Shown piece by piece: positions 1 through 64,000 of a stretch of DNA of 64,000 nucleotides (its first letter is position 1; each line of letters begins with the position of its first letter). A program made the position numbers and the translations under genes. The stretch comes from Gemmatimonadaceae bacterium (lineage in GTDB: Bacteria > Gemmatimonadota > Gemmatimonadetes > Gemmatimonadales > Gemmatimonadaceae), in the NCBI GenBank assembly GCA_036557635.1, contig DATBHD010000085.1, positions 213 to 64,212 on the forward strand, written 5' to 3'. The notes beneath the pieces are model-generated. The model worked only from the letters and a program-made list of their open reading frames with translations, did no database searches and was not told the origin of the DNA.

Positions 1-252
1 CATCACCGGCGCCTCTGGAATCGCCGGCATCGACTCCGGCGTGCCGAGCGAGAGGGTGGTGGCGAGGCGCTCGGCCATCGAGGGGATGCGCTCGTCGCGC
101 GCGGTGACCTCCGCCCTCGTTAGGCCCGTGCGCTCGGCGACGGCGTCGATCACGGCGTTGTCGAAGAGCGACCAGCCGAGCGCGCGCGCGACGCGCTCGG
201 CGATCGCCGAGCCGCCGGCGCCGTACATGCGCGAGATGGTGACGAATGGCAA
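1..252 (-). CDS. cytidylate kinase-like family protein; 3' end runs off the window
   Basis: Minus-strand frame reads LPFVTISRMYGAGGSAIAERVARALGWSLFDNAVIDAVAERTGL..., a P-loop N-terminus typical of the cytidylate-kinase-like family. TTG at 250-252 is the only nearby start. It is absent from the ORF track because it is open at the window edge. Confidence 0.55.
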   Translation of the reverse strand, partial: MPFVTISRMYGAGGSAIAERVARALGWSLFDNAVIDAVAERTGLTRAEVTARDERIPSMAERLATTLSLGTPESMPAIPEAPVM

Positions 253-291
253 AGGGCTCGGGTATTGGGAGCGAGGGGCGTCGAGATCGGA

Positions 292-888
292 CTAATCCGC
301 GAGTCCCTTTCGTCTGACCTCTTCCACGACGGCGAAGCCGGCCGCGTTCCAGGCGGCGCTGGCGTTGCCGCCGGGCACGTTGTGCAGCCGCATCTCGGTC
401 AGCCCTCGCTCCGCGCACCACGCCTCGGCGTGAGCGAGCAAGGCGGTGAGGACGCCGCGCCGCCGCGAACGCGGCCGCACGTAGACCGACGAGACGTAAC
501 AGTATCGTTCCGGGTGCAGCAGCGGCGTGTTGAACGTCTCGACGCAGCGCAGGATGCCGACGATCGCGTCCCCCGATTCGGCGAGGAGCATTGCCTCGTT
601 AGGCGCGCGGAGCTGTGCGTCGAACACGTCGCAGGCGCGCTCGCGCGCGTCGACCCGCAACTGGCCGTAGATGGGGTGGCGATCGTTCTCGCGCAGGAGC
701 GCGAGCCGAAGCTCGACGACGACGGCCAGGTCGGCGGGCGTGGCGCGCCGTACGGTGATCGCGCGTCGCGGCGCCGGTCGATCGACCGCGCCGCGCGCCG
801 CGCGGCGGGCTTCACCTAGCGCGGGGGCCATCCCGGCGCCGGATCGTGAGCCGCCGGCGTCGCGCCCGGGCTCGCTCCGGCGCGTCAT
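292..888 (-). CDS. GNAT family N-acetyltransferase
   Basis: 198-aa ORF with an acetyl-CoA binding core (VYVRPRSRRRGVLTALLAHAEAWCAERG). 4-nt stop/start overlap with the upstream gene at 885-888. The true start may be internal. Confidence 0.8.
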   Translation of the reverse strand: MTRRSEPGRDAGGSRSGAGMAPALGEARRAARGAVDRPAPRRAITVRRATPADLAVVVELRLALLRENDRHPIYGQLRVDARERACDVFDAQLRAPNEAMLLAESGDAIVGILRCVETFNTPLLHPERYCYVSSVYVRPRSRRRGVLTALLAHAEAWCAERGLTEMRLHNVPGGNASAAWNAAGFAVVEEVRRKGLAD

Positions 889-2423
889 GCCATCCCGCCT
901 CCGAAGAGATCCTGACCGGGGCGTCGGCGCGGCTCGGGCAGCGCACGCCCGTAGGCGCCGCCGTCGCTGCGCGAAATTTTCTTACGCGCGACGAGCGCCT
1001 CGAGCACGAGCTCGCAGGCCGCGACCGAGACCGGCGCATCGTCTTCGGTCGCGAGGCCGACGCGCCTAACGACCGACAGCAAGTCAGGCACGACGTCGAA
1101 GCCCTTGAGCACGGCCTCGGACCGCGCGTCGTCGGTGACTTGCAGCGCGCCCCCCTCGTCGAACCACATCACGATCTCGTCGGTGTTCACGCCGCCGGCG
1201 CGATCCTGGAACGTCGCATCCGCGGCGCGACGAATCAGCTCGCGCGCGATCGCGTTGCCGCCGACCAGTTCGCCCTCGTACTCGAGCTCGATCTTGCCGG
1301 TGATCGCCGGGAGCGCCGCGTAAATGTCGGCGACACGCGGCACGACCTCGGTCTCGCCCGTCGTGATCGCGCGCCGTTCGGCGTTCGAGATCACGTTTTC
1401 CATGACCGTGATCGGCATGCGCTGCGAAACTCCGGAGCGCTTGTCGATCCGCCGGTCGGTCCGCGCTTCGAACGCGATGCGCTCGATCATCTCGGCGACG
1501 AAGTCGGGAACACGCACCGACCGATTGTCGCGCTCCGTCCACGCCTCCTGCCGAGTGATCGTCATGCCGAGATCGACCGTCTCCGGATAGTGCGTGAGGA
1601 TCTCGCTCCCGATACGGTCCTTGAGTGGCGTGATGATCTTGCCGCGCGCCGTGTAATCCTCCGGGTTGGCGGTAAAGCACAACTGCACGTCGAGTGGCAG
1701 ACGCACCGGATACCCTTTGATCTGGACGTCGCCCTCCTGCATGACGTTGAACAATCCGACCTGCACTTTTCCAGCGAGATCGGGGAGCTCGTTGAGCGCG
1801 AAGACGCCGCGATTCGCGCGCGGCAGCATTCCGTAGTGAATCGTGAGCTCGTCGGAGAGCAGGTGGCCGCCTCGCGCCGCCTTGATCGGATCCAGATCGC
1901 CGATCAGATCCGCGATGGTCACATCCGGCGTCGCCAACTTCTCCACGTAACGATTGTCGCGGCCGACCCATGCGATCGGCGTGTCGTCCCCGGCCTGCGT
2001 GAGCAGATTGCGCGCGAACTTCGAGATCGGCGCGAAGGGATTGTCGTTGACCTCGCTCCCGGCGACGATCGGAATCGCGTCGTCGAGCAGCGTCGTGAGC
2101 GCGCGGAGAATGCGCGACTTCGCCTGACCGCGGAGACCGAGGAGAATGAAGTTGTGGCGCGACAGTATCGCATTCACGATTTGCGGCATCACGGTCTCCT
2201 CGTACCCGATCACTCCGGCGAAGAGCGGTCCGCCGTTGCACAGGCGGGCCAGCAGATTCTGACGCATTTCGTCCTTCACCGATCGCAACGCGCGCTCGGG
2301 AACACCATACGGCGAGCGCTTCAGGGCGCCGAGAGTTTCCGGAAACGACGACACGGCTTTCTCCTCAGTCGGATGAAAAACTGATTCTCCGTCAATGAAG
2401 CGCTGCGGGAGGAACGAACGCAA
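885..2423 (-). CDS. AAA+ ATPase, BchI/ChlI (Mg-chelatase subunit I)-like
   Basis: 512-aa ORF with P-loop LLGLRGQAKS, Walker B-like FALNELPDL and a long C-terminal helical region. This family is often auto-annotated as sigma54-interacting, but it has no REC or HTH domain. Confidence 0.75.
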   Translation of the reverse strand: MRSFLPQRFIDGESVFHPTEEKAVSSFPETLGALKRSPYGVPERALRSVKDEMRQNLLARLCNGGPLFAGVIGYEETVMPQIVNAILSRHNFILLGLRGQAKSRILRALTTLLDDAIPIVAGSEVNDNPFAPISKFARNLLTQAGDDTPIAWVGRDNRYVEKLATPDVTIADLIGDLDPIKAARGGHLLSDELTIHYGMLPRANRGVFALNELPDLAGKVQVGLFNVMQEGDVQIKGYPVRLPLDVQLCFTANPEDYTARGKIITPLKDRIGSEILTHYPETVDLGMTITRQEAWTERDNRSVRVPDFVAEMIERIAFEARTDRRIDKRSGVSQRMPITVMENVISNAERRAITTGETEVVPRVADIYAALPAITGKIELEYEGELVGGNAIARELIRRAADATFQDRAGGVNTDEIVMWFDEGGALQVTDDARSEAVLKGFDVVPDLLSVVRRVGLATEDDAPVSVAACELVLEALVARKKISRSDGGAYGRALPEPRRRPGQDLFGGGMA

Positions 2424-2514
2424 GCCCGAAATTGCGCAGTGCGTGTAGCCTGGAGCGCGGAGATTCGCGTAACCGTCAACGCTCCATGCTCTACGCTCGA
2501 CGCGTCGTTAGGCA

Positions 2515-4611
2515 TCAATCCGCGAGACTGACCTCGACGAGATTGTCGTAGAAAACGGGACCGTGGCCGAGGTCGGTCTCGAGCTGCGAGGTGGTCTGGT
2601 TTGCATTCGCGCCGTCGGCCGCGAACTTCCCCCACCAGATGGATGGTGCCCAGACGACACCCTCCCTGATCGAGTCCTCGATTCTCGCGACGGCCGTGAA
2701 CGCGCCGCGATCGTTCTGAACGACGACTCGAGCGCCGCTCGGAATACCGCGCTGCTCCGCATCGTGAGGATGCAACACGCACTCGGGCTCCCGCGCGGCG
2801 CGCCGCAAGGCACCGACGTTCACGAACGTCGTGTTCAGGAATTGATGCGCCGGTGACGAAATCAGAGTCAACGGATATCGCGCGGCCAGCTCCGGCACGT
2901 TCTCCGGAAACTCGTACGGGGCAGTGAACGTGGGAACGGGTTCGAGTCCCATCTGCGCCATTCGCTCCGAGTAGAATTCGCACTTTCCCGAAGGAGTCGG
3001 AAACCCTCCCTCGGCGAACGGCAAATACGGAGTCGGAACATTCAATCGCGCCCACCCGCGCTCGAGCAGCGCTTCCAGCTTGATGCCGCGGAGCTTCTCG
3101 GCATTCGTGTCGAGCGCCTGTCGAATGAGCGAGAGATCATCCTCGGCGAAGAGTGACGGTTCCAGCTTCATCCGCGACGCGAGCAAGCGGAAGATCTCGC
3201 TGTTCGGCTTCGCTTCACCCACTGGAGCGATCGACGGTTGATTGAGCGTGATGTAATGGTGGCCGTACGAAAAATGGATATCCCAGTGCTCCAGCTGAGT
3301 CGTTGCCGGAAGCACGATGTCCGCCCAATCAGCGGTGTCCGTCTGAAAATGCTCGAGTACGACGGTGAACAGGTCGTCGCGAGCCAAACCACGCAGCACC
3401 GCGTTGCGGTCCGGCGCGACGGCCGCCGGATTCGAGTTGTAAACCACTAGCGCCTTGACCGGCGGTCCACCGACACCGGCGTTCGGCGTGGTGAGCGCTT
3501 CACCGAGGCGAATCATGTTGATGGTGCGAACCGGCGGTGACAGGTCCGGACGCTCCAGTGCCTGTCTATTGAATTGGAAATTCGCGCTCGTCGAGAGCTG
3601 TACGCCGCCGCCCGGCCTTCGCCAATGTCCGGTAATGGACGGCAGACACGCGATCGTGCGCACCGCCATGCCGCCGCCGCGATGACGTTGCAGCCCGTAG
3701 TTCACGCGAATGAACGCCGCGCGCGAACGCCCATACCGCTCCGCCAAGTCGACGATCTTCGAGGACGGAATTCCGGTAATGCCGGCAACGCGCTCCGGCG
3801 AATACTCGCGCGCCCGGGCGCGCAGTGCTTCTTCGCCGAGTGTATGGCGCGCCAGATAATCTCGATCCTCGAGGCCTCGCTCGAAGAGGACGTGCATCAT
3901 GCCGAGAGCGAGCGCCGCGTCCGTGCCCGGACGAATGGCGATCCATTCGTCACATTGAGCAGCCGTGCGTGTTCGCAGTGGATCGATGGCGATGATCGGA
4001 GCGCCGCGGCTGCGTGCCTCGAGCACGAACGGCCAGAGGTGCGGATTCGACGTGAGCGTATTCGTTCCCCACAGGAGAACGAGATCACTTTCCGGAATTC
4101 CTTCGGCATCGGCGCCGACGTTGGCGCCCAGGGTCATACGCATGCCGACCGTGCCGGCCATCGAGCAGATGGTGCGGTCGAGCATCGATGCGCCGAGCAG
4201 GTGAAAGAAGCGGCGATCGAGGGACGATCCCTGCACGAGCCCCATTGTCCCCGCGTACGAATAGGGAAGGATCGCTTGGGGACCGTCTGGGGACGCCGCA
4301 ATGGCAGTCAGCCGCTCCGCGATTTCGCCGAGCGCCTCGTCCCAACTCACTCGGGCAAAGCGTCCGCTCCCTTTCGCGCCGACGCGACGCAGGGGGTGCA
4401 GCAGACGCTCAGGATGGTACGTTCGTTCGACGTAGCGGTTGACCTTCGTGCAGAGAAAACCGCGCGTAAAGGGGTGTTCGGGATCGCCGGCCACGCGAAC
4501 GGCGCGGCCGTTCTCGACCGTGACGAGCATCGAACACGTGTCGGGGCAGTCGTGCGGACACGCGCCGTGAACGACCTTGGAGTCGGCGAGGGGAAGAGAA
4601 TGGGCGGTCAT
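2515..4611 (-). CDS. molybdopterin (bis-MGD) oxidoreductase family protein
   Basis: 698-aa ORF with an N-terminal 4Fe-4S Mo/W-bis-MGD motif (CPHDCPDTC...C). Length and C-terminal molybdopterin dinucleotide-binding region are typical of the family. Confidence 0.85.
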   Translation of the reverse strand: MTAHSLPLADSKVVHGACPHDCPDTCSMLVTVENGRAVRVAGDPEHPFTRGFLCTKVNRYVERTYHPERLLHPLRRVGAKGSGRFARVSWDEALGEIAERLTAIAASPDGPQAILPYSYAGTMGLVQGSSLDRRFFHLLGASMLDRTICSMAGTVGMRMTLGANVGADAEGIPESDLVLLWGTNTLTSNPHLWPFVLEARSRGAPIIAIDPLRTRTAAQCDEWIAIRPGTDAALALGMMHVLFERGLEDRDYLARHTLGEEALRARAREYSPERVAGITGIPSSKIVDLAERYGRSRAAFIRVNYGLQRHRGGGMAVRTIACLPSITGHWRRPGGGVQLSTSANFQFNRQALERPDLSPPVRTINMIRLGEALTTPNAGVGGPPVKALVVYNSNPAAVAPDRNAVLRGLARDDLFTVVLEHFQTDTADWADIVLPATTQLEHWDIHFSYGHHYITLNQPSIAPVGEAKPNSEIFRLLASRMKLEPSLFAEDDLSLIRQALDTNAEKLRGIKLEALLERGWARLNVPTPYLPFAEGGFPTPSGKCEFYSERMAQMGLEPVPTFTAPYEFPENVPELAARYPLTLISSPAHQFLNTTFVNVGALRRAAREPECVLHPHDAEQRGIPSGARVVVQNDRGAFTAVARIEDSIREGVVWAPSIWWGKFAADGANANQTTSQLETDLGHGPVFYDNLVEVSLAD

Positions 4612-4873
4612 GGCAGCCTCGGCGCCGGACCGTGCAAAGCTAGGCGGGTTTCGGAAGGGGGGCTAGCAGGCGATTCGCCGCGTTGAGGGCCTCACGGCGC
4701 AGCGGACGTGCTGCCCGTACAAAGCCTTTGACCAGTCGCCACTTGACGTTGCGGTGGCTCCTTGACAGCATAGCAGTGGCCGGTAGCTTACACGCCGCCC
4801 GTCACGATCCGAGCATCGCCGCTGCGAGCGCGGAACCGATTCGAATTCTCGTACCCCTCTTCAGGAGATCTGC

Positions 4874-5119
4874 ATGAAGCGCCTGGCTCTCGTCGCCGCC
4901 GTATTCGCGGTCGCGGCTTGTGCAAAGAACGACCAAGCTAAGACGGATTCCGCGGCTGCCGCCGCTGCGCCGGCCCCCGCTGCCGCTCCGGCTCCCGCGC
5001 CTGCCGCGGACACCGCGATGAAGATGGACTCGACGCACAAGATGGATAGCGCGAAGGCTGCTGATACATCGAAGATGTCGAAGACGAAGACCACGAAGGG
5101 CGCCAGCAAGAAGCCGTAA
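4874..5119 (+). CDS. small secreted lipoprotein, Ala/Pro/Lys-rich
   Basis: 81 aa with signal peptide and lipobox (MKRLALVAAVFAVAAC). AGGAGA Shine-Dalgarno 6 nt upstream of the ATG; followed by a hairpin terminator. Confidence 0.6.
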   Translation: MKRLALVAAVFAVAACAKNDQAKTDSAAAAAAPAPAAAPAPAPAADTAMKMDSTHKMDSAKAADTSKMSKTKTTKGASKKP

Positions 5120-5143
5120 GGCCTCTTTCGGGTCGATGAGGGC

Positions 5144-5169
5144 AAGGGCGCGACGGGGTCGCGCCCTTT
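5144..5169. terminator. GC-rich hairpin between convergent genes
   Basis: AAGGGCGCGA / TCGCGCCCTT 10-bp stem with a short loop, followed by TTTG on the + strand. It lies between the stops at 5119 (+) and 5185 (-). Confidence 0.5.
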
Positions 5170-5184
5170 GTCGTGTGCGCTTGC

Positions 5185-6234
5185 CTAACGAGAGTGGTCT
5201 TTCCACCAGCGAAAGGCGCCGGCGACGCCGACCTCGGGGCGAAGTTGTGGGTTCCAGCCGAGCTCGCGGCGCGCGCGATCCGAGTTGAAGGGATTGTTCC
5301 GCGCCATGAAGTCGAGGGACGCGGTGCTGACGATGCTCAACCGGCCTCCGCTGACGAATCGAACGACCTGTTTCGCGATCGCGAAACCCCCGCGCGCGAT
5401 CCCATGCGGAACGCTGACGGTGTGGATCGCGTGGCCCAATCCAGACGCGGCGAGGTCGATGAACTCGCTCCAGGTCACGTCGAAGTCGTTCGCGAGATTG
5501 TACGCCGATCCGCCGGCTCCAGCGTAGTTCGCGGCGCGCACCGCGCCGTCGGCCACGTGCGCGGCGTGCACGATGGCCATCGTCGCGCGGCCGCCATCGA
5601 TGAGCGGAGCCACGCGCAGGCGCAACGCACGCGCGATGCGCGGGACGAACTGACGGTCGCGCGGGCCGTAGATCACGTCCGGGCGCACCGCCGTCGCCCA
5701 GATGCGACCTTCGGCATGCGCTTCCATGACCAGCTCCTCCGACTCTCGCTTGCTGCGCGCGTAGTACGCGCGCTCGGGAAGAGGATCGAGCGGCGTCGTC
5801 TCGTCGACGCCGGTGGCCTTGCTCGATGCATAACGAGCCTTGGGTCCGTAGACGGCAACACTGCTCAGCTGGAGCAACCGGGCGCCGCTGCGCGCCGCGG
5901 CGGCAATCGCGTTCCGCGTTCCGTCGACATTCGGAATGCGATAGGCGTCGTAGGGATGGACGCGGCGCGCCGGCGGCGTGACGGCGGCCGCCGTATGAAA
6001 GATCACCTCGGCGCCGCGGGCGGATTCGACGACCGACGGCAGGTCGAGGATGTCACCCACGGCGAGCTCCACGTTCTGCTCGCGCAACCAGGCGACCGCG
6101 TCCCAACCTCCCTCGCGTCCAACGTCGCCGGACTGTCGCACGAGCGCTCGCACGTGCCACCCGGCGGCCGACAACTCCTCGACGATGTGCGACCCGACGA
6201 GCCCCGTCGCGCCGGTTACGAGCGCGGTCGGCAC
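5185..6234 (-). CDS. NAD-dependent epimerase/dehydratase (extended SDR) family protein
   Basis: 349 aa with an N-terminal Rossmann motif VTGATGLVGSHIV. The TAG stop lies inside a copy of the 8-mer motif. Confidence 0.85.
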   Translation of the reverse strand: MPTALVTGATGLVGSHIVEELSAAGWHVRALVRQSGDVGREGGWDAVAWLREQNVELAVGDILDLPSVVESARGAEVIFHTAAAVTPPARRVHPYDAYRIPNVDGTRNAIAAAARSGARLLQLSSVAVYGPKARYASSKATGVDETTPLDPLPERAYYARSKRESEELVMEAHAEGRIWATAVRPDVIYGPRDRQFVPRIARALRLRVAPLIDGGRATMAIVHAAHVADGAVRAANYAGAGGSAYNLANDFDVTWSEFIDLAASGLGHAIHTVSVPHGIARGGFAIAKQVVRFVSGGRLSIVSTASLDFMARNNPFNSDRARRELGWNPQLRPEVGVAGAFRWWKDHSR

Positions 6235-6240
6235 TCCGCG

Positions 6241-7314
6241 TTAGGCAGGGAAGGGAAGTTGGGCGACGTCGACGCGCGTCTCACCACTCTCCGAACGAGC
6301 CGTCAACGTCGTTCCAGGCTCGATCTCGCGCCGCACCATCCCAATCGCGATGCCGCCAAGGCGCGGCGAGGCCGCGGTGCTCCGTACATCGCCGACATTC
6401 TTCCCCGCCGCGTCGAACAGCGCTGCCAGCCGCTCCGGCGGCTCCGGACCCGCCGCCCGCAGCCCGCGCAGATTCCTATTGACGTGACCGCGGAAGTGAA
6501 CGCGCGCAACCGTCTCCTGTCCCGTGTAGCAGCCCTTGGTGTACGAGATCGCGTGGAGCTCATCGAGATTCGCTTCCTGCGTCAATGTCGATTCGTCGAT
6601 GTCGACGCCCCACTCCGGCCGCCCCGCCTCGACACGCGCGATCTCCCAGGTTTCCAGGCCGGCCGGCGTTGCTTTCGCCGCGAGCGCGCGTTCCCACAGC
6701 GCGTCATACGTCTCCGCGGGCGCAAACAGCTCGAACCCCTCGAGCTCGAGGTCCGGCACCCGCGCGACGACGACGCGCGCACCGTCGATCTCGACGGCGA
6801 TGTGCGCATACGGAGGCAAGACGCCGAGCGCGGTGCTGCTCACGCCCGTCATCTCCCCGACCACAAGCCGTGCCGAAACGCCGAAGACACCCAGATCGCG
6901 CAACGTGGCGCTCTCGTCCTTGTAAGGCGCCAAGCGAGGATTCACGTACTTGCGCACGGTCGCCATCCACCCTTCACTCGCGCGCGGCGGCACATCGATC
7001 AGGAAAGAGTCATCTTCGCGAAGCAGGCGTAGATCGGCGATGATCTTTCCCTTGGGCGTCAACGCCGCCGCATACTGACCCTGGCCTGGCACGAGCGCGG
7101 TCACGTCGTTCGTCACGAGACCGGTCAGCATCTCGGCCGCGCTCGCGCCCGACATGCGCATGCGGCCACGATGACTCCGGTCGATCACGATGGCGTTGTG
7201 GCGCAGCGCCTCGTACTCGGTCGCGACGCCGGCGTACGAGAGAACGACACTTCGCCCCCCGATTTCGCCGACTGTCGATGGCTCGGCGCGCACGGAGGAG
7301 GGATGCCCAGGCAT
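6241..7314 (-). CDS. ygfZ: folate-binding protein YgfZ / GcvT-fold aminomethyltransferase family
   Basis: 357 aa with a GcvT-like fold and the YgfZ signature KGCYTGQE. The TAA stop lies inside a copy of the 8-mer motif. Confidence 0.8.
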   Translation of the reverse strand: MPGHPSSVRAEPSTVGEIGGRSVVLSYAGVATEYEALRHNAIVIDRSHRGRMRMSGASAAEMLTGLVTNDVTALVPGQGQYAAALTPKGKIIADLRLLREDDSFLIDVPPRASEGWMATVRKYVNPRLAPYKDESATLRDLGVFGVSARLVVGEMTGVSSTALGVLPPYAHIAVEIDGARVVVARVPDLELEGFELFAPAETYDALWERALAAKATPAGLETWEIARVEAGRPEWGVDIDESTLTQEANLDELHAISYTKGCYTGQETVARVHFRGHVNRNLRGLRAAGPEPPERLAALFDAAGKNVGDVRSTAASPRLGGIAIGMVRREIEPGTTLTARSESGETRVDVAQLPFPA

Positions 7315-7343
7315 GATCGAAGGGATAATGGGGGCAAGGGGCT

Positions 7344-7364
7344 AGGTGAAAGGTGCTGGGTGCT
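7344..7364. repeat. AGGTGCT-type heptamer repeat cluster (locus a)
   Basis: GGGGCTAGGTGaaAGGTGCTgGGTGCT in the ygfZ upstream intergenic region. Related arrays at 18069-18107 and 20387-20464. Confidence 0.6.
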
Positions 7365-7383
7365 TGGGGGAGCTCTGAAGAAT

Positions 7384-7462
7384 GTCATCCCGAGCGAAGC
7401 GCGGGATTCTGCTCTTCAAGGCATAGGTGCAGATTCCTCGTCGCTTCGCTCCTCGGAATGAC
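7384..7462. repeat. REP-like imperfect palindromic element (GTCATCCCGAGCGAAGCG...CGCTTCGCTCCTCGGAATGAC)
   Basis: About 30-nt inverted arms around a 16-nt loop, ending 6 nt after the glcF stop. A second copy in the same orientation is at 33750-33832. Confidence 0.8.
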
Positions 7463-7468
7463 AGTTCT

Positions 7469-8797
7469 TCAGAGGTTCCCTAGTCGCTCGTACGATCTAT
7501 CCAGCAGCTCCACCGGATGCACGACGCGCGTGCGCAGCGATGCACGGCGCAGCCCGGCCCCAATCTGCATGAGGCATCCCGGATTTCCCGTCGCCACGAG
7601 CTCGGCATCGGTCGCGGCGATGTTGCGAAGCTTCGGAGCAAGTACGGCGTTCGATGTATCGGCCTCGATGAGATTGTAGATCCCCGCGGCGCCGCAGCAA
7701 TGCTCGGCACCGGAGAGCGGAACGAGCTCGAGCTCGGGAATCGCGCGCAACACGGCGAGCGGCGGATCGGCGATGCGCTGCGCGTGCAGGAGATGACAGG
7801 GCGCGTCGTAGGTAACCCTCACCTTCACCGCGCCGCCCGTGCGTGGACCGGCGGCGACGAGCAGCTCCGTCACGTCCCGAACCCGACTAGAGAATGCCGC
7901 GGCGCGTTCCGACCATCGCGCATCGTCGGCGAGAAGATGCGCGTACTCCTTCATCATCGCGCCACAGCCGGCGGCGTTCGCGCACACGTATTCCGCGCTC
8001 GATCGCTCGAATGCCTCGATGTTCGTGCGCGCCAGCGCGCGCGCCGCACGCAAATCACCGGCGTGCGCATGCAACGCGCCGCAGCAGCGCTGTCCCGGCG
8101 CGTCGACCATCGTGTAGCCGTTGACGACGAGCGTACGCTCGGTGGCGCGATTGGTCCGCGCGAGCAATCCCTCCATGACGCAGCCGAGGAGGAGCGCCAC
8201 GCGTCCCCGCTTGCCGTCACCACGCGCGACATACGTTCTCACGCCCGCGTCGTCTTGCGTGGACGCAAGCATCGCCATCGCGAACCCGATGCGTCCGCCC
8301 AACCGCGAAAGGAGCGCGGGAATCCGGGTCGCTCGCGCTGCTCGAGACATCGTCATCGCGATCGTGAGCACCGACTGACGCGCGAATACCCACAGAATGG
8401 CACGCGCGACGAAGGGCAACGAACGCTTCTCGGCCATCGTCGCGCGCGTCGCCTCGAGCAAATGGCCGTAGGGAACGCCCGACGGGCAAACGGTCTCGCA
8501 CGCGCGACAGCCGAGGCACCGATCGATGTGCGTCTCGAGCGATGGATCATCGAGCGCCAGACTGCCCTCGAGCGCGGAGCGCATCAGAAGAATGCGGCCG
8601 CGCGGACTGTCGTTCTCGTCTTCGAGGGCGAGATAGGTGGGACAGCTCTGCAGACAGAAGCCGCAATGCACGCACGCATCGATTCCGGCGCGCATGTTCG
8701 CGAGCGGCGTGCCGGGCAAGGCGCAGGGTGCCTGACGAGAGGGCTGCGCGGGTATCGGTTGCTCGTCGACGAGTGGTCGGGTGGGAGCGCTGCTCAC
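7469..8797 (-). CDS. glcF: glycolate oxidase iron-sulfur subunit (Fe-S / CCG-domain protein)
   Basis: Two ferredoxin-type clusters (CVHCGFCLQSCP, CLGCRACETVCP) plus Cys-rich CCG domains. I place the start at the GTG that overlaps the glcE TGA (GTGA). The ORF-track start at 8905 would overlap glcE by 112 nt. Confidence 0.8.
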   Translation of the reverse strand: MSSAPTRPLVDEQPIPAQPSRQAPCALPGTPLANMRAGIDACVHCGFCLQSCPTYLALEDENDSPRGRILLMRSALEGSLALDDPSLETHIDRCLGCRACETVCPSGVPYGHLLEATRATMAEKRSLPFVARAILWVFARQSVLTIAMTMSRAARATRIPALLSRLGGRIGFAMAMLASTQDDAGVRTYVARGDGKRGRVALLLGCVMEGLLARTNRATERTLVVNGYTMVDAPGQRCCGALHAHAGDLRAARALARTNIEAFERSSAEYVCANAAGCGAMMKEYAHLLADDARWSERAAAFSSRVRDVTELLVAAGPRTGGAVKVRVTYDAPCHLLHAQRIADPPLAVLRAIPELELVPLSGAEHCCGAAGIYNLIEADTSNAVLAPKLRNIAATDAELVATGNPGCLMQIGAGLRRASLRTRVVHPVELLDRSYERLGNL

Positions 8798-9957
8798 TGC
8801 GTGGCCCCGAGGATTCCTGGATTCAACACGTTCAGCGGATCGAACGTCGATTTGATTTCGCGGTCGAGCCGGTTTCGGCTCGCGGACGGCGCGAGGCGAT
8901 CCCAAAGTGTGGCGGGGAGTCGTTCGAAGATCCGCGTGCCGTCGAACGGCGTGTCGAGGGCGGAGCCCACGGCAGTCTCGCTCATCTCGGCGCGGAGGGG
9001 CAGTATGATGCGCACGACGCCGCGCCCCGGATCGCCGTGGCCGTAGCCCCCTGGCCAGCGTTCGATGACGCGTGCCGCATCCGCCCAGGTCGTCGCGAAG
9101 AGCGACGGGAGACGCGACAGGCGAAGCACGACGGCGCGCGACGGCTCAGCTGAACGGAGCGCGGGCCAGGGCTCGCCGTCGATCGTCCGCATGTCCCCGA
9201 TCGTTCGCAGCTGTTCGCGCTGCGCGCGCACCGCCTCCTCGTTGCCGCCGAGCCTAACGAGCAGGATCGGGCCGCGATCGGCCACGGCGAGCGCGCCCGC
9301 GAGCGGCGCGTCGAGCAGCTCCGCGGCCAGGGGCGAGAAGGGCAAGCGGTGCAGCGCCTCCCGGGCGCGGTCCACCCGGCTCGCGCCGCCGACGTCGATG
9401 GCCACCGTCGTCTCGACCGCCGGGAGCGCGCGCAGCCGCAGCGTCGCTTCGGTTAGCACGCCGAGCGTTCCCCAGGATCCGGTGACGAGCCTCGTTAGGT
9501 CGAAGCCAGCGACGTTCTTCACGACGCGGCCGCCGCCGCGCACGATATCACCGGCGCCGGTCACGAACTCGACGCCGAGCGTCATGTCGCGCGGCGTCCC
9601 GAAGTGACGCGCCAGCGGACCGTATGACGCGGTAGCGATCGTGGCGCCGATCGTCGCGCGCGCGGAATCGCCATGAGGGTCGAGCGCGAGCCACTGGCCG
9701 TGCGGCGCGGTGACGCGCGCGATCTCGTCGAGCGTCGTCCCGACGCGTGCGGTCAGCGTGAGGTCACCGGGCTCGTACTCGACGATGCCGGCGAGGTCGC
9801 GCATAACGAGTGTCTCGCCCGCGCGCACCGGCCGATTCGCGTCGAGCCAGCTGCCCCCCCCGACGATGCGCAGGGACTGGCCGCGCGCCGACGCGTCGCG
9901 CACGCGATCGACGACGTCGGTCGTCGAGGTCGGATTGCGCGCGAGCGTCGCCGTCAC
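8794..9957 (-). CDS. glcE: glycolate oxidase FAD-binding subunit
   Basis: FAD-binding PCMH-type domain (SLRIVGGGSWLD...). GTG start overlaps the glcD TGA (GTGA). The upstream part of the 499-aa track ORF is an out-of-frame overlap with glcD. Confidence 0.8.
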   Translation of the reverse strand: MTATLARNPTSTTDVVDRVRDASARGQSLRIVGGGSWLDANRPVRAGETLVMRDLAGIVEYEPGDLTLTARVGTTLDEIARVTAPHGQWLALDPHGDSARATIGATIATASYGPLARHFGTPRDMTLGVEFVTGAGDIVRGGGRVVKNVAGFDLTRLVTGSWGTLGVLTEATLRLRALPAVETTVAIDVGGASRVDRAREALHRLPFSPLAAELLDAPLAGALAVADRGPILLVRLGGNEEAVRAQREQLRTIGDMRTIDGEPWPALRSAEPSRAVVLRLSRLPSLFATTWADAARVIERWPGGYGHGDPGRGVVRIILPLRAEMSETAVGSALDTPFDGTRIFERLPATLWDRLAPSASRNRLDREIKSTFDPLNVLNPGILGATQ

Positions 9958-11435
9958 GGCGTCTCGCCCGCGCCGCGAGCGGCGGGTGCCATGTGCCACT
10001 CTCGGCACGAATGCATCGGCACGACCTTCCCGGGGTTGGCGCGCCGATCGGGGTCGAACACGTCGCGCAGCGAGCACATGGCGCGCAGCGAGTCGCTCGA
10101 GAAAATCGCGTCCATGTACGGCAGCTTGTCGATGCCGACGCCGTGCTCGCCGGTGATCGTGCCGCCGGCGTCGATGCAGGCGCGCATGATCTCGCGCATG
10201 GCCTCGTGGACACGTGCCGATTCGTCGGGGTTGTTCGCGTCGTACCCGATGTTGGGATGCAGGTTGCCGTCGCCCGCGTGAAACACGTTGCACACGGTGA
10301 CGCGATATCGCTCGGCGATGTCGTGCACGCGAGCGAGCATCTGCGGCAGCTTCGTGCGCGGGACGACCGCGTCCTGAACCACGAGGTGCGGCGAGATGCG
10401 GCCCATCGCGCCGAACGCCTTCTTGCGTCCTTGCCAGAGCTTCGCCCGCTCCGCTTCGTCGCGCGCCACGCGCACGGTGCGCGCGCCCGCCTCGCGCGAG
10501 AGGCTAACGACGGTCGCGACATCCGCGTCGAGACCCGCGGCGGGGCCGTCGAGCTCGACGAGAAGGACGGCGGCGGCGTCGGTCGGATAGCCGGCGGCGT
10601 AGATCGACGCCTCGACAGCGCGGATCGTCGCCGCGTCCATCATCTCGAGCGCCGCGGGCAGAATACCGCTGGCGATGATCGCCGACACGGCGCGCGCCGC
10701 GGCGTCGATCGATGAGAAGTCGGCGAGGAGCGTACGAATGGCTTGCGGGATGGGTGCGAGCCGCACGGTGATTTCGATCGCGACGCCGAAGCATCCCTCG
10801 GATCCCACGAACGCGCCGACGAGATCATATCCCTCGCTCTCGCCGGTGGCGTTTCCGAGCGTGACGACGTCGCCATTCGGCAGAACGACCTTCAAGGCGA
10901 CGACGTGATTGAGCGTCACGCCGTACTTGAGGCAATGCGGTCCACCGGCGTTTTCGGCCACGTTGCCGCCGATCGTGCACGCCGCCTGACTGGACGGATC
11001 GGGGGCGTACAGCAGTCCCTGGCCGCCGACCGCGCGCGACAGGGCGACATTCACCACGCCGGGCTCGACGACCGCGAGGCGATTCTCGGCGTCGACGGAG
11101 AGGATTCGCGTTAGGCGGTTGAGGCCGAGCAGTACGATGCCGTCGGCGAGCGCTCCGCCCGAGAGTCCGGTGCCCGCGCCGCGCGGCACGAAGGGCACAT
11201 TGCTCCGCGCGAGCTCTCGGACGACGGCGATGGCCTCGTCGCCCGTGCCGGGAAACACCGCGATCGACGGTTGCTTGGAGTATCCCGGCAGCCCGTCGGA
11301 GCTATACACGAGCAGTTCGCCACCGCGGAACAGCACGCGCCGCTCGCCGACGGTGCGCGCCAGCCGCTCGGCGAGGGCCGCGTCGAGCGCGCCGCGCGCC
11401 GCGCGTTCCACGACACCCGTAGTAGTCTCGGTCAT
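9954..11435 (-). CDS. glcD: FAD-linked oxidase, glycolate oxidase subunit GlcD
   Basis: 493 aa with FAD-binding type-4 domain (VPRGAGTGLSGGA) and C-terminal FAD-oxidase domain. ATGA overlap with the upstream gene. Confidence 0.85.
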   Translation of the reverse strand: MTETTTGVVERAARGALDAALAERLARTVGERRVLFRGGELLVYSSDGLPGYSKQPSIAVFPGTGDEAIAVVRELARSNVPFVPRGAGTGLSGGALADGIVLLGLNRLTRILSVDAENRLAVVEPGVVNVALSRAVGGQGLLYAPDPSSQAACTIGGNVAENAGGPHCLKYGVTLNHVVALKVVLPNGDVVTLGNATGESEGYDLVGAFVGSEGCFGVAIEITVRLAPIPQAIRTLLADFSSIDAAARAVSAIIASGILPAALEMMDAATIRAVEASIYAAGYPTDAAAVLLVELDGPAAGLDADVATVVSLSREAGARTVRVARDEAERAKLWQGRKKAFGAMGRISPHLVVQDAVVPRTKLPQMLARVHDIAERYRVTVCNVFHAGDGNLHPNIGYDANNPDESARVHEAMREIMRACIDAGGTITGEHGVGIDKLPYMDAIFSSDSLRAMCSLRDVFDPDRRANPGKVVPMHSCREWHMAPAARGAGETP

Positions 11436-12097
11436 GATTCCGGGTGCGCGCCGCGGCCGTTCGTCTTGGCGAGCGTATGCGCCTGCGCGCGGCCGACGAT
11501 GGTGTCCAACGCCGTCGACAACACGCGATCGAGCTGGCGCAGCCGCTCGAGCGGCGAGCGAGACGACAAGAGCTCTTGCCGTGCGTCGAGATCGATGTCG
11601 ATCATCGACGCGATCGCGAACGAGAGGCTCGCCGGCTCGTCAGGCAGATCGGGCAGGGGGTCGGGATCGTCGGCAAGAGTGCGCGCCGCGCGCGCGACGC
11701 GTCGAAAGACGTCGCGCAGCCGCTCCGCCAGCGCATCGAGCTCGGCGCCAATCTCGAATTCGTCTTCGAACGCCACGGCGCTGCCGACATGATATGGGTG
11801 CGGCGAGTCGACGAATGACACCAGCGCGAATCGTTCGGCGCCGCGAACGACGATGTTCGATCGCCCCTCCGGTAACGCTTCCATACTCACGATGTCGGCG
11901 ACGCAGCCGACGGTTCCGGGCGCGATCTCGACCTCGGACACGCCTTCCGGAAGCCGCACGATACCAAAGCCCTCCTCGCGCTCGACGCAGTCCGCGAGCA
12001 GCTGGCGATACCGGGGCTCGAAGACGTGCAGAGGCAACGTCGTTCCCGGAAACAGAACGACGGGCAATGGGAACAGCGCCAAATGGTCGAGGTCCAC
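11432..12097 (-). CDS. LON peptidase N-terminal (substrate-binding) domain protein
   Basis: 221 aa; LFPLPVVLFPGTTLPLHVFEPRYRQLL is the hallmark start of the Lon N-terminal domain. No ATPase or protease domain. Confidence 0.75.
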   Translation of the reverse strand: MDLDHLALFPLPVVLFPGTTLPLHVFEPRYRQLLADCVEREEGFGIVRLPEGVSEVEIAPGTVGCVADIVSMEALPEGRSNIVVRGAERFALVSFVDSPHPYHVGSAVAFEDEFEIGAELDALAERLRDVFRRVARAARTLADDPDPLPDLPDEPASLSFAIASMIDIDLDARQELLSSRSPLERLRQLDRVLSTALDTIVGRAQAHTLAKTNGRGAHPES

Positions 12098-12106
12098 GAG
12101 CGTAAC

Positions 12107-13030
12107 CTACAGCTTGGCTTGTCCGGAAGAAAAGCCGCGCTCGTCCGTCGTTTCTCCAACGACCACTCTCAACGCGTGCGGCACCAGCCGGTAATCGAGC
12201 GGAGGCTTGGCGCGAGTGATCTCTCCGTCGACGGCGATATTCCACGCGAGCACACTGGCGCGAGGCTCGATGCGCACGCGGTCGACGAGAAAGCTTTGCA
12301 TTGCCGGCGTCTTCGAAGCGGCACGCACGCCGCGTGCGGCGGCGGCCAAGGCGTGAGCGAGCATGCGCCCACCGCTGCGCGACTGGATCACCATCACGTG
12401 GAGTCCGGGATGACCATTCTCGACGCGGGCGCCCAGCGTCGGGAGACGAAGCTCGCGCTCGCCGACGCCGACGAAGACCAGCGGTGTGATGTACTCGCGC
12501 ACCTCGCCATTCACCTCGAGCGTGACGCGAAACGTGTGAAGGCGAACGAGAATGCGCAGCGCGGCGACGAGCGAAGCGAGCCAGTAGCCTAACCGGCGCT
12601 CGAAGCGATCGCGGGTTCGCACGTAGGTGATGTACGCGCCCACTGAGCTGGTGTTGAGAAAAATCTTGCCATTCACCTCGCCGACGTCGATGCTGCGCGT
12701 CGACGTGCCCATCGCGACGCGAACGGCCTCGTCCAGAGTGGGAGGAATGCCGAGGTCCTGCGCGAGGTGGTTGAGGGTACCGCCCGGCAAGATCGCAAGC
12801 TCACAGGAAGTGCCGAGCAGCGCGCCCGCCGCGGTGGCGATCGAGCCGTCTCCGCCGGCGACGACAACTCGTCGCGCTCCGCTCTCCACGGCACGTCGCA
12901 CGCGCGCCGCCAGCTCGTTCGGTGCGATGCGCTCGACGTGAAAGCCGCCCGCTCTGTCGAGCACCGCGCTCGCATCGTCGGCGCTCCCAGCCTTGCTGTT
13001 TACGAATGCCGGTATCCGGACGTCGATCAC
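12107..13030 (-). CDS. diacylglycerol kinase family lipid kinase (YegS/BmrU-like)
   Basis: VVVAGGDGSIATAAGALLGTSCELAILPGGTLNHLAQDLG catalytic-domain motif. GTG start overlaps the TGA of the upstream gene (GTGA at 13027-13030). Confidence 0.75.
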   Translation of the reverse strand: MIDVRIPAFVNSKAGSADDASAVLDRAGGFHVERIAPNELAARVRRAVESGARRVVVAGGDGSIATAAGALLGTSCELAILPGGTLNHLAQDLGIPPTLDEAVRVAMGTSTRSIDVGEVNGKIFLNTSSVGAYITYVRTRDRFERRLGYWLASLVAALRILVRLHTFRVTLEVNGEVREYITPLVFVGVGERELRLPTLGARVENGHPGLHVMVIQSRSGGRMLAHALAAAARGVRAASKTPAMQSFLVDRVRIEPRASVLAWNIAVDGEITRAKPPLDYRLVPHALRVVVGETTDERGFSSGQAKL

Positions 13031-16000
13031 GCGCCGCGGCTTGCTTCGATCGCCCCGAGCTCCACGGTCGCCTTTCGCTCGAGCTTTCCCCACCCGACGA
13101 CGTGGCCGCGAATGGCCGCGGCAAACGATTTCACCACGACCCAGTACATGATCTGTCGATAGGCGAAGCGCTGGAGGAAGATCAACCAGGTGAGCTGCTT
13201 CTCCTCGCGCGGCTCCATGAGAAAGGCGAACATTGCCGCCGCCCAATCCACGAGCAGGAAGACGGCGTAATACGTCAGCACCTGCTCGAGGTTGACGAGC
13301 GCGTACGTCGCGCCATGCGATGTGCGCGTCGCCCACACCGACAGCAGGCTGAAGACGAACATCAGGTCGGCGAGCGGCGACAGCGCGGGCAACAGCAATT
13401 GAAAGAGCCAGACGTTAGGCAGCGCGATCCAACCGAGCGTACCATAGCGCCGGCGGAAGAGCGTCGCGCGGTGCTTCCACGCGCACTGCAGAGTTCCGAA
13501 TGACCAGCGAAAGCGCTGGCGCGCGAGCGCGCGCAGCGTGTCGGGCGCTTCTGTGAGCGCGACGGCTCCGTCCGCGTATGCCACCGCGTAACCGGCGCGG
13601 CGCACGGCGAGCGTCAAGTCCTGATCCTCGGCGAGCGTGTCCCCTTTGAAGCCGCCGACCTGATGCACTACGGAACGGCGCCAAGCGCCCACCGCGCCGG
13701 GGACTACCGTTATGCAGTCGAGCAACGAGAACGCGCGGCGATCGAGATTCTGGCTCGTAACGTACTCGAGGGCCTGCCAACGCGTCACGAGGTTGATTCG
13801 GTTGCCGACCTTCGCGTTGCCGGCGACGGCGGCGACTCGATCCTCGGCGAGCGGCTGGACGAGCTCCGCGACCGTGTCCCGCATGAACAGCGTGTCCGCA
13901 TCGAGCGCGATGATGATGTCGTGCCGCGCGTAACCGATTCCGAAGTTGAGCGCGCTCGCCTTGCCGCCATTCGCCTTGGTGAAGACATGGACCCGTGGAT
14001 GGTCGCCATGGGTCGCACGCGCGCGCTGATAGGTGGCGTCTTGTGATCCGTCGTCGACGACGATGATCTCGATCCGGCCCGCGTACTGCTGCGCCAACAG
14101 GCTGTCGATCGTTCGACCGATGACCTTCTCCTCGTTATACGCGGGAATCACGACGCTCACCGCGGGCGCGAATGAAGTCGGCAGCGAGCGATCCTGATGC
14201 CGCTTCACCCGCTGGACGAGAGCGAGGGTGCCGATCACGACCAGGCGGCCGACACCGAGGACCACGGCGATCGTGAAGATCCAGAACAACAGCCATTCGA
14301 CGATGCCGAGCAGTCCGAAGCCACCGATGAGCACGAGGCGCTGCATGCCGCTCATCGGGCCTAACGGCGGCATCGCTTCATCGCGTGTCAGGCCGGCGAG
14401 CTGCGAGACGAGCACGAGCGTATCCCCGCGCGCGCGGAGGGAGTCGATCAATGGGCCGAGCGCGGCGAGAGTGTTCGCGCGGTTGCCGCCGCCATCATGA
14501 AGCAGCACGATGTTGCAGGCGGTGGTCCGCTGGCCGCGCGCCAGTGAATCGGAACACTCTCCCCGGTCTGTCGGGTCTTCCGGCCGCGCATTCAGCACGT
14601 TCCTGATGATCGAATCGGGAGCGGGATCCTGCCAATCCTCCGAATCGACGTGCAGGCCGACCGTTATGTAGTTACGGTTCGTCGCCAGCGCCACGGGGAC
14701 AAGCTCGTTCCGCGTCGTGGGCTCGGCGTCGCCGAAATAGGGCGGACGAAAGAGCGCCGTGCGCCGGTCGAGCATCGCTTCGATGAGTCGTTCGTTGGCG
14801 TCGAGCTCGACCTCGGTGCGCTTGCGCCCCGTTAGGCCCAGATTCGGGTGCGAGTAGGTGTGGTTGCCGATCTCGTGGCCCTCGCGATAGATGCGGCGGA
14901 GCAAGCGAACGTGCGCGTCGGCGTTCTGTCCGATGACGAAGAATGTCGCTTTCACGCCGCGCGACTGGAGGGTGTCCAGGATCGGGCCAGTCCAGTCGGG
15001 GTCCGGGCCATCGTCGAATGTGAGCGCCACCCAGTGCGGATGAATCTCCTGCGCGCCGAAGCGCTGGACGATGTAGGGGGTGGGATAGCTGGTAAAGCGC
15101 TCGCCCGACACGAGGCCGGTCGCCGAATCGATGGCGAGAACCCGAGTTCCCGCGACCGGCTGCGCGCGAATGCGGAGAATCTCTCCCTCGCCATCGAGCT
15201 CGGGGTCGTAGCCGGGGAGGGAAGTCGTTAGGCGATCGGGCGACAACAGCTGCCCGTCCTCATCGAGGACGCGCCAGAGCGACGGGTCCTCCGACCCAAG
15301 GCGCCAGAACGCGACCCCGGCGACACCTAACGATTGCGCGACTTTGATCTGGTTGTACGCGGTGAGTGCATCGAGGAACCAGATCTCGTGATCGGTCGAG
15401 TCGCGGCTCTGAAAGGTGACGACGGGGTTGAGCGAAGCGCGGTCCATGCGCAGCACGGCGCCGCTGTCACGAACGACCCGCATCACGTCCTGAAACGTCG
15501 CCTCGTCCGCGGCGATCTTTCCAGTGCGGTCATTCCAGTCGTATCCGTAGGCGCCGACCATCAGCACCAGCTTGTTCCGCGGTACGATCGTCGCGATCGC
15601 ACGCGCCCGGTCCGCGTAGAACTGCTGACTGGCGACCGGCCCGGGATCACCACCGCTGTAGTGCTCGTCGAACAACATCGCGAACAGCTGATCCGCGTTC
15701 GCTGAGATCTCGCGCAAGTCGGCGTCGCCGATCGATGCCGGGACGGCGTACGCCACGGTCTTGCCGAGTGGCTGGAGCGTAGCGCGAAGCTCTCTCGTGA
15801 ATGCCATCGACCACTCGTGCAGGTGGGGGAAGTTGTCCGCCACCTCGAAATCGACGAGCACTCCCGCGAGCCCATTGGCGCGCACGACCTGGGCGAGCTG
15901 GGCAATCGCGCGCGCGCGAGCCGCGGGACGCGACAGCAACGCGCGGAGCTCCTGCTGCCCGAATTGCTGGGCGAGTGAATTGAAGTTGCTCACCATGAGC

Positions 16001-16530
16001 AACAGGCGCGGCCGCTTCTCGACGGGCTCCTCGAGCACGCGCGCCATCGCGCGCTTGCCGCTCAACGTGTCGAGGCGCAGCGAGTCGCCACCGCGCGCGA
16101 CGAATGCCCACTCGAGTACGACGAGATCGAGCTGCTTGAGATTCGCGTCGAGTGAGGCGTACGAGTTGTCGTCCCAGTTCACGTAGAAGCCCCCGATCAA
16201 CGGCGCTCCGGCTGCCGGTCGCTTCTCGCCATTCGATGGGATCGACGGCATGCGGTTGACGTGTCGGGCGGGGGGCGCGCGCCGCGTCGTCGCAAGCGCC
16301 TGCTGGAGGCGGCGCTTCGCCAGCAACCGTACGCGGTCGGACAGCCTAACGACTGGCTTCCGGGTGAGCGACTGCGGATGCAGCGTCGGGATGCTCGGCG
16401 CGAACAACAGGCTGAGCCCGAGGGTCAACCCGATGACGGTTGTGACGACACCAAGGACGACGGCGGCGCGGCGAATGCGCTGCCATCGGCGGCCCGATCT
16501 GTCGATGAAAACGGGAGTGCGATGCTGCAT
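13027..16530 (-). CDS. fused exopolysaccharide enzyme: TM anchor + GH18-like domain + CE4 (NodB) polysaccharide deacetylase + processive GT2 synthase (PgaC/IcaA/chitin-synthase-like)
   Basis: 1167 aa. GH18-like GVLVDFE motif; NodB motifs LTFDDGPD and GHEIGNHTYSH; GT2 motifs VVIPAYNEE, VVDDGSQD, ALDADT and QRFRW; several TM helices flank the GT2 domain. Confidence 0.85.
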   Translation of the reverse strand: MQHRTPVFIDRSGRRWQRIRRAAVVLGVVTTVIGLTLGLSLLFAPSIPTLHPQSLTRKPVVRLSDRVRLLAKRRLQQALATTRRAPPARHVNRMPSIPSNGEKRPAAGAPLIGGFYVNWDDNSYASLDANLKQLDLVVLEWAFVARGGDSLRLDTLSGKRAMARVLEEPVEKRPRLLLMVSNFNSLAQQFGQQELRALLSRPAARARAIAQLAQVVRANGLAGVLVDFEVADNFPHLHEWSMAFTRELRATLQPLGKTVAYAVPASIGDADLREISANADQLFAMLFDEHYSGGDPGPVASQQFYADRARAIATIVPRNKLVLMVGAYGYDWNDRTGKIAADEATFQDVMRVVRDSGAVLRMDRASLNPVVTFQSRDSTDHEIWFLDALTAYNQIKVAQSLGVAGVAFWRLGSEDPSLWRVLDEDGQLLSPDRLTTSLPGYDPELDGEGEILRIRAQPVAGTRVLAIDSATGLVSGERFTSYPTPYIVQRFGAQEIHPHWVALTFDDGPDPDWTGPILDTLQSRGVKATFFVIGQNADAHVRLLRRIYREGHEIGNHTYSHPNLGLTGRKRTEVELDANERLIEAMLDRRTALFRPPYFGDAEPTTRNELVPVALATNRNYITVGLHVDSEDWQDPAPDSIIRNVLNARPEDPTDRGECSDSLARGQRTTACNIVLLHDGGGNRANTLAALGPLIDSLRARGDTLVLVSQLAGLTRDEAMPPLGPMSGMQRLVLIGGFGLLGIVEWLLFWIFTIAVVLGVGRLVVIGTLALVQRVKRHQDRSLPTSFAPAVSVVIPAYNEEKVIGRTIDSLLAQQYAGRIEIIVVDDGSQDATYQRARATHGDHPRVHVFTKANGGKASALNFGIGYARHDIIIALDADTLFMRDTVAELVQPLAEDRVAAVAGNAKVGNRINLVTRWQALEYVTSQNLDRRAFSLLDCITVVPGAVGAWRRSVVHQVGGFKGDTLAEDQDLTLAVRRAGYAVAYADGAVALTEAPDTLRALARQRFRWSFGTLQCAWKHRATLFRRRYGTLGWIALPNVWLFQLLLPALSPLADLMFVFSLLSVWATRTSHGATYALVNLEQVLTYYAVFLLVDWAAAMFAFLMEPREEKQLTWLIFLQRFAYRQIMYWVVVKSFAAAIRGHVVGWGKLERKATVELGAIEASRGA

Positions 16531-16569
16531 GGAGAGAAGCGAATGATAGCCCCTCGCCCAGAAGACGAG

Positions 16570-16600
16570 CGAGGCGGGGACCTACCCGGTCCCCGCCTCG
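16570..16600 (-). terminator. hairpin downstream of the sigma factor gene
   Basis: Perfect 11-bp stem CGAGGCGGGGA / TCCCCGCCTCG with a 9-nt loop, 25 nt after the stop at 16625. The T tract is weak. Confidence 0.5.
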
Positions 16601-16624
16601 TCAACGCCAATCACTAAGAAGTTT

Positions 16625-17518
16625 TTACGCCGCCCAGAATCCGCAGAGGGCGCGGCCATCCGGCGACTCGCGCAGCTTCTCGAAGGCGCGCTCCCGAATC
16701 TGACGAATGCGCTCGCGCGTGACACCCATGAGGGCGCCAATCTTCTCGAGCGTCATCGCCTCGGACCCCTCCTCGAGGCCGTAGTACAGGTACAGAATCT
16801 TGCGCTCGCGCGGCGACAGGTACTTCCGGAACACGCGATCGATGAACTCACGCATGAGCTTGTAATCGCAGCGATCCTCGATATCCGCTCCATCGACGCC
16901 AGCGAATCGCTCGCCAAGGGTCGAGGCTTCTCGATCGGATCTATCGATAGGGGCGTCGAGGGAGACTTCCGTAGCCGACATCTGCTTCGCCGCTCGGACC
17001 ACCTCGGGCGTCTCTTCCAGCAGGCGGCTGATTTCTTCTTCGGTGGGGTCGCGCTTGAGAACCTGGGCGAGGATCGTCTCGGCGCGAGCAAGACGAATGA
17101 GCTGCGAATTCTGATTGAGTGGGATTCGAACCGACCTCGTTTGCTCTGCCAGAGCCTTGAGCACCGCTTGTCGAACCCACCACACTGCATACGAGATGAA
17201 CTTGACGCCTTGGTCCGGATCGAACTTTCGCACCGCCTTCAGAAGCCCTTCATTGCCAATGGCGACGAGCTCCGAAAGATCGAGTCCGTGGCCCTGGTAT
17301 TTCTTCACATAGGAGATGACAAATCGCAGGTTCGCGGTTACCAGTCGCTCCGCCGCCTTCTCGTCGCCACGCTGGGCGCGTCGCGCCAAACGTCTCTCTT
17401 CCTCTGGGTCGTCGATGAGCGGGAGCTTCTGAATGTCCTGGAGGTACTGGTCGAACGCGGTGGAGGGCGAAGAACGAAAGTAGCCTCTGGTGGACCTGGT
17501 CTCCGTCACTTGCTCCAT
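16625..17518 (-). CDS. RNA polymerase sigma-70 family factor (RpoD-like, regions 1.2-4)
   Basis: 297 aa. Region 2 (FISYAVWWVRQAV), region 3, and region 4 HTH (LEKIGALMGVTRERIRQI). Confidence 0.85.
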   Translation of the reverse strand: MEQVTETRSTRGYFRSSPSTAFDQYLQDIQKLPLIDDPEEERRLARRAQRGDEKAAERLVTANLRFVISYVKKYQGHGLDLSELVAIGNEGLLKAVRKFDPDQGVKFISYAVWWVRQAVLKALAEQTRSVRIPLNQNSQLIRLARAETILAQVLKRDPTEEEISRLLEETPEVVRAAKQMSATEVSLDAPIDRSDREASTLGERFAGVDGADIEDRCDYKLMREFIDRVFRKYLSPRERKILYLYYGLEEGSEAMTLEKIGALMGVTRERIRQIRERAFEKLRESPDGRALCGFWAA

Positions 17519-17757
17519 ACACGCTCCTCAACGAGGGGTTGGTGGAGCGAGCACCATGGCGGGGCGTCGGCGCCCATCGCGCGATAGTCTCGCGAGAGGT
17601 AGGGCAGGGGTCAGGGGCGGCTAGGGTAATGAGACGTTCAGACAGCGTCAATACTGAATTGTGACCTTCGTCCCACCCAGAATGGCCGCGAACGCGGGGC
17701 GTAACGAGTTATCCGCTGGCTCGATGGTCAGTTACAGGTTACTTCGCCATCGTAGGG

Positions 17758-17797
17758 AAAAAATCAGGGCCGACCCGTCATAACGATGTGTCGGCCC
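17758..17797 (-). terminator. intrinsic terminator after the small membrane protein gene
   Basis: On the minus strand, GGGCCGAC / GTCGGCCC stem followed by TGATTTTTT. Begins about 40 nt after the stop at 17837. Confidence 0.55.
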
Positions 17798-17836
17798 ATT
17801 CTCTTTCGCTGGAATCCCGGTCGAATTACTCGGGAA

Positions 17837-18016
17837 TCATGTCGAAGGAGGATCGCGTCGCCTCGTCCGACTCGTCGCCATCAGAACCCCGATGCCAAGC
17901 AGAATGATGATTCCGACGGCGATCCAAACCGTGGGGACGTTCAGAAGGTACGCGCCGAACGCGAGGCCAACGATCAGGATTACGAATCCGATGAGATACG
18001 TGGCGAAGGCTGACAT
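17837..18016 (-). CDS. small two-TM membrane protein (59 aa, below the ORF-track cutoff)
   Basis: ATG...TGA frame translates to MSAFATYLIGFVILIVGLAFGAYLLNVPTVWIAVGIIILLGIGVLMATSRTRRRDPPST. GC-rich third positions, a basic tail and its own terminator. The listed + ORF 17786-18013 is its antisense shadow. Confidence 0.5.
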   Translation of the reverse strand: MSAFATYLIGFVILIVGLAFGAYLLNVPTVWIAVGIIILLGIGVLMATSRTRRRDPPST

Positions 18017-18068
18017 GGAGTAGAGGGGGCTGAGGAATAAGGGCTAGGGACTAGTGTCGGCGTTTCCC

Positions 18069-18107
18069 AGCACCAAGACCAAGCACCTAGCACCTCGTGT
18101 ACCACCT
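18069..18107. repeat. AGCACCT-type heptamer repeat cluster (locus b)
   Basis: AGCACCaagaccaAGCACCTAGCACCTcgtgtACCACCT, immediately 3' of the stop at 18112. Confidence 0.6.
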
Positions 18108-18111
18108 GACT

Positions 18112-18702
18112 CTACTTCGCGCCGCCCGCCTGCACGACCTGAAGCTCTGGTCTCGGCAGCAACATCGCCGTTCCGTGCTGCCGACCGAAGATTGTCGCCT
18201 CTCGGCAGGTCGGCACCCAGACGTCGATGTGCGCGCCACGAATCATCGATCCAGTGTCATCGATCAGAAATCGGCCGAGATATTTCTCTCCCGCGTACAG
18301 CTCGATATATCGCGAGAGCGGGAAGAGCCTGCGATCGGCGGCCACAATTCCGGGGCGCACGTATCGGCCGCGGCGCGTCGTTCCGCTCAGGCAGTACGCG
18401 GTGATGAGAACTGGCACGGGCTCGCCGGCTCTGAGCGGGTGGTGCATGGTCTTCGTCCAACTCCTCGTCGCGGCGCGAACGACGACGCCCGGCACTGGAA
18501 TCGGCTCGGCTTGAGGATGCCGCGGCATCGGCGCCACCGCCGCCGCTTCGGCGGCGGCGCGCGCATGGACCGTGGCACGCTGCTCGTCGCGAATGCCAAA
18601 TGCGATGACGACCCCGAGCGCGAGCGTCGCGGCTCCCAAGCCACTGCTCACCGCGCCTAACGAGACGCGCGTGCCGAAGCGGCGGGGCCGCCGGGCGGTC
18701 AT
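18112..18702 (-). CDS. 3D (Asp-Asp-Asp) domain protein, membrane anchored
   Basis: C-terminal GIVAADRRLFPLSRYIEL...FLIDDTGSMIRGAHIDVWV matches the 3D/MltA-like fold. Start ATG overlaps the aroB TGA (ATGA). Confidence 0.7.
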   Translation of the reverse strand: MTARRPRRFGTRVSLGAVSSGLGAATLALGVVIAFGIRDEQRATVHARAAAEAAAVAPMPRHPQAEPIPVPGVVVRAATRSWTKTMHHPLRAGEPVPVLITAYCLSGTTRRGRYVRPGIVAADRRLFPLSRYIELYAGEKYLGRFLIDDTGSMIRGAHIDVWVPTCREATIFGRQHGTAMLLPRPELQVVQAGGAK

Positions 18703-19784
18703 TGCAGGACCTCGAGGACGATGTCGTCGGCTACGGCGACGCCCCATCCCTGGTCGCCGCCGGCCATGGCGCCGATCCGCGCCGGCAGCGCGTACTCCAC
18801 CACGCCGGCGCGCGCTTTCTTGTCGCCGCGCGTCGCCGACAGGATCTCGTCAGGCGTCTGATTCGTCGGGCGTGCCGAGGGAAGCCCGGCGCGCTCGATG
18901 GCCGTTCGCACGCGGTCGCTGGTTCCCGCCTCGGCGATGCCGAGTCGCTCGGCGACGCGGCTCTCGAGCACCATGCCGACGGCGACGGCCTCGCCATGCA
19001 GCATCTTGTAATCGCTGCGCAGCTCGATGGCGTGCCCGAGGGTGTGGCCGAAGTTGAGCGTTTTCCTGATTCCGCCTTCGCGCTCATCGCGCTTCACGAC
19101 GTCGGCTTTGATCGCGACGCTGCGGACGACGACGCGCTCGAGCGCCGCCGCGGCGCTGCGATTCCCAGTCACGATTTCCGGCGCCGACTCGGCCACATCG
19201 GTGAAGTACGACGCGTCGGCGATGACGCCATGCTTGATGGCTTCGGCGAGCCCGGCGCGCAGATGTTCGGCCGGCAGCGTCCGGAGCACATCAGGATCGG
19301 CAACCACCGCCGCCGGCTGGTGAAACGCGCCCACGAGGTTCTTGCCTGCCGGCGTGTCGACGCCCGTCTTTCCGCCGATGGACGCGTCGATCATCGCGAG
19401 CAGTGTCGTCGGCACCTGGATGAATGGAACGCCGCGCATGTACGTGGCGGCGACGAAGCCGGCGAGGTCGCCAATCACGCCGCCGCCGAGAGCGATGACC
19501 GCCGAGTCTCGTCCAAAGCCGTCCGCGAGCATCGCATCGGTGAGCGAGGCCCAGGTAGCGCGAGTCTTCTGCTCTTCGCCGGCGGGGATCGTGTACAGGC
19601 GAGTGCGACCTTCGCCGACTGCCGACCGTGCTCGACCCGCATACAACGGGGCCACGCTCTCGTCGGAGATGATCGCGTACCGATGCGCCTTGGCGTTCGC
19701 CGCAGCGATTCGCCCGAGCTCAGCAAGGGCGCCGCGCGCGATCAGCACACGATATGTCGGAAGCTCCACCTCGACCGGGTCCAT
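18699..19784 (-). CDS. aroB: 3-dehydroquinate synthase
   Basis: 361 aa with GGGVIGDLAGFVAATYMRGVPFIQVPTTLLAMIDASIGGKTGVD and metal-binding HGEAV motifs. Confidence 0.9.
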   Translation of the reverse strand: MDPVEVELPTYRVLIARGALAELGRIAAANAKAHRYAIISDESVAPLYAGRARSAVGEGRTRLYTIPAGEEQKTRATWASLTDAMLADGFGRDSAVIALGGGVIGDLAGFVAATYMRGVPFIQVPTTLLAMIDASIGGKTGVDTPAGKNLVGAFHQPAAVVADPDVLRTLPAEHLRAGLAEAIKHGVIADASYFTDVAESAPEIVTGNRSAAAALERVVVRSVAIKADVVKRDEREGGIRKTLNFGHTLGHAIELRSDYKMLHGEAVAVGMVLESRVAERLGIAEAGTSDRVRTAIERAGLPSARPTNQTPDEILSATRGDKKARAGVVEYALPARIGAMAGGDQGWGVAVADDIVLEVLQ

Positions 19785-19834
19785 GCTTAGCGGACGGTCA
19801 CACGAGGAGTCGGGTTACCACAAAGTGACGCGGA

Positions 19835-20380
19835 TCACCACGTCACCTCGCCGGTTCCGGCGCGCCGGTTCGCCAGACGCGCCAGCGTGAAGAGCAAGTC
19901 GGACAGTCGGTTGAGATAGATGACGACCACGCCAGGAATCTCCTCTGTCTCACTCAACGAGACGACGCGACGCTCGGCGCGGCGGCAAACCGTGCGCGCG
20001 ACGTGGAGCGCAGCCGCTTTCGGCGAGCCACCGGGTACAACGAAAGCCTTGAGGGGCTCGAGCTCTCGATCGGCGTCGTCGATGGCACTCTCGAGCTGCT
20101 TTATCCGGTCGTCGTCGACACGCGCCTTCTCGAGATGCAAGCGCATCTTCTCGCGGTCCGGCGTCGCGAGCAAAGCGCCAATCGCGAACAGGTCGCGCTG
20201 AATCGGGATGAGTACTTCATCGACGTGCGGCATCAGTGCGATCGACCTGGCGAAGCCGACCACGGCATTGAGCTCGTCGACGTCGCCGTATGCCTCGACG
20301 CGCGGATGGTTCTTCGCGACGCGTCCGCCGCCGAACAAGCCGGTGTCGCCGGCGTCGCCTGTCCTGGTGTATATGCGCAC
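19835..20380 (-). CDS. ATP:cob(I)alamin adenosyltransferase, PduO type
   Basis: 181 aa; N-terminus MRIYTRTGDAGDTGLFGG is diagnostic of PduO/MMAB-type adenosyltransferases. Confidence 0.85.
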   Translation of the reverse strand: MRIYTRTGDAGDTGLFGGGRVAKNHPRVEAYGDVDELNAVVGFARSIALMPHVDEVLIPIQRDLFAIGALLATPDREKMRLHLEKARVDDDRIKQLESAIDDADRELEPLKAFVVPGGSPKAAALHVARTVCRRAERRVVSLSETEEIPGVVVIYLNRLSDLLFTLARLANRRAGTGEVTW

Positions 20381-20386
20381 GAATGA

Positions 20387-20464
20387 AGGTGCTGATGATA
20401 GGTGCTAGGAGCTAGGTGCTCGCAGGCGTGTAGTCTAGCACCTATTACCGAGCACCTAGCACCT
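20387..20464. repeat. AGGTGCT x4 / AGCACCT x3 inverted heptamer array (locus c)
   Basis: AGGTGCTgatgatAGGTGCTAGGAGCTAGGTGCT - 16 nt - AGCACCTattaccgAGCACCTAGCACCT. It fills the 99-nt gap between the kinase stop and the adenosyltransferase start. Confidence 0.7.
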
Positions 20465-20479
20465 CAGCCAGCCCTATCC

Positions 20480-21508
20480 TCAAACCCCTAGCCCCTTCTT
20501 CCACCAACTCCGATTCAGCGCCGCCTTGAGATTCGTGAACTCCGTCTCTTCACCGCCCACGGTCGGCGGTTGATACGAGCCTGGGAAGAGCTGCGCGAGA
20601 TGCGCCTCGAGCTTGTCGGGCGTCGCAACTTCTTGCTGATGGAACACCCACTGGTCCAACGCCTGGCCGAGAAGGGCGGCTGTGGGACGACGCGCGGGGT
20701 CGCGCTCGAGAGCGGCGAGAATGATGCGCTCGAGATCCTCGTCGAGATTGGTGACGAGATCGCGCAGTGAAGGAAGTGGCTCGATCGCAATCTCGGTGAG
20801 CGCCTTCGCGGTGATCTCCTCGCGGAAGAGCCGCTCGAGGGCGAGCAGCTCGAACAGAACGAGACCGAGCGAGAACACGTCGCTCCGTCCTTCGACCTGG
20901 AGGCCGGTGAGCTGCTCGGGACTCATGTAGTGCTTCTTCCCGATGCGAATTCCATCGGACGCAGGATCGATCGACGTGCGCGCTTTCGCGATGCCGAAGT
21001 CAGCGAGCTTGATGTGTCCGTCCCAGGTGACCATGACGTTACCGGGCGAGACGTCACGGTGCACGATGTCGAGCCGATGTCCGTCGGGCCCGACGAAATT
21101 GTGAGCGAAGTCGAGGGCGCGACACACGCGGCTCGCGATGTAGGCCGCGAGCGTTTGTGGCATCGCGCGCCCGACGTCGCGATGCCGATCGACGATGGCG
21201 CGCAGCGTTGGACCGACGATGAATTCCATCGCGATGAAGTAGTCTCCTGCCACTTCACCGAGCTGATAGATCTGCACGATGTTCCCGTGCAGGAGGTTCG
21301 CCGAGAGCTTCGCTTCGTCGATGAAGAGCTGAAGGAACTCCGGCCTCTGCGCGTAATGCGGGTGAATGACCTTGAGGGCGATGCGCTTCGAGAAGCCGGA
21401 TGGTCCGAGCTGCTGTGCCTCGTATACTGTGGCCATGCCCCCCTCGGCAACCTTGTTGACGAGTCTGAAGGTGCCGCGATAGTCGAGGTGGCGCTGGGGG
21501 TCGATCAT
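20480..21508 (-). CDS. serine/threonine protein kinase (Hanks type), kinase domain plus short tail
   Basis: 342 aa. Gly-rich loop EGGMATVY, catalytic HRDVSPGNVMV, DFG, and SPE motif. Confidence 0.85.
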   Translation of the reverse strand: MIDPQRHLDYRGTFRLVNKVAEGGMATVYEAQQLGPSGFSKRIALKVIHPHYAQRPEFLQLFIDEAKLSANLLHGNIVQIYQLGEVAGDYFIAMEFIVGPTLRAIVDRHRDVGRAMPQTLAAYIASRVCRALDFAHNFVGPDGHRLDIVHRDVSPGNVMVTWDGHIKLADFGIAKARTSIDPASDGIRIGKKHYMSPEQLTGLQVEGRSDVFSLGLVLFELLALERLFREEITAKALTEIAIEPLPSLRDLVTNLDEDLERIILAALERDPARRPTAALLGQALDQWVFHQQEVATPDKLEAHLAQLFPGSYQPPTVGGEETEFTNLKAALNRSWWKKGLGV

Positions 21509-21620
21509 TTCGCGTGGAGCGTTGGGCGCGGAGGGTGGACTATGCGTGGCGGGAGGAGCGGGAGGTCGCGCGCAGCGCGAGCGACTTGTATCAGTCCGTT
21601 CGGGCGGCGAACGTTATCGG

Positions 21621-22643
21621 ATGGCTCAAGAGATCAAAGACATTACGATCATTGGCGGAGGGCCCACCGGACTCTTCGCTCTTTTTTACGCTGGCATGCG
21701 GGGTGTCACGGCGCAGATCATCGACGCGCTTCCGGAAGCCGGCGGTCAGCTCACCGCGCTGTATCCCGAGAAGTACATCTTCGACGTCGCCGGTCTTCCG
21801 CAGGTGCTGGCCAAGGACTTGGTGCGATCGCTGGTGGAGCAGGCGGGACGCTTTCAGCAGCCAATTCACCTCACGCAGCAGGTGACCAGCCTAGAGCAGG
21901 ACGGAAATCGGTTCGTGCTCGTCACGGAAACCGATCGATTCCCGACGCGCTCGATCATCGTGGCCGCGGGGATCGGCGCGTTTTCGCCGCGGCGTCTTCC
22001 GCAGGCTTGTGCCGAACCCTGGTATGGCCGGGGGATCTATGACGTGGTGACCGACCCCGAGGTGTTCCGCGATCAGCGAGTATTGATCATCGGCGGAGGG
22101 GACTCCGCGTTCGATTGGGGCACGCAACTGCTCGATCGTGCCTCGCGAGTAACGCTCGTGCATCGCAGCGACCGGTTCCGAGCGCACGACGCGACGGTCG
22201 CCGAATATCGCGCCGCGGTGAACGCCGGCCGCGCGGAGCTCTATACGTTCCACGAGCTGCATGACATCGTGTGCCGCAATGGCGGCGACCACTTCTCACA
22301 TATTCTGCTACGCGACATCAAGGCGAAGGCGACGCGCGAGCTCGAGATCGACGTCGTGCTGCCCATGCTCGGCTTCGTGAGCGACATGGGCGCGATCGGG
22401 GACTGGGGCCTAACGCTGGAGAAGGACGAGATCGTCGTGAACAGCCAGATGGAGACCGGGCGTCCGGGCATCTACGCGGCGGGCGACGTGACGACGTATC
22501 CGGGTAAGCTGAAGCTGATCGCGACGGGCTTCGGCGAGGCGGCGACGGCAGTGAACCAGGCGGTGCACTGGATCTACCCCGAGAAGAAAGTCGCGCCGGG
22601 GCACTCGTCGAACATGGCCGTGTTCGGACAGAAAGATGATTGA
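21621..22643 (+). CDS. ferredoxin-NADP+ reductase, thioredoxin-reductase-like (YumC type)
   Basis: ITIIGGGPTGLFALFYAGMRG...GGQLTALYPEKYIFDVAGLP. I use the internal ATG at 21621 (MAQEIKD); the upstream 33 codons of the track ORF look non-coding. Confidence 0.85.
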   Translation: MAQEIKDITIIGGGPTGLFALFYAGMRGVTAQIIDALPEAGGQLTALYPEKYIFDVAGLPQVLAKDLVRSLVEQAGRFQQPIHLTQQVTSLEQDGNRFVLVTETDRFPTRSIIVAAGIGAFSPRRLPQACAEPWYGRGIYDVVTDPEVFRDQRVLIIGGGDSAFDWGTQLLDRASRVTLVHRSDRFRAHDATVAEYRAAVNAGRAELYTFHELHDIVCRNGGDHFSHILLRDIKAKATRELEIDVVLPMLGFVSDMGAIGDWGLTLEKDEIVVNSQMETGRPGIYAAGDVTTYPGKLKLIATGFGEAATAVNQAVHWIYPEKKVAPGHSSNMAVFGQKDD

Positions 22644-22731
22644 GGCAGCCGAGTAACGACTCGGGTCACCGCGGCGGATATGGCTCCCCCTCCCCGGTGG
22701 GCCAGACCGCCCCGCCGCACGATCGACCAAC

Positions 22732-23940
22732 TCAGAGCCGTAGCACCCTTTCGATCTCGCTCAACGCGGGCTCGATCTCGATCGGCCGATTCGCGCGCGC
22801 GGGTGGCGGCTCCGTCTTGCTGTGGTACTGGAGCAGAATCTCCGGATCCTTGAGAATGTGTCCGGTCAGCACCGACACGACGACATCACCGCGACCGATG
22901 ACGCCGCGCGAGGCGAGCTCTCGCGCGCCGCCGACGCTCGCCGCGCTCGCCGGCTCGCACCCGACGCCGGACGCATCGACGACCGCCTTCGCCTCGAGAA
23001 TCGCCTCGTCCGACACGTCCAGCACGACTCCATTCGTCTCGCGAATCACGCGTACCGCCCGGCTGTACGACGCCGGATCGCCAATGCGAATCGCCGTCGC
23101 CACCGTTTCGGCCGCCACCGTATAGCGTTTCCTAAAGCCATGACGATAGCTCGCCACGAAGGGCGCGGCCCCCGACGCCTGCACCGAAGCGATGCGCGGC
23201 ATTGTCTCGATGAGCCCGAGTTCTTTCGCCTCACGCAGCGCCGCACCGAACGCCGCCGTGTTGCCGAGATTGCCGGCGGGAAGCACGATCCAATCCGGCG
23301 CGCGCCAGCCGAGCTGCTGCAGCAGCTCGAGCACGATCGTTTTTTGCCCGGCGATGCGATACGGATTGATCGAGTTGGCGAGGTACACGCCGCATCGTTC
23401 GGCGGCTTCGCGTGCGAGGCGGAGGCAGTCGTCGAAGTCGCCGCGCACGAGCAGCGTGCGCGCGCCGTACGCCAGCGACTGCGCGAGCTTGCCTAACGAT
23501 ACACGCCCGCGAGGCACCAGCACGATGGCGGGGAGGCCGGCCTGCGCCGCGTAGGCGGCGAGCGACGCCGACGTGTTGCCGGTGGAGGCACACCCCACCG
23601 CCGCCGCGCCCACGCGCCTGGCCTGCGTGATCGCGACGGTCATCCCGCGATCCTTGAACGATCCCGTCGGATTCGCGCCCTCGTGCTTCATGAGCAAATG
23701 CTCGATGCCGCACCACCGCGCCACCGGCTCGCGATGCAGCAGCGGAGTGTTCCCCTCGGGATACGTGACCACGTCGTTCGCGCCCGGCAACACCAGCTCG
23801 CGATACCGCCACACGCCCGACGCGTCGAGCGGATTCTGTGCCGTTAGGCGCGACGCGAAGCGCGCACGCAACGCGTCGCCGCGCTCGCCGGGCGCGTCAT
23901 AGGTGAGCGACAACAGCCCCCCGCACGCCCCGCACCGCAT
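22732..23940 (-). CDS. thrC: threonine synthase (start probably further upstream; see finding)
   Basis: PLP-lysine motif GSFKDRGMTVAI. The first canonical start is ATG at 23940, but the in-frame upstream sequence encodes the first half of the expected N-terminal zinc ribbon. Confidence 0.85.
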   Translation of the reverse strand: MRCGACGGLLSLTYDAPGERGDALRARFASRLTAQNPLDASGVWRYRELVLPGANDVVTYPEGNTPLLHREPVARWCGIEHLLMKHEGANPTGSFKDRGMTVAITQARRVGAAAVGCASTGNTSASLAAYAAQAGLPAIVLVPRGRVSLGKLAQSLAYGARTLLVRGDFDDCLRLAREAAERCGVYLANSINPYRIAGQKTIVLELLQQLGWRAPDWIVLPAGNLGNTAAFGAALREAKELGLIETMPRIASVQASGAAPFVASYRHGFRKRYTVAAETVATAIRIGDPASYSRAVRVIRETNGVVLDVSDEAILEAKAVVDASGVGCEPASAASVGGARELASRGVIGRGDVVVSVLTGHILKDPEILLQYHSKTEPPPARANRPIEIEPALSEIERVLRL

Positions 23941-24008
23941 CGCGGTATCGAGCGAGCCGAGCTCGGCGCCGCAATCGTCGCAGCGCTGGACGATGGTTGG
24001 GGGCGCGC

Positions 24009-26510
24009 TCAGCGGGACCCCACGAGCTTGAGCACATCGTTGAGCACGCCCGCCGCCGTCACTGCCACCCCGGCGCCGGGACCGGTGATGACGATGGGAT
24101 TCGTGCGATAGCGCGCGGTCGTGATCGCGAACTGGTTGTCTGTTCCCGTGAGCGCGGCGAACGAGCTGCCGAGGTCCACCCCCACGAGCCCCACGTGCAC
24201 GCTCGTTCGGCTCACCGTCGCGCGATAGCGCAAGACCGTGTTCGCGGCCCGCGCCGCGTCGACACGCTCTGTCCAGAGCGGATCCATCTCCTCGAGCCGC
24301 GCGATGAAATCGGTGACCGGCACGCTCCGAAATGCCGGCGGTACCAGAGACTCCACCCGCACGGCATCGAGCTCGCCCTCGAAGCCGAGCAGCCGCCCGA
24401 GGATCAATGCCTTACGAGCCACATCCATTCCCGAAAGGTCCTCGCGCGGATCGGGCTCCGTGTAGCCAGCGGTCATCGCGGCGTGCAGCGCGGCCGAGAA
24501 GGGGCTCCCGCGTCCCAGCTCGCCAAAAAGAAAACCGAGCGTCCCGGACGGGCAGCCCTCGATGCTGAGGATCTCATCGCCGGATTCTTGAAGCTTCTTG
24601 ATCGTGTCGATGATCGGGAGGCCGGCGCCCACGGTGGCCTCGTGAAGCAATCGCCGACCGCGCAACGCCGCCGACCGCGCCAGTCCGCCGGCGCGCTTTG
24701 CGCCACCGGGCGACGCCAGCGGCTTCTTGTTAGCAAGTACTATATCCATGCCGGCCTGGAGCGCCGTCTCCAGGATGTCGTCCGTGTCGCCCGCGGTGAC
24801 GTCGACGAGTATCGGACGCGAAAGCGCGTGCTGCGCCACGTAGTCGAGCGCCGCCTGCGCGCTCGCGTGCACGCCGCCGCGCAAGCCCGCGAGCGCTGCG
24901 CCATGCTCCTTGCTGCTCGTGAGCGACGCGAGCCGTCGCGTCGACAGACCGCGCTGGTCGAACACGTAGCCGCTACTGTCGATTACCGCGACGACGCGTG
25001 CACCGCGCGCCTCCTTCGCCGCGCCAATCTGCGCGGCCAGTTCGCGCCCGATGCGGCCGAAACCGAGGATGACCACGTCGGCCTTGTTGGACCTGTCGGC
25101 GGCGCCGCCGCCGATCTTGCTCAACTGAAACGCGTCGTGCACGGCGCGTTGGACGCGCGCGCTGTTCCGCTCGTCGACGACCACGGAGATGTTCAATTCG
25201 GACGCGCCTTGCGCGATCGCGATCACGCTCGTCCTGGAGGCGGCAATCGCGTCGAAGAGCCGCGCGGCGACGCCGATCGTTCCCGCCATGCCGAGCCCTA
25301 CCACCGCGAGAATCGCCGCGTGCGGACGAACGTCGATTGCTTCGACCTCGCCGAGCGCGAGCTGCTTCGCGAACGCCGCGTGCAACGCTCGCTCGGCGTC
25401 GCGCGCGACCTTCCCGGGCACGGCCAGACAGATCGAGTGCTCCGACGAGGCCTGGGAGATGAGCGCGACCGAGATCCCCACATTCTGGAGCGCGCCAAAC
25501 GCGCGCGCGGCGATGCCGGGCACTCCCACCATGCCATCGCCGGAGATCGTCACGATCGCTTGAGCACCGATCGTCGTGATCGCGCGCACCGGCAATCGCT
25601 TTTCGGCGGCGCGATCGCGACGCGTGGAGATCTCTGTGCCTAACGCCTCCGGATCGGCGAGCGGGCGAATGCGCAGTCGCATCTTGTCGCCGAGCCCCAA
25701 CAGCGCGCGCGGGTGCAGCACCTTGGCGCCGTAGTAGGCGAGCTCCGCGGCTTCGCGGACATGCAAACGGGGAATGAGTCGCGCGTCCGGCACCACGCGC
25801 GGATCGGCGGTGAGCACCCCGGGGACGTCTTTCCAGAGGGTGACGGTTTTCGCGCCCAGGGCGCGGCCGAGCAACGTCGCGGTGAGATCGGATCCACCAC
25901 GACCGAGCGTGACGACGGCGCCATCGCGCCCGCGCGCGATGAAGCCGGGCACCACCGGGATGACACCACGTCGAATCAGCGGGACGAGCACTTTGCGAAC
26001 GGCACGCGCGGTGCGCGCAAAGACTGGAGCGGCGTCGCCGTGACCTCCGCTCGCATGAATGACGCGCGCCGCGTCGACGTACTCGGCGCGAATGCCGTGT
26101 GCCGAGAACGCCGCGGTCACGAGATGCGCCGACAGTCGCTCACCCCTGGCGACGATGCGGTCCGTCATCGCGTCGTCGAGGCGCTTCACCGCCGACAGCG
26201 TCGCGAGGTCATCGAGCTCGCGGTCGATCGTGGCGTGGAGCGCGCCGATGAGCTTCGCGTCGCCAATCAATTCGTTCGCCGTCTCGACATGGCGCTCGCG
26301 TAGGGCGGCGATCGCTCTCCGCGCGGCGGCGCGCTTGCCGCGCCGCGAGAGCTCGGCGATGTCGAGCAGCGCGTCCGTGACTCCACCCATCGCCGACACG
26401 ACGACGGCGCTGCCGCGAGCCCGGCGCGTTGCGACGATGTTGACGGCATGGCGGATCGCGTCGGCATTCGCCAGCGCGACGCCGCCAAACTTGTGGACGA
26501 CAACAGGCAT
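24009..26510 (-). CDS. thrA: bifunctional aspartokinase / homoserine dehydrogenase
   Basis: 833 aa. N-terminal amino-acid kinase (VVHKFGGVAL), ACT region and C-terminal homoserine dehydrogenase. Confidence 0.9.
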   Translation of the reverse strand: MPVVVHKFGGVALANADAIRHAVNIVATRRARGSAVVVSAMGGVTDALLDIAELSRRGKRAAARRAIAALRERHVETANELIGDAKLIGALHATIDRELDDLATLSAVKRLDDAMTDRIVARGERLSAHLVTAAFSAHGIRAEYVDAARVIHASGGHGDAAPVFARTARAVRKVLVPLIRRGVIPVVPGFIARGRDGAVVTLGRGGSDLTATLLGRALGAKTVTLWKDVPGVLTADPRVVPDARLIPRLHVREAAELAYYGAKVLHPRALLGLGDKMRLRIRPLADPEALGTEISTRRDRAAEKRLPVRAITTIGAQAIVTISGDGMVGVPGIAARAFGALQNVGISVALISQASSEHSICLAVPGKVARDAERALHAAFAKQLALGEVEAIDVRPHAAILAVVGLGMAGTIGVAARLFDAIAASRTSVIAIAQGASELNISVVVDERNSARVQRAVHDAFQLSKIGGGAADRSNKADVVILGFGRIGRELAAQIGAAKEARGARVVAVIDSSGYVFDQRGLSTRRLASLTSSKEHGAALAGLRGGVHASAQAALDYVAQHALSRPILVDVTAGDTDDILETALQAGMDIVLANKKPLASPGGAKRAGGLARSAALRGRRLLHEATVGAGLPIIDTIKKLQESGDEILSIEGCPSGTLGFLFGELGRGSPFSAALHAAMTAGYTEPDPREDLSGMDVARKALILGRLLGFEGELDAVRVESLVPPAFRSVPVTDFIARLEEMDPLWTERVDAARAANTVLRYRATVSRTSVHVGLVGVDLGSSFAALTGTDNQFAITTARYRTNPIVITGPGAGVAVTAAGVLNDVLKLVGSR

Positions 26511-26673
26511 GCGAGCGTTGAGTCGTGGTGCGAGGCAGACGGGAGATCAACAGTACTTGGACGAAGACATGGAGAGCCAGATACGCCCAAGCGTTTGCGA
26601 ATTGATGCAGCAGGCGCAATGCCGGCAGCGAGGCGCACGAAGCCGACATCATCAAGGCGACGTCGAGAGCGCG

Positions 26674-26716
26674 AAAAAACGAAAGGCCCCGCGTCCTTGA
26701 TTTCGCGGGGCCTTTC
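26674..26716 (-). terminator. intrinsic terminator of the pilin gene
   Basis: On the minus strand, GAAAGGCCCCGCG / CGCGGGGCCTTTC 13-bp stem followed by GTTTTTT, about 20 nt after the pilin TAA. Confidence 0.7.
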
Positions 26717-26736
26717 GTACGCTCTGCGCTCGGTGC

Positions 26737-27144
26737 TTACGGCACGTAACAGCTCGGTTCGCCGTCGCCGGCCGTTGTGACAATCGGATTCGTCGTGTTG
26801 ACGCCGATACCGCACGTCGCACCAGCCAGCTGGCTGTGCGTCACGGTCGCTTGCCAGAAGCCGGCGCCCGTGGTTACCGCCGGCACACCGACGCCGGTCG
26901 AGCTCTTCCACGTCTGGCGCGTCGTTAGGTTTGTCGCGCTCGTGTAGTAGGTCGAGTCGGAGAAGAACGCTTCCTCGGCGGTGACGAGGTTGCGGAGGTC
27001 CGACTTCATCGCCGTCACATACGCCTTGTTCTTTGTGTTCGCGAATTTCGGGATCGCGATCGCGGCCAAGATGCCGATAATGACGACCACGATGAGGAGC
27101 TCGATGAGTGTGAAGCCCTTCCGGGCACGCGGGCTGCTGGTCAT
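26737..27144 (-). CDS. type IV pilin (prepilin-type N-terminal cleavage/methylation domain)
   Basis: Leader MTSSPRARKG, then FTLIELLIVVVIIGILAAIAIPKF. C-terminal Cys pair (ATC...PSC). GGAG Shine-Dalgarno 6 nt upstream of the ATG at 27144; the track ORF starts 4 codons earlier at 27156. Confidence 0.8.
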   Translation of the reverse strand: MTSSPRARKGFTLIELLIVVVIIGILAAIAIPKFANTKNKAYVTAMKSDLRNLVTAEEAFFSDSTYYTSATNLTTRQTWKSSTGVGVPAVTTGAGFWQATVTHSQLAGATCGIGVNTTNPIVTTAGDGEPSCYVP

Positions 27145-27190
27145 GTGTGACTCCATTGTGAGCGAGCAAAAAAGTGATACCTGTTAGAAG

Positions 27191-27205
27191 GCAATGCTCG
27201 AACCA
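27191..27205 (-). promoter_or_regulatory. candidate sigma54 (-24/-12) promoter of the pilin gene
   Basis: Minus strand reads TGGTTCGAGCATTGC. GG and TTGC have exactly the consensus spacing (TGGCAC-N5-TTGC). It lies about 35-45 nt upstream of the pilin start. Confidence 0.45.
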
Positions 27206-27386
27206 GGGGTCGCCACATCGCTAACGTCCGCCGAGACATCAATTTAGGTGCACGCGTCGGGTCGAACGCATATCGCGTTTTGCCCGTCTCCTCGCAAAGA
27301 GCACGCAATCGAGACGGTCAAAACACCCTAGGCAGCTCGACGACGAGGCTGAGCGAAAGCTGCGCGCTGAACCTCCGGGCGACTGG

Positions 27387-28262
27387 CTACGCGAAGCGCT
27401 TGAGGAACGCGAGCGCCGCGTCGGCGACTTCGCGCCAGCCGCTGTCGATCGTCAGGGCGTGTCCACGGTTAGGCATCTCGACGATCTCCGTCACGCTTGC
27501 GTTCTCCTGCTGCTGCTTGAACGACGCGTTGGCGATCGCCCAGGGAACGGTGTGGTCCTTTTCGCCGGAGATGATGAGGAGCGGCCCACGCGCGGGATTC
27601 GTCGTGTCGACCTTCACCTCGGTCCACGGATTGAGATTCGCCGCCGCTGCTTGGAAGAGCGGAACTCCCGACGCGGGCACGGCGAAATCCGCGTAGAGCT
27701 GTTTGGCTTCCTCCTCGCTCACCGCATTCGCGAATGCATAACGAAACTGCTCGTACGTGAGCGGGATGGCACGATTTCGGTTCGCGGGATTGCCGAGCAC
27801 GGGCCAGGCCGATTTGAGGGAGGAGAGCGGCAGCGGTAGCACGCCTCGGAAGGGCGCTGGATCGATCGCGACCGTTGCCGCCGACAACCCGCGTCCGGCG
27901 AGAATCTGCGCCAGCAAGCCGCCGAACGAGTGGCCGATGATCGCCGGCTTGCGCGACAATCCGCGAACGATCGCCTCGAAGTGATCGGCGACCTGCCCGA
28001 CGCTCTTGTGCGCGAAGACATCGGGATTCGCATTGGCTTCCACGACACTCTCCGGATCATCCGGCCAACCGGGCGTCAACGGCGCGTATCCCGCCGCCTC
28101 GAACGCCGCCGACCATCGGTCCCAACTGCTCGGCAACAGCCACAGTCCGTGAACGAACACGACGGGTGGCAGGCCGGTGTTGTTCGCGCGCTCCACCTGC
28201 CGTGCTTCGTGATCGGTGATTGTCGAAACGCCGGCTGGTGGTGTGGTGGAGGTGGAAGTCAT
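27387..28262 (-). CDS. alpha/beta hydrolase
   Basis: 291 aa from the ATG at 28262 (MTSTSTTPP...). Nucleophile elbow GHSFGG. The remaining 5' part of the 710-aa track ORF overlaps the + strand YihY gene and looks like a GC artefact. Confidence 0.8.
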   Translation of the reverse strand: MTSTSTTPPAGVSTITDHEARQVERANNTGLPPVVFVHGLWLLPSSWDRWSAAFEAAGYAPLTPGWPDDPESVVEANANPDVFAHKSVGQVADHFEAIVRGLSRKPAIIGHSFGGLLAQILAGRGLSAATVAIDPAPFRGVLPLPLSSLKSAWPVLGNPANRNRAIPLTYEQFRYAFANAVSEEEAKQLYADFAVPASGVPLFQAAAANLNPWTEVKVDTTNPARGPLLIISGEKDHTVPWAIANASFKQQQENASVTEIVEMPNRGHALTIDSGWREVADAALAFLKRFA

Positions 28263-28376
28263 GTGAGCTCTCCGTAACGGAAGGTGGCGGCGGGACGCGT
28301 CACAGAAATCTCGCAATGGACGCAAGGCGGCAACCGCGACCGAGCTCGGGAACGACGCTTGCCTCGATAACAGGCG

Positions 28377-29528
28377 ATGGTCATTCGCGGATACGACGTC
28401 GTCGAGCTGGCGAAGAAGACGTGGTCCGAGATCGGCAAAGACAAGATCTCGGTGTACGCGGCGCAAATGGCGTACAGCATGTTCTTCGCGCTCTTTCCAC
28501 TGCTGCTGTTCTTCGCGGCGCTGCTCAGTCTCGTCGCCGACCGGCGTGCCGTGGTGAACGAGTGGACCAGGCGCATCGCGGCGGCGATGCCGACGGACGT
28601 CGCGGGTCTTTTGACGCGGACGATCGAACGCGTCCTGTTCGCGAACGGCGCGCCCGGGCTGTTGTCGTTCGGACTTCTCGTGGCGGCGTGGTCGGGGTCG
28701 GGAATCTTCGCCGCACTGCGCGTGGCGCTGAACGCGGCGTACGAGGTCGAGGAGACGCGACCGTGGTGGAAGCAGTACGCGGTGCAACTGGGGATGCTGG
28801 TGCTCGCGGGCGCGGTCATCGTGCTCTCGACCGTGATTCTTCTCAATGGGGAGGGCGTGGTCGGCTGGCTGGGCACGCGACTCGGCCTCGAGGCGGTCAC
28901 GACGCGGGTTTGGACGGTGCTGCAGTTTCCGCTCGCGCTCTGCGCCGTCGTCGCCGTGTTGTTCATGATCTACTACTTTCTGCCGAACTGCGGCCATCGG
29001 AGTAAGCAAATACTCATCGCTGGCTCGATCGTCGCGACCGCGCTGTGGATCGCGGCGACGCTGCTGTTCCGTCTCTACGTTCAGCGGTTCAACACGCTCA
29101 ATCCAGCCTATGGCGCGGTCGGCGCAATCATGGTTTTGCTGACGTGGATGTACTACTCGTCGTTCGTATTGCTCGCCGTCGGCGAGCTGGCGGCGGAACT
29201 GCAGAAGGGGACGGGTCGCGTCGATCGGCTGCCAGCGGAGAACAGCGGGCGCGACCTCGCCCCACTGCATCGCGAGATCCGCGCGCTGTTGACGACGGTT
29301 GGTACGGGCACATTCCTCTGTGCCATCGGCGTGACGCTGGGGTTCCTCGGGGCACTCGCGCTGATCACGGGGCTCATTCTCGTGATCGGCGATCAATGGC
29401 TGCCTCACGACTGGTACATGCTGGGCGCGCTGGTCGTCGCGGTCGTCGCGGGGGTGCTGTCGTGGATCGTCGGGCGCCGAGGCGCCTCGTCGCTGAGCGG
29501 CGGAGTGCGGCGAGCGCACGGGCGTTGA
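28377..29528 (+). CDS. YihY/BrkB (virulence factor BrkB) family membrane protein
   Basis: 383 aa; KISVYAAQMAYSMFFALFPLLLFF and multiple TM helices are typical of the YihY family. Confidence 0.8.
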   Translation: MVIRGYDVVELAKKTWSEIGKDKISVYAAQMAYSMFFALFPLLLFFAALLSLVADRRAVVNEWTRRIAAAMPTDVAGLLTRTIERVLFANGAPGLLSFGLLVAAWSGSGIFAALRVALNAAYEVEETRPWWKQYAVQLGMLVLAGAVIVLSTVILLNGEGVVGWLGTRLGLEAVTTRVWTVLQFPLALCAVVAVLFMIYYFLPNCGHRSKQILIAGSIVATALWIAATLLFRLYVQRFNTLNPAYGAVGAIMVLLTWMYYSSFVLLAVGELAAELQKGTGRVDRLPAENSGRDLAPLHREIRALLTTVGTGTFLCAIGVTLGFLGALALITGLILVIGDQWLPHDWYMLGALVVAVVAGVLSWIVGRRGASSLSGGVRRAHGR

Positions 29529-29582
29529 CAGCCGCGAGGCGGCGGGGCATCTTCACCGGAGTTACTCCGGGGAGAGTGCGTC

Positions 29583-29930
29583 GTGCCGTCCGAACCAATG
29601 CTCCTGGCAGGAACCCTCGATCTGCTGGTTTTGCGAACGCTCACCTGGGGTCCGCGGCACGGGTACGCCGTCGCGCGCTGGATCAAGGATACGAGTGGCG
29701 AGACGATCGAAGTGGAGGACCGCGCGCTCTATCTCGCCCTGCATCGGTTGGAGGAGCGCGGCTATGTGGAGAGTGAGTGGGGCGTGTCGGACGCCAATCG
29801 CCGGGCGAAGTACTACCAACTCACCCCCGCGGGACGGCGCGAGCTCCGCGCGAGTGAAGCGAGCTTCACGCGATATGTCGACGCGGTCTTCAAGATTCTA
29901 CGCGCCAGCGGCGCGGGGAGCCGAGCATGA
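29583..29930 (+). CDS. PadR family transcriptional regulator
   Basis: 115 aa; LDLLVLRTL...HGYAV...ALHRLEERGYVESEW winged-helix signature. ATGA overlap with the next gene. Confidence 0.85.
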   Translation: MPSEPMLLAGTLDLLVLRTLTWGPRHGYAVARWIKDTSGETIEVEDRALYLALHRLEERGYVESEWGVSDANRRAKYYQLTPAGRRELRASEASFTRYVDAVFKILRASGAGSRA

Positions 29931-32656
29931 CGCGAGAGCCACGCATTGCCGGCCTGCGGCGATTCTTCTCCCTGCCGCGGTCGGCGCGCACCGTGGAGCG
30001 CGAGATCGACGACGAGATTCGGTTCCATATCGAAAGCCGTGTCGCCGACCTGGCGGCGCGGGGCATTTCGCGTGACGCGGCGCGCGAGAAGGCGCTTTCG
30101 GAATATGGCGACGTCATGGCGTCGCGGCGCGAGCTGAATCGCCTCGAGCGACGCCGACTCGCGCGCGAGCGGTGGGTCGTGCGGGCCGAGTCGATCCGAC
30201 AGGATCTCGCGTATGCGGCGCGGGGTCTCGGTCGGCAGCGTGGATTCGCGCTCAGCGTCATCGGCGTGCTCGCGTTAGGCATCGGAGCGAACGCGACGAT
30301 GTTCGGCGTCATCGATCGCCTGCTGCTCCGCCCCCCGGCGCTGGTCGCCGATCCGGCACGCGTCGTGACGGCGGATTTCGTTCGTTCCTTCGACGGCGAG
30401 CCCACTCATCAGGAGACGCTCTCGTATCCGCAGTACCTCGACCTCGCCGGAGCCAAGAGCATTTTCGACGGTGTAGCGGCTTACACCGAAACCAATCTGG
30501 CGCTCGGTCATGGCGCCGAGGCGCGAAGCGTGCGCGGCATGAAGGTGTCGGCGAGCTATTTCTCGATGCTCGGTGTGCATGCGCGTATCGGGCGTCTCTT
30601 TCTGCCGGAGGACGACGGTGCGCCAGTCGCGCCGAACGTGGCCGTCGTCTCGTACGGCTTCTGGCAGCGGGAATTCGCCGGCGACCAGGGGGTTGTTGGA
30701 CGCGAGCTGCAGGTCGGCGACACCAAGTACGTCATTGTCGGCGTGGCGCCGCGCCATTTCGTCGGGCTGTCCTCGAGTGCGATCGATGTGTGGATTCCGA
30801 TTACCTCGGGCGAGACGCCGCAAGCGATTGCCGGCTGGTCGGGGCCGCGTGGCCGGAATGGGTATTGGCTGCAGGCCGCGGCACGGCTCAGCCCAGGCGT
30901 TGAGCGCGAGCGCGCGGCGGCGGGTGCCTCACGAGTGTTGCGAGCGAACATGCTGCGCGACGGTGTGCCCGAGAATCGTCTCATGGAGAGCCAACCGCGC
31001 TTCGAGCTCAGGTCGGTGTTGCCGCGTGAGGCGCGCGCGCACGACGCGAGTGCGAGGGTGGCGCTTCTTCTCGGCGCGGTCTCGGTGCTGGTTCTCGTGA
31101 TCGCCTGCGCGAACGTGGCGAATCTCCAGCTCGCGCGTGGAATTCGCCGCCGACGAGAGATCGCGGTGCGCTCGGCACTCGGCGCGGGCGTCGGCCGGCT
31201 GGTGCAACAGCTGCTGTGCGAGGGCGCGCTGCTGGCCACGTTAGGCGGCGTGGCGGCGCTCGTCGTCGTCGCGGGGGGCGCCAGCGTCATGCGGCAGATT
31301 GTTTTTCCGCAGCTGGATTGGGAGGACACTCCGGCGATCGATCTGCATGTTCTCGCCTACGCGGCGCTCGCGGCGCTCGCCGCCGGCGTTCTCACGGGGC
31401 TCGTGCCGGCGGTGCAAGCGCGGCGGGCGCGCCTAACGAATGCGCTGCATGGGGGAGCCAGGGAGGGACGCGTTCATCAGTCCAAGGCGCGTTTGGCCTT
31501 GTTGATCGTGCAGGCCGCGCTCTCCATGGTGATGCTCGTCGGCACCGGGCTGTTCGTGAGGAGCCTTCGTCACGTCCAGGCGTTGCCGATCGGGATGGAG
31601 CCGGAGCACGTGTTGACCGCGGAGCTGAATCTGAGTGGTCTCAGCTACAAGCAGCCGGAAATCGACGCGCTGTATCATCGACTCGAGCGCGCGGCGCTCG
31701 CGTACCGCGGCATCGAGAGCGCGGCGCTGTCGACGTCGCTGCCATTCTGGACGTCCTGGGGAACGCGAGTGCATGTCGCCGGACGCGACTCGCTGCCCCG
31801 CGTGAGGGACGGCGGACCCTACTTCAATGGCGTCACGCCGGGGTACCTGCGCACGATGGGGATGCGGCTCCTGCGCGGGCGCGACTTCACCGTCGCCGAC
31901 CAGAATCCGTCGCGCCGCGTCGTGATCGTGAACGAGGCCTTCGCTCGGCTCGCCTGGCCTAACGAGGATGCGATCGGACGGTGCGTGCGCATCGGCAGCG
32001 ACACCGCGCCGTGCGCGGACGTGATCGGCGTCGTCGGCAATCCGCGACGGCAGGAGATCATCGAAGACGTGAGTCTCCAGCTCTTTCTCCCGCTCGAGCA
32101 GGCGCCGGCGTGGGTCGAAACGCGCACGCTGGTGATTCGACCGACGGGGGACGCGCGCCGCGCGATGGCATCCATCCGGCGATATCTGCAGACGTCCGCT
32201 CCCGACCTGCCTTATGTCGACGTGCGGTGGATGCAGGAGCTCGTCAGCCCGCAGACGAGATCCTGGCGAATGGGGGCGAGTGTCTTCGCCGCCTTCGGAG
32301 CGCTGGCGCTCCTGCTGGCGATGGTCGGCTTGTACAGCATGTTGAGTTATGATGTTGCTCAACGCACCCACGAGCTGGGCGTACGCGTCGCCCTCGGCGC
32401 GCGGCGCGGGCATCTGGCACGTCTCGTCGTCGAGGCGGGCGCGCGAATCATCGCTGTCGGCACCGCGATCGGACTCGGCATCGTGCTGCTCGCGGGACGG
32501 TTCGTGCAGCCACTCTTGTTCGAGACGTCACCGCGACAGCCGGAGATTCTTGCCGGCGCGCTCGGGGTGATGGTCGCCGTCACGGTCCTGGCGACGCTGC
32601 TCCCGACGCGCCGTGCGCTCGAGGTCGATCCGATCATCGCGTTACGAGCCGACTGA
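29927..32656 (+). CDS. duplicated FtsX/MacB-type ABC permease (ADOP family)
   Basis: 909 aa with two MacB-like periplasmic domains and two FtsX 4-TM modules. The PadR-permease pairing is typical. Confidence 0.85.
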   Translation: MTREPRIAGLRRFFSLPRSARTVEREIDDEIRFHIESRVADLAARGISRDAAREKALSEYGDVMASRRELNRLERRRLARERWVVRAESIRQDLAYAARGLGRQRGFALSVIGVLALGIGANATMFGVIDRLLLRPPALVADPARVVTADFVRSFDGEPTHQETLSYPQYLDLAGAKSIFDGVAAYTETNLALGHGAEARSVRGMKVSASYFSMLGVHARIGRLFLPEDDGAPVAPNVAVVSYGFWQREFAGDQGVVGRELQVGDTKYVIVGVAPRHFVGLSSSAIDVWIPITSGETPQAIAGWSGPRGRNGYWLQAAARLSPGVERERAAAGASRVLRANMLRDGVPENRLMESQPRFELRSVLPREARAHDASARVALLLGAVSVLVLVIACANVANLQLARGIRRRREIAVRSALGAGVGRLVQQLLCEGALLATLGGVAALVVVAGGASVMRQIVFPQLDWEDTPAIDLHVLAYAALAALAAGVLTGLVPAVQARRARLTNALHGGAREGRVHQSKARLALLIVQAALSMVMLVGTGLFVRSLRHVQALPIGMEPEHVLTAELNLSGLSYKQPEIDALYHRLERAALAYRGIESAALSTSLPFWTSWGTRVHVAGRDSLPRVRDGGPYFNGVTPGYLRTMGMRLLRGRDFTVADQNPSRRVVIVNEAFARLAWPNEDAIGRCVRIGSDTAPCADVIGVVGNPRRQEIIEDVSLQLFLPLEQAPAWVETRTLVIRPTGDARRAMASIRRYLQTSAPDLPYVDVRWMQELVSPQTRSWRMGASVFAAFGALALLLAMVGLYSMLSYDVAQRTHELGVRVALGARRGHLARLVVEAGARIIAVGTAIGLGIVLLAGRFVQPLLFETSPRQPEILAGALGVMVAVTVLATLLPTRRALEVDPIIALRAD

Positions 32657-33421
32657 ATCGACGTCGACCGGCGCCCACACCGCGACGTCGAGTCGCGAGG
32701 CAAACGAGACGCGCGGCGCCTCACCGGGTAGCTCGAGCCCGGCGGCGCTCGCCATCGTATTGACGTCGATCTCGGCGTCGACCGGTTGCAGGGGCCACCG
32801 GCGATGGTGAATGTCCGCGCGTCGCACGTGCCCCGCGCGATCGACCGCGTACAGGCAGTAGCGCTCGGTGAGCCAGTGATCGAGCGTTCCCGGTTTGGCG
32901 AGACTGATTGGACCAGTTGGGCGATAGCGCGCGCTGAACTCCGCCGGCCGACCTCGGCGATCGGTGCGCCGGCTGCGGTACTCGAGCGTACCGTCGGCTC
33001 GCGCGCGAATGTCCATGCTGGCGCGAAAATAGGGGAGAAAGTAGGTCGCGCGCGCGGCAGCGACGGCGAGGGCGCTCCCGGCATCCAGGCTGAAGAAGTA
33101 GACGCCAGGCTTGCCGCCTAACGTGACATACGTTCGCACATTGAGCTCGGGAAACTCGGAGATCACCGGCAGGGGTGGCAGCCACCGTGATCGCAGACCA
33201 CTCAGATAGAACGCGGCGATCGAGATCCAGGTCTCGTTCACGAACGCATCGAGGGGCAGCGATCGCGGGACAACGCGGCGCAGCAGATCGGCATCGACTC
33301 GCCAGTGGGCGAAAAGGAGATCGGTCCAGCGCTGCGCCATGACCCACCGGCGGGAAGGCAACGGCCAGGGACGATGGTCGATGTCGCGGGTCGGGTCCTC
33401 CGTCCAACCAAGAATGGACAC
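32642..33421 (-). CDS. DUF2071 (YqjF-like) domain protein
   Basis: RPWPLPSRRWVMAQRWTDLLFAHW N-terminal signature. GTG start lies 1 nt after the TAG of the upstream MazG-like gene. Confidence 0.7.
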   Translation of the reverse strand: MSILGWTEDPTRDIDHRPWPLPSRRWVMAQRWTDLLFAHWRVDADLLRRVVPRSLPLDAFVNETWISIAAFYLSGLRSRWLPPLPVISEFPELNVRTYVTLGGKPGVYFFSLDAGSALAVAAARATYFLPYFRASMDIRARADGTLEYRSRRTDRRGRPAEFSARYRPTGPISLAKPGTLDHWLTERYCLYAVDRAGHVRRADIHHRRWPLQPVDAEIDVNTMASAAGLELPGEAPRVSFASRLDVAVWAPVDVDSVGS

Positions 33422-33422
33422 G

Positions 33423-33734
33423 CTAGCTGGCGCCCGTCTGAAAGCCTCGCGGATGGCGCTGCTCGAGCTTCCGCACATTCGCCGCGGCGACCGTAGCCAA
33501 GGAGACGCCGAGGGAGTCGGCGGTGACGGCGAGACACCAAAGCACGTCGCCGAGCTCCTCGACGAACCGTTCGGCGCCGGCGTCGCGCTGCTGGAAGACG
33601 CGCTTGCGCACGAGGCCGAGCACTTCGCCGGCTTCCTCCGCGAGTCCAGCCGCGGCGTCGAGCAATCGCTCGTCCGGCGTGAGAGCGGGATTCGTGGTTC
33701 GCAGCGCGGCGGTCTGGAATTCGTCGAGGGTCAT
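33423..33734 (-). CDS. MazG-like nucleotide pyrophosphohydrolase domain protein
   Basis: 103 aa, all-alpha. EExGE...E..D metal-binding pattern (LAEEAGEVLG...VEELGDVLW). Confidence 0.75.
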   Translation of the reverse strand: MTLDEFQTAALRTTNPALTPDERLLDAAAGLAEEAGEVLGLVRKRVFQQRDAGAERFVEELGDVLWCLAVTADSLGVSLATVAAANVRKLEQRHPRGFQTGAS

Positions 33735-33749
33735 TGGCGGCGATCCGCG

Positions 33750-33832
33750 GTCATCCCGAGCGCAGCGGGGGATCCGCAGCTGCTTCCGGTTCGTAATAGC
33801 AGCTTGCTCGTCGCGCTGCTTCTCGGAATGAC
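33750..33832. repeat. REP-like imperfect palindromic element, second copy
   Basis: GTCATCCCGAGCGCAGCGGGGGATCCGCAGCTGC ... GCAGCTTGCTCGTCGCGCTGCTTCTCGGAATGAC, ending 1 nt after the permease TAA. Same orientation as the 7384-7462 copy. Confidence 0.8.
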
Positions 33833-33833
33833 A

Positions 33834-34751
33834 TTAGCGGTAGCTGACGCGGGGGTCTGCCTTCGCATAGGCGAGATCCGTAATGAGGTTCACCACCACG
33901 AACACCGCGCTCAGAAACAGCACGGTTCCTTGAATGGCGGGAAGGTCGCGACGGCCGATGGCGTTCACGACGTAGCGGCCGATACCTGGCCAGGAGAAGA
34001 CCGTCTCGGTGAGGATGCTTCCGGTGAGGTACGCGCCGAAGTCGAGACCGAGCACGGTGATGATCGGGATGAGCGCGTTGCGGAGCGCGTGCTTCGCGGT
34101 CACGACGCGCTCGGCGAGACCCTTGGCGCGCGCGGTCCGGATGTAGTCGGCGCCTAACGACTCGAGCATCGACGAGCGGGTCATGCGGGCGAGAAAGGCG
34201 ATCGAGCGCATGCCGAGGGCGAGGGCGGGGAGTATCAGAAAGCGGAAGCGTCCATACCCCGATGGCGGCAGCAGGCGCAGCGTCACCGCGAAGAGCAGGA
34301 TCAGGAGCAGGCCCACCCAGTAGACGGGGAAGGAGATGCCGAGGTAGGCGATGCCTAACGACAGGCGGTCGAACCAGCCGCCCGGCTTGCGCGCACTGAG
34401 CACGCCGAGGGTGATGCCGACGACCGCGGCGAGGAGCATCGCCGCGCCGGCCAGCTGCAGCGTCTTCGGAAAGCGCTCGCGGATGTCCTGCGTAATCGGA
34501 CGATTCGTGACGTACGATCGTCCGAGATCGCCGCGGGCAACGCGCGCGACGTAGTGGCCGAAACGCTGCGGCAAGGGATCGTCGAGGTGGAGCTGCGCCC
34601 GCAGCCGCGCGATCGTCTCCTCGTCCGCGTGCTCGCCGATCATCGCTTGCACCGGATCGCCCGGCGCGATGTAGAGGAGCAGAAATGCAACGACGAGCAC
34701 CCCGAACAGCGTCGGGATCGCGAGCAGCAGTCGGCGGAGAAGGAAGGACAT
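33834..34751 (-). CDS. ABC transporter permease, DppB/OppB type
   Basis: 305 aa from the ATG at 34751 (MSFLLRRLLLAIPTLFGVLVVAFLLLYIAPGDP). The stop of the binding-protein gene overlaps the start by 1 nt (TGATG). Confidence 0.85.
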   Translation of the reverse strand: MSFLLRRLLLAIPTLFGVLVVAFLLLYIAPGDPVQAMIGEHADEETIARLRAQLHLDDPLPQRFGHYVARVARGDLGRSYVTNRPITQDIRERFPKTLQLAGAAMLLAAVVGITLGVLSARKPGGWFDRLSLGIAYLGISFPVYWVGLLLILLFAVTLRLLPPSGYGRFRFLILPALALGMRSIAFLARMTRSSMLESLGADYIRTARAKGLAERVVTAKHALRNALIPIITVLGLDFGAYLTGSILTETVFSWPGIGRYVVNAIGRRDLPAIQGTVLFLSAVFVVVNLITDLAYAKADPRVSYR

Positions 34752-36418
34752 CAGGGCGTGGAGGGGGAGCGCAGAGCGTAGTGCGTGGAGTGTCGTGCGC
34801 CGTTGGCGGTCGGCGCAGGATTGGAGATCGTGACATCCAGCCAGCGCTGGCCGTTGAAGATCACGGGCGGTTTGAAGCCTTTCACCCACGGCTGCACCGC
34901 GTACAGCTCGTTGTAGAAGTACAGGAACATCATCGGCGCGTCGACGAAGGCGATGGAGTCGGCCTGTCGCAGCAAGGACGCGCGCTTGGCGTCATTCAGC
35001 TCGCGACGTGCCGCGCTCACGGTGGAATCGAAGCGCGCGTTCGAATAGAAAGACACGTTGCCCCCCGACCCCTTGTTGCCGCTGTAGAGCAACGGGAACA
35101 GGAAGTTCTCGGCGTCGGGATAGTCGGCGTACCAGTCTTTCAGGATCATGTCCGTTTCACCCTTTCGCGCGGCAGCGCGGGACGCCGCCGACTCGCGCTG
35201 AACCACCTTCGTGCGAATGTTGACGGCATTCAAGTATGCCTGAATCGTCTCCGCCATGCGGACATAGATCGGCGTCATCGACGTCCACAGCTCGATGTCG
35301 ATCCCATTTGGGTAACCGGCGGCGGCGAGCAATTGTTTTGCCTTCGCGGGATCGTAGGGGTAGGGCCGACGCGAGCTGTCATAGCCGGCGAGCGCTGGGG
35401 GGATCACTCCGGCGGCTCGGGTTCCGCGGCCGCTGATGAGACGCTCGATGATCGTGTTGATGTCGACCGCGTAATTGATCGCTTGCCGGACGCGCACGTC
35501 GGCGAGCGGGCCGCGAGTCGTGTTGATGCCGACGTACACCAGCTCGAGTGCCGGTGTGGAGCTGAGCATCGGACGGCGGCTCTCATCGTCTTCCCATTCG
35601 CGCGTTTGCCCAGCCGGGATCTGCAGCACATCGACAGTTCCACTTTCGAACTCGGCGACCGACGTGCTCGGCTCGGCGATGACGCGAGCCTCGAGTGACT
35701 CGGCCTTGGGAGCGCCGAGGAAGTACTGGTCGTTGCGCGCGAAGAGGAGGTAGTCGTCGTGACGCCATTCCACAAATCGCCACGGTCCCGTTCCGATCGG
35801 ATGCTCGCCGAAGTTGCCCGTGATCTGGTGCGGTACGATCGACGCGACCGGCATGGCGAGCAGTTTCACGAATGCCGCGAGCGGCTCCTCGAGCGTGATG
35901 ACGATGGTGCTGTCGTCGCGGACGGAGAGCCCGGCGATGGTCTTGGCCTTCTTCGTATGGAAATCCCGCGCGCCCTTGATCGGATAGAGAAACTCGCTCG
36001 CCGAGCTCTTGGTGCTGGGGTCGAGCGCGCGTTCCCAACTGGCGACGACGTCGCGCGCGGTGAACGTGCTGCCGTCGTGGAATAGAACGTTGCGGCGCAG
36101 ATGAAACGTATATGTTCGGCCATCCGGGGTGACGTCCCATCGCTCCGCGAGGGAAGGCTCGACCTGCGCCGTGGGTGAGAACTGCGTGAGTCCGTCGAAC
36201 ACGTACCCGACGGCACGTCCAGTCGGGACGTCGGTCGAGAGCGCGGGATCGAGCGAGCGGGGATCGTAGTTGTCGCGCGAATCGATGAGGGTACGACGAT
36301 CAGGTGCGGCGTCGCCGAAGCAAGCGATGACCGTCGCGACGCACAGGAGGACGAGAGCCGCCTTGCCGCGGCGCGGCGCGCGAGGTATCACGCGTAGCTC
36401 TGGGGCGGCGGAGCGCAT
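34751..36418 (-). CDS. ABC transporter substrate-binding protein, family 5 (peptide/nickel)
   Basis: SBP_bac_5-type sequence. I favour the ATG at 36418 (MRSAAPEL...LLCVATVIAC lipoprotein-like signal); the track ORF extends to 36538. Confidence 0.8.
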   Translation of the reverse strand: MRSAAPELRVIPRAPRRGKAALVLLCVATVIACFGDAAPDRRTLIDSRDNYDPRSLDPALSTDVPTGRAVGYVFDGLTQFSPTAQVEPSLAERWDVTPDGRTYTFHLRRNVLFHDGSTFTARDVVASWERALDPSTKSSASEFLYPIKGARDFHTKKAKTIAGLSVRDDSTIVITLEEPLAAFVKLLAMPVASIVPHQITGNFGEHPIGTGPWRFVEWRHDDYLLFARNDQYFLGAPKAESLEARVIAEPSTSVAEFESGTVDVLQIPAGQTREWEDDESRRPMLSSTPALELVYVGINTTRGPLADVRVRQAINYAVDINTIIERLISGRGTRAAGVIPPALAGYDSSRRPYPYDPAKAKQLLAAAGYPNGIDIELWTSMTPIYVRMAETIQAYLNAVNIRTKVVQRESAASRAAARKGETDMILKDWYADYPDAENFLFPLLYSGNKGSGGNVSFYSNARFDSTVSAARRELNDAKRASLLRQADSIAFVDAPMMFLYFYNELYAVQPWVKGFKPPVIFNGQRWLDVTISNPAPTANGARHSTHYALRSPSTP

Positions 36419-36607
36419 CGGTGCCGTTGACACGCTGGCATGCGCGCGAGAACTTACCCGACCGCGCCGCGAAGCGTCAATCATACGTGCCCGCGCATCA
36501 GCGTCGTGATGCCGGGCGCGTCCAGCATCGACGCGCATGAGTGGGCACTCTCGAACGAACGAGGCAGGTCTGATGTACCAGAGGGGAGTGCTCTCATCGA
36601 GGGTGGA

Positions 36608-36871
36608 ATGTCCGCACAGAGTGATCCGCGTCGCGCCTTGGCGTTGGACGTGGACCCGAAATACTACTATCGGCGCTCACTGAGCGTGCGCGAGCTCCTG
36701 CCAGCTGTGGGTGCGGCGGTCGGAGCGGCGCTCGTCACATTTTACATCGTCAAGCTGTTCATCGAGCGGACGCCCGTCGACAGCGAACGGCGTGTCGATG
36801 AGGCTCCGCGGCTCACACTGCATCGTTCGGAACGATCGTCGGCTACCGCCAGGAACGTCGGCCGGCGGTGA
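36608..36871 (+). CDS. small membrane protein upstream of the Omp85 gene
   Basis: 87 aa from an internal ATG, with one TM (LLPAVGAAVGAALVTFYIV). Stop overlaps the start of the next gene. No recognisable family. Confidence 0.45.
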   Translation: MSAQSDPRRALALDVDPKYYYRRSLSVRELLPAVGAAVGAALVTFYIVKLFIERTPVDSERRVDEAPRLTLHRSERSSATARNVGRR

Positions 36872-39177
36872 TGCCGCGGTTTCTCGTCACTTTCGTGGCA
36901 GGGGGAGTCGCCGTACTCGCGCTCGTCGCGGGGCCCCGTGCCGCGCGCGCGCAGGACGTCGAATGCGATCCCGGCGACCGCGAAGTGCGGGCGCTGGACT
37001 TCATCGGCAATCACGCATTCACCGATGACGAGCTCGCGCTTCGCATCGTGACGACGCCGTCGACGTGGTCGCGGCGCAATCTGCGCGTGTTCGGGACGAA
37101 GCGATGCCTCGATCCCGACGAGTTGGTGCGCGACAAGATCCGGTTGCAGGTGCTGTATCACCAGGCCGGTTACTACAACACCAAAGTCGACACCTCCGTG
37201 ACGCCGGACGGCCCGGACCAGGTGCACGTCGTCTTCGTGATCGACGAAGGGCAGCCGCTCCGCATCACGCGCCTAACGATCACGGGGCTCGACTCCGTTC
37301 CGCACCGGGATGAAATCCTTCGCGGCCTGTGGGTGGCGGTCGGCAAGCCGTACGACATCACCCGTATCGGCAACGACATCAACACGGTGCTGCAGCGTCT
37401 CCGGAACTCGGGGTATCCGCGTCCCGACGTGTTGCGAAACTTTGAAACGTCGACGAAGGACTCGCTCACCGCGCACGTTGCGATCGCGTTCCTGCCCGGC
37501 CCCCTGGCGCACATCGGCAGCGTGGACGTGAAGGTCGAGCCCAATCGAGCGGGAAAAAAGCAGGCGATCTCGGATCGCGTCGTGCGCAAGCTCGTCGGGA
37601 TCGGGGTCGGTGACACCTTTCGCGAGCAGGCTCTGATCGAGGCGCAGCGCAACCTCTATCAGACCGGGGCGTATCGATACGTCGAAGTTGCCCCTGTCAT
37701 CGATACGACGCGCCTCGCCGCCGATTCGGCGATGGATCTCAAGGTCACCCTGATCGAGGACTACCTGCGCGATCTCAACACCGAGTTTGCCTGGGCGACA
37801 CTCGACTGCTTTCGGGCGCGAGCACAGATCGTCGACAAGGATTTTCTCGGCGGCGCTCAGCGATTGGAACTGACGGGTCAGCTCTCGAAGATCGGCTGGG
37901 GGATGCTGGATAACGACTTCACCCGTCACAACCTTTGTCTATTCAACATTCTGAAAGACGACCCTTTCAGCATCACGGGCAACTATCTCGTCAACGCCAC
38001 GCTGCGACAGCCGACATTGATCGGTACGTGGGCGACCCCGTCGTTCTCGGTCTATTCGGAGCGACGGGGCGAGTATAAGGCCTACCTGCGAACGACGTAC
38101 GTCGGCGGCGAAGCCTCGCTGCTTCGGGCGCTGTCGTCGACCGGATCACTGCGCCTCGGTTACAACGTGGAGTACGGGAAGACGGAAGCGGATCCGACGC
38201 TTCTCTGCGCGGCATTCAGCCGGTGCGACTCCGCATCGATCGCGCAAATAACGACGCCGCTGCCGCTGGCGGTGTTGAGCATCGCCGGCGCGCGGGTACG
38301 CACGAACAATCCGCTCAATCCCAGCGACGGGTATGTCCTCCGAGCGGAGTCACGCAATTCGGCGACATTCTTCGGGTCGAATCCCCAGTTGACGTTCGTG
38401 AAGGGAGTCGGCGACGCCGCGGTCTATCATCCCGTTCGGTTAGGCGGCGTCATCGCGTTCCGCATCCGCGTCGGCTCGATTTGGGGAGGAGCGGACGTGG
38501 GCGGCGCGAAGCAACCGCCGCAGCAAGAGCGACTCTACGCCGGAGGCGCGTCCAGCGTCCGCGGTTTCCAGCAAAACGAGCTCGGGTCGCTCCTGTACGT
38601 GTTCGACAACGGCGTGACCATAAATCCGATACTGGCACCGAACGGAACGGACACGACCGCGGTGTTCTTCACCTTCGACTCGACGGCACACGACCGGCGC
38701 GTCGTCCCCGTCGGCGGCAACACGCTCTTCGTCGCGAATCTCGACTACCGCGTCCAGTCGCCCTTCCTTCCCCAGCTCTTGCAGTTCACCTTCTTCACGG
38801 ACGTCGGCACGGTCTGGAACAGAAACACGCAGACGCCCTTCGGGGGCTTCCGGCCGCTGTGGACGCCGGGTGTCGGCCTCCGCATTGCCACTCCCCTCGG
38901 GCCCATTCAAGTCAATGCGGGGTACAATCCGTACCCGCCGGTATTCGGACAGGCGCTCTTCACACCTCCGCGGAACCTCGCGGCCGAGGGATTCACGGGT
39001 GTGTACTGCGCAGTGCCGTCGAATACGCCGGCATCCGTGGCTCCGCTCTCGCACTTCACGAATGGCGCGTGGGTACAGGACGCGAACGTACAGTGTCAAC
39101 CGACATTTCAGCCGACGCCGCCGAAGGGGTGGCTCCAACGTCTTACCTTTACATTTTCAATCGGCCCGGACTTCTGA
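36871..39177 (+). CDS. Omp85 family outer membrane protein (BamA/TamA-like; POTRA repeats + beta-barrel)
   Basis: About 768 aa with a signal peptide, POTRA-like repeats, a C-terminal surface-antigen D15 barrel and a terminal aromatic residue (IGPDF). A GTG at 36868 is an alternative start. Confidence 0.85.
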   Translation: MPRFLVTFVAGGVAVLALVAGPRAARAQDVECDPGDREVRALDFIGNHAFTDDELALRIVTTPSTWSRRNLRVFGTKRCLDPDELVRDKIRLQVLYHQAGYYNTKVDTSVTPDGPDQVHVVFVIDEGQPLRITRLTITGLDSVPHRDEILRGLWVAVGKPYDITRIGNDINTVLQRLRNSGYPRPDVLRNFETSTKDSLTAHVAIAFLPGPLAHIGSVDVKVEPNRAGKKQAISDRVVRKLVGIGVGDTFREQALIEAQRNLYQTGAYRYVEVAPVIDTTRLAADSAMDLKVTLIEDYLRDLNTEFAWATLDCFRARAQIVDKDFLGGAQRLELTGQLSKIGWGMLDNDFTRHNLCLFNILKDDPFSITGNYLVNATLRQPTLIGTWATPSFSVYSERRGEYKAYLRTTYVGGEASLLRALSSTGSLRLGYNVEYGKTEADPTLLCAAFSRCDSASIAQITTPLPLAVLSIAGARVRTNNPLNPSDGYVLRAESRNSATFFGSNPQLTFVKGVGDAAVYHPVRLGGVIAFRIRVGSIWGGADVGGAKQPPQQERLYAGGASSVRGFQQNELGSLLYVFDNGVTINPILAPNGTDTTAVFFTFDSTAHDRRVVPVGGNTLFVANLDYRVQSPFLPQLLQFTFFTDVGTVWNRNTQTPFGGFRPLWTPGVGLRIATPLGPIQVNAGYNPYPPVFGQALFTPPRNLAAEGFTGVYCAVPSNTPASVAPLSHFTNGAWVQDANVQCQPTFQPTPPKGWLQRLTFTFSIGPDF

Positions 39178-39216
39178 GCCGTCTAGATTCGAGGTTCTGA
39201 ATCGTCTAGCTCTCGG

Positions 39217-42200
39217 ATGATCAAGCGTCGCCGCCTCGTTGCTCTCGTCAGCGCGATCGCGCTGCTCGTGATCGGCTTTGTGACTGTTGTCACGGGGCTG
39301 TTCATGACACGCACGAGCTATGGGCAGGAGGAACTGCGAAAGCTCATTCAGAGTCAGTTGGCGAGTGCGATTCTAGGGAGGGTGTACGTCGGTCCGGTGA
39401 GTGGCGGCTTTCTCACCGGGATCGCCGTCGACTCGTTCGCGATCCGCGACGCGGACAACGACTCGCTGCTCATCAGCACCGGGCGAATCACGGCGAGTTA
39501 CGATCCGCGCGACCTGATCGACAAGCGTCTCCTGCTGCGCGACGTCCAGGTCGAGCATCCGGTTGTGTTCATCAGGCAACACGCGAGCGGACGCTGGAAC
39601 TTCAAAGAAATCTTCCGCGGCTACGACAAGAAGAACAACGGTCCGAAAGCGCCTGGCCGCAACTTCGGCGACTTCGTCGTCATCGACTCGGCGCGCGTGC
39701 ACGACGCGTCGTTCGTCTTGCAGATGCCGTGGACGCCTGACGACACGCTGCATGGGGCGAAGCTGGACAGCGCCGTGCGCTACACGCTGGCGCGCCGGGA
39801 CAAGGAGATTCGTCGCGTCATCGACGAGGGAAAGGCCGGCTTCGCTCACTCCTGGCGATGGACGAAGCTCTCCGCCGTCGTGTCGCGGATCCGGCTCGCC
39901 GATCCCGACAGTGACAAGTTCGGCAAGCTCTTCGTGTTCGACTCGATGCACGCCGTCGAGAGCGACCCGCCGTTCGACTTCCACAACATTCGCGGCACGC
40001 TGCGCAATCTCGGCGACTCGATCTGGATCGACGTCGCGCATTTCGACCTTCCGGCGTCGACGGGCGCGGGGAACGGGAAGATCGTGTGGGGGAGCGACCT
40101 CCCGGTGCGCTACGACATCACCGTGCGCGGCGACTCGATCGCGCTCAACGATGTGGCATGGGTGTACCCGACGCTGCCGACGACCGGCGGCGGCAAGGCG
40201 ACGCTCCACATCGGCAACGAGCCGCAGAATCTGCACATCATCGATTACAAGCTCACGAACATGGACGTGAAGAGCACGGGCTCACATCTCGTCGGCGACA
40301 TGACATTCGCCGTCGGGGGGCCAGTGCTCGGGGTGAAAGACGTGAAGATGTCGGCGCAGCCGTTCGATTTCGATCTGCTACGGGCGCTGAATGGCAAACC
40401 CTTTCCCGTCGATTGGCGTGGACAGCTCTACGGCACGGTTCGCGCGCGGGGCGGCCCGCTCACTCGTTTCTTTGTCGATGAGAGCGACGTCGTTTTCCAC
40501 GATGCGCACGTGGCTGGAGCCACGTCGCGAGTGGGAGGCAAAGGGGAGCTCGACATTCTGCAGCCGGCGCTCACGAGCTTCCGGCATTTCGACGTCAACG
40601 CGGCGTCGGTGGATCTGCGCTCGATCGAATTTCTCTATCCGAACTTCCCTCGACTCGGTGGTACGATCTCTGGAACCGCGACGCTCGATTCGTCATGGCT
40701 GGACATCCGGTTCGCGGACGCCGACATCACGCACCGGGACGGGCCTGGCGAGCCGTCTCATCTGACGGGGAGTGGGCGCGTGACGTGGGGGCCGCAGTAC
40801 ATGACCTACGACATCGACGCGCAGGCGCAGCCAGTCTCGTTAGGCATGCTCGCGCGGTCGTATCCCAAGCTGCCCCTCACGGGCGTCATGAGCGGACCGG
40901 TCAAGGCGCGCGGAACGATCGCCGATCTGGCACTGACGACGAACCTTCAAGGCCCGGCTGGCGCGGTCAGCTTCGACGGACGCATCGACATCGATCCGCC
41001 GAGCTATGGCATCCACGGCGCGGGGCAGCTCACCGGTCTCGCCGTGCATGCGCTCCTCGATCCGACGCGGATCAACGGGACCGTTAGGCCGGCAACGGTC
41101 ACCGGGCGCTTCGACGTCTCCCTCAGCGGTGACTCGCTTGCCGACCTCGAGGGAAGCGCGGCGTTCGATGTGGCGCGCGCGGACGTCGACGGTCTTCGCA
41201 TTTTCCCGTCGAACGCGCGTCTGCGATTCGTCAACAAGCGTCTCTTCGTGGACACGCTGCGGCTCGAGACGACGGCGGCGACGATCCTCGCTCATGGCGC
41301 GCTCGGACTTCCGCATGGCGCGTCCGACTCGCTGCACTATCAACTCATCGTCGACTCGTTGGGCGGATTCCGTCGATATCTCGCCTCTCGCTCGCCCGAG
41401 GACAGCGCGCTCGCCGACTCGCTCGGCGGCCAGGTGACGGTGAATGGCGTGGCCTTGGGGCGGCTCGATTCCTTGGATGTGGCGGGCGCGGTGGTCGGCA
41501 ACGGCTTGCTCGTCGGGAACAATCGAGGACGCATCGTTGGTGGCCGTTTCGCGATTCGTAACGTCCTGAGTGATCCGACCGGTACGGCGTCGGTCCGATT
41601 CGACACGCTCACGATCGACGGTGTGCTCCTCGACTCGCTCGGCGCCGACGTGACGCTTGCCGGCCGGTCGCGGGCGGCGTTCACCATCGGCGTCCGGAGC
41701 GACAACGGACCGACCGCGCGCATCGTCGGCGGCGCGCTCGCCACGGGTGGCGCACTGGGCGCGCGTGAGGCATCGACACGCGTGGCGCTGGACTCTCTCG
41801 GCCTAACGATCGGCGAGAGCAAGTGGCGATTGGCGAGCGCGTCGCACGTCTCACACGATACCCTCGGCCTCGCGATCGATTCGCTCGTGCTCGTGAACGG
41901 CGCGGGCGGGCGCATCGGCGTCCGCGGCGCCGCGCCGCGACTAGCACCCGTTGGGTTGGACATTGCCGCCGACAGCATTGGGCTCGCCGATCTCGGCGTA
42001 CTCTTGCAGCTGCCCGCGCCCGTCGGCGGCTTCGCCTCGATGCACGGCCGCGTCACCGGGACGCGGGCGCAACCGGACATTCGGTTCGACGCCTTGATGA
42101 GCAAAGTTGCATATGGCGGCATGCGCGTCGAGCGCGCCACGGCCACTGGCGAGTATCGCGAGCGCAGCCTGGACATGTCGATCGATCTCTTCCGCGACAA

Positions 42201-43869
42201 GAAACCGGCGCTGCACGCAACGATGGGCGTCCCGATGGCGCTCAGCCTGTTCAGCGCCGAGCGACTCGACGCGCCGATTCACGGCGTGGTTCGCGCCGAC
42301 AGCGCCGATCTCGCCGTCATCGAGATGCTGTCGCCATCGCTGCAAAAAGGCTCCGGCAGCCTAACGGCGAACCTCGAATACTCGATCTCGCCGACGCACA
42401 AATCGATCAATGGCCTGGTCGCGGTGCGCAACGGACAGGTCACGGCGCAGAACCTCGGCATCACGCTGCGAACGATCAACGGCTCCGTGCGCTTCGACGG
42501 CCGGAGCGACAGCGTGCGCATCGACCTCTCCGCGGCGAGCGGAAACCTTCCCGGTGCGCGAGTGGCGCTGCGCGGATCGGTGAGCTACGCCAAGTGGAAC
42601 GACCCGAAGTTCAACCTCGCGCTCTTTGCGCACAACTTCCACGCGATCGAGCGGCGGACGCTCGCATCGCTCGACGTCTCGACCGCGGGCGACTCGCTGC
42701 GGCTCAATGGTTCGCTGAGTGCGGCGGCAGTCACCGGTACGATCCGTGTCGATCGCGGGAACGTGTACCTCCCGGAGCGCGACCTGCTGCGAAAGCAAGT
42801 CATCGATCTCAGTGGCGCGGGCATCTTCGACATCATCGACTCGACTGACTTTCGCACGCGGCAGATCCTTCCTGATGCGTCGTCGCGTCTCGTCGAGAAT
42901 TTGCGCCTCGACGATGTGCACGTCGTGCTCGGCGACGAAGTGTGGCTGCGTTCGCGCGAGGCCAACATCAAACTTGGTGGTTCGCTGAACGTCCGCAGCG
43001 CCGAGAAGCAAGCGAACCTCAATACAGCAAGTCGCGGCGGTCGGAGTCTTTCCTCGAATCCCGATTACGGGTTGGCGCTGTCCGGCAAGCTCACCGCCGA
43101 TCGTGGGACGTACACACTCGACCTTTCGCCGGCACCGGTGCAGCGCGAGTTCGAGGTCGAGAAGGGGTCGCTCGAGTTCTACGGAACCTCCGACTACAAC
43201 GCGCAGGTCGACATCACCGCGACGCACGCGGTGAAGCGCGCCGGTCAGACCGACCTGATCATCCAGGTGCATCTAGGCGGATACCTGTTTCCAAACCCGA
43301 CGATCGAACTGTCGAGCAGGAACGAGTCGTATCTCTCGCCCTCGGACCTCGTGAGCTATCTGGTTACGGGGCAACCGGCGTACGCTCTCAACTCGAACGA
43401 CTTCAACGTGGTGCAGCAGGTGAGCAACGTCGTCGGGCCGACGCTCAGCTCGGCCGTCGAGTCGGCGGCACGGCAAGCCGGCTTCAATTGGTTCGAGTTT
43501 AGCCTCCAGACCGGCGCTGCTCCGACGGCGCTCACCGGTAACACCACGAGTCAGTCGACATTCAAAGACTTCGTCTTCACTTCCCGACTCGGCGCCGAGA
43601 AGCAGATATCGAACAATCTGTTCTTCAGCATAAGTGCTGGCCTGTGTTCATTGAACCGCGACTACTCGCAGGGTAACTCCGCGATTGGCGGGTTCGTGGA
43701 AGCGTTAGGCGGCAAGCTGGAGTATCGTTTCAATCCGCGGGTTTCGTTGACGGCGGGTACTGACCCGCCCACGTCGTGGCAATATTGCCGCTCGAATTTT
43801 TCGCTCGGCAGCGTCGTGTCGACCCCCAGACAGTGGGGTCTCTCGGTGCTCCGAACGTGGCACTTCTGA
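39217..43869 (+). CDS. TamB-like translocation and assembly module protein (AsmA-like, DUF490 C-terminus)
   Basis: 1550 aa with an N-terminal signal-anchor and a long beta-rich repetitive body. Sits immediately downstream of the Omp85 gene. Confidence 0.85.
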   Translation: MIKRRRLVALVSAIALLVIGFVTVVTGLFMTRTSYGQEELRKLIQSQLASAILGRVYVGPVSGGFLTGIAVDSFAIRDADNDSLLISTGRITASYDPRDLIDKRLLLRDVQVEHPVVFIRQHASGRWNFKEIFRGYDKKNNGPKAPGRNFGDFVVIDSARVHDASFVLQMPWTPDDTLHGAKLDSAVRYTLARRDKEIRRVIDEGKAGFAHSWRWTKLSAVVSRIRLADPDSDKFGKLFVFDSMHAVESDPPFDFHNIRGTLRNLGDSIWIDVAHFDLPASTGAGNGKIVWGSDLPVRYDITVRGDSIALNDVAWVYPTLPTTGGGKATLHIGNEPQNLHIIDYKLTNMDVKSTGSHLVGDMTFAVGGPVLGVKDVKMSAQPFDFDLLRALNGKPFPVDWRGQLYGTVRARGGPLTRFFVDESDVVFHDAHVAGATSRVGGKGELDILQPALTSFRHFDVNAASVDLRSIEFLYPNFPRLGGTISGTATLDSSWLDIRFADADITHRDGPGEPSHLTGSGRVTWGPQYMTYDIDAQAQPVSLGMLARSYPKLPLTGVMSGPVKARGTIADLALTTNLQGPAGAVSFDGRIDIDPPSYGIHGAGQLTGLAVHALLDPTRINGTVRPATVTGRFDVSLSGDSLADLEGSAAFDVARADVDGLRIFPSNARLRFVNKRLFVDTLRLETTAATILAHGALGLPHGASDSLHYQLIVDSLGGFRRYLASRSPEDSALADSLGGQVTVNGVALGRLDSLDVAGAVVGNGLLVGNNRGRIVGGRFAIRNVLSDPTGTASVRFDTLTIDGVLLDSLGADVTLAGRSRAAFTIGVRSDNGPTARIVGGALATGGALGAREASTRVALDSLGLTIGESKWRLASASHVSHDTLGLAIDSLVLVNGAGGRIGVRGAAPRLAPVGLDIAADSIGLADLGVLLQLPAPVGGFASMHGRVTGTRAQPDIRFDALMSKVAYGGMRVERATATGEYRERSLDMSIDLFRDKKPALHATMGVPMALSLFSAERLDAPIHGVVRADSADLAVIEMLSPSLQKGSGSLTANLEYSISPTHKSINGLVAVRNGQVTAQNLGITLRTINGSVRFDGRSDSVRIDLSAASGNLPGARVALRGSVSYAKWNDPKFNLALFAHNFHAIERRTLASLDVSTAGDSLRLNGSLSAAAVTGTIRVDRGNVYLPERDLLRKQVIDLSGAGIFDIIDSTDFRTRQILPDASSRLVENLRLDDVHVVLGDEVWLRSREANIKLGGSLNVRSAEKQANLNTASRGGRSLSSNPDYGLALSGKLTADRGTYTLDLSPAPVQREFEVEKGSLEFYGTSDYNAQVDITATHAVKRAGQTDLIIQVHLGGYLFPNPTIELSSRNESYLSPSDLVSYLVTGQPAYALNSNDFNVVQQVSNVVGPTLSSAVESAARQAGFNWFEFSLQTGAAPTALTGNTTSQSTFKDFVFTSRLGAEKQISNNLFFSISAGLCSLNRDYSQGNSAIGGFVEALGGKLEYRFNPRVSLTAGTDPPTSWQYCRSNFSLGSVVSTPRQWGLSVLRTWHF

Positions 43870-44855
43870 GTCAGGCCGCGAGCGCGGAGCAGCTATCGGA
43901 TCGAGCGATCGAGCGCGCGCTGCTCGTGGCCAATCCGGCGTCGCGCCTGGGACGCCGCCGGCTGCCCCGCACCCGAGCCGCGCTCGAGAAGGCCGGCGTG
44001 CGATGCGATGTTGTGTTCACCGAACGATCCGGACATGCGACCGAGATCGTTCTCGCGCGCGCGGCGGACTACGACGCGGTGTTCACCCTCGGTGGCGACG
44101 GTACGGCCATGGAAGCCGCCGGCGCGCTCGCCGGTACGGGGCGGCCACTCGGGGTCCTCGCAGGGGGAACCGGCAACCTCCTGGTGAGAGCGCTGGGGAT
44201 ACCGCTCAACCCGAGTCGCGCCGTTCCGGCGCTGCTCGAGGGCGAGGAGCTGTACATCGATCTCGGGCGGATTGCGAGCTGCGACCCACCCCGGCGATTC
44301 GCGGTTGCGGCCGGTGTCGGCATCGACGCGAGCATGGTCGCCGAAACGCCATCGTGGCTGAAGCGTCGTTTGGGTGTGCTCGCGTACACCATAACGGCCA
44401 CGCGGGCGGCACTCCGGGCGGTGCGCCGCCAGGAGTTCTTTCACGTTCGGCTCACGGTCGATGGTAAAGAGTTCGAGGCCGAGGCGGCAGCGGTCATGAT
44501 CGCGAACTTCGGGGCGGTGCTCAACGACCGAATCACCTTCGGTCCGGGGATCCGCTTCGACGATGGAGTGCTCGATGCCTGTTTGTACTCACCGAGGAGT
44601 CTGTCCGACTCCTTCCGGATCATGTGGCGCCTGCTGCGAAAGGACTTCGCCTCGGATTCGGCGATGCTGTATCACAGCGGTCGGCACATTCGCATCGAGA
44701 CCCAGCCACCGAGGCTGGCGCAAGCAGACGGCGAGCTGCTCGGCAAGACGCCGTTGGAGATCGTCGTTGAGCCGCGGGCGGCGAGGTTGTTGGTACCGAA
44801 GCAAGCGACGCTGCAGCTCGGTGAAAAGAATAGGACGCGACGAATATTGGCATAA
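43857..44855 (+). CDS. diacylglycerol kinase family lipid kinase (second copy)
   Basis: ALLVANPASR...VFTLGGDGTAMEAAGALAGTGRPLGVLAGGTGNLLVRALG. GTG at 43857 overlaps the TamB-like end by 13 nt. The start is uncertain. Confidence 0.75.
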   Translation: MALLSQAASAEQLSDRAIERALLVANPASRLGRRRLPRTRAALEKAGVRCDVVFTERSGHATEIVLARAADYDAVFTLGGDGTAMEAAGALAGTGRPLGVLAGGTGNLLVRALGIPLNPSRAVPALLEGEELYIDLGRIASCDPPRRFAVAAGVGIDASMVAETPSWLKRRLGVLAYTITATRAALRAVRRQEFFHVRLTVDGKEFEAEAAAVMIANFGAVLNDRITFGPGIRFDDGVLDACLYSPRSLSDSFRIMWRLLRKDFASDSAMLYHSGRHIRIETQPPRLAQADGELLGKTPLEIVVEPRAARLLVPKQATLQLGEKNRTRRILA

Positions 44856-44867
44856 CTGCACCGATAC

Positions 44868-46235
44868 ATGGCCAGCGTACTGATCATCGACGACGAGCAA
44901 GCGATCACCTCTGCCCTCGGGACGTACTTCGAGCGGTCCGGGCACGAGGTGATGCGCGCGCACAGTGGGGAGGAGGGGATCGGGGCCGTTAGGCGCTCGC
45001 ACCCCGATCTCGTGCTGCTCGACATGCGCTTGCCGGACCTCAACGGTTTCGAGGTGCTCGATCGGCTGCGGGAACAGAATCCGGTCGTCATCATGATCAC
45101 CGGCCATGGCGACGTGCCGGACGCGGTGCGCGCGATGCAAGCGGGCGCCGAGAGTTTCCTCACCAAGCCGATCGAGCTCGGGCATCTCGGCGTCGTCGCG
45201 ACGCGGGCGCTGGAAAAGGCGCGGCTGCGACAGATGAATCGCTATCTCGCCGACCGGCGCGGACGTCTGCCGGCGACGGCGCTTCTCGGCACGTCGGCGC
45301 CGATGCGCGAGCTGGCGCAGCAGATCGAGCTGTTGGCGCGGAGCGACAAGACGACGGTGCTCATCACGGGTGAGAGCGGAACGGGGAAGGGATACGTCGC
45401 GCAATCGATTCATCGGGCGAGTGCCAGAGGTGAGCGCCCGCTGATCGAGATCAACTGCGCGGCGCTCTCCGGCACCACGCTCGACGGCGAGTTGTTCGGC
45501 CAGGAATTGACGCCGAACAATGGGGCCGAGTCGACACGTCCCGGTCTGCTCGATATCGCCGAAGGGGGCAGCCTGTTCCTCGACGAGATCGGTGATCTGG
45601 ACGCCTTGCTTCAGCCAAAGCTGCTCCGGGTCCTCGAGGGGAAGAGCTTCCGGCGACTTGGGGGGACCCGCGAGATGACCGCCGACGTGCGCCTCATTGC
45701 CGCGACCGGGAAGGACCTGGTGAGTGAGGTGACGGACGGGAAGTTTCGCGAGGACCTCTACTATCGGCTGAGCGTGATGCCGATCAATCTCCCGCCCCTG
45801 CGAGCGCGGTCGAGGGAGGATCTCCTGGAGCTCATCGCGCGACTGGTGGAGGAGCTGCGACCCAATCTCCTCGACGCGCCAACGGAGCTCGACGACGATG
45901 TCCTCGAGCGTTTGCTCAAGTACTCGTGGCCCGGCAACATTCGCGAGCTGCGTAACGTGCTCGAGCGGGCGATGATCATGGCGCGCGGTCTCGAGCGGGT
46001 CGCCGTGGCGCAGCTGCCGTTGGAAGTCCGTGAGGCGTCGGGTGCGGGCGTGGAGCACCACGTACCGCGGACGTTGTCCGAAGTCGAGCGCATCCACATC
46101 GATCGCACGCTGCGGGCGCACAACGCCAACCGCACACGGGCAGCGCGCGAGCTCGGCATTTCGCGAGCGACGTTGATCAAGAAGATCAAGGAATACGGGC
46201 TCGAAAGTAATGAGGGGCGAAGGCGTTTGGCGTAG
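44868..46235 (+). CDS. NtrC-family response regulator (REC + AAA+ + Fis-type HTH) with a degenerate GAFTGA loop
   Basis: 455 aa. Phospho-acceptor context LVLLDMRLPD, Walker A GESGTGKG, Walker B LFLDEIG, C-terminal HTH RAARELGISRATLIKKIK. Confidence 0.9.
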   Translation: MASVLIIDDEQAITSALGTYFERSGHEVMRAHSGEEGIGAVRRSHPDLVLLDMRLPDLNGFEVLDRLREQNPVVIMITGHGDVPDAVRAMQAGAESFLTKPIELGHLGVVATRALEKARLRQMNRYLADRRGRLPATALLGTSAPMRELAQQIELLARSDKTTVLITGESGTGKGYVAQSIHRASARGERPLIEINCAALSGTTLDGELFGQELTPNNGAESTRPGLLDIAEGGSLFLDEIGDLDALLQPKLLRVLEGKSFRRLGGTREMTADVRLIAATGKDLVSEVTDGKFREDLYYRLSVMPINLPPLRARSREDLLELIARLVEELRPNLLDAPTELDDDVLERLLKYSWPGNIRELRNVLERAMIMARGLERVAVAQLPLEVREASGAGVEHHVPRTLSEVERIHIDRTLRAHNANRTRAARELGISRATLIKKIKEYGLESNEGRRRLA

Positions 46236-46252
46236 AGCGCAATTAGACTCCT

Positions 46253-46435
46253 ATGACGAAACTCCAGGAACACGATGCAATGCAGTGCCGCGCGTGCGGC
46301 AATGAGGAGCGTGCGTCCGAGGGATACCCGTGCGTCGACTGCGGCACCTTCATCTGCGTGATCTGCAACATGCGTGGCGTGACGCGTTGCCGCGCCTGTC
46401 AGGCGAAGCAGCCGGGAGCCCAGGCCGCGGAGTAG
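46253..46435 (+). CDS. small Cys-rich zinc-ribbon/B-box-like protein (4 x CxxC)
   Basis: 60 aa with CRAC, CVDC, CVIC and CRAC motifs. Located 17 nt after the regulator gene and 4 nt before the next gene. Confidence 0.55.
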   Translation: MTKLQEHDAMQCRACGNEERASEGYPCVDCGTFICVICNMRGVTRCRACQAKQPGAQAAE

Positions 46436-46439
46436 ATCG

Positions 46440-47438
46440 GTGAGCGCGGATTTCCGCGCGCTCGGCGTCGCCGTCGGTCACGCGACGGACATCGAGGGTG
46501 CGACGGGCGTCACCGTTGTGCGGGGAATCGATGCGCCGCTTCGCGGCGGCGCCACCGTGTTCGGCCGAGCCGCCGGCACGCGCGAGCTCAACACGCTGGC
46601 CGTGGATCATCTGGTCGATCGGATCGACGCCGTGATGCTCACCGGCGGTTCGGCGTACGGTCTCGATGCCGCCGCGGGCGTGATGCGTTGGATGGAGGAG
46701 CGGGGACGCGGCTTCGCCGTGCCGGGAGGAGTCGTGCCGATCGTTCCCGCGGCGGTGATCTTCGATCTCGCGCCACTGGGTCGGTTCGACGCGCGACCGA
46801 CGGTGGCGATGGCATACGATGCATGTGATGTCGCCCGGCCTAACGAGATCGCCGAAGGCTCGATCGGAGCGGGCACCGGCGCGACCGTCGGCAAGATTGC
46901 CGGGCCATCACGGGCGATGAAGGGCGGGATCGGGTGCTCGCTGGAGAGCAATGGCGCCTGGCACGTCGGCGCGATCGCCGTCGTCAACGCGCTCGGCGAC
47001 GTGCGGGACGCGGCCGGGGGGATCATCGCTGGCGCGCGCTCCGACGACGGGCCATCCGCTTCCCGGCGCTTCATCGATACGACGCGCCAGCTCGCGACCG
47101 TCGGTCCGCCGGACTCGCGGCTCGGAGGGCGCTTCGGCGCCCCACTGCCGACGAACACGACGCTCGGCGTCGTCGCGACCGATGCGCCGTTAGGCAGAGC
47201 CGAGCTCACGCAGCTGGCGCGGGCCGCAGCCGCCGCGCTCTTTCGTCGCATCACGCCGACGGGCACGAGCCTGGACGGCGACGTCGTGTTCGCGCTCGCG
47301 CCGGCGGTGCCGCCCGTGCCGCTCGGACACGCGACGATGGCGATCGAGGCGCTCGCCATTGGCGCTCTGGAAGGAGCGATCGAACGCGCCGTGCGCACGG
47401 CGCGCGGCCGCGATGGAGTTCCTGGTCTCGCCGACTAG
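46440..47438 (+). CDS. P1/S58 family peptidase (DmpA/L-aminopeptidase D-esterase-like)
   Basis: 332 aa; VGHATDIEGATGVTVV N-terminus and overall Ntn-hydrolase-like pattern. GTG start. Confidence 0.8.
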   Translation: MSADFRALGVAVGHATDIEGATGVTVVRGIDAPLRGGATVFGRAAGTRELNTLAVDHLVDRIDAVMLTGGSAYGLDAAAGVMRWMEERGRGFAVPGGVVPIVPAAVIFDLAPLGRFDARPTVAMAYDACDVARPNEIAEGSIGAGTGATVGKIAGPSRAMKGGIGCSLESNGAWHVGAIAVVNALGDVRDAAGGIIAGARSDDGPSASRRFIDTTRQLATVGPPDSRLGGRFGAPLPTNTTLGVVATDAPLGRAELTQLARAAAAALFRRITPTGTSLDGDVVFALAPAVPPVPLGHATMAIEALAIGALEGAIERAVRTARGRDGVPGLAD

Positions 47439-48250
47439 TGTCGATCGAAGAATCGAGCTCTCCCAACGCACGTGACCGCGGAGCGATCGCCGTATCGACC
47501 GTGGACTGCGCCGTCGTCACCGCCGCCGTCGCGCCGATGCTTTTCGAGCCGCACGTCGCGAGCGGGCAGGTCTCGCAGCAACTCGCGGGGCACCTGGTGT
47601 CGATCGTCGAGGATCAGGGCGATTGGCTGCTCGCGCGCGGCGGCGACGACTACGAGGGGTGGATGCACCGCGGCTATCTCGCGCGCGGCGCACTCGCCAG
47701 CGACGACCCGGCCCGGCGTGTATCGTTAGGCTGCGTCGTCACCACCGACGCGGGACAGCTCCGCGCATTGCCGCTCCGAGCGATGCTCGCTCCAGGCGAT
47801 CGACTCGAATCGGGCGAGGCGATTCGCGCCGACGAGCTCAGAGATCGCTTCCCGACGGCCGCGGACGCGATCGGCCGGACCGCCGTGGAGCGATTCGTCG
47901 GCACGAGCTATCAGTGGGGGGGCGTGACGCCGTGGGGCGCCGACTGCTCCGGTCTCGTGCAGAGCGTGTTTGCGCTGCACGGCGTGTCGATCCCTCGTGA
48001 TGCGTGGCAGCAGGCGCGCGCCGGTCGGGACGCGGGACGCGACATCCTCGCCGCAAAGCCCGCCGACCTCCTGTTCTTCTCCGATCGAGCCGACGCGCAC
48101 GTCACACACGTGGCGATCGCACTGGGAGCGCGGCGCGTCGTTCACCTCGCTCTCGGGCGAGGGGGGTACGCCGTCGAGCGGCTGGAGGATGCCGACTCAT
48201 ATGTCGCGAAGCTCAGAACCAGGTTTCTCTTCGCGCGCTCGGTGCTGTGA
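47438..48250 (+). CDS. NlpC/P60 (C40) peptidase with N-terminal SH3b-like domain
   Basis: YQWGGVTPWGADCSGLVQSVF catalytic Cys motif and HVAIAL His motif. GTG start overlaps the TAG of the S58 gene by 1 nt. The track ORF's upstream part is out-of-frame overlap. Confidence 0.8.
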   Translation: MSIEESSSPNARDRGAIAVSTVDCAVVTAAVAPMLFEPHVASGQVSQQLAGHLVSIVEDQGDWLLARGGDDYEGWMHRGYLARGALASDDPARRVSLGCVVTTDAGQLRALPLRAMLAPGDRLESGEAIRADELRDRFPTAADAIGRTAVERFVGTSYQWGGVTPWGADCSGLVQSVFALHGVSIPRDAWQQARAGRDAGRDILAAKPADLLFFSDRADAHVTHVAIALGARRVVHLALGRGGYAVERLEDADSYVAKLRTRFLFARSVL

Positions 48251-48682
48251 TCAACTGATCATTGCCTGAGGCGCCACCTTGAGCGGCGTGCGCACTTGCA
48301 GCGGAACGTCGGCGGTGTGATCGGTATCGAGACCGATGGCCATTACGTAGCCTCCCGCGACGTCGATCGGCAGGTCGATCTGCGCGATGAGCGGGAGGTC
48401 CATCTCGCTGATTCCGGGAGGCGGCGCGCCGACGTTCAGCTCACCCGTGCTGTTCCACAGCTCCGTGCCGTTCGGATTGATCCAGCGGAGCGTCACGGTG
48501 TGCGTACCGACATCCAGTTGCGTCCCCTTGAGATGCACGACGAGATGCGCGCGCGGATGCACCGCCGGGAGCGTCGACACCTGCAGCGCGTCGAAGACGC
48601 CGAGGATATTGAGCTTCCCCTCCTGTGAGAGGTTCGCCGCGTCGGCAAAGAGCGCGAAGGACACTTGCATGCTCCGCAACAT
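48251..48682 (-). CDS. hypothetical protein (beta-rich, 143 aa)
   Basis: The only minus-strand ORF among + strand genes. Good GC3 pattern; I recognise no motif. Confidence 0.5.
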   Translation of the reverse strand: MLRSMQVSFALFADAANLSQEGKLNILGVFDALQVSTLPAVHPRAHLVVHLKGTQLDVGTHTVTLRWINPNGTELWNSTGELNVGAPPPGISEMDLPLIAQIDLPIDVAGGYVMAIGLDTDHTADVPLQVRTPLKVAPQAMIS

Positions 48683-48716
48683 AGACGGGCTTCACACGTG
48701 AGTCTACTTTTCCACC

Positions 48717-49697
48717 ATGGCTTCTCCGCTTCGCGGCACGAGGACGCAGATGCCGGCCGACGATGCGCGCCTCACGCGGAGCGAGCAGACAGCGCGTGCG
48801 AGCAGACGGCCGGGTTTCGGCGTCACCGACCTGTCGCTCCTCCTCATGGCGCTCATCTGGGGCGTCAATTACACGTCGGTCAAGTTCGGTACGAGCGTGC
48901 TCGATCCGCTCGCCTTCAACGGCGCGCGCGTCACGCTCGCGGCGGTCTCGCTCGTCATCGTTGCCCATTTCGCAACTCGACTATTCGCGATCGAGACGAC
49001 CGGCTGGCCCACCGCGCGCGACGCCGTCGCCTTGCTGTTGTTGGGAACGCTCGGCAACGGCGTTTATCAAATACTCTTCGTCGAGGGGATCGCGCGGACG
49101 AGGGCTGGTGACGCGGCGCTCCTCATCTCGGCATCGCCGGCGTTCATCGCAATCCTCGGGCGCCTGCGCGGCACCGAGCACGTCACGCCTCGCTCGTTCG
49201 TCGGCATCGCGCTCTCGATTCTCGGCATGGCGCTCGTCGTGATCGGCACGACCAATTCCGGCGGCCAGCGTGCCACCCTCCTCGGCGATTCGTTGTTGCT
49301 CATCAGCGCATTGTGCTGGTCGGTCTATACCGTGTACCTGCAACCCTACACGCACCGTGTCGGCGGCATTCACCTCTCGGCACTGACAATGGTGGGCGGC
49401 ATGGTGCCGCTCGTGCTCGCCGCCGCGCCGGCGCTGCTCGCGACTCACTGGACACAGCTCATGCCGTTGGCGTGGGCGAGCGTCGCGTACAGCGGCCTCT
49501 GTGCGCTGGTGATCGCGTATCTGTTCTGGTACAACGGCGTGCGCGTGCTCGGACCGACGAGGACCGCCATGTACTCGAATCTTCAACCGGTGTTTGCGCT
49601 CGCCGTCGCCTGGCTCGTGCTCGGTGAAACGATCACGGGCTGGCAGATCGCCGGCGCGAGCTCGATCGTCACCGGCCTCCTTCTCACACGCTCGTGA
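48717..49697 (+). CDS. DMT superfamily transporter (two EamA domains)
   Basis: 326 aa, 10 predicted TM helices, EamA-like repeats. Confidence 0.85.
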   Translation: MASPLRGTRTQMPADDARLTRSEQTARASRRPGFGVTDLSLLLMALIWGVNYTSVKFGTSVLDPLAFNGARVTLAAVSLVIVAHFATRLFAIETTGWPTARDAVALLLLGTLGNGVYQILFVEGIARTRAGDAALLISASPAFIAILGRLRGTEHVTPRSFVGIALSILGMALVVIGTTNSGGQRATLLGDSLLLISALCWSVYTVYLQPYTHRVGGIHLSALTMVGGMVPLVLAAAPALLATHWTQLMPLAWASVAYSGLCALVIAYLFWYNGVRVLGPTRTAMYSNLQPVFALAVAWLVLGETITGWQIAGASSIVTGLLLTRS

Positions 49698-50425
49698 CCG
49701 CAGCCGACACTTCCACGCGCAACGCTCCAGGCTCGACGCGTTTGGTCTTGTTCGACATCGATGGCACGCTGCTCTTGACCGACGGCGCGGGGCGTCGCGC
49801 GATTCACCGAGCGCTCATCGAGATCTTCGGCGCCTCTGGACCAGCCGACCATCGCTTCGATGGCAAGACCGATCCACAGATCGTTCGCGAGCTGATGCAC
49901 GTCGTCGGTCACGCGGACGAGCACATCGACTCGCGGATGCAAGAGCTCTTCGGTCTCTACGTGACGTGTCTGCGAGAAGAGTTGCGAGACCCGGAGCATC
50001 TGGCGTCGCCGCTGCCGGGCGTGATCGCACTACTCGATAGACTGGCCGGGCGCGACGAAGTCGCGCTCGGCTTGCTCACTGGTAATCTCGCCGACGGCGC
50101 GCGCGCCAAGCTCGAGGCGGTCGGCATCGATCCGGACATCTTCGTCGTTGGCGCGTATGGCTCCGATCACGAACAGCGCCCCGAGCTTCCAGCCATCGCC
50201 CAACGGCGCGCGCGTGAAGTGCTGGGCATCGACATACCCGGTCACGACGTTGTCGTCATCGGTGACACGCCCGCGGATGTGGAATGCGGGCGCGGCATCG
50301 GCGCCCGCGCGATCGGCGTCGCGACGGGCCGCTACTCGACTGACGTGCTCGCGGCGCATGGAGCCGCCGCCGTTTTTTCCGACCTGTCGAACACGGACGC
50401 CGTCGTGCGAGCGATTCTCGGATGA
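49694..50425 (+). CDS. HAD family hydrolase (phosphoglycolate phosphatase-like)
   Basis: LVLFDIDGTLL motif I and GDTPADV motif IV. GTGA overlap upstream and ATGA overlap downstream. Confidence 0.85.
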   Translation: MTAADTSTRNAPGSTRLVLFDIDGTLLLTDGAGRRAIHRALIEIFGASGPADHRFDGKTDPQIVRELMHVVGHADEHIDSRMQELFGLYVTCLREELRDPEHLASPLPGVIALLDRLAGRDEVALGLLTGNLADGARAKLEAVGIDPDIFVVGAYGSDHEQRPELPAIAQRRAREVLGIDIPGHDVVVIGDTPADVECGRGIGARAIGVATGRYSTDVLAAHGAAAVFSDLSNTDAVVRAILG

Positions 50426-51024
50426 TCGAGGTCGAGCTCAAGGCGGTCATCCCCGACCTCGTCGCGTCGCGTCGCCGTGTCGAGCAAGGCGGCGGCCGGC
50501 TCAGCTTCGCCGGCCGGCTCGAAGATCGTCGTTATGATCGGCGTGATTTGAGCCTCGCCCAGCGGGATCACGTGCTGCGCATTCGCGTGTACCGCGACCC
50601 CTCCGGCGCCATGAGCAGCGCGTCGGTGGACTTCAAGGGCCCTTCGTCCGTCGCCGAGGGCTACAAACGGCGCGACGAGATCAGCAGCGCGATCGCCGGA
50701 AGTCCCGAAGACTTCGCGCGGATTCTCGAGCAACTCGGATTCATCGTCACGATGCAGATCGATCGCGAGATCTGGCAGTACGATTTCAGCGGCGCCGCCA
50801 TTCGATTCGAGCGCTATCCGCGCATGGACGATCTCGTGGAGGTCGAGGGCGCGCCGGCGGCGATCGAGAAGGCGATCGGCGTCCTCGCACTCCCGCGGGA
50901 ATCGTTCACCGGAGAGCGCTTGCCCGATTTCGTGCGCCGATTCGAGTCGCGCACCGGTCGCGATGCGGCGTTGAGCGACGCCGAGCTGGCCGGTGCGGTA
51001 CGTTACGACGTCAGCAACGCGTGA
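50422..51024 (+). CDS. CYTH domain protein (class IV adenylyl cyclase / triphosphate tunnel metalloenzyme)
   Basis: N-terminal MIEVELK (ExExK signature); 200 aa. Confidence 0.8.
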   Translation: MIEVELKAVIPDLVASRRRVEQGGGRLSFAGRLEDRRYDRRDLSLAQRDHVLRIRVYRDPSGAMSSASVDFKGPSSVAEGYKRRDEISSAIAGSPEDFARILEQLGFIVTMQIDREIWQYDFSGAAIRFERYPRMDDLVEVEGAPAAIEKAIGVLALPRESFTGERLPDFVRRFESRTGRDAALSDAELAGAVRYDVSNA

Positions 51025-51037
51025 CGTGATCGCGATC

Positions 51038-51571
51038 ATGCCCCAGCTTCCCTTCGACGACCTCCCGGAGTTGATGCTGTCCCTTCGCAGCATCGGCTCG
51101 CGGCGCAGCTGGCCTAACGAGCAACCGGCGCTGCGAGAAGAGCAGGAGCGCCTCTTCGCGCCGCTGCTCGACGCGCGTCGTGCGGCGGCCAAGGCGGTGA
51201 CGCGCCCCCAGGTCGTAGCGGCGTTCGACGCGCGCCGTCTCACCGCGCTGATCGACGCGGCCATCCGAGGATTTGCGTCGGATCGATTCGCCGCCCGCGT
51301 TTCGGCGCGACGCGCCTTCGAGGCCGAGCTGTTCGAGATCGTCGAGCCCCTGCGCGACGCGATGCAATCGCTTCGATCGCTCGCCGAACAGCCGCTCGGC
51401 GCGGAAGAATCTCCCGAGCAACGCGAGAAATGGTCCCTCTGGCTGGCCCAGCTGCAGGTCGTTTTCCGCGCCGCCGACTCCTGCTGGCCCGCGCTCGCCG
51501 CGGCGCTCGCTTCATCTCCTCCGCAGCAGGGCGGCTTGCGACGTCCTTCGGGGGGAGGCGAACGCCGGTGA
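51038..51571 (+). CDS. hypothetical helical protein
   Basis: 177 aa from the ATG at 51038 (MPQLPFDDL...). Stop overlaps the acpS GTG. No recognised motif. Confidence 0.5.
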   Translation: MPQLPFDDLPELMLSLRSIGSRRSWPNEQPALREEQERLFAPLLDARRAAAKAVTRPQVVAAFDARRLTALIDAAIRGFASDRFAARVSARRAFEAELFEIVEPLRDAMQSLRSLAEQPLGAEESPEQREKWSLWLAQLQVVFRAADSCWPALAAALASSPPQQGGLRRPSGGGERR

Positions 51572-51954
51572 TCCTCGGGATCGGCGTCGATATCGTCGAG
51601 ATCGACCGCATGCGGCAGATGCTCGACGTGAGCGGCGAGCGCCTCATCGACCGAATCTTCACCGACGGCGAGGCACGTTACGCCCTCGCCCGCGTGGAGC
51701 CCGCCCTCCACTTTGCGGCCAGGGCCGCGGCCAAGGAGGCGACGTACAAGGCGCTGTCGGGCAATCATCTAGCGCGCGCCGTGGGGTGGAAGGAGATCGA
51801 GGTTTGCCTGCGCGAGGACGGCGCTCCCTATCTCGTCCTTCACGGAAGGGCGCAAGAGCGAGCCACGGAGATGGGGGTGAGCCGATCGCTGGTGTCGCTG
51901 ACTCACAGCAAGAGCGCCGCTGTGGCCGTCGTCGTGCTTGAACGTGAGCCGTAG
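51568..51954 (+). CDS. acpS: holo-[acyl-carrier-protein] synthase
   Basis: VILGIGVDIVEIDRM...FAAKEATYKAL...SLTHS pattern. GTG start in a GTGA overlap. Confidence 0.85.
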   Translation: MILGIGVDIVEIDRMRQMLDVSGERLIDRIFTDGEARYALARVEPALHFAARAAAKEATYKALSGNHLARAVGWKEIEVCLREDGAPYLVLHGRAQERATEMGVSRSLVSLTHSKSAAVAVVVLEREP

Positions 51955-52003
51955 ACTTCCCAGCCTACTGACAATCGGGCAATCCCGATACATTTTATCG
52001 GCA

Positions 52004-54199
52004 ATGATTCGTGTCCTGATCCGTCGGTCTTGGCTTCTTGCCGCAGTCGCAGCCGTCGTTTGCACCTCCGCCCCCGCACGGGCGCAGGAGCACCCGGTGA
52101 AGCGAGTTGCAAACATCGTCACGGTTGCCCTGGAGGAATACGCCAAGGGCATCGACGAACATGGCCGGCTGATCTCCGCCCAGGAGTACCAGGAAGCGGT
52201 GGACTTCCTTGCCGACGCGCGACACGCCGCCGAACGACTGCCCGGAACAGGCGGAGACACGGCGCGCGTTCTGCTCGATTCCATCGTCGCCGCGATCGGC
52301 AAGAAGTTGCCGCCGAGCGAGCTCGTCGGCCTGCATCATCGGTTCGACCGTGCGTTAGGCAGCGAAGCCGCGCTCGAGTTGCCGAACGGCCCGATCGACG
52401 TCGCCGCGGGGCGAGCGATTTACGAAAAGACCTGCGCCTCCTGTCATGGCATGCGCGGGATGGGTGACGGACCGGCCGCCGCCGGGCTCAATCCAAAGCC
52501 GCCGGCGATTGGCAGCGCGAAGGAGATGCACGAGCGAAGTCCAGCGCTGCTCTACCGGATCATGTCGGTGGGCGTTGCCGGTACACCCATGGCCGGCTTC
52601 GCCAATCAGCTGACGCCGAATGAACGCTGGAACGTCGTGTCGTATCTGACGTCGCTTCGGTCGAGCACAACCGAAATCGCCGAAGGGGAGGGGCTCTTCG
52701 CGCAACGATGCACTCAGTGTCACGGAGTGCTCGGGAGCGGCGAAACCCCGCTCACGCGGACGTTGAGCCGCGTGCCTCCGGAGATTGGAGCGTTCGGCTG
52801 GCAGGCGGAGCGTTCGGACGCGCAGCTCGCCAGTGTCGTCCGCGACGGCATGGCCGGCTCACCGATGCCGCCGGCGCACGATCTCACGCCGGCGCAGGTG
52901 CAGAGCGTGGTCGCGTATCTGCGCACGCTGCCCCTGCGCGAGCGATCGACGACTACCGTCGCGTCCGCGGGTCGCGATAGCGGCGCCGATGCCGCCGCCG
53001 CAAACGCGCTCTCCCTGCTCGAGCAGTCGCTGACGGCCTACCGCGCCGGACGACTCAGCGACGCCTCCGATCGTGCCTTCGATGCCTATCTCGCCTTCGA
53101 GCCGATCGAGACGCCGGCGCGGGCGCGCGATCCGGGAGTCGTGTCGTCGATGGAGAAGCTGTTCGCCGATTTCAAGGGGGCGGTACGCGCCAATGACATC
53201 CGCGGCGCCGAGCGCGCGCGCGATGCCATCGAGGCGACGATGCCCAAGGTCGTCGACCTCACCCAAAGAACGGGAAGCGGCTCCGAAGCCTTCGTTCAGT
53301 CTTTTCTAATCATCCTGCGCGAAGGGTTCGAGGCGATCCTCGTCATCGGCGCCGTCGTCGCCTTCCTGCTCAAAACGGGTCATCGCGAGCGGCTCCGCGA
53401 CATCTGGTGGGGCGTCGCGGTCGGCCTGCTCGCGAGCGCCGTGACCGCCGTCGTTCTGAAAACGGTATTGGGCGCGATGCCGGCCAGCCGCGAGATCATC
53501 GAAGGCCTCACGCTGCTGGTTGCCGTCGCCGTGCTGTTCTCGGTGAGCTATTGGCTGATCTCGCGCGTCGAGGCGGCGAAGTGGCAGCAGTTCATCCGCG
53601 AGAAGGTGAATAACGCGCTCGCGCACGGCGGCGGAAAGGCGCTCGCGTTCGTGGCGTTCCTCGCCGTGTATCGTGAAGGCGCGGAGACCGCGCTCTTCTA
53701 TCAGGCCCTGTTCGACGAAGGGCCGCGCGTCGCGTTGCCGATCACGCTCGGGCTGGTGCTGGGCTTCGCCGCGCTCGCCGTGATTTTCGTCCTGTTCTAT
53801 CGCTACGGTGTGCGCATTCCGCTGCGCCCCTTCTTCAGTGTGACGAGCGTGCTGCTCTACTACATGGCGTTCGTCTTCATCGGGAAGGGGGTGCGCGAGT
53901 TGCAAGAAGGGAACGCGATGCCGATCACGCTCATTCCAGGCTTCCCGCACATCGAAGCGTTAGGCGTGTACCCAACCTGGCAGACCGTTCTCGCGCAGCT
54001 GCTGCTCCTGGCGCTATTTGTGTTCGCGCTCGCGAAAACGTTCTGGCCCAAACGCTCGGTGGCATTGCCAACGGTGCCACCCGACGCGAAGCCGGCGACG
54101 GATATCGCGGGAGAGTTGGCGGCGCTGCGCCAGGACAACGAGCGCCTCCGGGAACGGCTGGCCGCGCTCGAGGATTCGGTGGCCCAGGAAGCCAAATAG
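52004..54199 (+). CDS. cytochrome c (two CxxCH) fused to an FTR1-family iron permease
   Basis: Signal peptide, heme motifs CASCHG and CTQCHG, then the FTR1 motifs REGFEAILV and REGAETALF within multiple TM helices. Confidence 0.8.
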   Translation: MIRVLIRRSWLLAAVAAVVCTSAPARAQEHPVKRVANIVTVALEEYAKGIDEHGRLISAQEYQEAVDFLADARHAAERLPGTGGDTARVLLDSIVAAIGKKLPPSELVGLHHRFDRALGSEAALELPNGPIDVAAGRAIYEKTCASCHGMRGMGDGPAAAGLNPKPPAIGSAKEMHERSPALLYRIMSVGVAGTPMAGFANQLTPNERWNVVSYLTSLRSSTTEIAEGEGLFAQRCTQCHGVLGSGETPLTRTLSRVPPEIGAFGWQAERSDAQLASVVRDGMAGSPMPPAHDLTPAQVQSVVAYLRTLPLRERSTTTVASAGRDSGADAAAANALSLLEQSLTAYRAGRLSDASDRAFDAYLAFEPIETPARARDPGVVSSMEKLFADFKGAVRANDIRGAERARDAIEATMPKVVDLTQRTGSGSEAFVQSFLIILREGFEAILVIGAVVAFLLKTGHRERLRDIWWGVAVGLLASAVTAVVLKTVLGAMPASREIIEGLTLLVAVAVLFSVSYWLISRVEAAKWQQFIREKVNNALAHGGGKALAFVAFLAVYREGAETALFYQALFDEGPRVALPITLGLVLGFAALAVIFVLFYRYGVRIPLRPFFSVTSVLLYYMAFVFIGKGVRELQEGNAMPITLIPGFPHIEALGVYPTWQTVLAQLLLLALFVFALAKTFWPKRSVALPTVPPDAKPATDIAGELAALRQDNERLRERLAALEDSVAQEAK

Positions 54200-54212
54200 C
54201 TGCGAGCGGCTC

Positions 54213-54239
54213 GTGGCGAGGTGGAAAGAAGCTCGCCAC
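54213..54239. terminator. hairpin between convergent genes
   Basis: GTGGCGAG / CTCGCCAC 8-bp stem with an 11-nt loop, between the stops at 54199 (+) and 54246 (-). Confidence 0.4.
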
Positions 54240-54245
54240 TTGCCA

Positions 54246-55109
54246 CTAGGCACTTACGACTCGAGCGGCATGGATGCCTGGCTTCTCCGTAGTCACGTCG
54301 CGCCGCCAGCGCATCCAGGCGAAGCCGATGAACACGAACGCGATTGCGAACAGCTGCGCCGTCGAAAGACCGCCCGCATAGCTGAAGCGGTCATCCTTCG
54401 CGCGCAGGAACTCGACGAGAAATCGTTCGATTCCGGCGAACACGCAGTAGACACCGAACAGCCAGCCCTCGGCGTGCTTGTGATCGCGCATGCGCCACAG
54501 GATGGCGAACATGAGAAGGCCGAGCGCGACCTCGATGAGCTGCGTCGGATAGACGGCGACGACAGTATTCGGAGCCATGCCTGGTGGGAAGCGCACACCG
54601 AAATCGTGACTCATCCAGCCCACGGTCGACGGGGGCGAGCCCTGGGGGAACTCGACGGAGAGAAAGCCGCCCGGCCATGGCTTGCCGTAATCGTCGCCAA
54701 CGGCCCAACAGCCGGTGCGTCCGACGGCGTAGGCGGCCGCTACCGCGGGCGCGCCGACATCGAAGATTCGCAACATTGGAATCTTCTTTTTCCATATCAC
54801 GAGCATCACCGCGAGTGTTCCGCCGATGAGCCCACCCCAGAACACGAAGCCGGCGCGAGCGAACAACGCGTCCCAATTCCCCAAAACGACGACGTAGTAA
54901 AGCTTCGCGCCGAGGAGGCCGCCGATGACGGCGGCGAAGATCATGTCGCTCACCGGCTCGGGATCGTGGCCGCGGCGCGTCAGCTCGCGCTGCGCGATGA
55001 GCTGCGCAACGACGAAAGCCATCAACACGGCGACGCCGAACCCGGTGAAGGTCAGCGGGCCGACCGTGTAAGAAAGCGGGTGGTGGACGATTGGATTGAG
55101 GAGCGTCAT
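54246..55109 (-). CDS. lgt: prolipoprotein diacylglyceryl transferase
   Basis: 287 aa; typical Lgt TM pattern and GRTGCW/GGLIGG motifs. Confidence 0.9.
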   Translation of the reverse strand: MTLLNPIVHHPLSYTVGPLTFTGFGVAVLMAFVVAQLIAQRELTRRGHDPEPVSDMIFAAVIGGLLGAKLYYVVVLGNWDALFARAGFVFWGGLIGGTLAVMLVIWKKKIPMLRIFDVGAPAVAAAYAVGRTGCWAVGDDYGKPWPGGFLSVEFPQGSPPSTVGWMSHDFGVRFPPGMAPNTVVAVYPTQLIEVALGLLMFAILWRMRDHKHAEGWLFGVYCVFAGIERFLVEFLRAKDDRFSYAGGLSTAQLFAIAFVFIGFAWMRWRRDVTTEKPGIHAARVVSA

Positions 55110-55203
55110 GTGCGTGCAGGCAGTCTAATAGGCGAAAGGAGCAGGAGCGAGCGCACGGCGCGAGCGACCTCGAAGAAGCTGTCGCGATCGTCGGCGAGCG
55201 ACT

Positions 55204-56256
55204 CTAGTCGGCGAGCCCCGGAAGTGGGAGCGATGCGAACGCATTGAGGTCCAGCGCCGAGCGTTCGCCGCGCTCCAGATGAAACAGGCCGGCGCGTGCG
55301 ATCATTGCCGCATTGTCCGTCGCAAGCCGCGCGCTCGGCGCAAACACGCGCGCGCCGAGCGTCGCGCAGCGCTCTTGCATTGCAGCAACGAGCGTGCGAT
55401 TGCCGGCGACGCCTCCGCCGAGCACGACACGCTCGCGCTCGAAGTGGCGCACCGCGCGCGCGGTCTTCTCGACGAGCGTCTCGATGAGCGCATCCTGAAA
55501 GGCTCGCGCGATCGACGCTCGCGACGCGGGCGTGAGGGGCGTCGTTTCACGAACGGCATTCAGCACCGCCGTTTTCAATCCGCTGAACGAGACGTCGTAG
55601 TAGTCGGCGTCTCCGGGGCGCTGATCGCGTCGAAGCATCGGGCGGGCGAAGCGATAGCCACCGCTCTTGCTTTTCACGCCGTCGCCACCTGCCTCACGCT
55701 CGATCGCCGGACCTCCGGGGTACGGCAGGCCGAGCAGCTTCGCGACTTTGTCGAAGGCCTCACCCGCGGCGTCGTCACGCGTGCGGCCCAGCAAGCGATA
55801 GCGTCCCCATGCCTCGACGTCGAGCAACAGCGTATGGCCGCCGGAAACGAGGAGCGCCGTGAAGGGCGGCACCGCGTCGCGCTCCTCGAGCGCGGTCGCG
55901 AAAAGATGTCCCTCCATGTGATGCACGCCGATGAGCGGGGTATCGAGAGCGTACGCCAACGCCTTGGCGAAGCTCACGCCGACGAGTAGCGCGCCAACGA
56001 GCCCCGGGCCATTGGTGACGGCGACTGCCTCGACCTGCTCGCGAGTCACATGGGAATCGCTCAGGGCTCGCTCGACGATCGGCACGAGGGCGGTGACATG
56101 TGCCCGTGACGCGATCTCCGGCACGACGCCGCCGAAGATGCGATGGACGTCTTGCGAGAGGATGACGAGAGACTCAACGGCCGCTTCGTCGCCGGCACCG
56201 GTGACGACAGCCGCCGACGTCTCGTCGCACGACGTCTCGATGCCAAGGACCCGCAT
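55204..56256 (-). CDS. tsaD: tRNA N6-adenosine threonylcarbamoyltransferase
   Basis: MRVLGIETSCDETSAAVV N-terminus and HMEGH metal site. 350 aa from the ATG at 56256; the track ORF's 5' extension overlaps the next gene out of frame. Confidence 0.9.
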   Translation of the reverse strand: MRVLGIETSCDETSAAVVTGAGDEAAVESLVILSQDVHRIFGGVVPEIASRAHVTALVPIVERALSDSHVTREQVEAVAVTNGPGLVGALLVGVSFAKALAYALDTPLIGVHHMEGHLFATALEERDAVPPFTALLVSGGHTLLLDVEAWGRYRLLGRTRDDAAGEAFDKVAKLLGLPYPGGPAIEREAGGDGVKSKSGGYRFARPMLRRDQRPGDADYYDVSFSGLKTAVLNAVRETTPLTPASRASIARAFQDALIETLVEKTARAVRHFERERVVLGGGVAGNRTLVAAMQERCATLGARVFAPSARLATDNAAMIARAGLFHLERGERSALDLNAFASLPLPGLAD

Positions 56257-56264
56257 GGTCGTCG

Positions 56265-57014
56265 TTAGGATTTCGTCGCCGTCGTGGCGCTTGCGGTCGC
56301 TGGCGCGGCGGGGACGAGATGCACTTTTACCTGCGACGGTCTCACCCGCAGTCCGAGGTGCGTCGTATCGATATCCACGAGGTGGGGAAGGGAATCTCTC
56401 GCGGGAATCGCGACGGGCACGGTGACGACGTACTCGACGCCTAACACACGCTGGCGCGGACCGCTCACCTCGACTTGCTCGGGATCGAGTCGCACGGCAA
56501 CCGCCGGCGACGGATGCAACGTGTCGCCGACCACCTGTACGGCGGAATGCACTGGCACCACGCGCGAGCTCGTCGACTCGAAGCGCAGCGTGACGCTGCG
56601 CGGCTCCACGCCGCGAACGATCGCGTCGACGCCAGGTGGGAGCTCGACGTCGGACGTCGAGAGGTCCACGACGACGGTGTCCGGCGAATTGGCGGCGATC
56701 TGTCGCTTGATGACGAGAGGATGCGCAAAGAGCTTGAGCAATTCTTGCGGCGTCCCGACGACCAGCGCGTGAATGGTCGGCGGAGGATCCTTCAGCACCA
56801 GCGAGCTGTCGAGTTGCGGCGCGAATTGCACGTCGATGAGATCCTGGTTGGGCTCCTTGGCCGTTACGATGAACCAGAGAACGACCGCGAGGAGAAGCGC
56901 CGTACCCTTGAGCGCGAGGCGCTGGGTGAACGCCTCGGCCAGTCGCCGCCGCCACGTTGGAACGGGCTTCGGGCTCTGACCGCTCTGCGGTTGCTCGGTC
57001 TGCACGCCCGTCAT
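56265..57014 (-). CDS. membrane-anchored protein, possibly YbbR-like
   Basis: 249 aa with one N-terminal TM followed by beta-rich repeats. The assignment is weak. Confidence 0.45.
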   Translation of the reverse strand: MTGVQTEQPQSGQSPKPVPTWRRRLAEAFTQRLALKGTALLLAVVLWFIVTAKEPNQDLIDVQFAPQLDSSLVLKDPPPTIHALVVGTPQELLKLFAHPLVIKRQIAANSPDTVVVDLSTSDVELPPGVDAIVRGVEPRSVTLRFESTSSRVVPVHSAVQVVGDTLHPSPAVAVRLDPEQVEVSGPRQRVLGVEYVVTVPVAIPARDSLPHLVDIDTTHLGLRVRPSQVKVHLVPAAPATASATTATKS

Positions 57015-57021
57015 GGCCGGC

Positions 57022-57597
57022 TCAGGCAGCTGGCTTGGTGGCGCCGGGCGCCTTGCCCGACGCGCCTAACAACTCGTCGAACAGCGCGCGATTGCCGGGA
57101 GAGTTCCAATCCGCGGCCGAGATCCACTTCTTGCGAATCGTACCGTCGCGATCGATGACGAAGCTCTCGGGATAGCCCGTTGTCTGGTACGAGCGCTCGA
57201 TCGCGTGCGTCGGGTCGTGCAGGATCTCGAAGGTGAGTCCGAGACTCTTCGCGTACGCGCGGATCGAGTCTTCCGGAATGTAGTCGTCGATGCTGACGGC
57301 GACGATGTGGACGCCGCGCGGTCCGTACGCTCGGTAGAGCTCCTCCATGCTTGGCATCTCGACCTTGCACGGCTCGCACCACGTCGCCCACACGTTCAGC
57401 AACACCACCTCGCCGCGATAATCGGCGAGCGTACGGGTGGCGCCGGAGGAGAGGTCCTTCGCCTTGAACGACGGCGCGGACGATCCCACGCCGACCGGAA
57501 AGAGATCGGCGGCGAAGAGCTTCACCCCAGCGAACAGGCCTCCGCCTAACGCGGCAACGACGGCTCCGACGACGATCCACTGCTGTCTCACGGTCAT
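57022..57597 (-). CDS. TlpA-family thiol:disulfide oxidoreductase (redoxin)
   Basis: N-terminal anchor and the WATWCEPC active site. Confidence 0.85.
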   Translation of the reverse strand: MTVRQQWIVVGAVVAALGGGLFAGVKLFAADLFPVGVGSSAPSFKAKDLSSGATRTLADYRGEVVLLNVWATWCEPCKVEMPSMEELYRAYGPRGVHIVAVSIDDYIPEDSIRAYAKSLGLTFEILHDPTHAIERSYQTTGYPESFVIDRDGTIRKKWISAADWNSPGNRALFDELLGASGKAPGATKPAA

Positions 57598-57623
57598 GGC
57601 TCTCTACCGCTCCTCACGCCTCG

Positions 57624-58304
57624 CTAAACGCTCACCGCGCACTGATCCCGCAGCAAGCCAATCTCGCGCTGCGGATCCTTTGCCGAGAAGATCGCATTCC
57701 CGGCGACGAAGGTGTCCGCGCCAGCGCGCCAACAATCTCCAATCGTGTCGCGCGCGATGCCACCGTCAACCTCCAACACGGCTCGACTCCCGGCCTCGGC
57801 CAGAATCCGCCGCGCGCGCCGAATCTTGTCCACCGACGCCGGAATGAATTCCTGGCCGCCAAATCCGGGGTTTACCGTCATAATCAGCAGCAGCTCCATA
57901 TCCGCCAGCACCTCAACGATACCCGTCAACGAGGTGGAAGGATTCAACGCGACGCCGGCGCGGCATCCCACCTCGCGGATTCGGGTAAGCTGGCGCTGGA
58001 GATGAGGAGACACCTCGGCGTGAATCGTGATTCCCGACGCTCCGGCCTCGGCGAACTCATCGAAGTAGCGCTCGGGCTGGACGACCATCAAGTGGCAATC
58101 GAGCGGGAGATCGGTGAGCTTCCGGACGGTCTCGATGACCTTGGTGCCGAAGGTGATGTTCGGGACGAACTGGCCGTCCATCACATCGACGTGAATCCAG
58201 TCGGCGCCTCCCGTCTCGCACATTGCGATCTCATCCGCCAACCGCGCGAAATCCGCCGACAGAATGCTCGGTGCGATGCGCGGCGCCTGTTGGTGAACGG
58301 TCAT
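57624..58304 (-). CDS. rpe: ribulose-phosphate 3-epimerase
   Basis: 226 aa; PSILSADF...HVDVMDG...H.MV motifs. Confidence 0.9.
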   Translation of the reverse strand: MTVHQQAPRIAPSILSADFARLADEIAMCETGGADWIHVDVMDGQFVPNITFGTKVIETVRKLTDLPLDCHLMVVQPERYFDEFAEAGASGITIHAEVSPHLQRQLTRIREVGCRAGVALNPSTSLTGIVEVLADMELLLIMTVNPGFGGQEFIPASVDKIRRARRILAEAGSRAVLEVDGGIARDTIGDCWRAGADTFVAGNAIFSAKDPQREIGLLRDQCAVSV

Positions 58305-59032
58305 GGCCTTCCCTCGACGCGGATGGTGATGCTGGACCCCGCGGGGACCTGCGAGCCCGCCGCCGGCGTCTGCGACACGACCATCGCGCTGCCGTCGGGT
58401 TGAGCCCCGTTAGGCAACCCCACGTCGCCGACGGTGAGACCGAGCTGCTGGAGCAGTTGCCGCGCCTGCGCGAAACTGCGACCGACCACGTCCGGCACCT
58501 GAATCGTGACCGGCCCACCGCTCAGAACGAGGCCGATGGGTCCCGGAATCGGGGTCTCTGTTCCAGGGCGCGGGCGCGTATCGATCACCTCGCCCCGCGC
58601 CGTCTGGCTGGGCTGTTCGCTGACGTCGCCCACGTCGAACCCGGCCTGATCGAGCACGCGCTCGGCGTCGGGCCGAGCCATGCCGACTACGTTGGGCACG
58701 ACTGCCATCCGCTGACCACCGCTGATCGCGAGCATCACCTTCGCGCCCGCGGCATCCTTGCTCCCGGCGGGAGGATTCTGGTCGAGCACCGTTCCCTTCG
58801 GCGCGGTCGCGTGGAAGCGCGTCTCACCCTGCTCCGCCTGGAATCCGGCTTGGGCGAGACGCTGCTGTGCCGTCGTCAGGTCGAGCCCGATCACGTTAGG
58901 CACCTTGAGATCCTGACTGACGACACCCGAAGGAAAGAAGACGAAGGCCGCGACAAGATAGGCGAGCAAGAACCCGCCGACGATCGCGATCAGATAAGGA
59001 ATGAAGCGGCGGATGACGCCGCGCCAATTCAC
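58301..59032 (-). CDS. PASTA domain-containing membrane protein (three PASTA repeats, no kinase/PBP domain)
   Basis: TM anchor followed by three repeats of the VPNVIG...A...L...GF type. GTG start in a GTGA overlap with rsmB; ATGA overlap with rpe. Confidence 0.8.
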   Translation of the reverse strand: MNWRGVIRRFIPYLIAIVGGFLLAYLVAAFVFFPSGVVSQDLKVPNVIGLDLTTAQQRLAQAGFQAEQGETRFHATAPKGTVLDQNPPAGSKDAAGAKVMLAISGGQRMAVVPNVVGMARPDAERVLDQAGFDVGDVSEQPSQTARGEVIDTRPRPGTETPIPGPIGLVLSGGPVTIQVPDVVGRSFAQARQLLQQLGLTVGDVGLPNGAQPDGSAMVVSQTPAAGSQVPAGSSITIRVEGRP

Positions 59033-60459
59033 TGCTCAGTCCTCCGCAGACGAGCGGCGAACGCGCCATCGATGCCGTGGCGCTGTGGAAGAACGCGCAG
59101 CCGCCCGGCGTCCAGCACCGCGGCCGGCACGGTGCCCTCCGGCGGCGGCTCCAGACGCCAGCCGGGGTTCTCGGCGAGGAATCCCTCGAGCTGCGCGTCG
59201 TTCTCTTCCGGCTCCAATGAGCAGGTACTATACACCAGAAGTCCGCCGGGTCGCACCACCTGCGCCGCGCTCCGAAACATCGCGCGCTGCAGTGCCCCGA
59301 GTACCGCGAGATCGGACGGCTTCAATCGCCATCGCGCGTCGGGATGGCGCCGAAGAGTTCCGGTTCCCGTGCAGGGCACGTCCACGAGCACGAAATCAAC
59401 CGGGCGAATCGCCGGCATGCGCGCGTCGGCGACGTACGGGAAAACGTGCTTGATCTCCAACCGGCTCGTGTTGGCGATCACCCGCCGCAGACGGGCGAAC
59501 GACGCGTCGCTCGCGTATACACGCGCCGCGTTGCGTGACAGCTCGATCGACTTGCCACCGGGCGCGGCACAGAGATCCGCGGCGATGGCGCCGGTCGGTA
59601 CGCAGGCATACTGCGTCACGAGCGTGGAGCCGGGATCCTGCAGGTGAAAGAGTCCCTGGCGAAACGCGCCGAGATCGGTGAGCGACGAAACCTGGCTGCT
59701 CAGCACGATGCTGTCGCGCGCGAGAGGCGCCTCGTCGACTCGCACTCCCGCCGCCTCGAGCATCGCCTCCAGTTGCTCGCGCACCGCGTGATATGGTCGT
59801 GCAACAAGGGGGGCCTCGCCGTTGTTCGCTTCGAGTAACCGGCGCGTCTCCTCCTCGCCCCAACGCGCGATCCAACGCGCGAGGAGCCATCGTGGGTGCG
59901 AGTACTCGAGGGCGAGCGCATCGAGCGGGTCGGAAGCCGCCGGCAAGCGGAGAGCGTCGCGCTCTCGATCCAATCGGCGTAGAACGGCATTCGCGAGCTT
60001 GCTCGCCCCCATGCCGTGTCGGCGCTTCGCGAGCTCCACCGTCTGTGCGATGGCTGCGTACGCGGGAACGCTTCCCATGTGCAGCAGCTGGAACGCGCCG
60101 AGACGCAGGAGGTCCAGCAGATCCGCGTCGAGTCGCGCAATCCCGTTGCGCACGCGCTCGTTGAGGAAGGCGTCCAGTCGAGAGCGACGCCGCAGCATTC
60201 CATACACGAGCTCGCGCGTCCATCGACGATCGCGAGCATCGAGGTGGTAGTCGTCTCCGACGCGCCGATCGAATGATGTGTCGAGCAGCTCGCCACTTCG
60301 GAGGTCGGCGCAAATTGCTGCCGCGGCAGCGCGCGCGTCTGTCACTCCACCCGGGGTTGCTACCTTTGCCGGCGCGCCCCCTCCACCCGACGCCGCATCG
60401 GCGCCGCTGTCGTTCGCTCCGCCAATAGCCGAGCGGCTATCGTCCCACCTCCGAGTCAT
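59029..60459 (-). CDS. rsmB: 16S rRNA (cytosine967-C5)-methyltransferase
   Basis: NusB-like N-terminal domain, SAM motif DLCAAPGGKS, catalytic PCTGTGTLRRHPD. The start is uncertain (ATG at 60459 chosen). Confidence 0.85.
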   Translation of the reverse strand: MTRRWDDSRSAIGGANDSGADAASGGGGAPAKVATPGGVTDARAAAAAICADLRSGELLDTSFDRRVGDDYHLDARDRRWTRELVYGMLRRRSRLDAFLNERVRNGIARLDADLLDLLRLGAFQLLHMGSVPAYAAIAQTVELAKRRHGMGASKLANAVLRRLDRERDALRLPAASDPLDALALEYSHPRWLLARWIARWGEEETRRLLEANNGEAPLVARPYHAVREQLEAMLEAAGVRVDEAPLARDSIVLSSQVSSLTDLGAFRQGLFHLQDPGSTLVTQYACVPTGAIAADLCAAPGGKSIELSRNAARVYASDASFARLRRVIANTSRLEIKHVFPYVADARMPAIRPVDFVLVDVPCTGTGTLRRHPDARWRLKPSDLAVLGALQRAMFRSAAQVVRPGGLLVYSTCSLEPEENDAQLEGFLAENPGWRLEPPPEGTVPAAVLDAGRLRVLPQRHGIDGAFAARLRRTEQ

Positions 60460-61237
60460 AGGCGGAAAGATAGTCGGAGATGGCACGCTCGGAATCATCC
60501 GCGTCCCAGATTCCGCGAATTGCGGCGATGCCGTGCACGCCGATGCGACGGAGCGGCGCAACGTGCTGCGGTGCGATGCCGCCGATCGCGACGATCGGAA
60601 TTCCCGAATACCTCACGAGCCGCTCGAGAAGCGCGGGTCCGCTTTCTCCAGCTGCCTCGCGGTTGTCGACCTCGTTGTTCGACGCCGATTCATGGGGCGC
60701 CAAGACGTCGCTCACCACGCCCCAACTCGCGCCAGCCAGGCGTGCCGCGATTCCCTCCTCGAGCGAGTGCAGGCTCGCTCCGACCAACGGTGTCGACCGC
60801 GCGCCGCTGTTTCCGCTCCCTTCGAGCACGACCTGCACCGCGTCGGCGACGCCGAGCGATCTTGCCGTGAGTTGGACGCCGCGCGCACATACGATGACGG
60901 CGATATCGACTCGGTCGTTGACGACGAGCCAGGCGCCGGTGCGCTCCTGCTCCTCGGCCAAGGTGAGCGCCATCTCGACGAAGCGCCCCGACTCGTGCTG
61001 CGCCATGCGCGCGGCGCGCAGCTGAAGCGCTCCGCGCGAGCCCATCGCGCGCATCACGGCGCGCGCGCGCTCGATGAAATTCGGCCGGCCGAGGATCTCG
61101 TCGTTCGTGACGGCGTGGAGGACGGGGCTGAGAGTGACGACTGCCGGCGCCGGGGTTTGCACGCCTGTGGCTACGAGGCCGGCGCGGAGGAGGTTTCGAA
61201 GCGGCTGCCGGCGGTGGCGCCGCGACCGCGCGCCCAT
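60437..61237 (-). CDS. thiamine-phosphate synthase-like (ThiE/TenI family) protein
   Basis: TIM-barrel pattern with LHAVTND..., VNDRVDIA and IPIVAIGGI. The start probably lies downstream of 61237, since the track ORF overlaps the fmt end. Confidence 0.6.
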   Translation of the reverse strand: MGARSRRHRRQPLRNLLRAGLVATGVQTPAPAVVTLSPVLHAVTNDEILGRPNFIERARAVMRAMGSRGALQLRAARMAQHESGRFVEMALTLAEEQERTGAWLVVNDRVDIAVIVCARGVQLTARSLGVADAVQVVLEGSGNSGARSTPLVGASLHSLEEGIAARLAGASWGVVSDVLAPHESASNNEVDNREAAGESGPALLERLVRYSGIPIVAIGGIAPQHVAPLRRIGVHGIAAIRGIWDADDSERAISDYLSAYDSEVGR

Positions 61238-62124
61238 TCGTTAGGCGCCAGACGGCGCTTGCCCGCCGGCTGTACGACCGTTACGCGCGCGGCGCCCTCG
61301 CCGCAGGCGACGACCATGCCGTCGTCGTCGATCGACTGAATCTGACCCGGCGGCATCGTCACCCCGTGCGGCGCGAGGCGCGCCCCGAACACCTTCACCT
61401 CCGCGCCACGGAGCATCGTCACCGCACCGGGCTTGGGATCGAGCGAGCGAATCAATCGGCACACGGTCGATGCCGGCGCGTTCCAATCGATCCACGTCGC
61501 GTCGCGGTCGATCTTGCCGGCGTACGTCGCGAGCCGCTCGTCCTGCGGCTGCTCGTGCGCTTCACCCAACTCCATCGCCGACAGCGCCTCGATGAGCGTG
61601 AGCGCGCCAAGCTCGGAGAGACGAAGTGACAGCTCGCCGTACGTCTCGTCGTCGACGACCGGCGTGCGCGATTGAAGGATGATCGGACCCGCATCGAGCG
61701 CCTGGACCATCCGCATGATCGTCACCCCCGTCTCGTCGAGACCGAGACGAATCGCGGCCTGAATCGGCGCCGCGCCGCGGAGCGCGGGAAGGAGAGAGCC
61801 GTGAATGTTCACCGTACCGCGACGCGGGAGATCGATCACCGCCTCCGGCAGAATGTGACCGTACGCGACGACCACCGAGAGATCCGGCGCGAGTTTCGAC
61901 AGCTCGGCGAGAAACTCGTCGCCGCGGGGGCGCTCCGGTTGCAGAACAGGAATGCCCTCGTCCAGAGCGATCTGCTTGACTGGCGACGACTGCAGCATCG
62001 ATCGTGACCGGCCGACGGGTCGGTCAGGCTGCGTCACCGCGCCGACGACATCGAATCCCTCGCCGATGAGCGCACGCAAAGCGGGCGTGGCGAACTCCGG
62101 CGTGCCCCAGAAGAGCACGCGCAT
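61171..62124 (-). CDS. fmt: methionyl-tRNA formyltransferase
   Basis: MRVLFWGTPEFA..., HGSLLPALRGAAPI motifs. Confidence 0.9.
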   Translation of the reverse strand: MRVLFWGTPEFATPALRALIGEGFDVVGAVTQPDRPVGRSRSMLQSSPVKQIALDEGIPVLQPERPRGDEFLAELSKLAPDLSVVVAYGHILPEAVIDLPRRGTVNIHGSLLPALRGAAPIQAAIRLGLDETGVTIMRMVQALDAGPIILQSRTPVVDDETYGELSLRLSELGALTLIEALSAMELGEAHEQPQDERLATYAGKIDRDATWIDWNAPASTVCRLIRSLDPKPGAVTMLRGAEVKVFGARLAPHGVTMPPGQIQSIDDDGMVVACGEGAARVTVVQPAGKRRLAPNEWARGRGATAGSRFETSSAPAS

Positions 62125-62127
62125 TGC

Positions 62128-62685
62128 TCAGAGCTCCTCGTCCCGGTGGTGGTGCGCCGCGACTTCGGCAGCCGTTAGGCGACGGATGTTGTCCGGATAC
62201 TTGTCCTTCTCTTTCGCCCACTTGTTCATTGCCGATCGCCGCTTCAGCGCGCTCAGATAGTCGATGAAGAGCCGCCCGTGCAGGTGATCGATCTCGTGCT
62301 GCAGGCAGCGCGAGAGCAGGTCGCGTCCCTCGACCTCGAAGGGCTTGCCGTCGATGCCGACCGCGCGCACGACGACGCGCGCCGCACGCTCGACGTCACC
62401 GTAGATCTCGGGAATCGATAGGCATCCCTCTTCGCCCTTGGTTTTTCCTTCGGCTTCCAGGATTTCGGGGTTGATCAGCACGATGCGTTGGCTGTCGACG
62501 TCGATCACCGACAAGCGCTCGGATCGGCCGACCTGCGGCGCGGCGAGGCCGATTCCCTTCGCGGCGTACATCGTCTCGAACATGTCCTCGACGAGGCGGC
62601 GCAGCTCCGGCGTGACGTCGTCGACGATCCTGGTCGGCGTCCGCAGTATCGTGTCGCCGAAGACGCGGATATCCAGCAGACTCAC
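62128..62685 (-). CDS. def: peptide deformylase
   Basis: GIGLAAPQ, EGCLS and HEIDHL motifs. Confidence 0.9.
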   Translation of the reverse strand: MSLLDIRVFGDTILRTPTRIVDDVTPELRRLVEDMFETMYAAKGIGLAAPQVGRSERLSVIDVDSQRIVLINPEILEAEGKTKGEEGCLSIPEIYGDVERAARVVVRAVGIDGKPFEVEGRDLLSRCLQHEIDHLHGRLFIDYLSALKRRSAMNKWAKEKDKYPDNIRRLTAAEVAAHHHRDEEL

Positions 62686-62719
62686 GGGTCGGTCTCGTTG
62701 AGCTTTCGTCCGTTATGCA

Positions 62720-64000
<1,281 letters not shown>

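What the first reader, a model, noticed from the sequence alone, without database searches (positions are those of the whole stretch)
118..62180. The 8-mer CGTTAGGC/GCCTAACG occurs 43 times (about 1 per 1.5 kb), mostly inside unrelated genes and built from this genome's rarest codons
CGTTAGGC starts on the + strand at 118, 597, 2506, 6239, 11109, 13413, 14830, 15226, 23842, 30273, 31239, 40838, 41082, 43703, 44987, 47188, 47724, 52353, 53958, 58408, 58894, 61239 and 62173 (23 copies). The complement GCCTAACG starts at 1064, 5183, 9252, 14359, 16344, 18655, 22408, 23491, 25638, 31431, 31957, 33116, 34152, 34353, 37271, 41801, 42359, 46838, 51112 and 57544 (20 copies). This is a hand count. From base composition alone (roughly two-thirds to 70% GC, three A/T in the word) I estimate only about 2-3 copies on both strands in 64 kb. 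A codon-aware null should be lower still, because every readable frame of the word uses codons that are otherwise almost absent here. Forty of the 43 copies lie inside confidently called CDSs of unrelated function (glcD, glcE, thrA, thrC, TamB-like, ABC permeases, fmt, def and others), and none creates a premature stop. On the sense strand I read 16 x NCG-TTA-GGC (Leu-Gly), 5 x GTT-AGG (Val-Arg), 11 x CTA-ACG (Leu-Thr) and 8 x CCT-AAC (Pro-Asn). Orientation is balanced on the + strand (23:20) and relative to the coding strand (21:19). Spacing is irregular, from 192 nt to about 4.6 kb. I see no extended flank consensus beyond a T before CGTTAGGC in roughly half the copies. About ten more copies keep the GTTAGG/CCTAAC core but differ at a flanking base (e.g. 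9493, 12587, 15325, 26923, 27468, 38438, 56263, 56439, 57065). The simplest reading is selection on the DNA word itself. Balanced orientation argues against Chi- or KOPS-like polar signals. The density, strand symmetry and tolerance inside genes resemble DNA uptake sequences (Neisseria DUS, Pasteurellaceae USS). Alternatives are a very dense binding site for a nucleoid-associated protein, or the target of a modification or repair system. A type IV pilin gene is present in the window (26737-27144). I do not recognise this word as a described motif, but I cannot rule out that it is known for this lineage.
Basis: partly seen in the sequence, partly recalled or inferred. Interest (0 to 1): 0.85.

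Follow-up and report, generated by a model that had tools for sequence, protein, structure and literature searches.

The report
Uptake-sequence-like 8-mer in soil Gemmatimonadaceae
One exact 8-base word, CGTTAGGC, is written about once every 1.5 kb on both strands through the ordinary genes of an uncultured soil bacterium (Gemmatimonadaceae) and some of its relatives; it looks like the "DNA uptake sequences" known from only two proteobacterial families, but what it does here is untested.

Summary
CGTTAGGC/GCCTAACG occurs 43 times in 64 kb, against about 1 expected from dinucleotide shuffles, 0.7-2.5 from Markov orders 0-3, and 2-3 from synonymous-codon shuffles.

The window comes from an uncultured Gemmatimonadaceae bacterium. 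The word is just as dense (116 observed against 2.45 expected in 208 kb) in related genomes assembled independently. A sister group uses the variant CGTYAGGC. In 1.05 Mb from 69 other loci, including the window's closest relative by ThrA/ThrC, the word is at chance level (5 observed, 9.8 expected).

Sites arise by substitution, often by recoding invariant Leu, Pro or Ser into the genome's rarest codons. They are shared at orthologous positions three times more often than background 8-mers. They avoid lying within about 200 bp of each other and show no strand polarity.

These properties match Neisseriaceae DUS and Pasteurellaceae USS: density, strand symmetry, one-base dialects, and two dialects in one genome that widen coding options. 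My best explanation, at about 0.45 confidence, is a tag that marks conspecific DNA for natural transformation. A HIP1-like methylation word or a chromosome-protein binding site remain possible. No receptor, competence gene set or methylation data could be examined. I found no prior report.

The parts
118..125 (+). CGTTAGGC copy. Antisense to the partial gene 4-252(-); read there as G-L-T-R (CTA-ACG frame).
597..604 (+). Copy antisense in the GNAT acetyltransferase gene 292-888(-); CCT-AAC (Pro-Asn) frame.
1064..1071 (-). Copy in sense in gene 885-2423(-); GTT-AGG (Val-Arg) frame.
2506..2513 (+). Intergenic copy, 1 nt downstream of the stop codon of the molybdopterin oxidoreductase gene 2515-4611(-).
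5183..5190 (-). Copy whose TAG is the stop codon of the NAD-dependent epimerase gene 5185-6234(-).
6239..6246 (+). Copy whose complement TAA is the stop codon of the GcvT-like gene 6241-7314(-).
9252..9259 (-). Copy in sense in the FAD-binding (GlcE-like) gene 8794-9999(-); Val-Arg frame.
11109..11116 (+). Copy antisense in the FAD-linked oxidase (GlcD-like) gene 9954-11435(-); Leu-Thr frame.
13413..13420 (+). Copy antisense in the GH18/deacetylase/GT2 gene 13027-16530(-); Pro-Asn frame.
14359..14366 (-). Copy in sense in gene 13027-16530(-); Leu-Gly frame.
14830..14837 (+). Copy antisense in gene 13027-16530(-); Leu-Thr frame.
15226..15233 (+). Copy antisense in gene 13027-16530(-); Leu-Thr frame.
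16344..16351 (-). Copy in sense in gene 13027-16530(-); Val-Arg frame.
18655..18662 (-). Copy in sense in the 3D-domain gene 18112-18702(-); Leu-Gly frame.
22408..22415 (-). Copy antisense in the pyridine-nucleotide disulphide oxidoreductase gene 21621-22643(+); Leu-Thr frame. Conserved in L008, L088 and L090.
23491..23498 (-). Copy in sense in thrC 22732-23940(-); Leu-Gly frame. It is a synonymous recoding of the CTC (Leu) seen in relatives that lack the word. Exact in L010; one base off in L008, L009 and L067.
23842..23849 (+). Copy antisense in thrC; Leu-Thr frame. CTA here where L007 has CTG.
25638..25645 (-). Copy in sense in thrA 24009-26510(-); Leu-Gly frame. Window-specific: three clustered substitutions relative to the GCCCGGCG of relatives, at a poorly conserved residue (Pro in 21, Ala in 14 of the 53 orthologues that lack the word).
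30273..30280 (+). Copy in sense in the MacB/FtsX-type permease gene 29927-32656(+); Leu-Gly frame.
31239..31246 (+). Copy in sense in gene 29927-32656(+); Leu-Gly frame.
31431..31438 (-). Copy antisense in gene 29927-32656(+); Leu-Thr frame.
31957..31964 (-). Copy antisense in gene 29927-32656(+); Pro-Asn frame.
33116..33123 (-). Copy in sense in the DUF2071 gene 32642-33421(-); Leu-Gly frame.
34152..34159 (-). Copy in sense in the ABC permease gene 33834-34751(-); Leu-Gly frame. Conserved in L087 and L090.
34353..34360 (-). Copy in sense in gene 33834-34751(-); Leu-Gly frame. Conserved in L087 and L090; one base off in L088.
37271..37278 (-). Copy antisense in the Omp85/BamA-like gene 36868-39177(+); Leu-Thr frame. 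Conserved in L087, L088 and L095.
40838..40845 (+). Copy in sense in the TamB-like gene 39217-43869(+); Leu-Gly frame. Conserved in L087, L090 and L093.
41082..41089 (+). Copy in sense in the TamB-like gene; Val-Arg frame. Conserved in L088.
41801..41808 (-). Copy antisense in the TamB-like gene; Leu-Thr frame. Conserved in L089, L090, L091 and L093.
42359..42366 (-). Copy antisense in the TamB-like gene; Leu-Thr frame. Conserved in L087 and L092.
43703..43710 (+). Copy in sense in the TamB-like gene; Leu-Gly frame. Conserved in L088 and L091.
44987..44994 (+). Copy in sense in the sigma-54 response-regulator gene 44868-46235(+); Val-Arg frame. Conserved in L091 and L092.
46838..46845 (-). Copy antisense in the peptidase S58 gene 46440-47438(+); Pro-Asn frame. 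Conserved in L090.
47188..47195 (+). Copy in sense in the peptidase S58 gene; Leu-Gly frame. Conserved in L088, L090 and L091.
47724..47731 (+). Copy in sense in the NlpC/P60 gene 47501-48250(+); Leu-Gly frame. Conserved in L088 and L090.
51112..51119 (-). Copy antisense in gene 50993-51571(+); Pro-Asn frame. Conserved in L090.
52353..52360 (+). Copy in sense in the cytochrome c/FTR1 gene 51938-54199(+); Leu-Gly frame. Conserved in L088 and L090.
53958..53965 (+). Copy in sense in gene 51938-54199(+); Leu-Gly frame.
57544..57551 (-). Copy in sense in the redoxin-type gene 57022-57597(-); Leu-Gly frame.
58408..58415 (+). Copy antisense in the PASTA-domain gene 58301-59032(-); Pro-Asn frame.
58894..58901 (+). 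Copy antisense in gene 58301-59032(-); Pro-Asn frame.
61239..61246 (+). Copy antisense in fmt 61171-62124(-); Pro-Asn frame.
62173..62180 (+). Copy antisense in def 62128-62685(-); Leu-Thr frame.

Best explanation
CGTTAGGC is a genome-wide, lineage-specific recognition word kept up by a force that acts on double-stranded DNA sequence, not on proteins or mRNA. Its core is GTTAGG; positions 1 and 8 are somewhat looser, with a weak preference for T before the word and a purine after it.

The most likely reading is that it works like the DNA uptake sequences of Neisseriaceae (DUS) and Pasteurellaceae (USS). In that model, a sequence-specific component of the natural-transformation machinery prefers DNA fragments that carry the word. 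Conspecific DNA is therefore taken up and recombined preferentially. Any allele that gains a copy is over-transmitted (molecular drive), so copies accumulate wherever the coding sequence tolerates them, up to about one per 1.5 kb.

What is shown: the enrichment, its DNA-level nature, its lineage restriction and dialects, site maintenance and turnover, and even spacing.

For: 1. Size and DNA-level nature.
- 43 observed against about 1-3 expected under dinucleotide, Markov order 0-3 and codon-aware nulls.
- 21 sense to 19 antisense and 23 + to 20 -. This rules out an mRNA or translation signal.
- 16 of 23 TTA codons lie inside the word.
- 14-42% of all peptide contexts that could encode the word synonymously do so.

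2. Genome-wide and lineage-specific.
- 116 observed against 2.45 expected in 208 kb of window-type relatives, from different genomic neighbourhoods and independent assemblies.
- 5 observed against 9.8 expected in 1.05 Mb from 69 other loci, mostly Gemmatimonadota.

3. Dialects.
- L011, L012 and L014 carry both CGTTAGGC (24 against 0.42 expected) and CGTCAGGC (25 against 2.97).
- T and C versions occur at the same orthologous positions. They are chosen according to the residue needed: Leu or Ser, Asn or Asp.
- Frye et al. 2013 (PMC3630211, read) describe the same thing for Simonsiella, which carries two DUS dialects that differ by one base.
- Flank preferences differ by lineage: TCGTTAGGC in 10 of 12 copies in L090, CGTTAGGCA in 8 of 11 in L009, GCGTTAGGC in 8 of 15 in L011.

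4. On/off distribution. L007, sister to the window on ThrA+ThrC (97% bootstrap), has 0 copies in 22.5 kb. The CGTYAGGC group is sister to L013, L015 and L017, which lack the word.

5. Origin and maintenance.
- Sites arise by 2-3 clustered substitutions without indels. They recode invariant Leu, Pro, Ser or Gly into rare codons and replace a poorly conserved neighbouring residue.
- 34 of 78 orthologous comparisons are exactly conserved against 11 expected; 0 of 12 in relatives that lack the word.
- One-off variants are enriched only at the outer positions and for CGTTATGC. That is the pattern of a recognition core with softer edges.

6. Spacing. No two window copies lie closer than 192 bp (P=0.004). 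The coefficient of variation of the gaps is 0.78 against 0.98 for random placement. Pooled over loci, 2 gaps are under 200 bp against 11.6 expected. This fits a benefit per DNA segment. Karlin's even spacing of USS is cited in PMC1939737.

7. Density matches known uptake sequences. About 1 per 1.5 kb here, against 1471 USS in 1.83 Mb of H. influenzae and 1965 DUS in 2.15 Mb of N. gonorrhoeae, both without orientation bias (PMC1939737).
Against: - No uptake, binding or transformation data exist for any Gemmatimonadota. I found none in the searched literature.
- No competence-specific gene (comEA, comEC, dprA, pilQ, minor pilins) lies in the DNA I could read. Whole genomes of carriers and non-carriers could not be compared.
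- The only pilin in the window is an ordinary major pilin, and it has a homologue in a relative that lacks the word.
- Coding sites of known uptake sequences tend to use preferred codons (Findlay & Redfield 2009, PMC2817400). This word is built from the rarest codons.
- Only 34.5% of N. meningitidis DUS lie in ORFs, and DUS were first proposed as transcription terminators. Here 93% of copies are in CDS and no inverted pairs occur in the window.
- I saw no AT-rich helically phased flanks of the USS type.
- Site sharing between genomes may partly reflect convergent gains at the few positions that can encode the word, rather than retention.
- The gain/loss history rests on a tree of two adjacent genes.
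Confidence: 0.45

Rival explanations
1. A HIP1-like word. The 8-mer is the target, or contains the target, of a lineage-specific orphan or Type IIG/BREX-like DNA methyltransferase. It accumulates through methylation-linked repair bias or selection, as proposed for the cyanobacterial octamer GCGATCGC. A link to transformation could exist but need not.
For: - Scale and behaviour match HIP1: an octamer about once per kb, inside and outside genes, spreading by substitution without indels, conserved beyond expectation, non-randomly spaced, patchy among lineages and replaced by other words in some (HIP1 summary in preprint 10.64898/2026.06.24.733823; abstracts of PMC5861425 and PMC4390886).
- The T/C alternation at position 4 in the sister group is the change that 5-methylcytosine deamination would produce.
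- From my own knowledge, not tested: the complement CCTAAC has an A at position 5 of 6, as many MmeI-family and BREX targets do.
Against: - The word is not a palindrome, whereas all described HIPs are.
- New sites need 2-3 substitutions spread over the central TTA. A single repair-directed change would not do that.
- Restriction-modification targets are normally avoided or neutral, not enriched 40-fold (my own knowledge).
- No methyltransferase gene was seen among the window genes I annotated.
- I found no paper listing GTTAGG or CCTAAC as a methylation motif.
Confidence: 0.2
2. A dense array of binding sites for a lineage-specific chromosome-organising or nucleoid-associated protein. Selection keeps roughly one site per 1-2 kb for compaction, segregation or replication and repair.
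For: - Even spacing and short-range exclusion, strand symmetry and positional maintenance fit a structural role.
- Karlin proposed this reading for USS on the basis of even spacing (cited in PMC1939737).
Against: - From my own knowledge: no known nucleoid protein uses thousands of exact asymmetric 8-mers. Known specific sites (matS, the binding sites of Noc and SlmA, parS) number tens per genome and are palindromic.
- L007, the closest relative on ThrA/ThrC, does without the word entirely and has no replacement word. That is odd for an essential architectural system.
Confidence: 0.12
3. A Chi-like 'self' tag read by a recombination or defence nuclease (RecBCD, AddAB or AdnAB type, or a newer system). 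It protects resident DNA from degradation or directs repair.
For: - From my own knowledge: Chi sites are 5-8 nt, asymmetric, lineage-specific, over-represented in core genes under codon-aware nulls, and vary between taxa.
- An on/off pattern could follow the nuclease's specificity.
Against: - No polarity: 23:20 overall, 9:9 in 0-27 kb and 10:10 in 28-54 kb (coordinates). E. coli-like co-orientation of about 75% would give roughly 32:11.
- From my own knowledge: Chi words are enriched only a few-fold and are built from common codons. Here enrichment is 17-fold to about 60-fold depending on the null (43 observed against 0.73-2.46 expected for Markov orders 0-3), from the rarest codons.
- The density is higher than for any 7-8 nt Chi I know of.
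Confidence: 0.07
4. A by-product without function: a lineage-specific mutational or repair bias, or biased gene conversion, that turns near-cognate sequences into the word.
For: A drive needs no organism-level benefit. The abrupt presence and absence among close relatives would follow from gain or loss of one enzyme.
Against: - Sites differ from ancestral sequence at 2-3 positions.
- Inner one-off neighbours are not depleted as repair substrates would be, nor enriched.
- Short-range repulsion between copies is not expected from a context-driven mutation process.
- From my own knowledge: no known repair bias yields 40-fold enrichment of an 8-mer.
Confidence: 0.07

Closest known systems
Neisseriaceae DNA uptake sequence (DUS, GCCGTCTGAA and its eight dialects; receptor is the minor pilin ComP)
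   Same: - Hyper-abundant exact short word at about one per 1-1.5 kb, with no orientation bias.
- Lineage-specific 'dialects' that differ by single bases and follow the phylogeny.
- A strict core with softer outer positions.
- One reading frame blocked by a stop codon.
- One genome can carry two dialects that differ by one base, which widens the residues an intragenic copy can encode (Simonsiella). The CGTYAGGC group does the same with Leu/Ser and Asn/Asp.
(PMC3630211; PMC1939737.)
   Different: - 8 nt instead of 10-12, an unrelated sequence, and a different phylum (Gemmatimonadota, uncultured soil bacteria).
- 93% of copies are inside CDS, against 34.5% of DUS in N. meningitidis ORFs.
- No terminator-like inverted pairs in the window.
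- The word is built from the genome's rarest codons.
- Close relatives lack the word completely.
- No ComP-like receptor has been identified and uptake is untested.
Pasteurellaceae uptake signal sequence (USS, core AAGTGCGGT or ACAAGCGGT)
   Same: - Similar density (1471 copies in 1.83 Mb). Most copies are inside genes (65%).
- Strand-symmetric and more evenly spaced than random.
- Two lineage types.
- Sites sit at poorly conserved residues and raise the frequency of the peptides they encode.
(PMC2817400; PMC1939737.)
   Different: - No AT-rich phased flanks. Only T before the word and a purine after it.
- USS reading frames correlate with preferred codons. Here rare codons are imposed.
- The receptor and competence are unknown in this lineage.
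Cyanobacterial HIP1 (GCGATCGC) and other highly iterated palindromes
   Same: - An octamer, 15- to 300-fold over-represented, in coding and non-coding DNA.
- Spreads by substitution, not insertion; conserved beyond expectation; non-random spacing.
- Lost or replaced in some lineages.
- Function long unknown and now argued to relate to transformation.

   Different: - HIP1 is a palindrome recognised by the methyltransferases DmtA and DmtC.
- This word is asymmetric, and no methyltransferase or methylation evidence is available for it.
Chi (crossover hotspot instigator) and KOPS/architecture-imparting 8-mers
   Same: Asymmetric, lineage-specific 8-mers over-represented in core genes (my own knowledge).
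   Different: Those words are strongly co-oriented with replication and only modestly enriched. This one shows no polarity (23:20) and is enriched 17-fold to about 60-fold depending on the null.

Membership tests
DNA uptake sequences (DUS/USS class, defined functionally) | DNA carrying the word is preferentially bound and taken up, or transforms better, than DNA without it | not testable with these tools
   This needs uptake or transformation assays, or at least binding assays with a candidate receptor. The organisms are uncultured.
DNA uptake sequences (DUS/USS class) | Hundreds to thousands of exact copies per genome (about 1 per kb), far above compositional and codon-aware expectation | tested here: met
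   43 in 64 kb against 1-3 expected. 116 observed against 2.45 expected in 208 kb of related DNA. Whole-genome counts were not possible.
DNA uptake sequences (DUS/USS class) | Equal use of both strands, with no replication or transcription polarity | tested here: met
   23:20 on the + strand and 21:19 relative to the coding strand. The replichore position of the window is unknown.
DNA uptake sequences (DUS/USS class) | Restricted to a clade, with related dialects in sister lineages | tested here: met
   Present in the window, L008-L012, L014, L067, L087-L093 and L095 (L094 has no copy in 4 kb). CGTYAGGC dialect in L011, L012 and L014. At chance level in 69 other loci.
DNA uptake sequences (DUS/USS class) | The host has a complete natural-transformation apparatus (type IV pilus, PilQ, ComEA, ComEC, DprA) and a sequence-specific receptor (ComP in Neisseria) | not tested
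   Only a PilA-like major pilin lies in the window. The pilin does not discriminate, because a homologue sits in L020, which lacks the word.
Neisseriaceae DUS specifically | Sequence related to GCCGTCTGAA with the invariant CTG core; frequent inverted pairs acting as terminators | tested here: not met
   The sequence is unrelated. Three of 43 copies lie outside CDS and there are no inverted pairs in the window. One overlapping inverted pair occurs in L011 at 6718-6731.
Pasteurellaceae USS specifically | 9-nt core AAGTGCGGT or ACAAGCGGT followed by AT-rich, helically phased flanks | tested here: not met
   The core is unrelated. Flanks ±15 nt show only T at -1 (21 of 43) and a purine at +1 (30 of 43).
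Highly iterated palindromes (HIP1 class) | Palindromic octamer | tested here: not met
   CGTTAGGC is not its own reverse complement (GCCTAACG).
Highly iterated palindromes (HIP1 class) | Cognate DNA methyltransferases that recognise the word or its core | not tested
   No methyltransferase was seen among the window genes annotated. No methylome data were available and I found no literature on this word.
Chi / KOPS-type polar motifs | Strong strand bias co-oriented with replication | tested here: not met
   23:20 overall; 9:9 in 0-27 kb and 10:10 in 28-54 kb (coordinates).
REP / MITE-type dispersed repeats | Longer conserved unit, mostly extragenic, spread by insertion | tested here: not met
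   No conservation beyond 9-10 nt. 93% of copies are inside CDS and in frame. Orthologous alignments show substitutions rather than insertions at nearly all sites.

The most novel reading that the evidence does not exclude
A third, independently evolved DNA-uptake-sequence system, and the first outside Proteobacteria. Abundant uncultured soil Gemmatimonadaceae would tag their chromosomes with CGTTAGGC (or CGTYAGGC in a sister group) so that a sequence-specific transformation machinery imports conspecific DNA preferentially. The system would be gained, retuned and lost among close relatives. That would make sequence-biased natural transformation a measurable force in soil populations, readable directly from metagenomes.
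Probability: 0.4. Interest if true: 0.85.

Novelty: new member of a known kind. Interest (0 to 1): 0.72.

Why it matters
Sequence-specific DNA uptake is firmly known from only two proteobacterial families, both host-associated. Whether it exists elsewhere, and why such words evolve, are long-standing questions.

This word has the genomic hallmarks of an uptake sequence: density, strand symmetry, dialects, even spacing and an on/off distribution among close relatives. It sits in uncultured soil Gemmatimonadaceae.

That offers three things:
1. A natural carrier versus non-carrier comparison for finding the gene that reads the word, by phyletic profiling.
2. A marker for testing recombination and self-recognition in soil metagenomes.
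3. A clear case of DNA-level selection overriding codon usage. 70% of all TTA codons in the window's genes exist only because of the word.

Tried and rejected
- Literature by sequence. 475 papers contain the 8-mer, but those listed are primers, constructs or the nematode telomere repeat TTAGGC. None treats it as a bacterial motif. Searches that paired uptake sequences, competence, k-mers or methylation with Gemmatimonadota found nothing relevant.
- Higher-order Markov nulls (orders 4-6) give 18-43 expected. I rejected them as circular, because the 5- to 7-mers inside the word hardly occur outside it.
- The pilin as a candidate receptor. It is PilA-like, its nearest solved structures are major pilins, and a homologue lies in a relative that lacks the word. 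It is not evidence either way.
- A replacement word in relatives that lack this one (L007, L013, L015-L018, L020): none found at k = 7-10. Other strongly 'enriched' words in other loci turned out to be heptamer tandem arrays or a short repeated element, not dispersed words.
- Depletion in mobile or foreign DNA. No mobile-element genes turned up in the parts of carrier DNA I annotated. The 5.3 kb stretch without the word at the start of L009 encodes pyrimidine-biosynthesis and other housekeeping genes, so it is a chance gap.
- Strain-level polymorphism at sites. The same-species contigs differ at only 1-8 positions each, none inside a site, which is too little to be informative.
- Translational pausing through rare codons (like bldA/TTA in Streptomyces). 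Rejected because half the copies are antisense.
- Scanning viral contigs for pairs of the word. Not run. Any given 31-nt gap range holds about 1% of true neighbouring pairs, and I estimated hundreds of chance hits, so the scan would have had almost no power.
No further whole-genome data could be fetched.

Full report

Yes, in every detail. An exact search finds 43 copies of CGTTAGGC, 23 on the + strand and 20 on the - strand, at the listed coordinates. One hundred dinucleotide-preserving shuffles give a mean of 1.04 and a maximum of 4. Markov models of order 0-3 predict 0.7-2.5 copies, and the word is the most enriched 8-mer in the window. Orders 4-6 predict 18-43, but that is circular: 43 of the 52 GTTAGG hexamers in the window are the full word.

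I built a gene set of 55 CDS covering about 91% of the window (Pfam checks). I then shuffled synonymous codons while keeping every protein and the codon usage. The mean was 2.3-2.8 copies and the maximum 7, including the three sites that were not shuffled, against 43 observed.

That is 21 sense and 19 antisense. Sixteen of the 23 TTA codons and 11 of the 43 CTA codons in these genes lie inside the word.

The three copies outside CDS all sit at gene ends. Two of them supply the stop codon itself: the TAG of 5185-6234(-) and the TAA of 6241-7314(-). So the two reading frames that contain a stop are used only where a stop is wanted.

Six independently assembled contigs of the same species, 99.84-99.98% identical, carry the same sites. 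The word is therefore not an assembly artefact.

**2. What organism, and is the word confined to this window?**

Relatives of the window's ThrA in a collection of one genome per species are all MAGs. The closest (64-80% identity) are soil Gemmatimonadaceae.

Counting the word in the 80 fetched loci shows a sharp split:
- L008, L009, L010, L011, L012, L014 and L067 carry 4-10 copies per 10 kb.
- All the others carry 0-1 copy in up to 22.6 kb.

Nine further metagenome contigs found through the TamB-like protein are about 75-78% identical to the window in DNA. Eight of them carry the word at 2.6-8.6 copies per 10 kb; L094 (4 kb) has none.

Pooled counts:

| Group | DNA read | Word | Observed | Expected |
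|---|---|---|---|---|
| Window-type DNA | 208 kb | CGTTAGGC | 116 | 2.45 |
| 69 other loci | 1.05 Mb | CGTTAGGC | 5 | 9.8 |

The enrichment is therefore genome-wide in carriers. It appears in several unrelated neighbourhoods, and in the 4 kb by which L001 extends past the window. It is also specific to a lineage.

**3. Dialects and patchiness.**

L011, L012 and L014 carry both CGTTAGGC (24 against 0.42 expected) and CGTCAGGC (25 against 2.97) in 31 kb. CGTCAGGC is at background level elsewhere. The same orthologous position can hold T in one genome and C in another.

Residue analysis shows that this freedom is used to suit the protein:
- TCA where Ser is invariant and TTA where Leu is invariant.
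- GAC where Asp is conserved and AAC at variable positions.

Flank preferences also differ by lineage: T before the word in 10 of 12 copies in L090 and 7 of 8 in L087, A after it in 8 of 11 in L009, and G before it in 8 of 15 in L011.

A bootstrapped neighbour-joining tree of ThrA+ThrC gives two results:
- L007, with zero copies in 22.5 kb, is sister to the window (97% support).
- The CGTYAGGC group is sister to L013, L015 and L017, which lack the word (100% support).

L007 has no replacement word. Either the system was gained once and lost at least twice, or it was gained several times. The tree rests on two adjacent genes, so this history is provisional.

**4. How sites arise and persist.**

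In alignments with relatives, sites differ from the corresponding sequence by 2-3 clustered substitutions, with few or no indels. Examples are GCCCGGCG to GCCTAACG at 25638 and GCCGAGCG to GCCTAACG at 23491.

Many changes are synonymous recodings into rare codons: CTC to TTA and CTG to CTA. Others replace a poorly conserved residue next to an invariant Leu, Pro, Ser or Gly. The word occupies 14-42% of the peptide contexts that could encode it synonymously: 16 of 80 [SPTA]-L-G, 11 of 34 [SCRG]-L-T, 5 of 37 V-R-[LPHQR] and 8 of 19 P-N-[VADEG].

Across carrier genomes about 75% identical in DNA, 34 of 78 comparisons of window sites are exactly conserved. The background rate for identical 8-mers predicts 11. 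In relatives that lack the word, 0 of 12 are conserved. Part of the excess could come from convergent gains at the few permissive positions. Either way the force is directional and still acting.

One-off variants are enriched only at positions 1 and 8 (for example CGTTAGGT, 13 against 1.1 expected) and for CGTTATGC. Changes at positions 2-5 are not enriched. This is the pattern of a strict GTTAGG core with softer edges.

**5. Spacing and polarity.**

- Gaps average 1478 nt.
- No two copies lie closer than 192 nt (P = 0.004 under random placement).
- The coefficient of variation of the gaps is 0.78 against 0.98 for random placement (P = 0.05).
- Pooled over carrier loci, 2 gaps are shorter than 200 nt against 11.6 expected. 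These loci share orthologous sites, so they are not independent.
- Orientation is balanced overall and in each part of the window, whatever the direction of the genes.

**6. Mechanism.**

Shown: the force acts on the double-stranded DNA word, and it is switched on in some lineages and off in close relatives. Its specificity drifts by single bases. It tolerates or imposes rare codons and some residue changes. It gains little from a second copy within about 200 bp.

I reject an mRNA or translation signal, because of the strand symmetry. I reject a mobile repeat, because there is no flank conservation and sites arise by substitution. I reject a polar Chi/KOPS motif, because there is no strand bias.

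Inferred: the closest match is the DUS/USS class. Shared features are:
- Density: 1471 USS in 1.83 Mb and 1965 DUS in 2.15 Mb.
- No orientation bias.
- Even spacing.
- Accumulation by point mutation, a process described as 'molecular drive' (PMC1939737).
- Sites at poorly conserved residues (PMC2817400).
- One-base dialects that follow the phylogeny.
- A strict core.
- A stop codon in one frame.
- Two dialects in one genome that widen coding options (PMC3630211).

I therefore rank a conspecific-DNA tag for natural transformation first, at about 0.45.

The differences from DUS/USS are real. The word uses the rarest codons, whereas USS/DUS reading frames correlate with preferred codons. It lies almost wholly within genes, without terminator pairs. 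It has no AT-rich flanks. Nothing is known about competence in this phylum.

Rivals and my confidence in each:
- A HIP1-like methylation-associated word, 0.2. Its behaviour is similar, but HIPs are palindromes and no methyltransferase evidence exists here.
- A binding array for a chromosome protein, 0.12.
- A non-polar Chi-like self tag, 0.07.
- A functionless mutational or repair drive, 0.07.

**7. Novelty and limits.**

I found no report of this word, or of any uptake-like sequence in Gemmatimonadota, in the searchable literature. That library lacks most subscription journals.

I file it as a new member of a known kind: hyper-abundant, strand-symmetric, lineage-specific genomic words. I do not file it as a member of the DUS or USS families, whose sequence-specific features it fails.

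The decisive data were out of reach: whole-genome comparison of carriers and non-carriers, methylomes, and uptake or binding assays.

Noticed in passing
window 2337, 4090, 11945, 16824, 21730, 57271, 63472: The palindrome TTCCGGAA occurs 7 times against 0.76 expected from shuffles. After the CGTTAGGC-derived words it is the most enriched 8-mer in the window. Pooled window-type DNA has 12 against 2.5 expected; the other loci have 21 against 16.6. It may be a second, weaker lineage-specific word, for example a methylation or binding palindrome.
   Followed up: partly
L001 24-135 (about 4 kb beyond the right end of the window); L019 159-190 and 8730-8760; L042 14698-14760: Short tandem arrays of 7-nt units: (ACCCTCT)n in the window's own species, (GGCGAGA)n in L019 and (GGGAGAC)n in L042. 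Heptamer arrays recur in different Gemmatimonadota loci. Their role is unknown.
   Followed up: no
window 5183-5190 and 6239-6246: Two genes, the epimerase 5185-6234(-) and the GcvT-like gene 6241-7314(-), take their stop codon (TAG and TAA) from inside a copy of the word. The two frames that contain a stop are used only at gene ends.
   Followed up: yes
L011 6718-6731: Two CGTCAGGC copies overlap head to head and form the 14-nt palindrome CGTCAGGCCTGACG. It is the only inverted pair seen, and it recalls the dyad-symmetric DUS pairs of Neisseriaceae.
   Followed up: no
L054 9569-9870 and 18555-18890: A repeated element of about 30 nt, AGAACGGAAgGTTCg.CCGGA, occurs in both orientations in two clusters of a Gemmatimonadales MAG that lacks the word. 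It looks like a small REP-type repeat.
   Followed up: no
L038, L051, L056, L079 (Acidobacteriota and Thermoanaerobaculia loci): The palindrome CGACGTCG is about 4-fold to 7-fold over its Markov-2 expectation in several loci (for example 24 against 5.9 in L038, counting both strands). This may be a separate lineage-specific palindrome effect.
   Followed up: no
window 26737-27156 (-): The PilA-like type IV major pilin gene has an unusual first-codon-position GC of 0.50, against about 0.70 elsewhere. It lies in the longest stretch of the window without the word (25646-30272). That fits fast-evolving or exchanged pilin genes, but the gap is within chance.
   Followed up: partly
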